From: Methanosphaera stadtmanae DSM 3091
Lineage (GTDB): Archaea > Methanobacteriota > Methanobacteria > Methanobacteriales > Methanobacteriaceae
Direction of reading: 5' to 3'
DNA length: 32,000 nt
Assembly: GCF_000012545.1 (NCBI RefSeq)
Contig: NC_007681.1
Location: 1,020,001-1,052,000, forward strand
Part shown: positions 1 through 32,000 of the stretch, piece after piece
Position numbering within the stretch: position 1 is the stretch's first letter
Layout: each line of letters opens with the position of its first letter
Made by a program: the position numbers and the translations under genes
The notes under the pieces: generated by a model
The model's database searches: none
What the model was told of the DNA's origin: nothing
The model's input: the letters and a program-made list of their open reading frames with translations, nothing else

Positions 1-142
1 AATCTCCTTTTCTTACAGGGAAGGATCTTCTGTTAAATTCTTCTTTAAGATCATCAGAAAGATGTACACTCATTGAGTTGTGACGTTTATGTAGTGGTGC
101 TGTATATAAAGCTTTACGTTGTTTTCTTGGTTGTTTTGACAT
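1..142 (-). CDS. rpl24: 50S ribosomal protein L24 (uL24), N-terminal fragment; the gene continues past the window start
   Basis: Manual reverse-complement translation from the ATG at 142-140 gives [47 protein letters not shown], an archaeal L24 N-terminus. It lies directly downstream of L14, as in the archaeal S17-L14-L24 order. It is absent from the ORF track because it runs off the window. Confidence 0.85.
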
Positions 143-151
143 AATATTCAC

Positions 152-550
152 CTATACTATTATACTTGCAGCACTACCTATTGCTGGCCAAAGATCTGCA
201 GCTTCTTTTGCTATTGGACCTCTGATTTCTGAACCTTTAAGAACACCATCTTCGGTAATAATTACTGCTGCATTGTCTTCAAATTTAACTCTTAGACCAT
301 CTGCTCGTCTGTATTCTTTTTTCTGACGAACAACTACTGCTGTTGTAACTTCTCTTCTCATGTCAGCTGTTCCTTTTTTAACAGAAATAACTACCATGTC
401 ACCTACTCCAGCTGAAGCAAGTCTTCTTCTTACTCCTTTAAATCCTTTTACTGAAATAATTTCTACTTCACGTGCTCCTGTATTGTCTATACATTTAAGT
501 CTAGCACCGATTGGAAGTGATTTGGAGACGTTGGATGTAATTGCTTTCAT
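152..550 (-). CDS. rpl14: 50S ribosomal protein L14 (uL14)
   Basis: 132-aa [46 protein letters not shown] is the conserved uL14 core. Operon position is between S17 and L24. Confidence 0.97.
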
Positions 551-555
551 ATTAT

Positions 556-876
556 CTATTCTCCTTCTTTAACTTCTACTAGCACAAAATGTTTAGTTTT
601 ACTAAGTTGTCTACATTCTGCAATTTTTACAGAATCTCCAACTTTAACATCAAGACAATCTGGTTTATGTGCTTTTATTTTAGAATTTCTTTTTTCGTAT
701 CTTTCAAATTTGTTTATATACTTATAGAAACTTCTTTCTACAGTAATTGTACGATCTGCCTTATCACTTGTAACTGTTCCTTCTATAACTTGACCTCTTA
801 CAGAGAGTTCACCGTGAAATGGACAGTTAGGATCATGACATTCTTTTTCTGGTTGCTTAACATTAATGCCTACCAT
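556..876 (-). CDS. rps17: 30S ribosomal protein S17 (uS17)
   Basis: 106-aa ORF. The [25 protein letters not shown]...TITVE pattern is typical of archaeal S17. It is 5 nt upstream of L14. Confidence 0.96.
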
Positions 877-880
877 ATTT

Positions 881-1162
881 TCACCTAATTTTTGTAAATT
901 TCTTTTTTATCCGGTCTTCAGGGCGGGCTGTAATAACTTTTCCATCGATAGAAACTTTTTCACCTTGAGGTAGTGTAAATAAAAATACTACATCACTCTT
1001 AGGTATTAGTTTCTCATTTTTACCCGTATCTACTCTGATAGTATTACGCGTTTCATCAATAATTATCCCTTTTATTCCAATGAATTTCTCATGTTTACTG
1101 TTGATAACCTCAACATTTAAACCTATAAATTCATGTCTGAATACATTTTGTGGAGTTATCAT
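881..1162 (-). CDS. rnp1: RNase P protein component 1 (Rpp29/Pop4 family)
   Basis: 93-aa [22 protein letters not shown]...DETRNTIRV...[11 protein letters not shown] matches the archaeal Rpp29 family as I recall it from Methanothermobacter. It holds the conserved position between SUI1 and S17. Confidence 0.9.
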
Positions 1163-1176
1163 ACTAAAACTTCACA

Positions 1177-1220
1177 TTATTGAATATTTCCCTGTTTCAA
1201 TAAACTAAAATGTTATTGAA
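1177..1220 (-). promoter_or_regulatory. Three copies of an 8-mer (TTATTGAA / TTCAATAA / TTATTGAA) able to form two mutually exclusive hairpins, in the SUI1-rnp1 spacer
   Basis: Plus strand: TTATTGAA at 1177-1184, its reverse complement TTCAATAA at 1196-1203, and TTATTGAA again at 1213-1220. This is the only sizeable gap (94 nt) inside the otherwise tightly packed operon. A TATA-like AAATTATATTT lies nearby on the coding strand. Confidence 0.25.
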
Positions 1221-1256
1221 ATATAATTTAAATCTTCTCTTTTAAATAGACTGAAT

Positions 1257-1562
1257 CTATTTTATTTCTATAGTATCTGAGGAAAAACCCATTCCTGCAA
1301 GTACTTCTTTAACTTTTCTTTTATGGTCTCCTTGAAGTTCAATTTGACCTTTTTTGGAAGTACCTCCACAGGCACATTTGGATTTAAGAGTTTTAGTTAA
1401 TTCACGTATATCAATATCATGTTCATCAATTCCTTCAACTATAGTCATAAGTTTTCCAAAACGACGACGTACTGTATATACTTTAACTTTTTGAACTTCA
1501 CGAGCTATCTCTTCACAAACACATAGATCTTTTGGAAGACCGCATATTTCACAGATTTTCAT
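1257..1562 (-). CDS. sui1: Translation initiation factor aSUI1 (eIF1 homolog)
   Basis: [45 protein letters not shown]...[16 protein letters not shown]-like SUI1 domain. I prefer the internal ATG at 1562 (101 aa). It is preceded by GGGAG about 9 nt upstream and avoids a 26-nt overlap with L29. The track ORF extends to 1595. Confidence 0.9.
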
Positions 1563-1569
1563 CTCTATT

Positions 1570-1776
1570 TTATTCTCCCTGCTGTTTGTTTTCATTCATT
1601 ATAGTAAGAACACGGGCTATAGTTCTTCTAGTTTCTTTAATTTTACCAGGGTTGTCTACTCCAGCTACAGCACCTTTACTTACTAAAGTATCATATTCAG
1701 CATGAAGTTCAGTAAGTTTTACTTCAAGGTCTGATGGACTTAAATCCCTTAATTCTTTACTTCTTAAAATAACCAT
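1570..1776 (-). CDS. rpl29: 50S ribosomal protein L29 (uL29)
   Basis: 68-aa [28 protein letters not shown]...[13 protein letters not shown] is the uL29 helical hairpin pattern. It lies downstream of S3. Confidence 0.93.
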
Positions 1777-1788
1777 AAGTAATTCCCC

Positions 1789-2547
1789 TTATTCTTCTAA
1801 AGTTTCAACATCTTCTATTTCTTCAGTAATCTCTTCTATTTCAGATTCTTCAGAAAGTTCTTCTAATATATCTTCACCAGTGATTTCTTCAACTATTTCA
1901 GATTCTTGAACTTCAGGAACTTCCTGAGCTACAGGTTCTTCAACATCAACAATTTCAGGTTCACTGATTTCTATATTGTCAGGTAAAGTTACTTCAGGAG
2001 GCATGATTCTTACATAAATTCCAAGTACACCAGGTTTTAATTGAACAGTTGCAAATCCTTCTTTAACATATTTAATTGAAGGTTCTCCACATTTTTTAAT
2101 GTATCCTTCATTGAATTTTGCACAAGCTGATCTTGAACCTCTAATTTTACCGGAAATAGTAACTTCTACTCCTTGAGCTCCAGCAGACATTATTCTTCTA
2201 ATAATAGAATATGCTACTCTTCTAAATTGCATTCCTCTTTGTAACATTGCTACAACTTTGTGTGCCATGATTCTTGGGTTTAATTCAGGAACATCTACTT
2301 CTTTAACTTCCACTTGTGGATTTTCTAGGTCAAAGTTGTTTTTAAGAGTTTTTGTAATAGCTCTTACAGTTTTTCCACCTCTACCAATAACCATTCCTGG
2401 TTTTTCAGCATAAACAATAACCATGGTTCCAACAGGTGTTACTTGAATATCCATTCCACCATATCCTGCTCTTTCGAGTTTGGTTTCAAGATATTCATCT
2501 ATTCGTGTTCTTTTTAATCCTTCTTTAACGAAATCTTTTTCAATCAT
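1789..2547 (-). CDS. rps3: 30S ribosomal protein S3 (uS3) with an acidic C-terminal tail
   Basis: 252-aa ORF with the KH-domain segment VIGRGGKTVRAITKTLK and the uS3 C-domain. The last ~55 aa are E/I/V-rich. Confidence 0.96.
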   Translation of the reverse strand: MIEKDFVKEGLKRTRIDEYLETKLERAGYGGMDIQVTPVGTMVIVYAEKPGMVIGRGGKTVRAITKTLKNNFDLENPQVEVKEVDVPELNPRIMAHKVVAMLQRGMQFRRVAYSIIRRIMSAGAQGVEVTISGKIRGSRSACAKFNEGYIKKCGEPSIKYVKEGFATVQLKPGVLGIYVRIMPPEVTLPDNIEISEPEIVDVEEPVAQEVPEVQESEIVEEITGEDILEELSEESEIEEITEEIEDVETLEE

Positions 2548-2553
2548 GTGTAC

Positions 2554-3018
2554 TTAGGCCTCCCCTAATACGATTTGAATGTGTGTAGTAGGTGTATTTG
2601 AAGGACTTGCTCTTCCAAATGCTCTTGGAGTCCAACCTCTTATAATTACTCCTCTGTTTGCACAAACATGAACTAATTTAAGGTTTTCTACATCTAATTC
2701 TTCGTTTTCAGCATTAGCTTCTGCATTTTCTAAAACTTTTAAGATTGCAGCTGCAGCTTTAACAGGATATCTACCAGATGGCCATCCTTTTAAATCACTT
2801 CTGTGACCTACTTTTTTGTTGTGTCTTTTAAATGGTACAACTGTTTTTTTAGCAATAACATCTTCTAAGAATGCTTTAGCATCTTCTAAATACATGTTAC
2901 GAATAGTTCTACAGATTTCCACTGAATGTTTAGGAGAAATTTTAAGACTATGACCTGCTGCTTTTGCTATTTTTTCATCAGCTTTAGGTTGGTATGAATA
3001 AGTATTTTTCTTTGCCAT
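2554..3018 (-). CDS. rpl22: 50S ribosomal protein L22 (uL22)
   Basis: The uL22 core is [17 protein letters not shown]...[14 protein letters not shown] chose the ATG at 3018 because the GGAG at 3032-3029 lies 10 nt upstream of it but only 1 nt from the track start at 3027. Confidence 0.93.
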
Positions 3019-3036
3019 AAATAACATTCTCCTTAT

Positions 3037-3447
3037 CTATTTAAGTGGTACAAACATTGATGATCTTGTAGCACCCATACCAGGGTCTCCGTGTTGTACT
3101 CTTCCACGTGTTTGTGCAAATTCTCCAAAGTAACATCCAATCATTTCAGGTTGTATTGTTACTTCAACAAATTCTTGTCCATTGTAGATACCAAAAGTGT
3201 ATCCTACCATATTTGGAAGTACAATCATATCACGACAATGTGTTTTAATAACTATTGGTCTTCCACTATCATTTTTCATATCTTTAACTTTTTCCATTTT
3301 ATCAAGAACTTTTTCTTGTCTTGGTAAAAATCCTCTTTTAAGAGATCTTCTTTGTCTTGATGGTAATAATTCTATAACTTCATCAAGTGACATTTCTTGA
3401 AGCTCTTCAAGAGTATATCCTCTGAATTTAAAAATCTTACGAGCCAA
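3037..3447 (-). CDS. rps19: 30S ribosomal protein S19 (uS19)
   Basis: 136-aa [51 protein letters not shown] is the uS19 signature region. Confidence 0.96.
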
Positions 3448-3461
3448 TTAAGTGCCTCCTT

Positions 3462-4187
3462 CTATCGTCTTTTACCTGTACGTTTAGCTGCTATGGAACC
3501 AACTTTTCTACCTGCAGGTGCATGTCTTGAGATAGTAGTAGGTCTTCCTGGATGTTGTCTGTTACCTCCACCGTGTGGGTGATCTACAGCGTTCATTGCA
3601 ACACCTCTAACAGTCATCATTTTCTTACCTTTAGCTTTTAATGCGTGATATCTGTTACCAGCTTTAAGGAATGGTTTTTCTTTTCTTCCTCCACCTGCAA
3701 CAACACCAACAGTAGCTCTACTTCTTGGGTTGAATGCTTTTAATTCACCTGATGGCATTTCAATCATTGTTTTATCAACATCATGTGTAATTAAAGATGC
3801 ATATGTTCCAGATGATCTTACAAATTTTCCACCATCTCCAGGGTTATTTTCAATGTTGAAAACTGGAGTTCCTTCTGGAATTTCACTTAATGGTAATGTG
3901 TTTCCTGGTTCAATAGATGCAGATACACCACATTCTATTTCATCATCAATTGCAATACTTTCTGGTGCAAGAACTAATTTTTCTTCACCATTATCGAATT
4001 TAACTACTGCAACTGGTGCTGAACGTCCAGGATCATGTATAATATCTATAACAATACCTGTTAAACTTCCTTCTCTTTCAAGTTTATCATAAGAACGGTA
4101 TGCTACTTTTCCTCTGAATCTGTGTGATGAACTACGGTATGTTGGAGTTCCTCGACCTCTTCTTTGAATAATCAATCGTTTTCCCAT
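3462..4187 (-). CDS. rpl2: 50S ribosomal protein L2 (uL2)
   Basis: 241-aa ORF with RGVAMNAVDHPHGGG, the universal uL2 motif. Position is between L23 and S19. Confidence 0.98.
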   Translation of the reverse strand: MGKRLIIQRRGRGTPTYRSSSHRFRGKVAYRSYDKLEREGSLTGIVIDIIHDPGRSAPVAVVKFDNGEEKLVLAPESIAIDDEIECGVSASIEPGNTLPLSEIPEGTPVFNIENNPGDGGKFVRSSGTYASLITHDVDKTMIEMPSGELKAFNPRSRATVGVVAGGGRKEKPFLKAGNRYHALKAKGKKMMTVRGVAMNAVDHPHGGGNRQHPGRPTTISRHAPAGRKVGSIAAKRTGKRR

Positions 4188-4213
4188 AATTAATCCTCCT
4201 ATTTAAATCCTAC

Positions 4214-4474
4214 TTAGAATACACCTAATCTTACAGCAATATCTTCTGCTGCATCAGCTTCTTCTAATTCAATTGTAGCAACTTTATTTCCTCTAGGAGT
4301 GATATGAGTATTTACGCCTACAACTTTTGTATCGTATAAATCTTGGAAAGCTTCTTTAATTACTCTTTTATTAGCAGATCTACGAACCACAAATGTGATT
4401 TTATTTTCATCATAAATTTGATTCATTGTCTTTTCTGATAATTGTGGTTTTATTATTACTGAATATGGATCCAT
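4214..4474 (-). CDS. rpl23: 50S ribosomal protein L23 (uL23)
   Basis: 86-aa ORF. IIKPQLSEKTMNQIYDENKITFVVRRSANKRVIKEAF is the uL23 pattern. It lies between L4 and L2. Confidence 0.94.
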   Translation of the reverse strand: MDPYSVIIKPQLSEKTMNQIYDENKITFVVRRSANKRVIKEAFQDLYDTKVVGVNTHITPRGNKVATIELEEADAAEDIAVRLGVF

Positions 4475-4479
4475 AATAA

Positions 4480-5259
4480 CTAACTCCTATTTTTTTGGAA
4501 TAAATCTCCAAGTTTTTCTATAGCAGATTTTGTGTAAATTGTTAATCTTCCTGCATGAGTTCCAGGTGCAAGTAATTCTGCGTTAATATTATTTACTTCA
4601 ACAACATCTACACCAGCATGGTTTCTTGCTCCTAAACTTATTCCACGATCATTACCAACAACTACTAGAGGACCTTTAGGTGTTCTGTATTTTCTTCCTC
4701 TTAGTTTTCCTTTACCAGATTTAATTTTTCTTCCTTTTTTAGCTCTTACTATGTCATCCATAATACCTAAATCTTTGAAGATTTCTCTGGTTTCTTTTGT
4801 TGTTTTTACAGTTTCAATTTCATCATCTATAACAAAAGGAATTTGTTCAAGTTCTGAAACTTGGTGACCTCTTTGTTCTACTAATTCTTTGTTAGCAGTT
4901 GCTGCAATAGCTGATCTTATTGCTAAGGTTCTTTCTTTTTTGTTAATTTTTTCATGATAAATTGTATTTACTCGTGGAGGATGTGCTTTTCTACCACCAA
5001 TTGCTTGTGGTACAAATGCTGCTTTTGAGGATCCTTTTACACGAGGTACCATTGCTGCTCCTCTACCGGAACCAAATGATTCTGCTGTTGTTCTTTTACC
5101 AGCCATTGGGTCTGTACCCCATGGTTGAATTCTAGCAGTTTGCATAGAAATTACAGCTCTTTTAATTACATCTGGTCTGTATTCTTCTTCAAATATTTCT
5201 GGGAGCTCAATTTCCTCGGTGATGTCGCCTTTTAATGAATAAACGTTAATTTTTGCCAT
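4480..5259 (-). CDS. rpl4: 50S ribosomal protein L4 (uL4)
   Basis: Archaeal L4 pattern: MAKINVYSLKG...GRGAAMVPRVKG...GRKAHPP. I prefer the ATG at 5259, which has a GTGAT Shine-Dalgarno-like element 4 nt upstream. The track start at 5268 is the GTG inside that element. Confidence 0.94.
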   Translation of the reverse strand: MAKINVYSLKGDITEEIELPEIFEEEYRPDVIKRAVISMQTARIQPWGTDPMAGKRTTAESFGSGRGAAMVPRVKGSSKAAFVPQAIGGRKAHPPRVNTIYHEKINKKERTLAIRSAIAATANKELVEQRGHQVSELEQIPFVIDDEIETVKTTKETREIFKDLGIMDDIVRAKKGRKIKSGKGKLRGRKYRTPKGPLVVVGNDRGISLGARNHAGVDVVEVNNINAELLAPGTHAGRLTIYTKSAIEKLGDLFQKNRS

Positions 5260-5277
5260 ACTTATCACTCTTTATAT

Positions 5278-6291
5278 TTAGACTCCCTGTTTTGAAGTTG
5301 TGCTTATGTAAGATATTTCTGGAGCAGTTACTTGTTTACTTGCATTTCTTACTCCTTTTCTTAAAACAACTAATCTTTTTGATGGTCCAGGTAATGAACC
5401 TTTTACTAAGATATAATTATTTTTTACAAATCCATATTTTACAAATCCACCATCTGGGTTTATTAAGTCAACCTCAGATTCATCTCCTATTTTTAGGAGT
5501 TTTTTGTTATATTCTGTTCTTTTATGGTAACCCATTTGACCTTGCATTGCAACGGTCCACATTGTTCTGTTAGGTGTCCATGGTCCTATAGATCCAACGT
5601 GTCTTTCTATACCACTACGTGCTGCTTTACCATATTGGATTCTTACACCGAATCTTTTTACAGGTCCTTGAACTCCTTTACCTTTGGTGGTAGCTATTGC
5701 ATCTGTATATTCTCCTTCTTGGAATACATCTTGAGGTGTAATTTCTTTACCTAATATACTAATAGCATATTCTAATTTATCTTCTACAGATTTTCCACCT
5801 AAACCAAATTCAAGAACTTCTGGTTTTTTCTTAGGCACACTGGTAAGTTTTGGTTTTGTATGAATTAGAACTCTTATTTCATCAATGTCATCGATTTTAT
5901 TTCTTAGTTCTTCAATTTTTGCTTCTATATCATCGAATTTTGGAACTGAGATTTTTCTTGATAATTCATCATCTAAATTATCATTTGCGATAACATCAGT
6001 TAAAGTTTTTAATCCGTAAGTTGTTTTTGTGTAAGCTCTAATTCCCAACACTACTAAAGGTGGTGCCTCTAATATTGTAACTGGAACTGAAAGTTCCATG
6101 TTTTCTGTTGGAGAACCTTTTCTAGAATCCAGAGCCGTCACGTGGGTCATACCCACCTTGTATCCTGCGAATGCGAGAAGCCCAGCCTCATCGAGTTCTG
6201 GCCAGGTACTTACACGAGGTGTTTCTCTAGCCACTCTTTTACGAGGACTGAATGCAACCGATCCTTTTCTTGGTTGGTGATGTCTAGTCAT
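5278..6291 (-). CDS. rpl3: 50S ribosomal protein L3 (uL3)
   Basis: 337-aa ORF. HQPRKGSVAFSPRKR...GYKVGMTHV...TKGKGVQGPVKRFGV...GQMGYHKRTEYNK is typical archaeal L3. It is the first ribosomal gene of the cluster. Confidence 0.97.
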   Translation of the reverse strand: MTRHHQPRKGSVAFSPRKRVARETPRVSTWPELDEAGLLAFAGYKVGMTHVTALDSRKGSPTENMELSVPVTILEAPPLVVLGIRAYTKTTYGLKTLTDVIANDNLDDELSRKISVPKFDDIEAKIEELRNKIDDIDEIRVLIHTKPKLTSVPKKKPEVLEFGLGGKSVEDKLEYAISILGKEITPQDVFQEGEYTDAIATTKGKGVQGPVKRFGVRIQYGKAARSGIERHVGSIGPWTPNRTMWTVAMQGQMGYHKRTEYNKKLLKIGDESEVDLINPDGGFVKYGFVKNNYILVKGSLPGPSKRLVVLRKGVRNASKQVTAPEISYISTTSKQGV

Positions 6292-6358
6292 GTTATTTTC
6301 TCCTAATTTTATATTTGTTTTAAATGTGTTATTTACAGTTTAAGTAATAAAATACCAT

Positions 6359-7174
6359 TTAATTAAGTAAAATATTCAATATTGCTAATGTACTAGCTAC
6401 TGCTTCCTCTGTTCTGACTGTTTCAGTTCCCTGTTTAGGGACTGTATTAACTTCATAATCGAGTTTACGTTCATTTATTAAGCTGTTTATTCCAGAGTAT
6501 GGACCTCCGAATAAAATAGCTACATGATTAGCTTGTTGAATGCTTGTTTGAACCTCATCAAGAATAGAATTAATATTTGGAGCATATTTTGATGTTCCAA
6601 TAACCAAGTCTGGTTTATTTTTCATCATGGTTATGCTGTCATAGAGGTTACTGTCACTAGTAATTACATCATATCCCCAATAAACACTATCAGGTTCATC
6701 AGGTTCTATTAAAATTTCTTTACCTAGTTTTTCTATACGAAAACTTAGTACTTTATTGACACTTAGTTTTTCCTTACATAATGCAAGACGTCCCACACCT
6801 ATATCAACCATTGTACCTTTACGGACACGTTTAGTTGTTAATCCTTTTCTGAAGTCGCCAACATTAGCTTCATCAGTTGCTGGATGATGTGGTGTTCTAA
6901 GTGGTGGAAGTATTCCTACATTTTTCAGCTCCGGTGTAATCGGAAATACTTGTTTTCTCAAGTATTGAGGTGTATCCATGTATTCTAGGATAGTTTTCAT
7001 ATAGAGAGCATCATCTCTACTACCTCCGTCTGAATTATCATTGTAAATAACGATATTATTAGCCCTAAATAGAGCAGCATATCTTCCAATTAATCCAACT
7101 TTATATGTTCTTATTTTTGAATCTTTTGATTCGGCCAAAAAGCTATTTGGCACGAATATTGATAATTTTTCCAT
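6359..7174 (-). CDS. Putative SPOUT-superfamily RNA methyltransferase (DUF171/COG2106-type), conserved upstream of L3 in archaea
   Basis: MEKLSIFVPNSFLAESKDSKIRTYKVGLIGRYAALFRANNIVIY... resembles the conserved archaeal protein found upstream of rpl3 (MTH1-like, from memory). I chose the start at 7174 by homology to the M-x-LS-I/V-F-I/V-P N-termini. The track ORF begins 8 codons earlier at 7198. Confidence 0.75.
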   Translation of the reverse strand: MEKLSIFVPNSFLAESKDSKIRTYKVGLIGRYAALFRANNIVIYNDNSDGGSRDDALYMKTILEYMDTPQYLRKQVFPITPELKNVGILPPLRTPHHPATDEANVGDFRKGLTTKRVRKGTMVDIGVGRLALCKEKLSVNKVLSFRIEKLGKEILIEPDEPDSVYWGYDVITSDSNLYDSITMMKNKPDLVIGTSKYAPNINSILDEVQTSIQQANHVAILFGGPYSGINSLINERKLDYEVNTVPKQGTETVRTEEAVASTLAILNILLN

Positions 7175-7733
7175 AATAGAAAATTTGTTAAAAAACATAT
7201 TAAAGTTTTAAGGAAGTATTCATCAGTTGGAATACTATATTATATATTACTTCTAAACTATATATAAGTTTACCTATTAAGAAAATGTATTTTAGTATAC
7301 CTATTATAATATTTCTGAGTATTTGTGGATTTTTAGATTTATTTTTTAGAATACATGTTCTTGTTTTTATAATGGTTTTTCATGATATATTCCAGTTAAT
7401 TACTATAAAACTTCTGATTTATTCTTAATAGTTATTTGTAATATTTTAATATAATGAATATTAAAAAATAGGTTTTATTTATTTTTAATATTCCTATATA
7501 ATATTATATAAATGATATTATATAAAGATAAGTATAATTCATTCCTAAATTAATGTATTATTTAATAAATTTTTGTATTAATGTAATTAAAATAATATTA
7601 AATTGAATTAAATAATTTAAGTCTTGATTATTCATGTTAAATCATAAAATAATAGATCAAAAAATAGAATTTACATATCCACTATAAATAGCATACTGTA
7701 TATATTCAAGTTATAAAATCTCTTAAAGATTTC

Positions 7734-7748
7734 AAAAAAAGAAAAAAA
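7734..7748 (-). terminator. Oligo-T terminator candidate downstream of ALP-A (T7-C-T7 on the coding strand)
   Basis: Plus strand A7-G-A7 at 7734-7748, 33-47 nt beyond the ALP-A stop. It is followed on the coding strand by the small hairpin AAATCT-N5-AGATTT (about 7716-7732). Archaeal termination is driven by oligo-T tracts. Confidence 0.45.
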
Positions 7749-7780
7749 GAGAATTATATGTATCTTATTTATTAAAAATT

Positions 7781-10700
7781 TTAGCTTTTTACTACAGTTA
7801 TGGTACTATTTACATCGTTTCTATTGTATAATTTGTGTCCATATACACATGTGAATGTATAGTCTTGTGCTCTTGCATTTTCTGGTATTGTATAATCTAT
7901 TGTTACTAGTCCATCTTTTACTTCATGGTAAATTATATATCCCTCATTGTCTCTCATGGTTTTACCATTTACCTTGAATAGGACACGTCCTTCATTTACA
8001 TTAGCATCTTTTTCTGTTATTTTCACTGTTATTTTTATTGTTTGGCCTGGTTTTGCTGTTGTAGTGTTTGTTGTCATTGCCATTGTAGCTGTTTTTTTGG
8101 TTATGTTCATTGGTATTGTGTTGTTTGTTCTTGTTTGTTCATATGTGCTAGTTCCACCATAAACTACATTTAGTACTGATTTTATTTTAAACCAGTTTGC
8201 TGGTACTGTGTAGTTTTCTATCATTGCTATTCCATTTGTTACTGTTGTGTATATTATGTTTCCATTGGTGTCTTTTATTGTTTTTCCATTTACTTTGAAT
8301 ACTAAACGTCCTTCTGTTACAGGATTTCCATCTTCATCTGTTACTGTTGCTTTTAGATTGATTTTATCTCCTATTTGTGCATTTATTGGATCTATTGTTA
8401 CAGTAGTGCTGAGTTTATGTATATCCACGTTTATTGTTGTGTTTATTGCATTGTATGTTTCTGTTTCTTCATAGATGAATGTTAGGTTTTGATTAAAGTT
8501 TCCTCTGAAGATTTTAGTAAATATTCCTTTTCCATCAATTACATTGATTATTGCAAATGTGTTATTGTATTGGTCTATTACTGTTACTGTTCCATTTAAT
8601 GGATTTCCGTCTTCATCTGTTAGTGTTATTTGTATGTTTGTTTGTGTATTTGGTGTTGTTTTTACTGAGTCTACTTTGAGTATAGTATTTATTTTATCTA
8701 CGTTTACAGTTTGAGTAATTGTGTTTTCGTCATATTTACCTTCACCATCTCTATATGTTATTTGAATTGTATTTTCTCCATCTTTTGTTGGTGTGTAGTT
8801 GTATATAGCAATTCCATCTGTTAATGTTAATGTGGTTTCTTTCAAATAATTACCATTAATTATAACAATAACTGTACCATTTACGGCTTTATCCATCATT
8901 GAAGTAACATTTATCATTATTGGATATGTTTTACCCATTTTTATTTCTGATGGTATTGTTATGTTTATTTGTGTTTGATAGAATTCTTCTCCTATTGGAA
9001 AGTTATTTGATACGCTATTGCTTTTTCCAGTTTTTTTCACTGCATTATTACCTTGTGAGTCTATACTTTCAATATAATTCTCAGTTACTTTATTACGAAT
9101 ACCATTTATTATATCAATTACGGGAATACCATTGTTTTTAGCTTTAACAATTATTACGGAAGAAGAGATACTTACCCTAGTTGAATTTATGAATTTTACT
9201 GCAGTTGTTGGATTATCACTTTCTAGTTTTATGTTAAAATCATATAGAGTGATAAATTGTGCATTTATTATTTCGATTGCTGTTATATTATTTCCTTTTC
9301 CTTGAATATTATTATCTTCTATATATGGAGAGACATTAGTTAATGTGTTTCCTATAATTATTATTTTTGCAGGAGTATTATTATTTTCGTGATATATTAT
9401 ATTATTTTTTATAGTTACTGTTGAGTATATTTCTAGGCTTGTTTGTCTATCATCTGTGTTATGTATGTTTATTCCAGTCATGTTACTGTTTGTTGCATTT
9501 TCTGTGAAGATAATTGTTCCATTGTATATTGTGTAATTATTTGGATTTTCTATTATTACAGGATGATTAAAAATCATGTTTTTGTTAATTAAATCAGAAC
9601 CAAATTCTATCATGTTAATATTATCATTTAATGTTTGATTTGTAAAGTATTGATTATAATTGTTATTTGTTATTAGAACTCCAGGTTTGTTTTGATTCAT
9701 TGTGATATCTGTGGAATTTATTACATCTATTGTTAATTGTCCTTTTAAATCTTTTGTTTCTAAATAATTTTCAGTTATTGTTGCTTTATTTGAATTTTCT
9801 ATTATTATAAGAGGTATTTCAGTCTGATTTTCTGCTATTATATTATTTTTTGTAATTGATAAGTTTGTCGTGTTTTTGAATATACTTTGTATGGTGGTAT
9901 TTGTTAAGATGATATTTCTATTAATAGTTGAACTTTCACTATTTTCTATGTATATTGGAGTATTTTGTGTAGCATTCATTGTTATATTAGTGGAGGATAT
10001 TGATACTTTTTTATTGTTTACAAATATTGCTGTAGCATTATTTTTTGCATTTACTGTAATATCTGTGTTGGATACGTTTGTATTTATTAAGGCTATTATT
10101 TTTCCATTTTCTTCTGTTTTTGTTGTATTTACTGTGATGGTTCCCTTGGATATTGTTAAGGATCCTTCTGAGTATGTTGCTGTTGATACTTTAGTGTTGT
10201 CTTCTGAATTTATTTCTGGTGCATTTAGTGTTATATTTGTATTTATTATATTTGCTGTTGAATTATTATTTACATATATTGTCTGTGCTTGTTTTTCATT
10301 GTTGGTTTGTGTTATATTTGCATTATTAATGTTTACTTTTCCTGTCATAATGTTTATTATTGTTTTTCTATCATCTGTTATATTGAGTTTTAAATTGTTT
10401 AAGTTGCTTGTTTCTGTACTGTTTATTGTTATTGTTCCATTGTATATTGTGTAGTTTCTAGGGTTTTTTAATGTAATTGCATGGTTAAATATCATGTTTT
10501 TATTGTAAATATCAGATCCTATTGTTGTTTCTACTGTTTTATTAATATTGAATATTTGATTTACAAAATAGTCATTGTAATTATCATCTGTTAGAATTAT
10601 TATTTCTGGAATGTTGTTAGATAGAGTATTGTTTTTACTGTTTGTTTGGATAATTGTACTGTCTCCACCACGGAAATTATTACCATTGAGGTAGTTATTT

Positions 10701-13678
10701 ATTATTTTATTATTATTAGAATTAGTTAAATTCATTACATAATCGCTTTGTGTGGTAATGGTTATGTTGTCTATGGTATTGTTATTTGAGTTTTCCATGA
10801 TTATTGCAATATCATTTATATTTATTGTTGTGTTGGATACGTTTTCTGCTAGTCCTAAGTATGTGTTTGTAGTATTTACTAGTTTTAAGAAGTTTCCTTT
10901 AGTGTTATATAAGGAGTCTTTTTTCATAATGATGGATGTAATATTAGTATTTTTTGAATTGACTTGTTCTATAGCAACTATATCTGAATTAGTATTATTT
11001 AATGTAGAAACATATGTTAAAGTATTGAATATTTTTGTGTTATTACTATTTTTTGTTAGTATTTCTCTTGCATAATTACCTATTATCTTGTAATGGATAT
11101 AAGAATATGTAATATCTAAACATGAAACTTTTATATTATTACTATTTTCTAGAAATATGCCTATACTTTTATTAGAGGTTATTGTGGATGTTCCATAGGA
11201 TTTGGTGAAGGAATTGTTGTTATTATGCAATGCTAAAGTTCCGTTTGAGATTATTCCATATGCTATATTATTTGAGGTTATGGCTAGATTTTGTATAATT
11301 ATTGTATTATCTTTAGAATCTTGTAATTCTATTCCTTTTGCATTTTCTGAGGTGTGTATGTATATTTGATTTTGGAGAGTGTTTTTATTTGAATTTATTA
11401 ATTGATTTCCAATTGCATTTCTGTTTGTATTAATATAAATATAATTATTATCAAGATAATTTTTATTACTATTATTTAATATTATACCTGTTGAAGTTGT
11501 ATTAATTATATCACTGGTTGTTGTCATATTGATTTTATTGTTTGTTAGGATATTATTTGATGAGTTTATTTTTATACCTATGTTATTTGTTGTAGTATTT
11601 ATGTTAATCTTGTTTGATTCTATATTATTATCATTTTTATTTATTATAATACCAGTATAGGAATTAAATATGTTTGTATTTATATTATTGTTTCTTATAA
11701 GGTTATTTGTAGTATTAACAAGTATTCCATATTGATTATTATCATTATTATTAATGTTTATTTTTTGAATAATCATTGAAGCATTGTTTATTATATTAAT
11801 TGAACCATTTACAATGTAAATTCCATTTTTACTTGAAAGAAATGCTTTTATATTAGAAAAAGTTAAATCTTTATTTGTAATATTACCTGTAATAGTAATA
11901 ATACTTCCATTTTCAACAATATCTGTTTTAATTACACCATTATTATCAAAATAAGTACTATAATTATCATCAGTTAAATTAACATAACTACCAGTTACTG
12001 GAATATTATCTTTAATAATATTATTATCATTAGATGATATTGCCATATTACCAGTTAATACTTGTGAATATATTGTATTATTAATAATAATATTATTTTT
12101 AGAATTTGTATTTAATGTGATAGAATAAATATCGTTAGTTTTTATAATATTGTTAGTGATATTATTATTATCACCTGTTATAGCAATATATTTAGTTATG
12201 GTATTATTAGTTACAGTAGTATTTCCTTTAAGATACATTCCATAACCATTAGTTGTGAAGTTTATAATATTACCTTTTATTGTAGTGTTACGATTAATAG
12301 TTGAATATATAGCAAAAGTTGTACCAGTTGTTACACTAAGTGATCCAAATAAACTTGATGGTTGCATATCATTAAATGATGAATTATATATTTCATTTTT
12401 AAGTGTAGCATTATCTTTACCAGTTACATAAATACCAGTACTTTTATTGAAAATACAATTATCTACATATAAATTACCTTCACTTTGATAAATATCAGTT
12501 TGTTGGTTATTTATAAATGTAGAATTAATAATATTAGTTACAAGTCCACTAATACCATGAATATTAAAATAGTCTGCTCTACCAGTATTTGATGCAATTC
12601 CACTACCAAATTTATAAGTACTAGCAGCATTATAAGCTTTTCCATCTTTAATTGTACAATTAATAATGTCAATAATTTTATCATTAGTTATAGTACCCCA
12701 ACGAGCAATATTACCAATAAATTGACTGTTTAATACAATTGCAGTACCATTATTGTAAATACCCGCTCCAAAATTACCAGTAGATGAAGCTTTTCTATTT
12801 TTTTGGAAAATGCTATTATTCACAATGAGTGTAGAACCATTATTATTTCTAATACCTGCTCCTACTCCTGCAAGATTTTCAAGGAAATACACATTATCTA
12901 CTTCAAGATTACCATAATTATCAACAGTAGCAGTAGGATATAGACTTATACTATCTCCACCATTAGTACCATTACTTAACATATGTTGAATATTAAGATT
13001 TTTAATAATAATTTTACCAGTACCATTTGTAATATTCATACCCCAATTACCACCATAAATATTGTAATAATTAAAGTATGAATCATCACCCCATACACTA
13101 GCACCCGCAACTGTATAATTTACTTCTCCATCAATAATGGTTTTATTAATTCCATCTCCAATGAAGTTTATTTTATAATCTCCATTTACTGTAAGGTTAG
13201 TGTTTCCAACACCAGTATATGTACCTGTGGATATGTGTATATTGTAGGTGTTATCTTTAGTGGTTTGTGTTATTGCTTGATTGATTGTTTTATATGGTTT
13301 GTCAATTGATCCATCGTTTGTATCTGATCCTTTGTCATTGGATACGTAGTAGTTTATTTCTGATTCTTTTTTAAGTGTTTTATTGGTTGTTTTTATTTCT
13401 TCTTTATTTTTTTGTTTTTGTGTTGTAATTTCTTTTGTTTTTATTTCTTTTTTTGGAGTAATCTCTGTTTTAGTATCTTTAATAGTAGACTTTAATTCTT
13501 TATTATCATTGGTTATTATTTTTTCTTTATTATCTATTGTTTGTGATGTTGTCGTGTCTATTGTTTGTTTTTCTATTGAAGTGGTAGTTGTAGTGTTTGT
13601 GTCTGCTGCTGTTATTGTTGAAAGTCCTAGTATTAATACTATTAACAGTATTGAAGACAGTAGTATTTTATTCTTCAT
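7781..13678 (-). CDS. ALP-A: giant secreted Asn/Thr-rich adhesin-like protein (1965 aa). Signal peptide, T/K/E-rich stalk, parallel beta-helix with Pmp-like repeats, C-terminal Ig-like domain repeats
   Basis: Uninterrupted 5.9-kb ORF. The N-terminus MKNKILLSSILLIVLILGLSTITAADT is signal-peptide-like. GSDTNDGSIDKPYKTINQAI is a beta-helix N-cap motif. GVGAGIRNNNGS...NSIFQKN and FGAGIYNNGTA...NSQFIGN resemble the GGAI/FxxN polymorphic-membrane-protein repeat. The C-terminus carries repeated GxVxFKVNGKT...DG.A...YT Ig-like units. GGAGG and GTGAT lie upstream of the ATG. Confidence 0.88.
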   Translation of the reverse strand: MKNKILLSSILLIVLILGLSTITAADTNTTTTTSIEKQTIDTTTSQTIDNKEKIITNDNKELKSTIKDTKTEITPKKEIKTKEITTQKQKNKEEIKTTNKTLKKESEINYYVSNDKGSDTNDGSIDKPYKTINQAITQTTKDNTYNIHISTGTYTGVGNTNLTVNGDYKINFIGDGINKTIIDGEVNYTVAGASVWGDDSYFNYYNIYGGNWGMNITNGTGKIIIKNLNIQHMLSNGTNGGDSISLYPTATVDNYGNLEVDNVYFLENLAGVGAGIRNNNGSTLIVNNSIFQKNRKASSTGNFGAGIYNNGTAIVLNSQFIGNIARWGTITNDKIIDIINCTIKDGKAYNAASTYKFGSGIASNTGRADYFNIHGISGLVTNIINSTFINNQQTDIYQSEGNLYVDNCIFNKSTGIYVTGKDNATLKNEIYNSSFNDMQPSSLFGSLSVTTGTTFAIYSTINRNTTIKGNIINFTTNGYGMYLKGNTTVTNNTITKYIAITGDNNNITNNIIKTNDIYSITLNTNSKNNIIINNTIYSQVLTGNMAISSNDNNIIKDNIPVTGSYVNLTDDNYSTYFDNNGVIKTDIVENGSIITITGNITNKDLTFSNIKAFLSSKNGIYIVNGSINIINNASMIIQKININNNDNNQYGILVNTTNNLIRNNNINTNIFNSYTGIIINKNDNNIESNKININTTTNNIGIKINSSNNILTNNKINMTTTSDIINTTSTGIILNNSNKNYLDNNYIYINTNRNAIGNQLINSNKNTLQNQIYIHTSENAKGIELQDSKDNTIIIQNLAITSNNIAYGIISNGTLALHNNNNSFTKSYGTSTITSNKSIGIFLENSNNIKVSCLDITYSYIHYKIIGNYAREILTKNSNNTKIFNTLTYVSTLNNTNSDIVAIEQVNSKNTNITSIIMKKDSLYNTKGNFLKLVNTTNTYLGLAENVSNTTININDIAIIMENSNNNTIDNITITTQSDYVMNLTNSNNNKIINNYLNGNNFRGGDSTIIQTNSKNNTLSNNIPEIIILTDDNYNDYFVNQIFNINKTVETTIGSDIYNKNMIFNHAITLKNPRNYTIYNGTITINSTETSNLNNLKLNITDDRKTIINIMTGKVNINNANITQTNNEKQAQTIYVNNNSTANIINTNITLNAPEINSEDNTKVSTATYSEGSLTISKGTITVNTTKTEENGKIIALINTNVSNTDITVNAKNNATAIFVNNKKVSISSTNITMNATQNTPIYIENSESSTINRNIILTNTTIQSIFKNTTNLSITKNNIIAENQTEIPLIIIENSNKATITENYLETKDLKGQLTIDVINSTDITMNQNKPGVLITNNNYNQYFTNQTLNDNINMIEFGSDLINKNMIFNHPVIIENPNNYTIYNGTIIFTENATNSNMTGINIHNTDDRQTSLEIYSTVTIKNNIIYHENNNTPAKIIIIGNTLTNVSPYIEDNNIQGKGNNITAIEIINAQFITLYDFNIKLESDNPTTAVKFINSTRVSISSSVIIVKAKNNGIPVIDIINGIRNKVTENYIESIDSQGNNAVKKTGKSNSVSNNFPIGEEFYQTQINITIPSEIKMGKTYPIMINVTSMMDKAVNGTVIVIINGNYLKETTLTLTDGIAIYNYTPTKDGENTIQITYRDGEGKYDENTITQTVNVDKINTILKVDSVKTTPNTQTNIQITLTDEDGNPLNGTVTVIDQYNNTFAIINVIDGKGIFTKIFRGNFNQNLTFIYEETETYNAINTTINVDIHKLSTTVTIDPINAQIGDKINLKATVTDEDGNPVTEGRLVFKVNGKTIKDTNGNIIYTTVTNGIAMIENYTVPANWFKIKSVLNVVYGGTSTYEQTRTNNTIPMNITKKTATMAMTTNTTTAKPGQTIKITVKITEKDANVNEGRVLFKVNGKTMRDNEGYIIYHEVKDGLVTIDYTIPENARAQDYTFTCVYGHKLYNRNDVNSTITVVKS

Positions 13679-13780
13679 ATTGAATCACGTTCCTCCCATG
13701 TTTTTTATAAGAAAAATAATCTAATTTTTTCTTATTTCCATTAAAAATTTCTAAATTTCTAATTAAAACAAAATTGATTT

Positions 13781-13802
13781 TAACTAAGTTTTATCTTAGT
13801 TA
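13781..13802 (-). promoter_or_regulatory. Conserved inverted repeat TAACTAAG-N6-CTTAGTTA in the ALP-A upstream leader
   Basis: AACTAAG at 13782-13788 and CTTAGTT at 13795-13801, an 8-bp stem when flanking bases are included. The same element occurs upstream of ALP-B and ALP-C. Confidence 0.45.
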
Positions 13803-13896
13803 TTATTAATTTAAGAAGGATTATATTTAAATTTAATCTAATTAAAGTAATAGTAAATAGTTTTAGAAAATAAATATAATTTATTAAATAAAGAAA

Positions 13897-13908
13897 GGGG
13901 GGGGGGGG
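13897..13908 (-). repeat. Homopolymeric tract G12 (C12 on the ALP coding strand), 218 nt upstream of the ALP-A ATG
   Basis: Counted directly: g at 13897-13908, flanked by a-runs. Confidence 0.95.
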
Positions 13909-13926
13909 AAAAATATATTGTTTTAT

Positions 13927-13934
13927 TTTATAAA
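13927..13934 (-). promoter_or_regulatory. TATA-like box TTTATAAA, 18 nt from the poly-C tract (candidate ALP-A promoter)
   Basis: Coding strand reads GTGAAATATTTTTATAAAATAAAACAATATATTTTT-C12, an A-rich BRE-like stretch followed by TTTATAAA. With the usual archaeal TATA position (about -30 to -23), the start site falls inside the tract. The same 18-nt spacing occurs at all three loci. Confidence 0.35.
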
Positions 13935-14051
13935 AATATTTCACGTGTTTATTTATAAAATAAAATAATATTTATCATTTCTTTTATTAATAACTCTTAT
14001 ATTTTTTGAATTATTAAAATAATTAAATCTTTTTATTGGATAATTTAATTT

Positions 14052-17000
14052 TTAGTTTTTTACTACAGTGATTGTACTGTTTACATCGTTTCTATTGTAT
14101 AATTTGTTTCCATATACACATGTGAATGTATAGTCTTGTGCTCTTGCATTTTCTGGTATTGTGTATGTTATTGTTACTAGTCCATCTTTTACTTCATGGT
14201 AAATTATATATCCCTCATTATCTCTCATGGTTTTACCATTTACCTTGAATAGGACACGTCCTTCATTTACATTAGCATCTTTTTCTGTTATTTTCACTGT
14301 TATTTTTATTCTTTCTCCTGGTTTTGCTGTTGTAGTGTTTGTTGTCATTGTCATTGTTGCTGTTTTTTTGGTTATATTCATTGGTATTGTGTTGTTTGTT
14401 CTTGTTTGTTCATATGTGCTAGTTCCACCATAAACTACATTTAGTACTGATTTTATTTTAAACCAGTTTGCTGGTACTGTGTAGTTTTCTATCATTGCTA
14501 CTCCATCTTTTATTGTTGCGTATATGATGTTTCCATTAGCATCTTTTATTGTTTTACCATTTACTTTGAATACTAAACGTCCTTCTGTTACAGGATTTCC
14601 ATCTTCATCTGTTACTGTTGCTTTTAGATTGATTTTATCCCCTATTTGTGCATTTATTGGATCTATTATTACAGTAGTGCTGAGTTTATGTATATCCACG
14701 TTTATTGTTGTGTTTATGGTGTTATATGTTTCTGTTCCGTCATAGATGAATGTTAGGTTTTGATTGAAGTTTCCTCTGAAGATTTTAGTAAATGTTCCTT
14801 TTCCATCAATTACATTGATTATTGCAAATGTGTTATTATATTGATCTATTACTGTTACTGTTCCATTTATTGGGTTTTCAAATTCATCTGTTAGTGTTAT
14901 TGGTATGTTTATACGTGTATTTGGTATTCCTTTTACTGAGTCTACTTTGAGTATAGCATTTATTTTATTTACTGTTATAGATTGAGTAATAGTGTTGTTT
15001 TCATATTTACCTGTTGGGTCATTGTATGTTATTTTTATTGTGGTTTCACCATCTTTTGTTGGTGTGTAGTTGTATGTGGCTATTCCATCTGTTAATGTTA
15101 AATTAGTTTCTTTATCTCCAATATTTAGTATAACAGTTCCATTTACTGGTTTGTCTAGCATACTTGTTACATTTATTGTAATTGGATATGTTTTACCTAC
15201 TTTTAATTCTGAAGGTAGTGTTGTTATGTTCATTTGTGTTCTATAGTTTCCATTTGTTGGTTTATTATTGTTTATACTAGCTGTTCCTGTTCCAATTTTT
15301 TTTACTGCATCGTTACCACATACATCTTCACTTTCAATGTAATTATTAGTTATGACATTAATTGTAGGATTGATTATTTCTATTATTGGTGTATCATAGT
15401 TTTTGGTTTTAACAATGACTATATTATTTGTAAGTCTTACTCCTTTGGAATTTATGAATCGTACTGCTGTTATTGGATTTTCACTTTCTAATGTAATATT
15501 ATTTGTAGTTATTCGTATTATAGCTGCAGTTTTACTGTTTGTTACTTCTATTGCTGTGATATTGGATCCTTTTCCATTAATGATATTACTTACTGAAGTT
15601 ATTATTTTTAGGTTGTTTAAGGTTATTATTGTTACATTTTTACCTATTGTTGTAATATTATTCCTACTAAATCCTACACTTCCTGTATTATTAACAATTA
15701 TTGTTTTTGCTGGATTATTAGTATTTTCTTGATATAATGTATTTTTTATTATATTTATTGAATTTGAGTATATTTCAAGGCTTGTTTGTCTATCATCTGT
15801 GTTATGTATGTTTATTCCAGTCATATTACTGTTTGTTGCATTTTTTGTAAAAATAATAGTTCCATTGTATACTGTGTAATTATTTGGATTCTCTATTATT
15901 ACAGGGTGATTGAAAATCATGCTTTTGTTAATTAAATCAGAACCAAATTCTATTATAGTTATATCTGAATTTAGTGTTTGATTTGTAAAGTACTGATTAT
16001 AATTTTCATTTGTTATTAGAACTCCTGGCCTGTTAAATGACATTGTAATATTTGTTGAATTTATTACTTTAACTGCATTATTTCCTTTTAAATCACTTGT
16101 CTCTAGATAATTTCCTATAATTCTTATATTATTTGAGTTTTCAATTATTATTAAATGAGTTTTACTTTGATTTTCTACTTTTATAATATTATTTGTGATA
16201 TTTATCACAGATCTGTTTTCAATTATATTTTGAGTGTTATTATTACTTATAAATATATTTTCATTTATTCTTGTTTCTATGAATGATGAAATATAGTTTT
16301 TTAAATATAATGGAGTATTGTTTGTACCATTTGTAATTATTTTATTATTCTCTAATGTTAAATATCCCTTAGTTTGTATTATTCCTGTTGTATATGGAGA
16401 ATTAAGAGTTATATTATTATCACGTAAAGATGTATGATTTTCACTGATTATTCCTATTGTTTGGTTTTTACTGTATAAATTAAAATTATTTGATCCTATA
16501 TTACTTACAGCAGTATCGTTAAAAATATTTTTTATAAATGCTATCGCATTGTTTTCAGAATTCATTGTGATATTAGACAAATATATAGATCCAATATTTA
16601 TCATTGCAATTATTTTTCCATTTTGTACAGTTTTTGTTGTATTTACTGTAATATTTCCCCTATATATTGTTAAGGATCCTTCTGAGTATGCTGCTGTTGA
16701 TACTTTGGTGTTATCTTCTGAATTTATTTCTGGTGCATTTAATGTTATATTTATATTCATTATATTTACTTTTGAATTTGTATTCACATATATTGTCTGT
16801 GCCTGATTTTCATTATTAATTTGTGTTATATTTGCATTATTAATATTTAGAGTTCCTGCCATAACATTTATAACTGTTTTTCTATCATCTGTTATGTTGA
16901 GTTTTAGAATATTTAAATTACTTGTTTCTGTACTGTTTATGGTTATTGTTCCATTGTATATTGTGTATTTTCTTGGATTTTTTAATGTAATTGCATTGTT

Positions 17001-20000
17001 AAATGTCATATTTTTATTGTAAATGTCTGATCCAAGTATTAATTCTACTGTTTTATTTATTATCCATGTTTGATTTATAAAGTATTGGTTATAATTATCA
17101 TTTGTTAAAATTATTACATTAGGTGTGTTGTTTTGTATGATATTATTTTGACTATTTGTTTGTATAACTGCACTATCTCCACCATAGAAGTTATTACCAT
17201 TGAGGTAATTGTTTATTATAGTATTATTGTTTGAGTTTGTTAAGTTTATAGTATAATCTGTATTGGTGTTTATGGTTATATTATCTATAATATTATTATC
17301 TGAATTTTCTAGTATAATTGCAATATTAACTATATTTATGTTAGCACTTGAAACGTTATTTCTTGAACCAAGATATGTATTTGTAGTATTTACTAGTTTT
17401 AAAAAGGTACTGTTGTAATTTACATAGCTTCCTGACGAAATATACTTCTGCATCCCAATAGCAGTTATATTAGTATTTTCTGAGTTAATTTGTTCTATTC
17501 CTATTAAATCAGGCATTTTATCACTTATTTCTTTTGTAATATGAATGCTTAAATAAAATATCTCTGTATTATTTGTATTTTTTGTTAATATTGTTCTTAC
17601 AGTATTACCTCTTGTAACATAATTCATTGAAGTTGATCTTGAAGATATATTAGTATTTGTTGTATTTTCTAATAATGTACCTATAATAGTATCTGCTGTT
17701 ATGTCTATGTTATTTGAAATAGTATTATTTTTATTTAATGCTTTTTCTCCAGTTATTATAGTTCCATATCCTGTATTATTACTTATTATGTTAATATAAT
17801 TATTTATTTGATTGTTTTGTGAGTTTATTAATTCTACTCCTTTTGCATTTTCTGATGCATATACATATATATTATCATTAATTATATTATTGTCTGATTT
17901 TATTAATTTTTCACCAATAGCATTAATATTACTCATCATAAGTATTCGATTACCAGATAGTATGTTATTATTTGTATTGGATTTTAAGTTTAATCCAATT
18001 ATTGTAGTATCTGTTATTTTAGAAATAGTTGTTGTATTGATTTTGTTGGATAATAAATAGTTATAAGATGATTCAATTGAAATACCTGTATTATTTGTTG
18101 TACTTGTAATATTAATAACATTTTTTTCTAAGTTATTATTATCTTTTTTTATTATAATAGCTTCAATAGGTTTATTAGAATCTATCATTATGTTATTGTA
18201 TGTTATAAGGTTATTATCACTATCAATAAGTAAACCTACTTTATTATTATTTATGATGTTTGTATTGTTAATAATCAAAGAAGCATTATTAATTATACTA
18301 ATTGAACCATTTTGTATGTAAATGTTTTTCTTAGATGAAAGAAATGCTTTTATATTAGAAAAAGTTAAATCTTTATTTGTAATATTACCTGTAATAGTAA
18401 TAATACTTCCATTTTCAACAACATCTGTTCTAATTATGCCCTTATCATCAAAATAAGTATTATAATTATTATTAGTTAAATTAATATAAATACCAGTTTC
18501 TGGAATATTATCCTTAATAATATTGTTATTATTATTGGATGATATAGCTTTATCACCAGTAAATACCTGAGAGTATATTGTGTTATTAATTATAGTATTA
18601 TTTTTAGAATTTCTATTTAATGTGATAGAATAAATATCGTTAGTTTTTATAATATTGTTAGTGATATTATTATTATCACCTGTTATAGCAATATATTTAG
18701 TTATGGTATTATTAGTTACAGTAGTATTTCCTTTAAGATACATTCCATAACCATTAGTTGTGAAGTTTATAATATTACCTTTTATTGTAGTGTTACGATT
18801 AACAGTTGAATATATAGCAAAAGTTGTACCAGTTGTTACACTAAGTGATCCAAATAAACTTGATGGTTGCATATCATTAAATGATGAATTATATATTTCA
18901 TTTTTAAGTGTAGCATTATCTTTACCAGTTACATAAATACCAGTACTTTTATTGAAAATACAATTATCTACATATAAATTACCTTCACTTTGATAAATAT
19001 CAGTTTGTTGGTTATTTATAAATGTAGAATTAATAACATTAGTTACAAGTCCACTAATACCATAGGGATTAAAATAGTCAGATCCACCAGTATTTGATGC
19101 AATACCACTACCAAATTTAAAAGTACTAGCAGCATTATAAGCTTTTCCATCTTTAATTGTACAATTAATAATATCAATAATTTTATCATTGGTTATAGTA
19201 CCCCAACGAGCAATATTACCAATAAATTGACTGTTTAATACAATTGCAGTACCATTATTATAAATACCTGCTCCATAATTACCAGTAGAAGATCCTTTTC
19301 TGTTTCCTTCAAATATTGAATTATTTACAAGTAGTGTTGAACCATTATTACTTCTGATACCTGCTCCTACTCCTGCGAGATTTTCAAAGAAATACACATT
19401 ATCTACTTCAAGATTACCATAATTATCAACAGTAGCAGTAGGATATAAACTTATACTACTTCCACCCCCCGTACCATTACTTAACATATGTTGAATATTC
19501 ATATTTTTAATAGTAATAATACCAGTACCTTTAGTAATATTCATACCCCAATTACCTTTAGTAATTATATATGAATTAAAATAAGAATCATCACCCCATA
19601 CACTAGCACCACCAATAGTATAATTTACTTCTCCATCAATGATTGTCTTATTAATTCCATCTCCTATGAAGTTTATTTTATAATCCCCATTTACTGTAAG
19701 GTTGGTGTTTCCAACACCAGTATATGTACCTGTGGATATGTGTATGTTGTATATGTTATCTTTAGTGGTTTGTGTTATTGCTTGATTGATTGTTTTATAT
19801 GGTTTGTCAATTGATCCATCGTTTGTATCTGATCCTTTGTCATTGGATACGTAGTAGTTTATTTCTGATTCTTTTTTAAGTGTTTTTATTTCTTCTTTAT
19901 TTTTTTGGTTTTGTGTTGTAATTTCTTTTGTTTTTATTTCTTTTTTTGGAGTAATCTCTGTTTTAGTATCTTTTATATTGGATTTTACTTCTTTATTATC

Positions 20001-20165
20001 ATTGACTATTACTTTTTCTTTATTATCTATTGTTTGTGATGTTGTCGTGTCTATTGTTTGTTTTTCTATTGAAGTGGTAGTTGTTGTGTCTGTTGCTGTT
20101 ATTGTTGAAAGTCCAAGTATTAATACTATTAACAGTATTGAAGATAGTAGTATTTTATTCTTCAT
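14052..20165 (-). CDS. ALP-B: giant secreted Asn/Thr-rich adhesin-like protein (2037 aa), paralog of ALP-A
   Basis: Uninterrupted 6.1-kb ORF. The N-terminal ~640 aa and C-terminal ~330 aa are almost identical to ALP-A, and the central part alternates conserved and divergent blocks. It has the same signal peptide, beta-helix cap, Pmp-like repeats and Ig-like C-terminal repeats. Confidence 0.88.
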   Translation of the reverse strand: MKNKILLSSILLIVLILGLSTITATDTTTTTSIEKQTIDTTTSQTIDNKEKVIVNDNKEVKSNIKDTKTEITPKKEIKTKEITTQNQKNKEEIKTLKKESEINYYVSNDKGSDTNDGSIDKPYKTINQAITQTTKDNIYNIHISTGTYTGVGNTNLTVNGDYKINFIGDGINKTIIDGEVNYTIGGASVWGDDSYFNSYIITKGNWGMNITKGTGIITIKNMNIQHMLSNGTGGGSSISLYPTATVDNYGNLEVDNVYFFENLAGVGAGIRSNNGSTLLVNNSIFEGNRKGSSTGNYGAGIYNNGTAIVLNSQFIGNIARWGTITNDKIIDIINCTIKDGKAYNAASTFKFGSGIASNTGGSDYFNPYGISGLVTNVINSTFINNQQTDIYQSEGNLYVDNCIFNKSTGIYVTGKDNATLKNEIYNSSFNDMQPSSLFGSLSVTTGTTFAIYSTVNRNTTIKGNIINFTTNGYGMYLKGNTTVTNNTITKYIAITGDNNNITNNIIKTNDIYSITLNRNSKNNTIINNTIYSQVFTGDKAISSNNNNNIIKDNIPETGIYINLTNNNYNTYFDDKGIIRTDVVENGSIITITGNITNKDLTFSNIKAFLSSKKNIYIQNGSISIINNASLIINNTNIINNNKVGLLIDSDNNLITYNNIMIDSNKPIEAIIIKKDNNNLEKNVINITSTTNNTGISIESSYNYLLSNKINTTTISKITDTTIIGLNLKSNTNNNILSGNRILMMSNINAIGEKLIKSDNNIINDNIYVYASENAKGVELINSQNNQINNYINIISNNTGYGTIITGEKALNKNNTISNNIDITADTIIGTLLENTTNTNISSRSTSMNYVTRGNTVRTILTKNTNNTEIFYLSIHITKEISDKMPDLIGIEQINSENTNITAIGMQKYISSGSYVNYNSTFLKLVNTTNTYLGSRNNVSSANINIVNIAIILENSDNNIIDNITINTNTDYTINLTNSNNNTIINNYLNGNNFYGGDSAVIQTNSQNNIIQNNTPNVIILTNDNYNQYFINQTWIINKTVELILGSDIYNKNMTFNNAITLKNPRKYTIYNGTITINSTETSNLNILKLNITDDRKTVINVMAGTLNINNANITQINNENQAQTIYVNTNSKVNIMNINITLNAPEINSEDNTKVSTAAYSEGSLTIYRGNITVNTTKTVQNGKIIAMINIGSIYLSNITMNSENNAIAFIKNIFNDTAVSNIGSNNFNLYSKNQTIGIISENHTSLRDNNITLNSPYTTGIIQTKGYLTLENNKIITNGTNNTPLYLKNYISSFIETRINENIFISNNNTQNIIENRSVINITNNIIKVENQSKTHLIIIENSNNIRIIGNYLETSDLKGNNAVKVINSTNITMSFNRPGVLITNENYNQYFTNQTLNSDITIIEFGSDLINKSMIFNHPVIIENPNNYTVYNGTIIFTKNATNSNMTGINIHNTDDRQTSLEIYSNSINIIKNTLYQENTNNPAKTIIVNNTGSVGFSRNNITTIGKNVTIITLNNLKIITSVSNIINGKGSNITAIEVTNSKTAAIIRITTNNITLESENPITAVRFINSKGVRLTNNIVIVKTKNYDTPIIEIINPTINVITNNYIESEDVCGNDAVKKIGTGTASINNNKPTNGNYRTQMNITTLPSELKVGKTYPITINVTSMLDKPVNGTVILNIGDKETNLTLTDGIATYNYTPTKDGETTIKITYNDPTGKYENNTITQSITVNKINAILKVDSVKGIPNTRINIPITLTDEFENPINGTVTVIDQYNNTFAIINVIDGKGTFTKIFRGNFNQNLTFIYDGTETYNTINTTINVDIHKLSTTVIIDPINAQIGDKINLKATVTDEDGNPVTEGRLVFKVNGKTIKDANGNIIYATIKDGVAMIENYTVPANWFKIKSVLNVVYGGTSTYEQTRTNNTIPMNITKKTATMTMTTNTTTAKPGERIKITVKITEKDANVNEGRVLFKVNGKTMRDNEGYIIYHEVKDGLVTITYTIPENARAQDYTFTCVYGNKLYNRNDVNSTITVVKN

Positions 20166-20276
20166 ATTGAATCACGTTCCTCCTATATTTTTTATAAGAA
20201 AAATAATCTAATTTTTCCTTATTTTCATTAAAAATTTCTAATTAAAATAAAATTGATTTTAACTAAAATTTGATTT

Positions 20277-20298
20277 TAACTAAGTTTTATCTTAGTTA
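20277..20298 (-). promoter_or_regulatory. Conserved inverted repeat TAACTAAG-N6-CTTAGTTA in the ALP-B upstream leader
   Basis: AACTAAG at 20278-20284 and CTTAGTT at 20291-20297. Confidence 0.45.
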
Positions 20299-20388
20299 TT
20301 ATTAATTTAAGAAGGATTATATTTAAATTTAATCTAATTAAAGTAATATTAAATAGTTTTAGAAAATAGATATAATTTATTAAATAAA

Positions 20389-20397
20389 GGGGGGGGG
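20389..20397 (-). repeat. Homopolymeric tract G9 (C9 on the coding strand), 223 nt upstream of the ALP-B ATG
   Basis: Counted directly: g at 20389-20397. Confidence 0.95.
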
Positions 20398-20415
20398 AAA
20401 AATATATTGTTTTAT

Positions 20416-20423
20416 TTTATAAA
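20416..20423 (-). promoter_or_regulatory. TATA-like box TTTATAAA, 18 nt from the poly-C tract (candidate ALP-B promoter)
   Basis: Identical to the ALP-A arrangement. Confidence 0.35.
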
Positions 20424-20540
20424 AATATTTCACGTGTTTATTTATAAAATAAAATAATATTTATCATTTCTTTTATTAATAACTCTTATATTTTTTGAAT
20501 TATTAAAATAATTAAATCTTTTTATTGGATAATTTAATCT

Positions 20541-23500
20541 TTAGTTTTTTACAACAACTACTGTACTGTTTACATCGTTTCTATTGTATAATTTGTTTCC
20601 ATATACACATGTGAATGTGTAGTCTTGTGCTCTTGCATTTTCTGGTATTGTGTATGTTATTGTTACTAGTCCATCTTTTACTTCATGGTAAATTATATAT
20701 CCCTCATTGTCTCTCATGGTTTTACCATTTACCTTGAATAGGACACGTCCTTCATTTACATTAGTATCTTTTTCTGTTATTTTCACTGTTATTTTTATTG
20801 TTTGTCCTGGTTTTGCTGTTGTAGTGTTTGTTGTCATTGTCATTGTAGCTGTTTTTTTGGTTATATTCATTGGTATTGTATTGTTTGTTCTTGTTTGTTC
20901 ATATGTGCTAGTTCCACCATAAACTACATTTAGTACTGATTTTATTTTAAACCAGTTTGCTGGTACTGTGTAGTTTTCTATTGTTGCTATTCCATCTTTT
21001 ACTGTTGCATAGATAATATTTCCATTGGTGTCTTTTATTGTTTTTCCATTTATTTTAAATACTACTCGGCCTGTGTTTATTGGATTTCCATATATGTCGT
21101 ATACATGTGCTTTTAAGTTGATAGTATCTCCTACTTGTGCATTTATTGTTTCTAATACTATTTTTGTGTTGATTATTGCTCTTGTATTGTTTTCTAGATA
21201 TGTGTCATAGTTTGTATTTATTGTTCTTGTTCCTGTTTTTGTACTTGTTGTTAGTTTATTGTTTGTTATTGTCGTGTTTTTTATTGAGTTTTCGGTGTTT
21301 ATTGTTAAATCATGTTGTCCTATATCTTTTATTATTATTGTATTGTTGTCTATTTGTGTGTTATGTGAGTTTTGTTGTATTTGTATTCCTGTGTTTGCTG
21401 GTCTTATTTCTTCTACTATATCATTTATTTTTATGTTACTGTTTCCATATAGTATCATTTCATTGTTTATTATTGTATTATCTTCACTGTGTGCTAGTCC
21501 TATTCCCATTGTATAGTTTCCATTTCCAAGTATTGTATTGTTGTTTATTGTTGTATTTGATGTTTGATATATTTCCATTCCATATATTACTGATGAGTTA
21601 AGTTGTATGTTATTGTTTGTGATTGTTATGTTGTTTGTTCTGCCTCCACCCATACTTGTTGTTATTATTCCATATGCTAATGGTTCATTATCATCTGTAA
21701 ATGTTGTTGTATTATAGCATGTTCCTGTTATATTGTTTCCTGTTATTGTACAATTGGTTGCTTTATTTCCCATTTGTATTCCATTAACATATCTGTGTCC
21801 TGTTACATGAATATTGTTATCTTTAATTATTGTATTATTTACACGGTCAAGTGTATTTATTCCATAATTAAATCTTCCTCCTGTTACTGTTACATTGTTG
21901 TTTATTATGAGTATGTTGTTACTTTTTCCTGGTGCTGTTATTCCTTCTATTGTACTGTAGAGGTTATCATCAGGATTTGTACTATTATATACTTTAACAT
22001 TATTTTTTGATATTATATTATTTTCTCCACCAACAGATAATATTCCCTGTGTATTTGCTATAGATGTTCCACTTCCATATGTAATAGTTAATGCTGGACC
22101 ATATACTTTTACTGTATTATTTGATATAAGTATGTTACTTCCACCTGTATTTGCTATTGCTGCTGTTTTACCATTTGTGTTATATGTGTAGATTGTATTG
22201 TTTATTATTTTATTATTGTTTCCTGCTGATTTTATGGTGTATTCAGTTGTATCTGTATTGTTAATTTTCATGTTTTTAATTGTTATATTTACATCATCAA
22301 GTTCAAAGCTTGTATTTGTAAATGTAGCATTTTCACCATTTATTATTATGCCTGGTGTTGTTATGCTTATTTGTCCTTTATTTATGAAGTCTCCTTTAAA
22401 TATGATATTAGTATCTTCATCAACACCTATTAATTCATTGTTAAATATGTAACTCTCATAGTTTTCTGGTGTAATTGTTAAGTATTGGTGTTGTGATAAT
22501 TTAAGTACTAGTATGTTAGTAGTTTTAGATGTTATTGTTGGCTTTGCATAAAGAATAATATTATCAGTTGTGTTTCTTGTAATTTCAGTACTAAGAGTAT
22601 CTTCTATTTTATACAAATTTTTTCCTATATAAAATGCATATTTTGTTTTATTAAGTATATCTTTATCATAACTTTCTGGATTTTTTAATATGATACTACC
22701 ATTTATTTTAGCAGTTTCATTAACAAATACTTTACCAGGATTATTTAATGTAAGATTACTAAATGCTATTGTACAATTATCATAAGAATTATTTTCAATA
22801 ATGGTTCTTGTACTATCATTTGTCACATTTATAAATAATGTATCATTAGCACATAAAACATTTTTAAATGTGTTATTTACAAAGGTAGTATTTAAATTAC
22901 TTCCACCATTTATAAAAACAGATCCTGCAAAACCACTAGCATAACTGTTTGTGAAAGTATTATTTTCTATTAAACAGTTACTATAGATTGTCATGGAAAG
23001 ATCTGCTCCAGAACCAGAATATCTACCATCAAAATAATATTGAGGCATATACTGTGCTTTAACACTACTTATATTATTATCTTTAAAAATACAATTAGTT
23101 AATGTTAAATTTAGAGCATCGTTTCCACCAATTGCAGCTCCACCACTCATAGCCCAAGAACTATTAAATTGAATATAATTATTTTCGAAAATAGTATTAT
23201 TTATAAGAGAATACCCTCCAGCCAAATAAAGAGCTGCTCCATAACAATTACCAATTTCATATTGGTTTGTAACTACACAACTTTTGTTTCTAAAAGTACA
23301 ATTATCTATAGTAGTATGATTGCTTGAAGATATAGATACACCACTACCACCATTAGTGAAAGTAGAATTATATATATTTATAATATTTAATGCATTAACT
23401 GTAATATCTTTATTATTATTATCAAAAAGACTATTAGTAACATTTAAATTAGATGTTCCGTATCTATTAAATATATTTTTAATTATATTCACGGTAAATC

Positions 23501-25100
23501 TACTGTTATTTTTAAAAATACAATTATCTATATTAAAATTCAAGGTAATATCAACTTTAGGGTCTATATGTGAATAAATACATGATATGTTATTATTACT
23601 CATAGTAGTATTAGTAATAGTTAAATTACCATTAGTATATATTACATATACATAACCTATTGATTTAGCACTATTATTAGTTAAAGTAGAATTAATAATA
23701 ATTAAATTACCGCCCTCGTTATGTAATAATCCAGCAGGACCACCCCAATTTCTATCATCATAAATATCAGACATGGTACAATTAATAATAGTTAAATTAC
23801 CATAATTAGATAAGGTAGTATTAAGTATAGAGTTAATAATAGTTAAATTACCATAATTATACCTACTGCCTGATAAAGTAATATTATTTAATGTATAATT
23901 ACCATTATAAGTATCTATATACTTGATAATATCGGTTTTATTAGTAATTATAATACCTTTTCCACTTATTAATGCATTACTACCTAATATGGTATCATCA
24001 CTAATAGTTAAATTACCATTACTATACATAGTTGTATTTAATGTACAATTATTCAAAGTTAAATTACCATTATTTGTTCTTGAAGTTTTTATTTCAAAAT
24101 TATTTAATGTATAATTACCTTTATATGTTTGATAATAATTTATTATGTTTGTTTTATTGGTAATTATAATACCTTTTCCACTTATTAATGCATTACTACC
24201 TAATATGGTATCATCACTAATAGTTAAATTACCATTACTATACATAGTTGTATTTAATGTACAATTATTCAAAGTTAAATTACCTCTATTTTGCATCATC
24301 TTAGCATTTAATGTACAATTATTTAGAGTTAAATTACCATTATTTGTTCTTGAAGTTTTTATTTCAAAATTATTTAATGTATAATTGCCATTATATGTTC
24401 GATAATAATTTATTATGTTTGTTTTATTGGTAATTACAGTTCCTTCTTCAATTAGTGTGTTTTCTTTAATTATACAATTATCATCAATAATTATGTAATT
24501 AGCACGAATACTAGAATCAACAGTACAATTATGTAAAGTTAAATTCTTTGCATATATAAATTTTGTTAATATACTGTCATTAAAAGTAAGATTATAATTA
24601 TACATATTAAATTCAAAATCAATAGTTTGATTATTTCCATTAATTGTTACATCTTTTAGATAAGAACCACAAGAAATCCTCTCCTCGGAACTATAATTTC
24701 CGGGTTCTAAATTAATAATCCATTCATAAGAACTGCTTTTTTGAGATATTTCACTAAAAACCTTTTCTATTTCAGTAAAATTATTCACAGTTTTTTCTAC
24801 TGGTGTTGTTTTTAATGTTTTTGTTTTTAATGTTTTATTAGTTGTTACAACTTCTTTAGTTATGTCTTGTTTAGGAGTAATTTCTTTTTTAGTATCTTTT
24901 ATACTGGACTTTACTTCTTTAGTTATGTCTTGTTTTTCTTTATAATCAGTGTTAGTAGGAGTGTTAGTTGTTGGTGTCTGTTTTTCTATGATATTAGTAG
25001 TTGTTGGTGTTGTTGTATTTGTGTCTGTTGCAGATATAGCTGAAAGTCCTAGTAATAATACTATTAATATTATTGAAGATATTAATATCTTATTCTTCAT
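20541..25100 (-). CDS. ALP-C: giant secreted Asn/Thr-rich adhesin-like protein (1519 aa from ATG 25100). Distinct N-terminal beta-helix region; C-terminal 206 aa shared with ALP-A and ALP-B
   Basis: Uninterrupted 4.6-kb ORF. MKNKILISSIILIVLLLGLSAISATDT is signal-peptide-like and homologous to the A/B start. The track start at 25109 is the GTG within the GTGAT SD-like element. Pmp-like motifs include YGAALYLAGG...NNTIFENN, SGGAAIGG...TNCIFKDN and GFAGSVFINGG...NNTFKN. The C-terminal Ig-like module is near-identical to A and B. Confidence 0.88.
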   Translation of the reverse strand: MKNKILISSIILIVLLLGLSAISATDTNTTTPTTTNIIEKQTPTTNTPTNTDYKEKQDITKEVKSSIKDTKKEITPKQDITKEVVTTNKTLKTKTLKTTPVEKTVNNFTEIEKVFSEISQKSSSYEWIINLEPGNYSSEERISCGSYLKDVTINGNNQTIDFEFNMYNYNLTFNDSILTKFIYAKNLTLHNCTVDSSIRANYIIIDDNCIIKENTLIEEGTVITNKTNIINYYRTYNGNYTLNNFEIKTSRTNNGNLTLNNCTLNAKMMQNRGNLTLNNCTLNTTMYSNGNLTISDDTILGSNALISGKGIIITNKTNIINYYQTYKGNYTLNNFEIKTSRTNNGNLTLNNCTLNTTMYSNGNLTISDDTILGSNALISGKGIIITNKTDIIKYIDTYNGNYTLNNITLSGSRYNYGNLTIINSILNTTLSNYGNLTIINCTMSDIYDDRNWGGPAGLLHNEGGNLIIINSTLTNNSAKSIGYVYVIYTNGNLTITNTTMSNNNISCIYSHIDPKVDITLNFNIDNCIFKNNSRFTVNIIKNIFNRYGTSNLNVTNSLFDNNNKDITVNALNIINIYNSTFTNGGSGVSISSSNHTTIDNCTFRNKSCVVTNQYEIGNCYGAALYLAGGYSLINNTIFENNYIQFNSSWAMSGGAAIGGNDALNLTLTNCIFKDNNISSVKAQYMPQYYFDGRYSGSGADLSMTIYSNCLIENNTFTNSYASGFAGSVFINGGSNLNTTFVNNTFKNVLCANDTLFINVTNDSTRTIIENNSYDNCTIAFSNLTLNNPGKVFVNETAKINGSIILKNPESYDKDILNKTKYAFYIGKNLYKIEDTLSTEITRNTTDNIILYAKPTITSKTTNILVLKLSQHQYLTITPENYESYIFNNELIGVDEDTNIIFKGDFINKGQISITTPGIIINGENATFTNTSFELDDVNITIKNMKINNTDTTEYTIKSAGNNNKIINNTIYTYNTNGKTAAIANTGGSNILISNNTVKVYGPALTITYGSGTSIANTQGILSVGGENNIISKNNVKVYNSTNPDDNLYSTIEGITAPGKSNNILIINNNVTVTGGRFNYGINTLDRVNNTIIKDNNIHVTGHRYVNGIQMGNKATNCTITGNNITGTCYNTTTFTDDNEPLAYGIITTSMGGGRTNNITITNNNIQLNSSVIYGMEIYQTSNTTINNNTILGNGNYTMGIGLAHSEDNTIINNEMILYGNSNIKINDIVEEIRPANTGIQIQQNSHNTQIDNNTIIIKDIGQHDLTINTENSIKNTTITNNKLTTSTKTGTRTINTNYDTYLENNTRAIINTKIVLETINAQVGDTINLKAHVYDIYGNPINTGRVVFKINGKTIKDTNGNIIYATVKDGIATIENYTVPANWFKIKSVLNVVYGGTSTYEQTRTNNTIPMNITKKTATMTMTTNTTTAKPGQTIKITVKITEKDTNVNEGRVLFKVNGKTMRDNEGYIIYHEVKDGLVTITYTIPENARAQDYTFTCVYGNKLYNRNDVNSTVVVVKN
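23944..24429 (-). repeat. In-frame 216-bp (72-aa) tandem repeat inside ALP-C, with a nested 54-bp duplication in one copy
   Basis: 23944-24159 and 24160-24429 align, with the first 126 nt identical. The upper copy carries an extra 54 nt encoding NAKMMQNRGNLTLNNCTL. A degenerate third copy flanks each side. It is also visible as the duplicated antisense ORFs 23923-24114 and 24145-24384. Confidence 0.9.
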
Positions 25101-25141
25101 TTTAATCACTTTTCCTCCATAATTTAAATAAATTTTAAAAT

Positions 25142-25161
25142 AACTAAGATTTATCTTAGTT
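25142..25161 (-). promoter_or_regulatory. Conserved inverted repeat AACTAAG-N6-CTTAGTT in the ALP-C upstream leader
   Basis: AACTAAG at 25142-25148 and CTTAGTT at 25155-25161, 42-61 nt upstream of the ATG. The surrounding sequence has diverged from the A/B copies. Confidence 0.5.
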
Positions 25162-25254
25162 GTTACTTAATTTAAAAATAATTATAATTATATTTAACTA
25201 GATTTAACTAACTAAAATCAATTTCTAAACATACAAATTATAATTCTATTAAAA

Positions 25255-25263
25255 GGGGGGGGG
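25255..25263 (-). repeat. Homopolymeric tract G9 (C9 on the coding strand), 154 nt upstream of the ALP-C ATG
   Basis: Counted directly: g at 25255-25263. Confidence 0.95.
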
Positions 25264-25281
25264 AAAATTCCATTGTTTTTA

Positions 25282-25289
25282 TCTATAAA
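25282..25289 (-). promoter_or_regulatory. TATA-like box TTTATAGA, 18 nt from the poly-C tract (candidate ALP-C promoter)
   Basis: Coding strand reads TATAATTTTTATAGATAAAAACAATGGAATTTT-C9. An ungapped alignment with the A/B distal region gives about 32/46 identical positions and keeps both the box and the 18-nt spacing. Confidence 0.35.
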
Positions 25290-25620
25290 AATTATACTGG
25301 AGTTTATTTTTTAAATAAAACCTTAATTATCTTTACTTTTAAATATATGATTATATAATTATAATTTAATTTATTATGAAAATACATGATGATTTATTTA
25401 ATCCATATTTTTTCTACTGTTTGTTTATTGACATATATATTATATACTTAAAAAAAGAGTGTTCTTATAAGAACTGCAATATTTATTTTAAAGTGGTTTT
25501 CAACAAGATTTTCTTGTTATGTTTATAATTATCTAAAATATGTTGAATATTTTGTATAATATAAATCATGAAAATATACAAATTAATAGAGTAAAATAAG
25601 TCTCATACTCATTAATAAAT

Positions 25621-25628
25621 AAAAAAAA
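25621..25628 (-). terminator. Oligo-T (T8) terminator candidate downstream of pycA
   Basis: A8 on the plus strand, 23-30 nt beyond the pycA stop. Further downstream are the palindrome GTTCTTATAAGAAC (25461-25474) and a T7 run. Confidence 0.4.
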
Positions 25629-25650
25629 GTTAAAAGAAATAAAAAGGGAA

Positions 25651-27141
25651 TTAATTACTTTTTTGATCTTCTGTTATACGTTTCATGTATGTATTTACAC
25701 TAGTTGCTATTGCTGCAACTTTTTTACTTGGTAGGAATGTGGCTTTAAGTTCTGCAATTCTATCTTCATCTTCCTTAACAACCCTTTCAATGTCAGCTCT
25801 TAAATCAAGTTTGTTTTCTTCAATAAATCCAGTGTGTAAATTTGCATTTTTAAAGTTTTCATTAAGCATTAAAGCCTTATGGAATGGTATTGTTGTTGGA
25901 ACTCCCACAACTATATATTCATTCAATGCTCTTTTCATACGTGCAATAGCTTCATCCCTATTATTTCCATGTACTATGAGTTTTGCAATCATTGAATCAT
26001 ATATTGATGGAATAGTATAACCATTATACACACCACTATCCATTCTTACTCCAATTCCACCAGGAGAACGGTAACCTACAATACGTCCAGGATTAGGATT
26101 AAAGTCATGTAATGGATCTTCTGCATTTATACGACATTCAATAGCATGACCATTTACTTTAATATCATCTTGAGAATAATCTAATTTTTCACCAGATGCT
26201 ACTTTAATCTGTTGTTTAACTAGATCTACACCAGTAATAGCTTCTGTAATTGGATGTTCTACTTGTATTCTTGTATTCATTTCTAGGAAATAATATTCAC
26301 CATTAGAATACATGAATTCAACAGTACCTGCACTGTTATAATCAACACTTTTTGCTGCTTTAATAGCAGATTCTCCCATCCTTTGTCTTAATTCTTCAGT
26401 CATAATAGGTGATGGTGCTTCTTCTATTAATTTTTGATGTCTTCTTTGTATGGAACATTCCCTATCACATACATGTATAGTATTTCCATGATTATCTGCT
26501 AATACTTGGAATTCTATATGTCTTGGTTTTTCAATATATTTTTCTATATATACTGTTCCATCACCAAATGTTGCCTGTGCTAGATTTTGGGTGGATTCTA
26601 TTGCACGAGCTAGTTCATCTTCCTCATAAACTACTCTCATACCAATACCTCCACCTCCAGCTGATGATTTAATTATTACAGGAAAACCTATTTCTTTTGC
26701 TCTTTTTTTTGCTTCTTCAATATCAGTAATTCCTTCTTTATCTCCAGGTACTGTTGGAACTCCTATTTTTTCCATTAACTGTTTTGAAGTAATTTTATCT
26801 CCCATTGCTTGAATTGCATTTTCTCTTGGACCAATTAGTGTGATGTTGTTTTCATCACATTTATTTCCTAGTACTGGGTTTTCTGATAAGAATCCATAAC
26901 CTGGATGTATTGCATCAGCTCCTGTATCTAATGCAATGTCAATAATTTTATCAATGTCTAGGTATGATTGTGATAGTATGGATGAATTTAGTGGTACTGC
27001 TTCATCAGCATATTTTGTAAACAAACCAGTTTTATCAGCATCAGAATAGATTGCAACTGTATTCACATCTAATTCCCTACATGCTCTCATTACACGTATT
27101 GCTATTTCACCACGGTTTGCTATTAATACTTTGTCGAACAT
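25651..27141 (-). CDS. pycA: Pyruvate carboxylase subunit A (biotin carboxylase, ATP-grasp)
   Basis: 496-aa ORF. MFDKVLIANRGEIAIRVMRACRE, the glycine loop SSAGGGGIGMRVV and EMNTRIQVEHPITE are biotin-carboxylase signatures. In methanogens this stand-alone protein is the PYC A subunit. An AccC-type assignment cannot be excluded from sequence alone. Confidence 0.9.
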   Translation of the reverse strand: MFDKVLIANRGEIAIRVMRACRELDVNTVAIYSDADKTGLFTKYADEAVPLNSSILSQSYLDIDKIIDIALDTGADAIHPGYGFLSENPVLGNKCDENNITLIGPRENAIQAMGDKITSKQLMEKIGVPTVPGDKEGITDIEEAKKRAKEIGFPVIIKSSAGGGGIGMRVVYEEDELARAIESTQNLAQATFGDGTVYIEKYIEKPRHIEFQVLADNHGNTIHVCDRECSIQRRHQKLIEEAPSPIMTEELRQRMGESAIKAAKSVDYNSAGTVEFMYSNGEYYFLEMNTRIQVEHPITEAITGVDLVKQQIKVASGEKLDYSQDDIKVNGHAIECRINAEDPLHDFNPNPGRIVGYRSPGGIGVRMDSGVYNGYTIPSIYDSMIAKLIVHGNNRDEAIARMKRALNEYIVVGVPTTIPFHKALMLNENFKNANLHTGFIEENKLDLRADIERVVKEDEDRIAELKATFLPSKKVAAIATSVNTYMKRITEDQKSN

Positions 27142-27640
27142 TTTTATTAGTATCCCCTTTGATATGTTTCTTTAAAATGTAAATTATTCATAATCTTACA
27201 TTATATTATTTTCTATATATACTATCTATTTATTTATTAATATACACTTTACTAAATATAATGTATCTATTAAAAATTCAGTAATTTTTATTTTTAGATT
27301 TATTAAATCCTCTTTTTCAAATATCTAAATTTATATTAGTTATTCTATTTTTAATTTAATTTGCTTTTTTATGTTTTAGAAGTTTTTTAGAAGGTATTTT
27401 TTTCTATTTTATATATAAATATTTTATATCTAGTTTAAAATACTATATTTTAATGTTTTTTTTTAATATTGTATTTATAAAAAAAGTTTTTCTCTTTGTT
27501 TTATTATTTTAAATAATAGGATAATGAACAATCTATAATAACTACTTTTTATGTATATAATTATTAATGAATTTAATTATTTTTTTAGAAAAAAAAAGTT
27601 ACTGTTTATATAATTAAATTTACTTATTTTAGTGATTAAG

Positions 27641-28607
27641 ATGATAAGAAAAAAGATACTTAAAAATATTGAAAATGAATATATAACAGAATCAGATTTA
27701 TTAAAAAAATTAGATATTACCCATGAAAAATTAAAACACATCTCTAGATTTAAAAGAAGCAGGTTATTTAATTAAAATTGATGCTGAAAAAGGTTATAAA
27801 TTAGAAAGTATACCTGATATTCTTGAACCATTTGAAATTAGTAGAGGATTAGATACAAACTATATAGGTCACAGTATTCATTTATACAAAGAACTAGAAT
27901 CTACAAATACCACTGCTAAAAAATTCGTTGAACAAGATGCAAAAGAAGGAACTATAATCATAGCAGAAAGTCAAACAGCAGGAAGAACAAGAAAACATGA
28001 TGGATGGGTATCACCAGAAGGTGGTATTTACATGACCATGATACTAAGACCTGAAGTATCACTAAAAGAAGCTTCAAAACTCACAATAGTAACAGGTGTT
28101 GCAATAGCAAAAACCTTACATGATGTATTTGATATTGATGTAGGTATTAAATGGCCTAATGACTTACTAATTGGAAATAAAAAGATTTGTGGAATATTAA
28201 CAGAAGCTGTAACAGATTATGATGAAATCAAAGCAGTACTTGTAGGTATAGGAGTAGATGTTAACTTTGATGAAGATAAACTTCCAGATAAACTAAAAGA
28301 CGTTGCAACATCTGTTAAAGCAGAACTTGATACGGAATATAATAGGGCAGAAATAATAAAAGAATTCTTTAAAGTATTTGAAGAATTATATGAACAATAT
28401 AAAAAACATGACTTCAAATATATTGTATCTGAGTGGAGAAGATTATCTACAACAACAGGTAATCGTGTGAAAGTATACACTGGACGAAAAGTAATTTATG
28501 CTGATGCAGTGGGTATTACAAATGAGGGTGCATTGATTATTGAACATGAAGATGGAAAATTAGAAAAAGTAATTTCTGGAGAAATAGAAATAATAGATGA
28601 TGAATAA
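27641..28607 (+). pseudogene. birA: Biotin-[acetyl-CoA-carboxylase] ligase / BirA with N-terminal HTH, interrupted by an apparent +1 frameshift near 27743-27746
   Basis: The frame starting at ATG 27641 (GTGAT SD 4 nt upstream) gives MIRKKILKNIENEYITESDLLKKLDITHEKLKHIS and stops at 27773. The next frame is open from 27735 and gives SLDLKEAGYLIKIDAEKGYKLESIPDIL...AESQTAGRTRKHDGWVSPEGGIYMTMILRPE..., running into the track ORF 28032-28607. The joined product is about 322 aa, the length of class II BirA. The first ATG of the second frame (28032) lies after the GRxRxxxxW biotin-binding motif. Confidence 0.8.
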
Positions 28608-28630
28608 ATCATCATCCATATCCCCCACTA

Positions 28631-28694
28631 TTTTTGTTAATTAATTATATAATACAGATTCATTTTTGTTAATTAATTATATAATACAGATTCA
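28631..28694. repeat. Perfect 32-bp tandem duplication (TTTTTGTTAATTAATTATATAATACAGATTCA x2) spanning the 3' end of the PLP-enzyme gene
   Basis: 28631-28662 equals 28663-28694. The second copy contains the last 7 codons and the stop of the minus-strand gene 28673-29824. Each copy contains the palindrome TTAATTAA. Confidence 0.95.
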
Positions 28695-29824
28695 AAGTCA
28701 TTATTTTTACATACTTCAACTGTTTTATCAAATGTATCACAAACAGCACTGACTAATTCATCCATAGTTAATTTATCAGAATCCTTTGCAGCCCAATCAA
28801 AACGTACAGTTTTTGAAGCTCCCGGCATACCTACAGCAGGTATTGTGATAATATTATAATTATCAATTAAAAGCATAGAATATACTGTTGCTATAACATC
28901 TGCATCCATATCCACTTTAGCTCCACGTTTTTCAACTTCAGCCTTTATTTCTTCTTCCTTAAACATGAAACCTGTGGGAGTTGTTTGTGGATTTAATTGT
29001 TTATCTAATAATTTTTGATATAATTCATCTTTTTGTTTAAATGCTTCTTGAATTCTCTCTGGAGAATATTTTTCTAAACCCTTAATCATACCAACAATAA
29101 GTGGTGCTTGTGCTTCTAGTCCATACTGATTAACAACTAATTTTATTTTATCAATAATTTCAGTACTTCCAGCCATTAATCCACCACGTGGACCTTCCAT
29201 TAATTTATCAGTACTTGTAACTGATATGTCAGCACCTAAATCTATAGCTGTTGGTTGATTATATACTGCTCTTCTTATTCTTGCACCAGATGCATCATCC
29301 ACTGCTACAATAACATCTTTTTCTTTTGCCTGTTTAATAACTCTTTTAAAGTCTTCCACACTAATTACTTCTAAATCCATTGTAGTGCCTGTTATAAAAA
29401 CAAGTGATGTATTATCATCTATTTTAAATTCATCAAGATTAGTGTATTCTTCATAGTCTGCTCCAACAAGTTTAGCAGTACGTGGTATAGATGGATGTGC
29501 TGGTTTTTTTGCAAGGAAATGTACAATTTTTGTTCCAGGTTTTACAAGAGCTATAATCATTGCAACAATACCACTAGTTGTACGATTTACTGGTAATATT
29601 TTTTCTCCACCTAAATGTTTAATACCTAACTTTTGAACTTTCTGTTCATAAACAGCAGGTCCTGCATATGTTTCAAGTAATGATATGTCTTCTGGTGTTA
29701 TATCAAAACCACCAGCAAGACCAGTTAAATCTATTAAACTATCAATACCATCAGTTTCAATCTTATCTTTAATTATTTTAAGTCCTTTTTCTCTTCTTTT
29801 TACTTCATTTAATGTTATTGACAT
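28673..29824 (-). CDS. MJ0158-family (UPF0425, SelA-like) pyridoxal-phosphate-dependent protein of unknown function
   Basis: 383-aa ORF with a fold-type-I aminotransferase-like layout. DDASGAR and SVTSTDKLMEGPRGG resemble the SelA PLP-lysine segment SGDKLLGGPQ. Confidence 0.7.
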   Translation of the reverse strand: MSITLNEVKRREKGLKIIKDKIETDGIDSLIDLTGLAGGFDITPEDISLLETYAGPAVYEQKVQKLGIKHLGGEKILPVNRTTSGIVAMIIALVKPGTKIVHFLAKKPAHPSIPRTAKLVGADYEEYTNLDEFKIDDNTSLVFITGTTMDLEVISVEDFKRVIKQAKEKDVIVAVDDASGARIRRAVYNQPTAIDLGADISVTSTDKLMEGPRGGLMAGSTEIIDKIKLVVNQYGLEAQAPLIVGMIKGLEKYSPERIQEAFKQKDELYQKLLDKQLNPQTTPTGFMFKEEEIKAEVEKRGAKVDMDADVIATVYSMLLIDNYNIITIPAVGMPGASKTVRFDWAAKDSDKLTMDELVSAVCDTFDKTVEVCKNNDFESVLYN

Positions 29825-30017
29825 GATTTCACTTCATCTAAAATTAATACTAAAACAAAATAATTAGTATATATTATAATGTGTAATAGATACTATAAAA
29901 ATTGTAATAAAAAAAAAGTGTTTATAAAAATCATAGCCCCAAGATCTTTACAAAAATCATAGTAAAAATTTTAAAGAGATAGGATTTCTACAAAGCCATG
30001 TTTTATAAATACTACAG

Positions 30018-30061
30018 AAAAAAAGATATGATAAATGTAGAAAAATACTTAATCTACATTT
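30018..30061 (-). terminator. Hairpin plus T7 terminator candidate for the 106-aa ORF
   Basis: AAATGTAGA (30033-30041) pairs with TCTACATTT (30053-30061), giving a 9-bp stem and 11-nt loop that spans the stop codon. On the coding strand a T7 run follows (A7 at 30018-30024). Confidence 0.5.
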
Positions 30062-30369
30062 ACTGTAAATACATCACTAAATAATTCAATAATAAGTTCA
30101 AGTTGTTCATCAGTAAAGCTTATGATTGTAACATCATCATTTTCCTTAACAAAATATTCAGCATTTACAATAGATCCATCATCATTCATATAAATATATA
30201 TTCCATCATTTATACCATTTTCAGAACCATCTAATGTTATTACAAATTTTATTAACATATCTACTGATTTAACATTTTCAAAACCATAATCTGGATTTGT
30301 TCTTTTATCTTGAAGAGCATTATTTAGCTCAACCATTCTTCTTCCTAATCTATCAACGTTACTTTCCAT
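30049..30369 (-). CDS. Hypothetical small acidic protein (106 aa)
   Basis: ORF with its own terminator-like structure. No motif recognised, no signal peptide and no TM segment. Confidence 0.55.
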   Translation of the reverse strand: MESNVDRLGRRMVELNNALQDKRTNPDYGFENVKSVDMLIKFVITLDGSENGINDGIYIYMNDDGSIVNAEYFVKENDDVTIISFTDEQLELIIELFSDVFTVNVD

Positions 30370-30568
30370 ATAATTCCCCTTTTTTTTAATACTCGAAAAA
30401 CAACTATTTATTAGTTTCTTTCTTATACTACTTATTTATTATGATATATTCATATATTATGTTTAATATACTTTAATACTATATTCTAATTAATAAGTAT
30501 ATTATAAAAATCTATTGAAAATTATTATAATAAAATATAATATGCTCTAAGACTAAGGAGGTAGATAC

Positions 30569-32000
30569 TTGACTGATAAAAAATCCAAACTAGCCTCAGG
30601 TAGTATTATTATTCTACTTGGTTCCATAATTCTCAGATTAGGCGGATTTATTTATAGATTTATTTTAAGTAGACTTTTAACTACAACAGGATATGGTATA
30701 GTAGGATTAACATTACCATTTCAAAATATTTTTATTATAGGAGCATCAGGAGGAGTACCTCCAGCAATAGCAAAATATGTGTCAGAATATAAGGCAGTTG
30801 ATGATAAGAAGATGGTTCATCAAATCATTATAACTGGTTTGAAATTAATGATATTCATGGCACTACTAGCAGCAGTTATAATGTTTTTAATATCAGAACC
30901 TATAGCAATAGGAATATGGCACAAACCCGAAGCATTACTGCCATTACGATTAGTTGCACTAATAATACCATTTAGTATAATTGTAGGAGCACTAAGAGGA
31001 GTTTTCCAAGGATTTTATCAAATGACTTACATATTCTATAGTAAGTTTATTGAACAAATATTCACATTGATTTTTGCCATAATACTAGTACTTATTGGAT
31101 GGTATGCAGCAGGAGCAGTTCTTGGTACTGCAATAGGATTTTTAATGGCACTACTTGGATCATATTATCTTTTTAAAACTGATATGAAGAAAAACTATTT
31201 AAATGGAAACTATGAACCAATAACATTTAAGGAAGAACTTGGATTAATTCTTAAAATATTTAAATTCTCAATACCAGTTGTAATATCAGGTGTTGCAGAA
31301 ATATTTTTATATGATACTGGAACATTCTTCATTGGTATGTTTTTACCAACATTATTTGCAGGTTTCTATACAAATGCAAGTGCAATTGCAAGAATACCAC
31401 TTATAATATCAAATTCCATATCCACATCAGTACTTCCAGCAACTAGTGAAGCAAGTAGTCTAAAGAATAGGGAATTACTTAAATTATATATTCATCAATC
31501 ATACAGATACACAACACTAACAACACTACCAGTATCAGCATTCATAATGGTATTTGCAGCACCAATTATGTCAATACTATTTGGTAAAGAATATGTTCCT
31601 GGAGCTAGTGCTCTATGGATACTTGTTACTGGAATGTTTTTCTTCTCAATATATCTTATAGGAAGTAGTATGTGTCAAGGTCTTGGAAAACCACAAAAAC
31701 CAATGTATGCACTGATAATAGGAGCTATAGTGAATATGGTACTTAGCTTTATTTTAATACCACGTTATGGTATAGCTGGTGCAGCATTTGCAACAACAAT
31801 ATCAACATGTCTTCTTATGATAATAACAATGTATGATTTAACAAAGATTACTTCAATTCATGCACCATACTTAGACATGATAAAGATGTTTATTGCATCG
31901 TTTGTCATGATTGGTATGATGTATGTTGTACCACAAAATATTCTTGGTATGATAATTGGTGGAATAATTGGAAGTATATTGTACTTGGCCATAGTGGTCT
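30569..32000 (+). CDS. MOP-superfamily polysaccharide/oligosaccharide flippase (Wzx/MurJ-like 'polysaccharide biosynthesis protein'), 5' part; continues past the window end
   Basis: Manual translation from TTG 30569 (GGAGGT 8 nt upstream) is open to the window end. It reads LTDKKSKLASGSIIILLGSIILRLGGFIYRFILSRLLTTTGYGIVGLTLPFQNIFIIGASGGVPPAIAKYVSEY... followed by many hydrophobic helices and ARIPLIISNSISTSVLPATSEA, typical of Wzx/MurJ-type transporters. It is absent from the ORF track because it has no stop in the window. Confidence 0.8.
   Translation, partial: MTDKKSKLASGSIIILLGSIILRLGGFIYRFILSRLLTTTGYGIVGLTLPFQNIFIIGASGGVPPAIAKYVSEYKAVDDKKMVHQIIITGLKLMIFMALLAAVIMFLISEPIAIGIWHKPEALLPLRLVALIIPFSIIVGALRGVFQGFYQMTYIFYSKFIEQIFTLIFAIILVLIGWYAAGAVLGTAIGFLMALLGSYYLFKTDMKKNYLNGNYEPITFKEELGLILKIFKFSIPVVISGVAEIFLYDTGTFFIGMFLPTLFAGFYTNASAIARIPLIISNSISTSVLPATSEASSLKNRELLKLYIHQSYRYTTLTTLPVSAFIMVFAAPIMSILFGKEYVPGASALWILVTGMFFFSIYLIGSSMCQGLGKPQKPMYALIIGAIVNMVLSFILIPRYGIAGAAFATTISTCLLMIITMYDLTKITSIHAPYLDMIKMFIASFVMIGMMYVVPQNILGMIIGGIIGSILYLAIVV

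Follow-up and report, generated by a model that had tools for sequence, protein, structure and literature searches.

Does the tandem array of giant genes flanked by pycA and the rpl3 ribosomal operon in Methanosphaera stadtmanae, a methanogen of the human gut, vary in the way that bacterial contingency loci do? The simple-repeat route to phase variation is understood from work on host-adapted bacteria, and the Asn/Thr-rich large proteins (ALPs) are the main candidates for attachment of gut methanogens to bacterial partners, mucus and host cells, accounting for a large share of their genomes. We analysed a 32 000-nucleotide stretch of DNA (hereafter the window) in which three intact giant ORFs lie head-to-tail; coordinates are window positions, and all features given below are on the minus strand. 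Genes A (7781..13678; 1965 aa), B (14052..20165; 2037 aa) and C (20541..25109; 1519–1522 aa, the longer form being read from a GTG, with an ATG at 25100) are the same-strand paralogs of the original prediction, and its description of their coding regions as mosaics with in-frame repeats was borne out. Gene B is a colinear mosaic paralog of gene A with 72 % amino acid identity. In 150-nt windows the identity of the two ranged from 23 to 100 %, with exact runs of up to 233 nt, and blocks of 97–100 % alternated with blocks of 55–65 %, a pattern of mosaic exchange between paralogs. Gene C was homologous to A and B just in its first ~300 nt (73 %; the signal-peptide end) and last ~620 nt. This conserved 3′ block (7781..8400 in gene A; equivalents at 14052–14671 in B and 20541–21160 in C by nucleotide comparison) was 91 % identical among the three genes. 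Tandem repeats inside the ORFs had periods of 15, 18, 21, 24, 27, 30, 33 and 216, all multiples of 3, the largest being a 216-nt (72-aa) in-frame repeat of 1.9 copies in gene C (23883..24291). One noisy row in the same repeat analysis was called at period 16.

All three proteins carry signal peptides and are rich in Asn (16–18 %) and Thr (13–14 %), protein A being described as Asn/Thr/Ile-rich. Gene C is 88 % identical to a DSM 3091 protein, taken as its ortholog, that is annotated as 'member of asn/thr-rich large protein family', and A, B and C belong to this ALP family of Methanosphaera, as had been suggested from the sequence; the DSM 3091 genome paper is reported to count 37 ALP genes. A beta-helix fold had also been proposed for the array. 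Pfam detected Beta_helix in C (27.2 bits), the sole such detection among the three, and C-terminal Ig-like (Big_3_5) domains in A; NCBIfam returned no matches for any of them. For protein B the basis is structural prediction: residues 130–1000 were modelled by AlphaFold as all-beta (pLDDT 72.7), and the best Foldseek matches of this model were all right-handed beta-helix proteins, including lyases and the adhesins Fap2 and EtpA. Together, these results support the assignment of A, B and C as secreted or surface-type adhesin-like proteins with beta-helix and Ig-like parts. In their signal peptides, adhesin-like architecture and structural matches, they have the character of the surface or host-interaction determinants that contingency loci encode.

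Each gene is preceded by its own copy of a common cassette, located at 13679..14051 for gene A, at 20166..20540 for gene B (near-identical to the gene A copy over ~385 nt) and at 25110..25365 for gene C (~256 nt). The shared layout reads TTTTTATA-N4-AAAACAAT-N3-4-T(4-5)C(9-12)T(3-4), then ~100 nt, the inverted repeat AACTAAG-N6-CTTAGTT, GGAGG with GTGAT, and the ATG. The TATA-like box TTTTTATA occupies 13929–13936 (A), 20418–20425 (B) and 25284–25291 (C). From this TTTATA(A/G)A element to the C run is exactly 18 nt in all three cassettes, and the whole T/C/T tract begins 14–15 nt 3′ of it. The tracts read T5-C12-T3 in A (13894..13913; C run 13897–13908), T5-C9-T3 in B (20386..20402; C run 20389–20397) and T4-C9-T4 in C (25251..25267; C run 25255–25263), and end 215, 220 and 150 nt before the ATG, respectively. 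Elsewhere in the 32-kb window we found no C or G run of at least 7 nt (0.15 expected from shuffles). Each gene therefore has a homopolymer of at least 8 nt in its 5′ region, as contingency loci do, at what is predicted to be its promoter. The inverted repeat, AACTAAG-ATAAAA-CTTAGTT in A (13782..13801) and B (20278..20297) and AACTAAG-ATAAAT-CTTAGTT in C (25142..25161), occurs three times in the window against 0.22 expected. It forms a 7-bp stem with a 6-nt loop and is the sole conserved inverted repeat at the locus. Most strains carry AGCTAAG-TTAAAT-CTTAGTT in the gene C leader, which keeps the RNA pairing through G.U. The leaders also differ by small tandem duplications, one of 17 nt (x2.2) in B (20248..20283) and one of 8 nt (TTAGAAAT) in A. 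The original prediction had set out this module, these duplications and tract lengths of 12, 9 and 9, and all were recovered; the exact lengths are to be read with caution because two 1-nt deletions set birA in the window apart from birA in every other strain, so that indel errors may be present in the assembly. A search of Rfam identified no known RNA family within the window. Folding of the whole leaders gave stabilities no greater than those of shuffled sequences (z=−0.85 and −1.6), and a riboswitch-like element was considered and found unsupported, since stability beyond the small hairpin was at the shuffle level.

We compared the locus across about 15 other gut strains. It contained one, two or three genes within flanking DNA that differed by 0.1–0.4 % (99.6–99.9 % identical). 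Gene A was missing from L012/L022, where a two-gene array lies inside a 681-kb contig, and from L015/L025, where a single gene lies inside a 203-kb scaffold, both arrays having unique flanks on both sides. The gene B ortholog in L012/L022 was 97.5 % identical, and array breakpoints fell in the conserved gene ends. The pycA protein was 100 % identical in 847 collection blocks, whereas gene C orthologs were 83–94 % identical and comprised mosaic alleles among strains. Within gene C, strain indels of 17–107 aa, all in frame, were confined to the 72-aa repeat zone, and indels in this zone were also present in NCBI isolate genomes including that of DSM 3091. Other contigs additionally carry the gene C cassette behind IMP cyclohydrolase, with homology in L024/L149 starting 256 nt upstream of the ATG, indicating that the cassette travels with its gene. 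Rearranged contexts were seen in L024 (IMP-cyclohydrolase-C-MTase) and L013 (pycA-ALP2464-Lyase). The tandem ALP array is hypervariable between strains, a conclusion that this comparison supports well.

The tract itself was the fastest-changing site of the locus. C-run lengths were read directly from the sequences, in which the bordering T runs vary as well; the length of a homopolymer may be misassembled in metagenomic and hybrid data, and possibly also in long-read data. Runs of C5, C8, C9, C10, C11 and C12 occurred among 21 cassette copies, all but C12 being represented at the gene C orthologous tract of other strains, and seven tract states were found among 11 strains differing by 8–27 SNPs in 6.3 kb of flank. 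The whole T/C/T tract measured 17 nt in 13 of the 21 copies, where the number of Cs shifts via T<->C substitutions at the borders, and about half of the C-count differences were such length-neutral changes. Intergenic A/T runs of 7–9 nt nearby also varied by ±1 between strains, so tract variation alone is not special. Repeat length is thus polymorphic between close strains, as at contingency loci, with the caveat that border substitutions contribute and that A/T runs vary too. Variation between strains in tracts and repeats was what the original prediction had proposed to look for, its absence forming part of the refuting condition named there, and it was found in C number (C5 and C8–C12) and repeat-zone length, along with gene number.

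Three other Methanosphaera lineages also had ALP genes preceded by runs of 9–13 Cs. Counting sense-strand C runs of at least 8 nt within 500 nt upstream, we found them at 6 of 12 ALP genes and at none of 104 neighbouring genes across the four lineages (Fisher p=3e-7; p=3e-5 with M. stadtmanae counted once). In each lineage the tract lay directly 3′ of an A/T-rich TATA-like stretch with the Cs always on the sense strand, and in one of them C9 versus C10 was the sole difference across 9.1 kb. The comparisons run between the upstream regions of the three other lineages detected no nucleotide homology to each other. In ISO3-F5, an origin of the poly-C as an insertion-sequence end was considered, as both tracts follow transposase genes, and rejected, as the regions share no homology. 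Within M. stadtmanae, the B- and C-type cassettes are ~80 % identical, and retention of the tract could reflect recent ancestry or gene conversion; an argument for selection on tract retention from the divergence of these two cassette types is weakened by the same figure.

These observations may be explained in three layers. Homologous recombination between paralogs changes gene number between one and three and produces mosaic alleles, as the strain comparison shows, the likely homology arms for unequal crossing-over and gene conversion being the ~620-nt 3′ block and, at the 5′ end, the cassette together with the signal-peptide region. The in-frame tandem repeats of the N-terminal part, in addition, expand and contract. 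From the sequence comparisons, these two processes very probably both operate. A third layer may reside in the private promoter/leader cassette, where a T(3-5)C(8-12)T(3-4) tract lies over the expected archaeal melting/start region. Slippage there would most likely alter the efficiency or position of transcription start or, alternatively, the pairing of the C-rich 5′ leader with the GGGAGGAA ribosome-binding region. Single ALP genes would then be turned up or down by lineage, heritably and reversibly, in an archaeal analogue of a simple sequence repeat (SSR) contingency locus. In archaea the TATA box sets the position of the start, and a tract 3′ of TATA leaves no two-element spacing to change; the logic of bacterial −35/−10 spacing is not directly transferable to a TATA/TFB promoter. 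Judged by its predicted layout, the locus is built like a contingency locus. The three-layer explanation as a whole, third layer included, strikes us as almost evenly balanced, leaning slightly against. A poly-C phase switch taken alone is plausible and is put forward tentatively, and its fullest form, a true phase or volume switch on a TATA/TFB promoter that would shift the clonal ALP repertoire and be shared by several Methanosphaera lineages, must be regarded as rather doubtful.

The same tract may instead be a fixed cis element whose length polymorphism is tolerated slippage noise, which we consider rather unlikely. A G:C block over the melting region (−12 to +2) could limit promoter strength or make an activator or TFE necessary, the C-rich 5′ leader could pair with the GGGAGGAA ribosome-binding site, or a G-rich small RNA could bind the C tract. 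The constant sense-strand C polarity in four lineages fits such an element, and the modal total of 17 nt despite T/C differences is compatible with constrained geometry. Pairing of the C tract with GGGAGGAA(AA), with one C.A mismatch and −8.4 to −11.9 kcal/mol, appears in centroid folds, the gene's own ribosome-binding site being the sole complementary G-rich segment seen for the tract. There is also precedent for a leader homopolymer as an RNA target, since the G-repeat in the Helicobacter pylori tlpB leader is targeted by the small RNA RepG, and its length tunes the gene by degrees instead of switching it on or off (PMC8295292). However, a dedicated anti-Shine–Dalgarno (SD) sequence would be expected as CCUCC rather than as a homopolymer, and in an AU-rich leader the sole C-rich and sole G-rich segments pair by default, which makes the pairing unspecific; the whole-leader folds, moreover, sit at shuffle stability. 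A fixed element also leaves length-dependent tuning possible, RepG-tlpB itself being length-dependent.

That the tract is a non-functional passenger, which had a single origin upstream of an ancestral ALP gene, was copied by duplication and gene conversion and slips like any long homopolymer, appears distinctly improbable. The near-identity of the A and B cassettes and the similarity of B and C do suggest that the copies are young, the strains have diverged by so little, A/T runs vary too, and several ALP genes lack a tract. Against this, runs of C9–13 stand upstream of ALP genes in three lineages whose upstream regions share no detectable homology, the 6 of 12 ALP genes with a tract compare with none of the 104 neighbours, and both the adjacency to a TATA-like box and the sense-strand polarity are conserved; at 26–34 % G+C, a C9–13 run free of selection should be worn down by AT-biased mutation and slippage. 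It is very improbable that differences in tract length, copy number and frame are mainly artefacts of metagenomic, hybrid or long-read assembly over repeats and homopolymers. Two OPERA hybrid contigs do have split ALP ORFs, the window has its birA deletions, and the rearranged L024 and L013 contexts may result from chimeric assembly across shared ends. Yet independent Illumina assemblies from different studies gave discrete, reproducible states, and T5C8T4, T4C9T4 and T3C10T4 differ by substitution in a manner not typical of homopolymer miscalls. The reduced arrays of L015/L025 and L012/L022 are bounded by unique flanks, and the repeat-zone indels recur in isolate genomes.

A switch at the poly-C tract would most resemble the bacterial SSR contingency loci of Neisseria (opc/porA poly-C/poly-G), Haemophilus and Campylobacter (poly-G). 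The likeness lies in a long G/C homopolymer upstream of surface-protein genes, in a tract for each paralog, of a length that varies from copy to copy and among near-identical strains, and in a host-associated organism. In contrast to those loci, the promoter here is of the TATA/TFB type and offers no −35/−10 spacing, the tract is located where transcription is predicted to begin, 3′ of the TATA-like box, and many of the differences in C count come from substitutions at the borders rather than from indels. The RepG-tlpB pair is alike in having a variable homopolymer 5′ of a surface or sensory protein gene, possibly acting at the RNA level; here just cis pairing with the SD was evaluated. With pilE/pilS, Borrelia vlsE and Mycoplasma vlp/vsa the locus shares conserved ends, variable middles, mosaic alleles and in-frame repeat variation, but it differs in that all three genes are full-length with their own TATA/poly-C/SD cassettes, silent promoterless cassettes and a single expression site being absent at the locus. 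A Pfam scan of eight flanking genes detected no recombinase and no invertible element was found, which separates the locus from invertible switches such as Mycoplasma vsa and Bacteroides invertons. The original prediction of a contingency locus thus holds for variation in tracts, repeats and copy number, and fails in its likeness to the organisation of Neisseria pil and Mycoplasma vlp/vsa.

Large, N/T-rich ALPs with signal peptides, beta-helix and Ig-like parts, shared by Methanobrevibacter smithii and Methanosphaera, form the same family as A, B and C. Published domain analyses address their protein architecture (PMC11532034), and the ALP analyses consulted contained nothing on promoters, upstream cassettes, homopolymers, tandem copy number or phase variation and switching. 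A 2025 review of phase variation lists archaea solely as future work. Our literature searches also found no description of a poly-C phase switch in archaea or of a switching mechanism for the ALP family, in agreement with what had been supposed at the outset, and no paper on M. stadtmanae transcription start sites. Were the poly-C switch real, Archaea would gain their first described SSR contingency system, one with a promoter mechanism unlike the bacterial spacer model, and bet-hedging by simple-repeat slippage would extend to Archaea on a eukaryote-like promoter. It would also explain strain differences in ALP expression and immunogenicity, with tract length as a simple metagenome marker. 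Even without a switch, the ALP genes are recombination hot spots, whose copy number and sequence evolve much more rapidly than all other parts of the M. stadtmanae genome taken together.

The cassette is a feature of an ALP subfamily rather than of the whole family, since it was missing from two other ALP genes on M. stadtmanae-type gut contigs. A scan of genome contigs with the exact inverted repeat AACTAAGATAAANCTTAGTT gave 11 matches, all chance occurrences in unrelated bacteria; this pattern is too strict, given the variant carried by most M. stadtmanae strains. Among the matches listed from a metagenome-contig scan with AAAACAATNNNNTTTN{0,3}CCCCCC, nearly all were due to chance, the real ones being L034 and L128.

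Three adhesin-like protein (ALP) genes, designated A, B and C, lie on the minus strand of the window as ORFs of 1965 aa (7781-13678), 2037 aa (14052-20165) and 1522 aa (20541-25109, counted from a GTG; a conserved ATG is at 25100). A pycA-type biotin carboxylase gene (25651-27141) is located upstream of the array, and an RNA methyltransferase gene and the rpl3-rpl4-rpl23-rpl2 ribosomal operon downstream. All three proteins carry a typical N-terminal signal peptide (MKNKILLSSILLIVLILGLS...) and are composed of 16-18 % Asn, 13-14 % Thr and 13-15 % Ile. Pfam identified Beta_helix in C and the Ig-like domain Big_3_5 in A, and no domain above threshold in B. B residues 130-1000, modelled with AlphaFold from an input alignment of 18 sequences, gave an all-beta structure (mean pLDDT 72.7), and the best Foldseek matches of this model in the PDB were all right-handed parallel beta-helix proteins, including PL6 alginate lyases, a fucoidan lyase and the adhesins Fap2 and EtpA. 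A protein search assigned the window to Methanosphaera stadtmanae and returned a C ortholog in DSM 3091 annotated as 'member of asn/thr-rich large protein family'; as this ortholog was only 88 % identical, the window was taken to represent a different strain.

The same elements precede A, B and C in the same order. This upstream cassette comprises TTTTTATA, N4, AAAACAAT, N3-4 and a T(4-5)C(9-12)T(3-4) pyrimidine tract, followed by approximately 100 nt of A/T-rich DNA, the inverted repeat AACTAAG-N6-CTTAGTT, a spacer, (G/A/T)GGAGGAA, GTGAT and the ATG. The C runs of A (13897-13908, 12 nt), B (20389-20397, 9 nt) and C (25255-25263, 9 nt) were the only C or G runs of at least 7 nt in the 32 kb window (0.15 expected), and the inverted repeat occurred there exactly three times (0.22 expected). 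Every detail of the genes and cassettes described in the original prediction was thereby confirmed. The A and B cassettes are almost identical along a stretch of approximately 385 nt that takes in the 3′ end of the preceding gene, and differ by a 17 nt tandem duplication in B and an 8 nt one in A. The leader of the C cassette is shorter (150 nt versus 215-220 nt in A and B), and where the C and B cassettes can be aligned they share approximately 80 % identity. An Rfam scan of the window found no known RNA family, and the leaders folded no better than shuffled sequence, apart from a small hairpin. In most strains the 7 bp inverted repeat carries an A-to-G change that keeps pairing as G.U, and the loop is variable, a pattern that points weakly to an RNA hairpin rather than a DNA palindrome. 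The A and B leaders also contain a six-codon upstream ORF about 50 nt before the main ATG (13728-13748, minus strand, ATG GAA ATA AGA AAA AAT TAG; 20212-20232, minus strand, ATG AAA ATA AGG AAA AAT TAG), which the shorter C leader lacks and which may well be due to chance in A/T-rich DNA.

Searches for exact matches to the pycA protein and to ribosomal protein L3 recovered the locus of other strains from approximately 12 human-gut metagenome assemblies. Between pycA and the methyltransferase, L015 and L025 carried gene C alone, L012 and L022 carried C and B (97 % identical to those of the window), and L014 and L023 carried three genes, as does the window. Array breakpoints coincided with the conserved gene ends. 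On the 5′ side these consist of the cassette and the signal-peptide region, and on the 3′ side of the final ~620 nt, over which A, B and C share 91 % identity. The pycA protein was 100 % identical in 847 collection blocks; gene C orthologs were 83-94 % identical, with differences clustered in mosaic blocks and in a 72 aa tandem-repeat zone (216 nt repeat, 23883-24291) that carries indels of 17-107 aa. A and B are likewise mosaic, with windows of 97-100 % identity beside windows of 55-65 %. These data show two sources of diversity at the locus, recombination between paralogs and change in repeat number, and a hypervariable ALP array at this site is well supported.

The most changeable site of the locus is the C tract. 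Among 11 strains, the pycA-linked C-type tracts were C9, C10, C10, C5, C9, C10, C11, C10, C10, C10 and C9, comprising seven tract states despite just 8-27 substitutions in the 6.3 kb flank; C-type cassettes in another context had C9, C8 and C8, and A/B-type tracts C12, C9, C11, C11, C11, C11 and C9. The original prediction proposed a contingency (phase or antigenic variation) locus and held that invariant tracts and repeats between strains would form part of the case against it; it withstands this comparison, since both tract lengths and the repeat zone differ between strains. The whole T/C/T tract was exactly 17 nt in 13 of 21 copies (T4C9T4, T5C8T4, T3C10T4, T4C10T3, T3C11T3 and T5C9T3), so much of the variation in C number reflects length-neutral T-C substitution at the tract borders. 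True length variants measured 12, 15, 18, 19 (three copies) and 20 nt (two copies), and A/T runs of 7-9 nt in flanking intergenic DNA also varied by one nucleotide in some strains. Hybrid (OPERA) assemblies with split ALP ORFs are among the strains compared. In the window itself, the plus-strand birA gene (biotin-protein ligase) next to pycA has two 1 nt deletions 7 nt apart (~27700-27760; AAAACAACATCTCCTAG to AAAACACATCTCTAG) relative to all other strains, cutting the ORF from 322 to 191 aa and leaving it called only from 28032. Either the birA frameshift is genuine or the deletions are indel errors of the kind that long-read assembly typically introduces, and individual tract lengths may therefore be wrong. 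Discrete tract states recur in independent Illumina assemblies. The C5 variant upstream of gene C in L014 (11855-12060) has lost approximately 100 nt of its leader, inverted repeat included, and the ORF behind it is split (325 + 906 aa); either decay of this copy or faulty hybrid assembly may account for these features.

Archaeal promoters have a TATA box centred near -26/-27, from which the start site is measured, and melt from about -12 to +2. The C run begins 18 nt after TTTATA(A/G)A and, if TTTTTATA/TTTATA(A/G)A is the TATA box, we infer that it overlies the segment where melting and initiation are expected. Open-complex formation would be hindered by a G:C block at this position, which would also offer no purine start, and changes in tract length would shift other bases into this region. 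The predicted outcome is weak, length-sensitive initiation, closer to a volume control than to the bacterial spacer switch. These 75-80 % A+T regions contain further TATA-like sequences, among them one roughly 25 nt upstream of every ATG, and sequence by itself therefore does not pin down the start site. Alternatively, regulation may act on RNA: if transcribed, the U/C run of the tract can pair with the ribosome-binding region GGGAGGAA(AA), leaving a single C.A mismatch (-8.4 to -11.9 kcal/mol), resembling the Helicobacter pylori RepG-tlpB G-repeat system (PMC8295292).

In anatomy, the array resembles bacterial simple-sequence contingency loci, in which surface-protein genes likewise have a control-region homopolymer and strains are polymorphic. 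Such loci are defined functionally by frequent, reversible switching and by expression that depends on tract length. Cassette systems of the pilE/pilS or vlsE type and invertible-promoter systems were rejected because all genes here are complete with their own predicted promoters and no recombinase was found among the eight flanking genes scanned with Pfam. A switch operated by the poly-C tract is a plausible and testable hypothesis, which we consider possible rather than probable. Two published ALP analyses do not discuss promoters, upstream regions or phase variation. A survey found mononucleotide runs of at least 8 nt to be strongly over-represented in M. stadtmanae intergenic DNA and did not connect them with ALPs (PMC4060949), a 2025 review of phase variation names archaea only as a future direction (PMC11868660), and one preprint states that contingency loci have been described in archaea, without details relevant to the ALP locus.

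Sense-strand C runs were also found upstream of ALP genes in three other Methanosphaera lineages, directly after an A/T-rich TATA-like stretch: C13 about 425 nt before the ATG in Methanosphaera sp. BMS, C10 about 240 nt before it on a plasmid of Methanosphaera sp. ISO3-F5, and C9 379 nt before it in a 33 % G+C gut lineage. In the last, an identical 1709 aa protein is encoded on six contigs, one of which has C10 for C9 as the sole difference over 9.1 kb. In the full set of non-redundant Methanosphaera loci retrieved, a C run of at least 8 nt was present in the 500 nt preceding 6 of 12 ALP genes versus 0 of 104 neighbouring genes (Fisher p 3e-7; 3e-5 with M. stadtmanae counted once), a comparison with neighbours rather than a genome-wide census, as loci were selected through ALP homologs. 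Long C runs in the genus are not exclusive to ALP upstream regions, given an intergenic C12 just after a transposase fragment on the ISO3-F5 plasmid (L151:18685-18696). In the 33 % G+C lineage, a convergent phage-integrase-family (tyrosine recombinase) gene directly follows the C9/C10 ALP gene (L156:9273-10133 and equivalents in L157-L162).

Among M. stadtmanae-type gut contigs the cassette is a subfamily feature; no C run was found upstream of a 1324 aa ALP gene (L149) or a 2472 aa ALP gene (L155). Together with the 256 nt that precede it, gene C also occurred behind IMP cyclohydrolase (L024 and L149), indicating that the cassette moves with the gene. Gene C and its cassette occupied three contexts: pycA to methyltransferase, IMP cyclohydrolase to methyltransferase, and IMP cyclohydrolase to the 1324 aa ALP and F420 ligase genes. 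In L013, the pycA-linked cassette precedes a different, 2464 aa ALP gene followed by argininosuccinate lyase. From these arrangements (L024:3448-8511, L149:3191-8566 and L013:11492-19440), ALP genes may bound large chromosomal rearrangements, unless the contigs are chimeric through shared gene ends. At the second M. stadtmanae ALP locus, a 1.4 kb gene-free spacer without the poly-C cassette separates two ALP genes (L149:8567-10000) and may be what is left of a gene or mobile element after degradation. In Methanosphaera sp. BMS, an intergenic element of approximately 70 nt that itself includes a short C run, tgctata[c/g]a[t/c]a[c/t]atataacgaagtaaaa...caatcaCCCCCC(C)aactaaaaacaccaacat, occurs near an IS605 OrfB gene in two copies 5 kb apart (L148:4225-4295 and 9150-9220).

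Follow-up and report, generated by a model that had tools for sequence, protein, structure and literature searches.

A length-variable poly-C tract in the 5' region of the ALP genes of Methanosphaera stadtmanae as a candidate per-gene contingency locus

This work suggests that the run of 12 consecutive G at 13897-13908 of the window, by which we mean the whole 32-kb stretch of M. stadtmanae DNA that was analysed, represents the allele that the reference strain carries at a poly-C tract of the sense strand. This tract would belong to a 5' control module that at least 10 paralogous genes for Asn/Thr-rich large proteins (ALPs) have in common, and it may serve as a contingency locus for each of these genes separately, a reading for which we regard the chances as evenly balanced. 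At the sequence level, the features expected of a contingency locus were found: a homopolymer of at least 8 nucleotides is present in the 5' region and is in excess over what base composition predicts, it is associated with surface genes, and its length differs between close genomes faster than point substitutions accumulate. What is in need of explanation is the persistence of long, pure C-runs at one position only in a genome of 27% G+C, and the distinctive features of the tract are its presence, its purity, its strand and its fixed position.

Poly-C tracts upstream of the ALP genes

M. stadtmanae is a methanogen of the human gut, and the G+C content of the window is 27%. Exact protein look-ups matched the gene order uL3, Msp_0910, ALP-A, ALP-B, ALP-C and PycA to ABC57297-57302 of M. 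stadtmanae DSM 3091. The three ALP genes lie on the reverse strand, with the ALP-A coding sequence at 7781-13678 (1965 aa, ABC57299, Asn/Thr-rich large protein family, ATG at 13678), the ALP-B ORF at 14052-20165 with its stop at 14052, and the ALP-C ORF at 20541-25109, in which the real ATG is at 25100. The source records (ABC57299-57301) annotate all three as 'member of asn/thr-rich large protein family', and the features of this family were found in the products, which are large and rich in N and T, have MKNKIL-type signal sequences (N-termini MKNKILLSSILL), and carry beta-helix and Ig-like (Big) domains, identified as the Pfam domains Beta_helix and Big_3_5. Rfam gave no match in the 32-kb window at gathering thresholds, and a tRNA scan of the window found none. 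Elsewhere in the window, birA, encoding biotin-protein ligase, at 27632-28607 (+), is split into ORFs of 47 aa and 191 aa. This gene is intact in strain loci (322 aa, at 8534-9502 of L034), and the reference has a 2-nt deficit near 27738-27745; the split would mean that birA is a pseudogene or that the reference sequence is in error here.

A sequence-only reading of this DNA had described a G12 run upstream of ALP-A and no G/C run longer than 6 away from the three ALP upstream regions. Both statements stand. Twelve consecutive G were counted on the forward strand at 13897-13908, and only three G/C runs longer than 6 occur in the window, namely this G12 and two G9 runs, one at 20389-20397 in the sister copy upstream of ALP-B and one at 25255-25263 upstream of ALP-C. 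All three were read directly from the sequence and are poly-C on the reverse strand, which is the coding strand of the genes, and the next longest run is the C6 at 19465-19470. At ALP-A, the tract is part of a composite T5-C12-T3 run (13894-13913, reverse strand), which itself lies within a 24-nt purine-free stretch of the sense strand. The ALP-A, ALP-B and ALP-C start codons are 154-223 nt downstream of the C12, C9 and C9 tracts, respectively. The ALP-A tract had been placed 218 nt before the ATG (13678), with 143 nt between it and the ALP-B stop (14052). Both distances proved right, and a TATA-like TTTATAAA was indeed found at 13927-13934, 18 nt from the tract. Under an i.i.d. expectation, approximately 0.001 G/C runs of at least 9 and 2.5e-6 runs of at least 12 would occur in the window, against three observed runs of at least 9. 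Similarly, the pattern G9 had 6 overlapping matches, compared with a mean of 0.01 in 100 dinucleotide shuffles.

The same reading had called the sister copy (20166-20540) almost base-for-base identical to the ALP-A upstream region, with the tract length having changed after the duplication. The first part was slightly overstated, as 350 of 382 aligned columns match, and the second part holds. The 143 nt upstream of the tract are identical in the two copies except for one base, and downstream of the tract the sister copy differs by a 9-nt indel inside a poorly aligning stretch of ~20 nt and by scattered SNPs. At the tract itself, the difference is C12TTTC versus C9, or 7 nt, which is more than three G alone. 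An upstream ORF running through the tract (a 54-aa ORF with a GTG start, in which the tract is read as PPPP) was considered and rejected, since copies and alleles do not share its reading frame.

The association of the tract with ALP genes extends beyond the reference strain. Strain contigs were gathered by exact uL3 and PycA matches, by ALP homologues and by a metagenome scan for the leader motif, which provided ~510 kb of M. stadtmanae-like contigs as a redundant total. These contigs contain 33 C/G runs of at least 8 (29 non-redundant), all of which are poly-C on the sense strand. In 29 of the 33 cases, a large ALP ORF starts 145-239 nt downstream of the run; the remaining four runs lie where no such ORF could be called, at the ends of contigs or within one that is error-prone. 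The link to ALP upstream regions noticed in the window was thus found to be exclusive when all C/G runs of at least 8 in the ~510 kb are considered, and the four loci recovered by the leader-motif scan all fit the pattern. At least 10 distinct ALP paralogues carry the tract: ALP-A, ALP-B and ALP-C, the 1428-aa ALP of L027, the 2464/2465-aa ALP of L032 and L043, P0105, P0102, P0175, P0128, and the 1806-aa gene downstream of P0128. DSM 3091 has roughly 37-40 ALP genes.

No tract was found in six ALP genes from Methanosphaera sp. WGK6 and ISO3-F5, nor in two ALP-like genes in L045. Since the ALPs of two other Methanosphaera species are without tracts, ALP expression does not require the tract. 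In addition, one leader of the M. stadtmanae-like contigs (L052b, at 13220-13548 of L052, and also at the first ALP gene of L064, 1-166) has ATCATTATC in place of C9. This leader is homologous to the L044 leader on both flanks of the tract position, its GGAGG Shine-Dalgarno sequence is degraded to AAAGG, and the gene downstream is apparently intact. A scan of a genome collection for GGGGGGAAAANNNNATTGTTTT returned 24 bacterial matches, about the number expected by chance, with no Methanosphaera among them; of the viral-contig scans, one was empty and the other gave unrelated phage poly-C sites only. The IMG/VR viral contigs L053, L054, L058-L060 and L063 share 'acgctaaaacaataccc(a/t)C9ttttttt' upstream of a gene, and this poly-C site is unrelated to the one described here. 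Methanosphaera sp. ISO3-F5 has, at 21880-21940 of L042, a short array of GGTAAGTAATCA-G(5-10)-TCTT units, which adjoins an IS605 OrfB/TnpB-like gene (20401-21726).

Homopolymers are error-prone in sequencing, and T-runs flank the tract, which might suggest that it is a sequencing artefact or, alternatively, a terminator or insulator of the upstream gene. However, both the finished reference genome and over 20 independent assemblies contain the tract. The pycA gene has T5/T4/T8 runs of its own right after its stop codon, ~390 nt before the ALP-C tract, and poly-C is not known as an archaeal termination signal. An explanation of this kind, whether by artefact or by termination, is barely credible.

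The shared 5' module and its candidate promoters

On the coding strand, the 5' regions of the tract-bearing genes are arranged in the order A/T-rich DNA, the run T(1-5)C(8-12)T(n), a spacer, a TATA block, a hairpin, a variable leader, GGAGG, and the ATG followed by the signal peptide. A TATA-like box is often found 17-21 nt before the tract. For ALP-A, this distal box is TTTTTATAAA (13927-13936, reverse strand), 18-20 nt upstream of the tract, and it constitutes candidate promoter P1. The A, B and C types all have TTTTTATA, which ends 20 nt short of the tract; in ALP-C, whose copy has diverged, it occupies 25284-25291 (reverse strand) and is likewise 20 nt upstream of the tract. Boxes at similar spacing are TTTTAATA in L048 and L064g3 and TTTTTAAA in L051. 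In L043, L044 and L052a, the upstream sequence is unrelated. There are paralogues that keep the tract without the upstream TATA sequence. A CACGTG palindrome is located 33 nt upstream of the ALP-A and ALP-B tracts (13942-13947 and 20431-20436); other strains retain it in their A-type leaders, and the C type lacks it.

Downstream of the tract, the block that is most conserved across leader types is TTAAATTTAAATATAAT (13820-13831, reverse strand), which contains a perfect TTTAAATA (13824-13831) as candidate promoter P2 and has the consensus TTAAAT(TTAAAT)ATAAT. It is followed by a hairpin or palindrome, AACTAAG-ATAAAA-CTTAGTT at 13782-13801 (reverse strand), 95 nt downstream of the ALP-A tract, and AACTAAG-ATAAAT-CTTAGTT at 25142-25161 (reverse strand), 93 nt downstream of the ALP-C tract. 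The general form is AACTAAG-N5-6-CTTAGTT, with a conserved stem and a variable loop, and a common AGCTAAG variant stays G.U-compatible. A further candidate, AACTAAT...ATTAGT as a compensatory variant of the hairpin, was dropped because it sits in a coding region. The distance from the tract to the hairpin was 91-95 nt in all 13 leaders measured, across an intervening sequence that is poorly conserved and sometimes unrelated, and in which the segment from tract to hairpin gave no significant RNA fold (z-scores of -0.3 to -2.6). A length of ~90 bp corresponds to ~9 helical turns or to the footprint of three archaeal histone dimers. From the hairpin to the ATG, the distance ranges from ~40 to 125 nt by way of indels; the ALP-A Shine-Dalgarno sequence, identified as a match to GGAGG, is at 13692-13696 (reverse strand).

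When nine leader types were aligned, the mean column identity was 64%, the types had unrelated sequences on the upstream side of the tract, and the C-run was unbroken in eight of them and absent from the ninth. Furthermore, none of 29 instances of the tract has a point interruption. It could be argued that such a pattern is a passive relic, in which the 5' cassette of an ancestral ALP gene had a C-run at its start by chance and was spread by duplication, gene conversion and recombination, so that the tract would mark the edge of a repeat unit. In L043, L044 and L052a, the tract is indeed the exact point at which homology between paralogous leaders sets in, the junctions of strain rearrangements fall at ALP 5' modules, and assemblies break at the tract, all of which are consistent with this explanation. 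In contrast, the tract is not always the boundary, as L027 shares 60 nt further upstream with the C type, and the spacing of 91-95 nt kept across an unrelated spacer argues for constraint. A passive origin would also have to account for a run that has stayed unbroken despite this low column identity and many indels in a genome of such low G+C content, and we consider it improbable.

The archaeal TATA box is centred near -26/-27 from the start site. Because the TATA centre lies near -26 in this geometry, P1 (TTTTTATAAA) predicts a start 3-5 nt inside the tract, which is plausible, and the observation that homology between paralogues starts at the tract fits a transcribed, conserved leader behind a generic A/T-rich promoter. 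As for P2, TTTAAATA is located 22 nt before a T/A step, a candidate initiator, at the first base of the conserved hairpin. P2 is a candidate at least as good as P1. The use of P2 would place the tract at approximately -96 to -107, where it would be untranscribed, and it would give an mRNA with a 5'-terminal stem-loop. In paralogues other than the A, B and C types, the A/T octamers are only loosely TATA-like. Moreover, TTTAWATA is not enriched in the AT-rich window (24 observed versus 32 expected), and therefore matches to the motif carry little weight. A literature search found no published start-site or ALP expression data for M. stadtmanae.

A start upstream of the tract would also be required if the transcribed poly-C acted as an anti-Shine-Dalgarno element, pairing with GGAGG ~150-220 nt downstream and thereby throttling translation. 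The partition function does pair the Shine-Dalgarno guanines with the tract in the ALP-A, ALP-B, ALP-C and L044 leaders (P = 0.8-0.96), and the single leader without the tract also has a degraded Shine-Dalgarno sequence. However, this pairing is near-trivial, because the leader has no G-rich patch other than the Shine-Dalgarno sequence. The pairing is saturated once the tract reaches C6-C8, it is weak in L051, L050 and L046, and several leaders have the Shine-Dalgarno sequence paired at ~0.9 without any tract. We regard throttling of this kind as very improbable.

Length variation between strains

The expectation from the sequence-only reading that the tract would be hypermutable was confirmed by the strain comparison, in which strains with 0-0.5% divergence elsewhere have orthologous and paralogous tracts of anything from C8 to C12, with the reservation that some of the length calls are from metagenome assemblies, two of them nanopore-hybrid, in which homopolymer errors are possible. 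For instance, the ALP-C tract in 11 strains is C9 in three, C10 in six, C11 in one and C5 in one, the last being a nanopore-hybrid contig. These strains have 5-24 substitutions over the 4.5-kb flank, which corresponds to a divergence of 0.1-0.5%, and at least five ALP-C tract alleles; the T-runs flanking the tract vary among them as well. The ALP-A ortholog in L050, with a protein identity of 97%, is preceded by C10, versus C12 in the reference. The clearest case is that of L065 and L066, which have no substitutions over ~8 kb, yet the tract before the ALP that follows P0128 is C12 versus C9. At the P0128 locus, an identical 2490-aa ALP is found in five contigs, and the tract that follows it shows four alleles across L064-L067.

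The borders of the tract change in addition to its length. In L031-L040, near 11851-11895, the T/C borders move at constant total run length (T4C9T4, T4C10T3 and T3C10T4), and a border shift was also found in L064-L067 near 7840-7870 (T3C9 versus T1C11). Transient-misalignment ('dislocation') mutagenesis at run ends yields border shifts of constant total length, and the observed shifts suggest substitutions of this type. Both the length and the borders of the tract change far faster than ordinary sites mutate, matching the expectation for slipped-strand mispairing.

This instability is not restricted to the C-runs. Intergenic A/T runs of 8-9 nucleotides (27456-27464, 27589-27597, 25621-25628 and 29909-29917) are also length-polymorphic in the same strains; the A9 run at 27456-27464 is 7, 8 or 9 nucleotides long and the T8 run at 25621-25628 is 7, 8 or 10. 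Because A/T runs of 8-9 vary too, the instability is a general property of the long runs of these genomes, or of their assemblies, and is not in itself evidence of function. The main rival to the contingency reading is an element whose action does not depend on tract length. Such a cis-element would need a C-run of ~6-8 or more, and the polymorphism between C8 and C12 would be a neutral by-product. Possible jobs for it include marking or forming the transcript start, binding a protein, and either the exclusion of archaeal histones or their positioning, at 91-95 bp from the proximal promoter. The equal variation of the A/T runs is in agreement with this proposal, as is the finding that every allele is C8 or longer (the C5 of the nanopore-hybrid contig apart), with no preferred length. 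The tract is also pure and fixed in strand and spacing, and no pair of elements known to be spacing-sensitive flanks it. However, interruptions would end the instability and yet keep the C-richness that such an element needs, and none was found in the 29 instances; in addition, the sole leader without the tract still precedes an intact gene. On balance, a role independent of length is a serious proposal but somewhat unlikely.

Several other differences between strains were observed at these loci. In the nanopore-hybrid contig L033 (11854-11960), the ALP-C leader has C5 and, through a deletion of ~100 nt, has lost both the conserved TATA block and the hairpin; this deletion and the fragmented ALP genes of the contig could be real decay or assembly error. 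The contigs L065 (1-11), L066, L067 and L068 start in or at the tract upstream of P0128. The assemblies break there, which could be due to a repeat boundary or to heterogeneity of the reads. The number of ALP genes between pycA and Msp_0910/rpl3 (7781-25109 in the window) is 1, 2 or 3 depending on the strain (L027, L028/L034, L031, L032 and L043), and the same ~2465-aa ALP is found after pycA in L032 and after the rpS27e region in L043. These differences in ALP number and identity are rearrangements with junctions at ALP 5' modules.

A possible contingency locus for each gene and its relation to known systems

If the tract is a contingency locus, slipped-strand mispairing and transient misalignment would change its length and its T/C borders, and each ALP gene would thereby have its own stochastic and heritable tuner of expression. 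Two routes from tract length to expression can be envisaged. In the first, the distal TATA box would fire into the tract, and the length would alter the initially transcribed sequence. In the second, the length would alter the spacing and the helical phase between the upstream DNA and the proximal block of promoter and hairpin. Support for the contingency reading comes from the enrichment of the tracts, their exclusive and strand-specific link to ALP genes and their hypermutability, from the long, unbroken tract that has been kept in heavily diverged leaders and from the fixed geometry of the module. Against it, A/T runs vary too, and polymorphism is expected of any long run. Furthermore, archaeal starts are measured from the TATA box, and thus the tract is not located between promoter elements that are known to be spacing-sensitive. 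It also speaks against a contingency function that the ATCATTATC leader, which is without the tract, precedes what appears to be an intact gene, and that ALP genes of two other Methanosphaera species are without tracts.

It is conceivable, although we put this forward only tentatively and lean against it at present, that the tracts form the first simple-sequence-repeat phase-variation system in Archaea, in which at least 10 ALP genes, each with an independent poly-C switch, would generate combinatorial and heritable variation of the cell surface. The switch would then operate through TBP/TFB by a mechanism unlike the -35/-10 spacing of bacteria. The conserved 91-95 bp might act through helical phasing or through a histone oligomer of ~90 bp, or, alternatively, the length of the tract might alter a start inside the C-run.

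The closest likeness in architecture is to the vlp genes of Mycoplasma hyorhinis, which carry a poly(A) tract in their promoters and for which ON/OFF switching has reportedly been demonstrated. Like the ALP genes, the vlp genes are a multigene family encoding large, repetitive surface proteins with a divergent external domain, and in both families the genes share a conserved 5' module that comprises promoter region, leader and signal peptide and in which each gene has a homopolymer of its own. In contrast to the vlp poly(A), which lies between the -35 and -10 elements of a sigma-factor promoter, the ALP tract is poly-C and belongs to an archaeal TBP/TFB system. Promoter poly-C tracts are found at Bordetella pertussis fim2 and fim3 and at Neisseria meningitidis opc. 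As in the ALP genes, these are poly-C tracts of ~9-15 upstream of genes for surface structures, and their length is polymorphic between close isolates. However, the fim2/fim3 and opc tracts set the spacing of an activator site or -35 element to the -10 element, whereas no equivalent pair was identified at the ALP tracts, and the ALP tracts differ from the bacterial cases in the conserved 91-95 bp to the downstream block. The B. pertussis tracts are surveyed in PMC1891110. According to the available part of PMC12721329, the Haemophilus influenzae genes hmw1A and hmw2A have intergenic or 5'-UTR repeat loci. Within what that part covers, they resemble the ALP genes in that the repeat lies far ahead of the start codon, within or close to a long leader, and could allow graded rather than ON/OFF control, and they differ in having longer repeat units and a bacterial, RNase III-dependent mechanism that has been experimentally tested.

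An excess of homopolymers in this genome has been reported before. In the available part of their paper, Huang and Mrazek (2014; PMC4060949) describe M. stadtmanae as an extreme outlier, in which mononucleotide runs of at least 8 are over-represented in intergenic DNA and depleted in genes. This is the same signal at the level of the genome, and that part of the paper does not give the nucleotide, the link to ALP genes or the polymorphism between strains. A literature search for repeat-driven phase variation in Archaea, or for tracts of this kind in Methanosphaera or at ALP genes, found no report; the 2006 genome paper (Fricke) was outside the search.

It is recognised as an open question by what means the methanogens of the gut vary or regulate their adhesin-like proteins, of which they have dozens, and a 2024 survey of ALPs (PMC11532034) lists the regulation of ALP expression as unanswered. 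If the contingency reading is true, it would explain the intergenic homopolymer excess of the M. stadtmanae genome, which had been reported previously and left uninterpreted, and it would bring the archaeal transcription machinery within the reach of repeat-driven phase variation. M. stadtmanae would then share the bet-hedging strategy of host-adapted bacteria.

Follow-up and report, generated by a model that had tools for sequence, protein, structure and literature searches.

The run of nine G residues standing between two genes for adhesin-like proteins (ALPs) in the human-gut archaeon Methanosphaera stadtmanae DSM 3091 raised the question of whether it is a slippage-prone switch, set independently for the downstream gene ALP-B, as the initial annotation of this DNA had proposed, or a repeat of no consequence for expression. 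The ALPs of this strain are large, Asn/Thr-rich surface proteins of adhesin-like type, and the window, i.e., the whole 32-kb stretch of DNA that was analyzed, carries three of their genes (ALP-A, ALP-B and ALP-C). The sequence check agreed with the positions first given: exactly nine consecutive G occupy 20389-20397 of the + strand, and the distances of 223 nt from the ALP-B start codon (ATG at 20165, minus strand) and 143 nt from the ALP-C stop codon (20541-20543) were both correct. Since the ALP genes are on the minus strand, the tract is functionally a poly-C tract (C9) on the coding strand.

Within the 32-kb window, only three G/C runs of at least 7 nt were found (C12, C9 and C9 on the coding strand), one 5' of each ALP gene, and G runs of at least 8 nt gave 9 overlapping matches against 0.05 expected from shuffles; the sequence of the window has a GC content of 27%. 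The sibling tract of ALP-A, a C12 plus TTTC (G12 on the + strand), was located at 13897-13908, and that of ALP-C, a C9 (G9 on the + strand) in a cassette diverged by about 25%, at 25255-25263, both on the minus strand like the ALP-B tract. All three occupy the identical position of a shared cassette upstream of their genes. The ALP-B tract was confirmed to be real and non-random, far from chance. The ALP-C tract lies 154 nt 5' of its gene, in a cassette (25142-25319) directly downstream of pycA.

The coding sequence of ALP-B (14052-20165, minus strand) is 91% identical to that of ALP-A (ORF 7781-13678, minus strand) over the first 300 aa; ALP-A was identical to ABC57299, and the exact look-up of ALP-B matched no record. 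ALP-C (20541-25100, minus strand, ATG at 25100, 1519 aa) corresponds to ABC57301 and is 39% identical to ALP-A. Pfam assigned an Ig-like domain to ALP-A and a beta-helix to ALP-C. The N-terminus of ALP-B is signal-peptide-like, in keeping with a surface protein, and a Shine-Dalgarno-like GGAGGA is present at 20178-20183 (minus strand). Surface adhesin-like genes are the class that is typically under repeat-driven control in bacteria (PMC1891110, PMC11868660). The neighbors of the array in the window are archaeal ribosomal proteins and pyruvate carboxylase subunit A, and exact look-ups identified PycA as ABC57302 and L3 as ABC57297.

Two further observations were made in the coding regions of the window. 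A shorter run, G6 on the ALP-B coding strand (C6 on the + strand), is present at 19465-19470 within the coding sequence, in GGTACGGGGGGTGG, a Gly-rich motif; it is short, is conserved in other strains (L132:3963-3968, L145:1522-1527) and is a possible frameshift site. In comparison with each of five metagenome strains, a gene for a BirA-like biotin-protein ligase of 322 aa (27641-28607, + strand) shows in the window two single-base deletions at about 27735-27755 (CAACAT>CACAT and CTCCTAG>CTCTAG). They shift the reading frame in its N-terminal part, so that the gene is either a pseudogene particular to this strain or affected by mistakes in the sequence of 2006.

The ALP-B tract itself is intergenic. 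On the coding strand of the intergenic region no ORF of at least 20 aa was found, so the tract is not a coding frameshift switch, and a leader-peptide or coding frameshift mechanism was rejected.

The cassette around the tract was defined by aligning the three upstream regions and 26 cassettes from related contigs. It spans about 176 nt and consists of a 56-nt upstream block, a short T-run, the C tract, a second T-run, and then a stretch of about 110 nt terminated by a conserved hairpin. The upstream block (20398-20453, minus strand), which contains TTTTTATA[A/G]A..AAAACAAT, aligned without gaps to that of the ALP-C cassette with 75% identity, and the downstream block (20278-20388, minus strand), a putative 5' leader, was 77% identical to its ALP-C counterpart, compared with 57% upstream and 60% downstream in shuffled controls. 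The ALP-C cassette is thus about 25% diverged from the A/B type, yet it has kept an uninterrupted tract and the same 18-nt TATA-to-tract spacing, and the tract therefore predates the A/B duplication.

The inverted repeat AACTAAG-ATAAAA-CTTAGTT at the cassette 3' end was found in all three cassettes (20278-20297, minus strand, for ALP-B; 13782-13801 and 25142-25161 for the siblings) and has 7-bp arms. Its loop varies across strains (ATAAAA, ATAAAT, TTAAAT, ATTTCT, ATAAAG) while the arms are kept, and the one A>G change observed in an arm would be G.U-compatible; the repeat may form a hairpin in RNA or be bound by a dimeric protein. Another inverted repeat, around CACGTG (20404-20460), has 20-nt arms (20404-20423 and 20441-20460) that are 95% complementary and separated by a 17-nt spacer. 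Two TTTATAAA boxes are thereby inverted relative to each other a short way upstream of the tract; the repeat belongs to the A/B-type cassettes, the A unit included, and is much weaker in the C-type.

The 5' boundary of the cassette, at -56 from the tract, was marked by contigs L025 and L134, whose upstream context is unrelated beyond it. Instead of PycA, the cassette is preceded by IMP cyclohydrolase in L134 and by ribosomal protein S27e in L143, and in L133 (3733-4000) the hairpin is followed by another leader and another ALP gene. Being joined to differing upstream genes and to a different ALP gene, the module behaves as a portable promoter-plus-leader cassette, putatively that of this ALP subfamily. 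The boundaries, from -56 to the hairpin, fit what a compact promoter and leader would look like.

The flanks of the ALP-B tract had been described as identical to those of the ALP-A copy, with a tract that differed by 3 nt. Identity held for the + strand flank AAAAATATATTG and for the TTTATAAA box that lies 18 nt away at 20416-20423, both of which are the same in the A copy, and failed for the gene-proximal flank; the length difference had to be corrected to 7 nt, as A carries C12+TTTC and B carries C9. By alignment, the intergenic units A and B (373 and 375 nt) differ by 10 mismatches and 18 gap columns. The duplication takes in roughly 500 nt at the 3' ends of the upstream genes, and it also extends into the downstream genes at their 5' ends. 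The last 500 nt or so of ALP-C are duplicated at the 3' end of ALP-B, and the repeat unit is therefore a gene 3' end, the intergenic cassette and a gene 5' end. A second length polymorphism between the two units was observed in the copy number of the direct repeat TTAGTTAAAATCAA (20241-20275), with two copies in most A/B-type cassettes, the B leader among them, and one in the A leader of this strain.

Tract length was compared between strains using contigs from human-gut metagenomes that carry identical or near-identical PycA, the downstream methyltransferase, or ALP-A homologues. The strains compared were >99.5% identical and, relative to the window, carried 12-31 substitutions over 6.9 kb; only the hybrid-assembly contig L003 was more divergent. 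The hybrid long-read "opera" contigs (L001, L003, L131, L132, L143 and L144) were left out of the length counts because their homopolymers are unreliable; housekeeping genes of L144 are frameshifted, which is typical of long-read error. In the window and the short-read assembly consensus, where an error of 1 in each length is possible, the C-type site (n = 16) displayed C9 in five cases, C10 in nine and C11 in two, and the A/B-type sites (n = 8) had lengths of 9, 9, 10, 10, 11, 11, 11 and 12. The tract was uninterrupted in all of the roughly 24 reliable alleles, and the C9 of ALP-B, like the sibling C12 and C9, lies within the range of about 7-9 or more in which an uninterrupted G/C run is unstable. 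Lengths also differ within one genome, namely 12/9/9 in DSM 3091 and 10 and 11 in L005. The flanking T-runs vary too (T3-5, Cn, T3-4; 17-20 nt in total), and much smaller length variation was found in A/T runs of 8-9 nt nearby.

Length polymorphism between close strains, as is characteristic of simple sequence repeat (SSR) contingency loci, was thus present at the level of assembly consensus lengths. These lengths showed that replication slippage or an equivalent process has changed the tract between close strains and between copies. An invariant length among strains would have spoken against a switch, and the lengths varied. The proposed slippage-prone nature of the tract was borne out by ranges of 9-11 and 9-12 among strains of >99.5% identity, and the unequal lengths within single genomes fit, and lend support to, tracts that would be set independently for each gene.

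Archaeal core promoters contain a TATA box (box A, about TTTATATA) and an A-rich BRE upstream of it, and the archaeal RNA polymerase starts about 22-27 nt downstream of the TATA box, usually at a purine after a pyrimidine. The cassette was scanned for box A with the classical methanogen consensus AAANNTTTATATA, and a putative TATA box with BRE, as in a TBP/TFB promoter, was found against this consensus. The best box-A match in the unit was AAATATTTTTATA (10/11), which lies -33 to -21 relative to the tract; a match of at least 9/11 that recurs at the same offset in all three cassettes was found only at -31 to -19. The box-A/TATA-like element AAATATTTTTATAAA occupies 20416-20430 (minus strand), and its TTTATAAA core ends 18 nt before the tract; this promoter call is set in very AT-rich sequence, in which TATA-like strings are common. 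The A/B type alone has an alternative box-A candidate, AAATTTAAATATA (9/11), located 67-86 nt past the tract on its downstream side, and as box A it would place the transcription start at the hairpin. The cassette boundary at -56 fits a compact promoter that would start near the tract.

The tract, which is not in an ORF, thus lies 18 nt downstream of the conserved TATA-like box and across the predicted start, which the box-A scan placed at positions +2 to +6 of the tract, the 3rd to 7th C, in all three cassettes. No purine was found in the predicted start window, which falls in a pyrimidine-only stretch of 17-20 nt (T5 C9 T3), so the usual archaeal start-site pattern is lacking there; a pyrimidine-only start region is unusual among archaeal promoters. 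The nearest downstream purine is 31 nt from the TATA-like box in B and 38 nt in A. On its upstream side the tract always begins 17-19 nt from the TATA-like box; an expansion therefore displaces downstream sequence only, and the bacterial model of a variable spacer between promoter elements does not transfer directly; a different mechanism is needed. As the host is an archaeon, bacterial -35/-10 spacer logic is inapplicable, and a scan for sigma-70 promoters and intrinsic terminators, irrelevant to an archaeon, gave matches at shuffle level.

What has been described looks like a candidate SSR contingency locus in an archaeal TBP/TFB promoter. We give an even chance to the reading that the tract is a hypermutable poly-C SSR in a shared cassette whose length changes would affect ALP-B expression. 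Such changes would alter expression heritably and stochastically, independently of ALP-A and ALP-C, and phase-type or rheostat-type variation would be the outcome. Because the tract starts 18 nt past the TATA-like box and the start is expected at about 22-25 nt, both the predicted start and the initially transcribed region are covered by the tract. Its length may therefore set the base at +1 and the number of C residues that open the transcript, the proneness to slippage or abortive cycling at initiation on a G template, and how far the conserved leader and hairpin lie from the TATA box and start; productive transcription would be tuned by these effects in combination. Should initiation require a purine, the spacing between the box and that purine would depend on tract length. 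The more specific version, in which a poly-C spanning the start site would act, unlike the bacterial spacer model, as an archaeal form of SSR phase variation that sets the 5' oligo-C and slippage or abortive initiation, so that each adhesin-like gene would be switched or dialled independently, is put forward tentatively and is rather unlikely.

The tract could instead have arisen once, been copied with the duplicated unit, and vary like any long G/C homopolymer with no effect on expression. We regard this account as possible, though on the unlikely side. It is consistent with the A and B units being near-identical recent duplicates that reach into both flanking genes, by which the existence of the B tract needs no separate selection. 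The spacing from AAAACAAT to TTTATTTAATAA across the tract was 17-24 nt, a range of 7 nt with no preferred value; the absence of a preferred spacing is also expected of a neutral tract, and the A/T runs nearby show some length polymorphism too. However, a neutral C-run in a 27% GC genome should decay, while all of the reliable alleles, about 24, were uninterrupted; the tract was kept at the same offset from the TATA-like box despite about 25% divergence of the flanks; and all three long G/C runs of the window sit at one cassette position.

The distribution of the tract bears on the same account. In more distant ALP homologues (P0010 and P0014; N-termini 45-50% identical), no G/C run of at least 6 nt was found in 5.6-20.6 kb per locus, so the tract is not a general ALP feature. 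In the sister species, Candidatus Methanosphaera massiliense, which has a near-identical L3, the methyltransferase and the ribosomal operon come immediately after PycA (L155-L159, 8807-9077), and neither an ALP array nor a G/C run of at least 6 nt was present in 21 kb; the array, tracts included, is therefore an insertion specific to the M. stadtmanae lineage. Both the ALP genes that do without such a tract and the restriction of the array to one lineage agree with neutral carriage. Among species-representative genomes, where the window region is probably masked, a scan for the motif plus C6 gave 4 bacterial chance matches and no other exact-motif copy, and patterns of the ALP N-terminal peptide gave 600 matches, none of which was confirmed. 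In a metagenome-wide scan with the cassette motif TTTTTATARAWWAAAACAAT, L025 was the only real one among the matches listed, the rest being chance matches in AT-rich environmental DNA.

The array itself was rearranged between strains. Between pycA and the ribosomal operon it comprises 1 to 3 or more genes by strain (L146, L133, L002, L004, L134, L143), and its neighbors vary: IMP cyclohydrolase, ALP and the r-protein operon are adjacent in L134, rpS27e, ALPs and argininosuccinate lyase in L143, and pycA, ALP and the lyase in L002/L148. The same ALP cassettes with different neighbors imply inversions or translocations via recombination between ALP loci, at two or three chromosomal sites.

The length of a transcribed tract might also act after transcription, by setting its pairing with the GGAGG site, a G-rich small RNA or a poly(C)-binding protein, and thereby grade translation or stability. 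The predicted start would put part of the tract at the mRNA 5' end, GGAGG is the only G-rich element of the leader, and the U/C run pairs with the GGAGG region in the minimum-free-energy folds of B and C. A length-variable leader homopolymer has a precedent in H. pylori tlpB and its small RNA RepG (PMC8295292). Such pairing is, however, trivially expected where an AU-rich RNA has a single patch rich in C and another rich in G; it is missing from the minimum-free-energy fold of the A leader, and the pairing U-run may lie upstream of the start. The fold z-scores were not significant (-0.6, -1.2 and -0.5), so the pairing in leader folds is not evidence, and anti-Shine-Dalgarno pairing by the C-run was rejected although it appears in the folds. 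Rfam and tRNA scans of the sequence gave nothing, and no partner RNA was found. Post-transcriptional tuning is therefore judged improbable.

That the tract and its flanks are mainly or merely a crossover point at which ALP cassettes are deleted, duplicated and reshuffled, with no control of expression, is very improbable. In its favor, the cassette of L146 (7363-8010) is a chimera of a C-type upstream part and an A-type downstream part, joined between AAAACAAT and the tract, and L146 has one ALP gene in place of three; the region is therefore a site of recombination as well. ALP copies at the locus range from 1 to 3 or more, with flanking genes that differ among strains. A crossover at the tract would be expected in any case, however, since no other stretch of identity between the two cassette types is as long, and this account explains neither the retention of a homopolymer, as opposed to some other conserved sequence, nor its length variation.

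The preferred reading, in which tract length would affect ALP-B expression, has counterparts among bacterial systems. The C-stretch of the Bordetella fim genes, reportedly the subject of earlier work by Willems et al. in 1990, is the closest documented analogue. In B. pertussis and B. bronchiseptica, the promoters of fim2, fim3, fimX and fimN carry a poly-C of about 7-19 nt, the length of which affects transcript abundance (PMC1891110). As here, the poly-C is part of a conserved element of paralogous surface-adhesin genes, with one tract each and a strain-polymorphic length. The difference lies in the promoter: the Bordetella tract spaces the BvgA activator site from the -10 box of a sigma-70 promoter, whereas the M. 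stadtmanae tract is 18 nt past the TATA-like box of a candidate TBP/TFB promoter and over the predicted start.

In Mycoplasma hyorhinis, the tandem vlp surface-protein genes each have a poly-A between the -35 and -10 elements of the promoter, and ON/OFF switching has been displayed experimentally. Both loci are tandem arrays of surface genes with conserved 5' regions and a homopolymer length set per gene; vlp differs in its poly-A, its bacterial promoter and its demonstrated switching, as opposed to a poly-C in an archaeal cassette with proposed switching. Helicobacter pylori provides the poly-T "rheostat" of sabA and the leader G-repeat of tlpB, which is targeted by the RepG small RNA (PMC2715451, PMC8295292). 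These resemble the present tract as length-variable homopolymers beside a promoter or in a 5' leader; graded expression of a host-interaction gene, as against all-or-none control, is a property of the H. pylori loci, and the bacterial RNA polymerase and the small-RNA partners set them apart. For the start region itself, a parallel is reiterative transcription (E. coli pyrBI/codBA/upp and B. subtilis pyrG), in which a homopolymer at the start site makes the polymerase slip and alters output. The position at the start is shared, here as a prediction, but those tracts are 3-4 nt long, fixed in length and NTP-pool-responsive, and are neither hypermutable nor archaeal.

In a literature search that included a term search of a 2026 ALP preprint and had the 2006 genome paper outside its scope, no such tracts were found described in Methanosphaera, Methanobrevibacter or any archaeon. 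The regulation of the dozens of giant adhesin-like proteins of human-gut methanogens was named an open question in 2024 (PMC11532034), and a 2025 review of phase variation notes that more has yet to be learned of how phase-variable loci are distributed across archaea (PMC11868660). Should the tracts indeed set expression, they would rank as an early candidate, in an archaeal promoter, for a contingency locus driven by a repeat. They would offer a simple genetic handle on surface variation and strain individuality, and might also bear on the immune, phage or partner-cell interactions of Methanosphaera in the gut.

What the first reader, a model, noticed from the sequence alone, without database searches (positions are those of the whole stretch)
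25255..25300. Poly-G tract and its 18-nt spacing to a TATA-like box are retained in the diverged ALP-C upstream region
Seen: G9 at 25255-25263, 154 nt upstream of the ALP-C ATG. This upstream region is not a recent copy of the A/B units. The proximal part has large indels, and the distal part aligns ungapped at only about 32/46 positions. It still keeps the tract, a TATA-like TTTATAGA (plus strand TCTATAAA, 25282-25289) exactly 18 nt away, and the downstream inverted repeat. No ALP gene lies upstream here (pycA ends about 390 nt away). The tract therefore travels with the 5' end of the ALP genes, not with their 3' ends.
Established: archaeal TATA boxes are centred near -26/-27, which predicts a TSS a few nt into the tract.
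Inference: initiation within a homopolymer could support reiterative transcription (RNA polymerase slippage). The tract length could also set leader length or promoter strength.
Basis: partly seen in the sequence, partly recalled or inferred. Interest (0 to 1): 0.75.

Follow-up and report, generated by a model that had tools for sequence, protein, structure and literature searches.

The report
Variable poly-C tract heading archaeal adhesin genes
A run of 8-12 cytosines sits in a conserved upstream cassette of some adhesin-like surface-protein genes of the human gut archaeon Methanosphaera stadtmanae and changes length between strains, so it looks like the slippage-prone promoter switches known from bacterial adhesin genes; whether it controls expression is untested.

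Summary
G9 lies at 25255-25263, which is C9 on the gene strand. TTTATAGA lies exactly 18 nt upstream of it, and the ALP-C ATG lies 154 nt downstream. The window's only three G/C runs of 7 or more each sit upstream of one of the three ALP genes.

The organism is Methanosphaera stadtmanae. The genes belong to its Asn/Thr-rich large protein (ALP) family.

In 17 assemblies the tract belongs to a conserved 5' cassette found at three chromosomal loci. The cassette consists of:
- a palindrome TTTATTT-N3-AAATAAA
- a TATA-like box
- AAAACAAT
- a T-run
- the C8-12 tract
- an AT-rich block
- the inverted repeat AACTAAG-N6-CTTAGTT
- the Shine-Dalgarno sequence and signal peptide

The tract is never interrupted. 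Its length and the adjoining T-run vary between strains that differ by about 0.3%, so the TATA-to-tract spacing is 17-19 nt, not a fixed 18. This variability is similar to that of A/T homopolymers of the same length.

The module is specific to a subfamily. Five other ALP genes lack it. Two other Methanosphaera species carry unrelated C9-10 tracts upstream of single ALP genes.

My best reading, at about 0.4, is a slipped-strand contingency element in the ALP promoter region, analogous to the Bordetella fim C-stretch. A transcription start inside the tract is geometrically plausible but unproven and has evidence against it. Reiterative transcription has no support.

The parts
25255..25263 (-). 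Poly-C tract (C9) of the ALP-C 5' cassette; G9 on the + strand.
   Evidence: The orthologous alleles in 13 other assemblies are C8-C11, plus one C5 in a hybrid long-read assembly.
25264..25281 (-). 18-nt spacer TAAAAACAATGGAATTTT. It holds the conserved AAAACAAT and the variable T-run.
   Evidence: AAACAAT..A.TTT is the best-conserved stretch across all three cassette variants. The T-run is 3-5 nt between strains.
25282..25289 (-). TATA-like box TTTATAGA (candidate promoter P1).
   Evidence: One mismatch to the methanogen consensus TTTAWATA (consensus from general knowledge). Invariant in all C-type alleles.
25303..25319 (-). Palindrome TTTATTT-N3-AAATAAA at the 5' boundary of the cassette.
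   Evidence: I9; the same element in B is I19 and in A is I11. Homology between cassette copies in different genomic contexts starts here.
25172..25197 (-). Conserved AT-rich near-palindromic block with a TATAAT core (candidate alternative promoter P2).
   Evidence: About 85% identical between the C and A/B types. Retained in L126, which lacks the tract block.
25142..25161 (-). Inverted repeat AACTAAGAT-AA-ATCTTAGTT. The core AACTAAG-N6-CTTAGTT is conserved and the spacer varies.
   Evidence: It forms a hairpin in both leader folds. The only arm change, A to G, would give a G-U pair.
25114..25118 (-). Shine-Dalgarno GGAGG of ALP-C.
20541..25100 (-). ALP-C coding sequence: 1519 aa from the ATG, with a signal peptide and a right-handed beta-helix.
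   Evidence: It is 88% identical to 'member of asn/thr-rich large protein family' of M. stadtmanae DSM 3091.
20389..20397 (-). Poly-C tract (C9) of the ALP-B cassette. Its TATA-like TTTATAAA is at 20416-20423.
13897..13908 (-). Poly-C tract (C12) of the ALP-A cassette. Its TATA-like TTTATAAA is at 13927-13934.
14052..20165 (-). ALP-B coding sequence (2037 aa).
7781..13678 (-). ALP-A coding sequence (1965 aa; Big_3_5 domains).

Best explanation
The tract is a slippage-prone poly(C)/poly(G) run of 8-12 bp built into a conserved 5' cassette that heads one subfamily of M. stadtmanae ALP genes. The cassette covers the promoter region, leader and signal peptide. The tract gains and loses bases by slipped-strand mispairing during replication. 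That step is supported as heritable length differences between strains. I infer that these changes alter the geometry of the ALP promoter region. They could change what lies at and just downstream of the start site of the TATA-like box 17-19 nt upstream. Alternatively they could change the spacing and helical phase between the upstream block (palindrome plus TATA-like box) and the downstream AT-rich block and inverted repeat. Under this reading each ALP paralogue can be tuned or switched independently and heritably. That would make it an archaeal counterpart of the homopolymer promoter switches of bacterial adhesin families. The link from tract length to expression is inferred and has not been shown.
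For: 1. The tract is real and non-random. The window has three tracts against about 0.3 expected, each upstream of an ALP gene and on the coding strand.

2. It is embedded in a conserved cassette present at three loci. In every one of 21 cassette alleles from 17 assemblies, apart from one doubtful hybrid-assembly allele, it is an uninterrupted run of 8-12 C. This holds even though the two cassette types have diverged to 65-85% identity and the intergenic DNA is otherwise very AT-rich.

3. Its length is polymorphic. Among 10 pycA-locus alleles that are otherwise about 97% identical over 590 nt there are six T/C-run haplotypes. The 59 nt immediately upstream are essentially invariant: 100% identical over the aligned part in the nine other pycA-locus alleles apart from L003 (98.3%).

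4. The tract differs in all five of the closest strain pairs, which have 15-18 SNPs per 7.1 kb. Its states do not follow the flanking SNP haplotypes, which indicates recurrent change.

5. Paralogues A and B in this window differ (C12 against C9) within upstream cassettes identical at 363 of 397 aligned positions.

6. A TATA-like box, a conserved palindrome and the cassette's 5' boundary lie within 57 nt upstream, as expected of a promoter.

7. Unrelated C9/C10 and C10 tracts lie on the coding strand 380 and 238 nt upstream of single ALP genes in two other Methanosphaera species. One of them differs by one base (C9 in five contigs, C10 in one) among contigs that encode the identical protein.

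8. The genes encode large surface proteins with conserved ends and variable middles, in a cluster whose copy number differs between strains. This is the class of gene that carries such switches in bacteria (PMC1891110).
Against: - There are no expression or TSS data.
- The tract is not more variable than A/T homopolymers of similar length. Eight of 19 runs of 7 nt or more in 12.1 kb are length-polymorphic, and one A-run also has three alleles. What is unusual is that a G/C run persists, not its mutation rate.
- Eight of 13 C-type alleles keep T+C+T = 17 nt and differ only in where the T/C boundary lies. That pattern suggests substitutions, or assembly noise at the junction, as much as slippage.
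- Assembled metagenome consensus sequences can misreport homopolymer length by one base.
- In an archaeal promoter the TATA-to-start distance is set by the transcription machinery. A homopolymer at the start site would therefore not change promoter spacing the way it does between bacterial -35 and -10 elements.
- My strict pattern (TTTATANA, 15-22 nt, C8 or more, TTT) matched no Methanosphaera or Methanobrevibacter species-representative genome in GTDB. The reference M. stadtmanae genome therefore apparently lacks a tract of 8 or more in this form.
- One allele (L126) has an intact ALP gene with the downstream block but no tract block.
- On plasmid pNP174, three of the four G/C tracts of 8 or more are not next to ALP genes.
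Confidence: 0.4

Rival explanations
1. The TATA-like box is the ALP promoter and transcription starts inside the C-run. RNA polymerase slips on the homopolymer (reiterative transcription). The result is heterogeneous poly-C 5' ends or abortive products that set expression or leader length.
For: The geometry fits. A 17-19 nt gap plus a start 22-25 nt after the box puts +1 at about C3-C8 of a tract that is always at least 8 long. The TATA-like box, the AAAACAAT element and the tract are conserved together across the diverged cassette types. Starts within homopolymers are the known trigger for reiterative transcription in bacteria; this is general knowledge, and papers are listed.
Against: No TSS or 5'-end data exist. 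My search found no paper describing reiterative transcription in archaea. The predicted start region has no purine for 17-24 nt, which is a poor initiator. The implied leaders of 154-225 nt are long for this organism. The leader folds no better than shuffled sequence, with z-scores of -1.3 and -0.9. The L129 variant keeps the tract but has a poorer TATA-like box at about 20 nt. This model does not explain why the DNA length varies.
Confidence: 0.15
2. The tract is a passenger with no regulatory role. It arose once in an ancestral cassette. It persists because the cassette is copied and homogenised between ALP genes by duplication and gene conversion. Its length drifts like that of any long homopolymer.
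For: All M. stadtmanae instances are homologous, so they represent one origin. The ALP cluster is recombinogenic, with 1 to more than 3 genes and mosaic proteins. The tract's variability equals that of A/T controls. The tract block is absent from L126 and shrunken in L003. No ALP gene outside the subfamily has it. G/C tracts also occur at non-ALP sites on pNP174.
Against: No allele shows an interrupted tract, even though the two cassette types have diverged by 15-35% around it. The flanking 15-60 nt are the most conserved part of the cassette. Two non-homologous tracts sit upstream of ALP genes in other species. On pNP174, G/C runs of 8 or more are about 70-fold over-represented, 4 observed against 0.06 expected from base composition (my arithmetic). 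That excess argues for some maintaining force.
Confidence: 0.27
3. The tract acts in RNA as part of a long 5' UTR. It could be a C-rich anti-Shine-Dalgarno partner or a protein-binding site that controls translation or stability.
For: UUUUCCCCC is complementary to the SD region GGAGGAAAA except for one C-A mismatch (reading). The A/B leader's minimum-free-energy fold pairs the tract with the SD.
Against: The C-type fold does not use this pairing. Neither leader folds better than shuffles. There is no Rfam match. The model requires a start upstream of the tract, where no better promoter is evident. The tracts of the other species have no GGAGG partner.
Confidence: 0.08
4. The tract is a sequencing or assembly artefact.
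For: Homopolymer lengths are error-prone. The two OPERA hybrid assemblies give the odd values, including C5 in L003.
Against: The tract is present in the window and in 16 independent assemblies from several studies and assemblers, always at the same place.
Confidence: 0.01

Closest known systems
Bordetella pertussis / B. bronchiseptica fimbrial promoters (fim2, fim3, fimX, fimN) with their 'C-stretch' and 'fim box'
   Same: A family of paralogous adhesin genes each carries a conserved promoter element containing a poly-C run. The run differs in length between paralogues and strains: C7-C22 there (PMC1891110) and C8-C12 here.
   Different: In Bordetella the tract lies between an activator (BvgA) site and the -10 element of a bacterial sigma-70 promoter, and its effect on transcription has been measured. 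Here the system is archaeal (TBP/TFB/RNAP), the tract lies downstream of the TATA-like box at or near the predicted start, and no effect on expression has been measured.
Mycoplasma hyorhinis vlp genes (poly-A tract in the promoter of each tandem variable lipoprotein gene). From my own knowledge; not checked here.
   Same: Tandem surface-protein paralogues have a highly conserved 5' region (promoter, leader, signal peptide) and divergent bodies. A homopolymer lies in each promoter.
   Different: The vlp tract is poly-A between the bacterial -35 and -10 elements and gives a strict ON/OFF switch by spacer length. Here the tract is poly-C in an archaeal promoter region.
Neisseria meningitidis opc (poly-C) and porA (poly-G) promoter tracts. 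From my own knowledge.
   Same: A G/C homopolymer in the promoter of an outer-surface protein gene gives graded expression.
   Different: Those are bacterial promoter spacers. Here the geometry and the transcription machinery differ.
Reiterative transcription at bacterial promoters that start in homopolymers (pyrBI, codBA, pyrG). From my own knowledge; papers are listed.
   Same: A homopolymer lies at the predicted start site.
   Different: Those runs are 3-4 nt, respond to nucleotide pools and are fixed in length. This run is 8-12 nt and varies at the DNA level, and the phenomenon has not been documented in archaea.
Coding-region homopolymer switches surveyed across prokaryotes, including archaeal genomes (PMC2831843)
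   Same: The idea is the same: homopolymers as mutational switches.
   Different: That survey covers poly-A and poly-T inside coding genes, acting by frameshift. This tract is G/C and intergenic.

Membership tests
Simple-sequence contingency locus (phase-variable or tunable promoter) | A homopolymer or short repeat long enough to slip (8 nt or more), located in the promoter or upstream region of the regulated gene | tested here: met
   C8-C12 lies 154-225 nt upstream of the ATG, 17-19 nt downstream of a TATA-like box, inside a conserved 5' cassette. Whether that box is the active promoter is unknown.
Simple-sequence contingency locus (phase-variable or tunable promoter) | Repeat length differs between closely related strains, with invariant flanks | tested here: met
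   There are six T/C-run haplotypes among 10 alleles with near-identical flanks. The tract differs in all five closest strain pairs. The rate is comparable to A/T runs of equal length.
Simple-sequence contingency locus (phase-variable or tunable promoter) | Length heterogeneity within a clonal population (a high, reversible switching rate) | not testable with these tools
   This needs raw reads or amplicon sequencing. Only assembled consensus sequences were available.
Simple-sequence contingency locus (phase-variable or tunable promoter) | Gene expression depends on repeat length | not testable with these tools
   No transcript or protein data were found for M. stadtmanae ALP genes. PMC11532034 states that the regulation of ALP expression remains unanswered.
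Simple-sequence contingency locus (phase-variable or tunable promoter) | Association with surface or host-interaction genes | tested here: met
   The proteins have signal peptides and are beta-helix or Big_3_5 proteins of the Asn/Thr-rich ALP family.
Archaeal core promoter (BRE / TATA / initiator) | A TATA box matching TTTAWATA | tested here: met
   TTTATAGA and TTTATAAA each have one mismatch. Such matches are common in this AT-rich DNA.
Archaeal core promoter (BRE / TATA / initiator) | A pyrimidine-purine initiator 22-27 nt downstream of the TATA box | tested here: not met
   The region is pyrimidine-only for 17-24 nt.
Archaeal core promoter (BRE / TATA / initiator) | A mapped transcription start | not testable with these tools
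   No TSS map was found for Methanosphaera.
Reiterative transcription site | A start site within a homopolymer, with non-templated heterogeneous 5' ends | not testable with these tools
   Only the geometry predicts a start in the tract. There are no RNA data.
Known RNA family (Rfam) | A match to a covariance model | tested here: not met
   There were 0 matches at E of 1 or less over 13500-27500.

The most novel reading that the evidence does not exclude
These poly-C tracts would be the first simple-sequence contingency loci described in Archaea. Each ALP paralogue of a human gut methanogen would carry its own heritable, reversible expression dial in an archaeal (TBP/TFB-type) promoter. That would give cell-to-cell and strain-to-strain diversity in surface adhesins. 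Because the tract sits at the predicted start site rather than in a promoter spacer, the mechanism would also differ from all the bacterial cases.
Probability: 0.3. Interest if true: 0.8.

Novelty: new variant of a known kind. Interest (0 to 1): 0.6.

Why it matters
How gut methanogens regulate their many adhesin-like proteins is an open question; a 2024 analysis says so explicitly (PMC11532034). In the searchable literature I found no report of repeat-mediated phase variation in any archaeon. The cassette offers a specific, cheap test: measure tract length against ALP expression and map the 5' ends. A positive result would extend contingency-locus biology to the archaeal transcription machinery. 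It would also help explain strain-level surface variation in a human-associated archaeon that stimulates host immunity (abstracts listed). A negative result would still leave an unexplained, maintained G/C homopolymer in a genome of about 27% GC.

Tried and rejected
- Organism. I first assumed Methanobrevibacter smithii, from the gut metagenome hits. Protein names corrected this to Methanosphaera stadtmanae.
- GTDB genome scan with TTTATANAN{15,22}CCCCCCCCTTT. It gave 114 scattered chance hits and no methanogen of these genera. This used the only genome scan, so a genome-wide census of M. stadtmanae was not possible.
- Exact-protein look-ups. Look-ups of ALP-C with either start codon and of the DSM 3091 orthologues P0006 and P0007 found nothing on record. 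The reference-strain allele therefore could not be read.
- Methyltransferase anchor. It gave contigs that break before the ALP cluster.
- Viral-contig scan. It found nothing.
- Rfam. No match.
- Leader RNA folding. The folds were no better than shuffles, so I did not pursue a structured-RNA model or build a covariance model.
- Bacterial promoter and terminator scan. It was uninformative, with no terminator-like site at the tract.
- TATA-to-ATG calibration. I tried to calibrate typical distances from 26 other genes. TATA-like matches are too common in this AT-rich DNA for a firm result.
- 20-nt inverted repeat around CACGTG in the A/B cassette. It is absent from the C type, so I do not count it as part of the module.
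- Fricke et al. 2006 genome paper. It was not held.

Full report
**The observation**

- G9 lies at 25255-25263, which is C9 on the strand of the gene.
- TTTATAGA lies at 25289-25282 in gene orientation.
- An 18-nt gap (TAAAAACAATGGAATTTT) separates the box from the tract.
- 154 nt separate the tract from the ATG at 25100.
- An inverted repeat AACTAAGAT-AA-ATCTTAGTT lies at 25161-25142.
- pycA (25651-27141, same strand) ends 387 nt upstream.

The two other large ORFs on this strand, A (7781-13678) and B (14052-20165), have the same arrangement with TTTATAAA, an 18-nt gap, and C12 (13897-13908) or C9 (20389-20397). These three tracts are the only G/C runs of 7 or more in the window. There are 12 overlapping G7 matches against 0.32 expected, and none of 100 shuffles reached that count.

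**What the genes are**

The organism is Methanosphaera stadtmanae, not Methanobrevibacter. The best named relatives of ALP-C are 'member of asn/thr-rich large protein family [Methanosphaera stadtmanae DSM 3091]' at 88% identity.

ALP-C has a right-handed beta-helix and ALP-A has Big_3_5 domains. A and B are 71% identical. C shares with them only the signal peptide and linker, plus the last 210 residues at 87%. These are mosaic surface proteins with conserved ends.

The exact pycA protein occurs in 847 blocks of the assembly collection. Ten human-gut metagenome loci (L001-L010) show that the ALP cluster downstream of pycA differs between strains in gene number and size.

**The tract is part of a conserved 5' cassette**

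I aligned all copies. In gene orientation the cassette has these parts:
- a palindrome TTTATTT-N3-AAATAAA
- 12-13 nt
- TTTTTATA(G/A)A
- a stretch containing AAAACAAT
- a T-run
- the C-run
- T3-4
- a less conserved stretch of about 60 nt
- an AT-rich block with a TATAAT core
- the repeat AACTAAG-N6-CTTAGTT
- a variable stretch (30 nt in C, about 100 nt in A/B)
- GGAGG, the ATG and the signal peptide

The C type and the A/B type are 65-85% identical through this region. Identity peaks at the palindrome, at the TATA-AAAACAAT segment, at the AT-rich block with the repeat, and at the start of the gene.

The cassette occurs in three unrelated contexts:
- downstream of pycA
- downstream of an IMP cyclohydrolase gene (L127, L132, L153)
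- downstream of IMPDH (L125, L152)

In both types, homology to the other copies begins about 57 nt upstream of the tract. A third variant (L129/L131) keeps AAACAATAGAATTT-C11 but has a poorer TATA-like sequence about 20 nt away.

**Length variation**

| Cassette and locus | Source | T-run / C-run / T-run |
|---|---|---|
| C type, pycA locus | window | T4 C9 T4 |
| C type, pycA locus | L001 | T4 C10 T3 |
| C type, pycA locus | L002 | T5 C10 T4 |
| C type, pycA locus | L004 | T4 C9 T4 |
| C type, pycA locus | L005 | T5 C10 T4 |
| C type, pycA locus | L006 | T5 C11 T4 |
| C type, pycA locus | L007 | T3 C10 T4 |
| C type, pycA locus | L008 | T5 C10 T4 |
| C type, pycA locus | L009 | T4 C10 T4 |
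| C type, pycA locus | L010 | T4 C9 T4 |
| C type, second locus | L127, L132 | T5 C8 T4 |
| C type, second locus | L153 | T4 C9 T4 |
| A/B type | 8 alleles | C9 to C12 |

- No allele is interrupted.
- The only short tract (C5, L003) comes from a hybrid long-read assembly. That allele also has a 90-nt deletion of the repeat block and a fragmented ALP gene, so I do not rely on it.
- The 59 nt upstream of the tract are 100% identical over the aligned part in the nine other pycA-locus alleles apart from L003 (98.3%).
- The strains differ by 15-23 SNPs per 7.1 kb. The tract differs in each of the five closest pairs, and its states do not follow the flanking SNP haplotypes.

Two cautions apply.
- Eight of 13 C-type alleles keep T+C+T = 17 and differ only in where the T/C boundary lies. 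That could reflect substitutions or junction noise.
- Among 19 homopolymers of 7 nt or more in 12.1 kb, eight are length-polymorphic, and one A-run also has three alleles.

The tract therefore mutates about as fast as any long homopolymer. What stands out is that a pure G/C run is maintained in such AT-rich DNA.

**How general it is**

The module is not family-wide. These ALP genes lack it:
- P0118 and the second ALP of L152, both in M. stadtmanae
- P0102 and its neighbour
- P0045

One C-type gene (L126) keeps the AT-rich block, the repeat and the SD, but has unrelated sequence where the tract block should be.

My strict pattern found no Methanosphaera or Methanobrevibacter genome among the GTDB species representatives. 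The reference M. stadtmanae genome therefore apparently lacks a tract of 8 or more in this form. I could not read that genome.

Two other Methanosphaera species have non-homologous tracts on the coding strand upstream of single ALP genes.
- C9 (five contigs) or C10 (one contig) lies 380 nt upstream of P0042, and all six contigs encode the identical protein.
- C10 lies 238 nt upstream of P0087 on plasmid pNP174 of strain ISO3-F5.

On that plasmid, G/C runs of 8 or more number four against 0.06 expected from base composition. Three of the four are not next to ALP genes. One of those, a C8, lies 83 nt upstream of xerA.

**Where transcription starts**

Two candidate promoters exist.

With a 17-19 nt gap and the usual archaeal distance of 22-25 nt from the end of the box, the start would fall at about C3-C8, always inside the tract. 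That distance is general knowledge.

In favour of P1:
- the box, AAAACAAT and the tract are conserved together
- the cassette boundary and a palindrome lie where an upstream regulator site would be

Against P1:
- the start region has no purine for 17-24 nt
- the leaders would be 154-225 nt, whereas TATA-like motifs of 26 other genes lie mostly 26-47 nt from the ATG (a noisy measure)
- the L129 variant weakens the box

*P2* is the AT-rich block. Its TATAAT core ends 18-19 nt before the repeat, so a start would fall within the left arm of the repeat. It is as well conserved as P1, and it is the part kept in L126.

The repeat has invariant arms and a variable spacer. That pattern fits either a dimeric regulator site or a 5'-terminal hairpin. 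The single arm change (A to G) would keep a G-U pair.

Leader folds are not better than shuffles, with z-scores of -1.3 and -0.9, and Rfam has no match. No TSS map or ALP expression study for this organism was found.

**Interpretation**

I rank four readings.

1. *A slipped-strand contingency element that tunes or switches individual ALP genes (0.4).* DNA-level length variation is the one property actually shown. The gene class, the paralogous cassette and the promoter-region position match the Bordetella fim C-stretch closely. There, each fimbrial paralogue carries a conserved promoter element with a C-run of C7-C22 whose length affects transcription (PMC1891110).

2. *A passenger maintained by cassette copying (0.27).* This cannot be excluded, because all M. 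stadtmanae copies share one origin and the variability is ordinary for the tract's length.

It has no direct support, and the pyrimidine-only start region argues against it.

4. *An RNA-level anti-SD role (0.08).* This is weak.

The claim that the tract travels with the 5' end is supported. The claim of a fixed 18-nt module across the family is only partly supported.

**Novelty**

In the searchable open literature I found no report of homopolymer or other repeat-mediated phase variation in archaea, and none on the regulation of ALP genes. I file this as a new variant of a known kind. It is a bacterial-type contingency tract placed in an archaeal promoter region, at or next to the predicted start site rather than in a promoter spacer.

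Noticed in passing
window 27739-27745 (ORF 28032-28607 is the remnant): The biotin-protein ligase (BirA-like) gene next to pycA is frameshifted in this window by two single-base deletions 6 nt apart. All eight Illumina metagenome alleles encode an intact 322-aa protein. This is either a real pseudogene or an error in the source sequence.
   Followed up: partly
window 7781-25100; L001-L010 downstream of 11491: The ALP cluster between pycA and the ribosomal-protein operon differs between strains. It holds one to three or more genes of 1355-2464 aa, and the proteins are mosaics with conserved 5' and 3' ends. Assemblies often break at these genes.
   Followed up: partly
window 20404-20460 and 13915-13971: In the A/B cassettes the TATA-like box and AAAACAAT form the right arm of a 20-nt, 95% complementary inverted repeat centred on CACGTG. 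The repeat is absent from the C-type cassette.
   Followed up: no
window 20250-20290 versus 13770-13790: The direct repeat TTAGTTAAAATCAA just after the inverted repeat is present twice in the ALP-B leader and once in the ALP-A leader. Other strains also vary.
   Followed up: no
L133 152-1360: In one strain an IS240-family transposase gene sits directly upstream of the RNA methyltransferase gene, where this window has ALP-A.
   Followed up: no
L140 11273-12133; L157 31457-32545 (pNP174 131457-132545): Tyrosine recombinase genes lie next to ALP genes in other Methanosphaera species. On pNP174 a C8 tract sits 83 nt upstream of xerA. This raises the possibility of a recombinase-based layer of variation.
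   Followed up: no
L154 about 455-468: An A14 run lies about 60 nt upstream of the ATG of ALP P0045, which has no poly-C tract.
   Followed up: no
L155-L158 (plasmid pNP174 of Methanosphaera sp. ISO3-F5): G/C homopolymers of 8 or more are strongly over-represented: G12, G10, C9 and C8, against 0.06 expected at 29% GC. Only one is near an ALP gene, and the others are unexplained.
   Followed up: partly
L003 11880-11930: One hybrid-assembly allele combines a short tract (C5), a 90-nt deletion removing the AT-rich block and inverted repeat, and a fragmented ALP gene. It is either a decaying pseudogene or an assembly artefact.
   Followed up: partly
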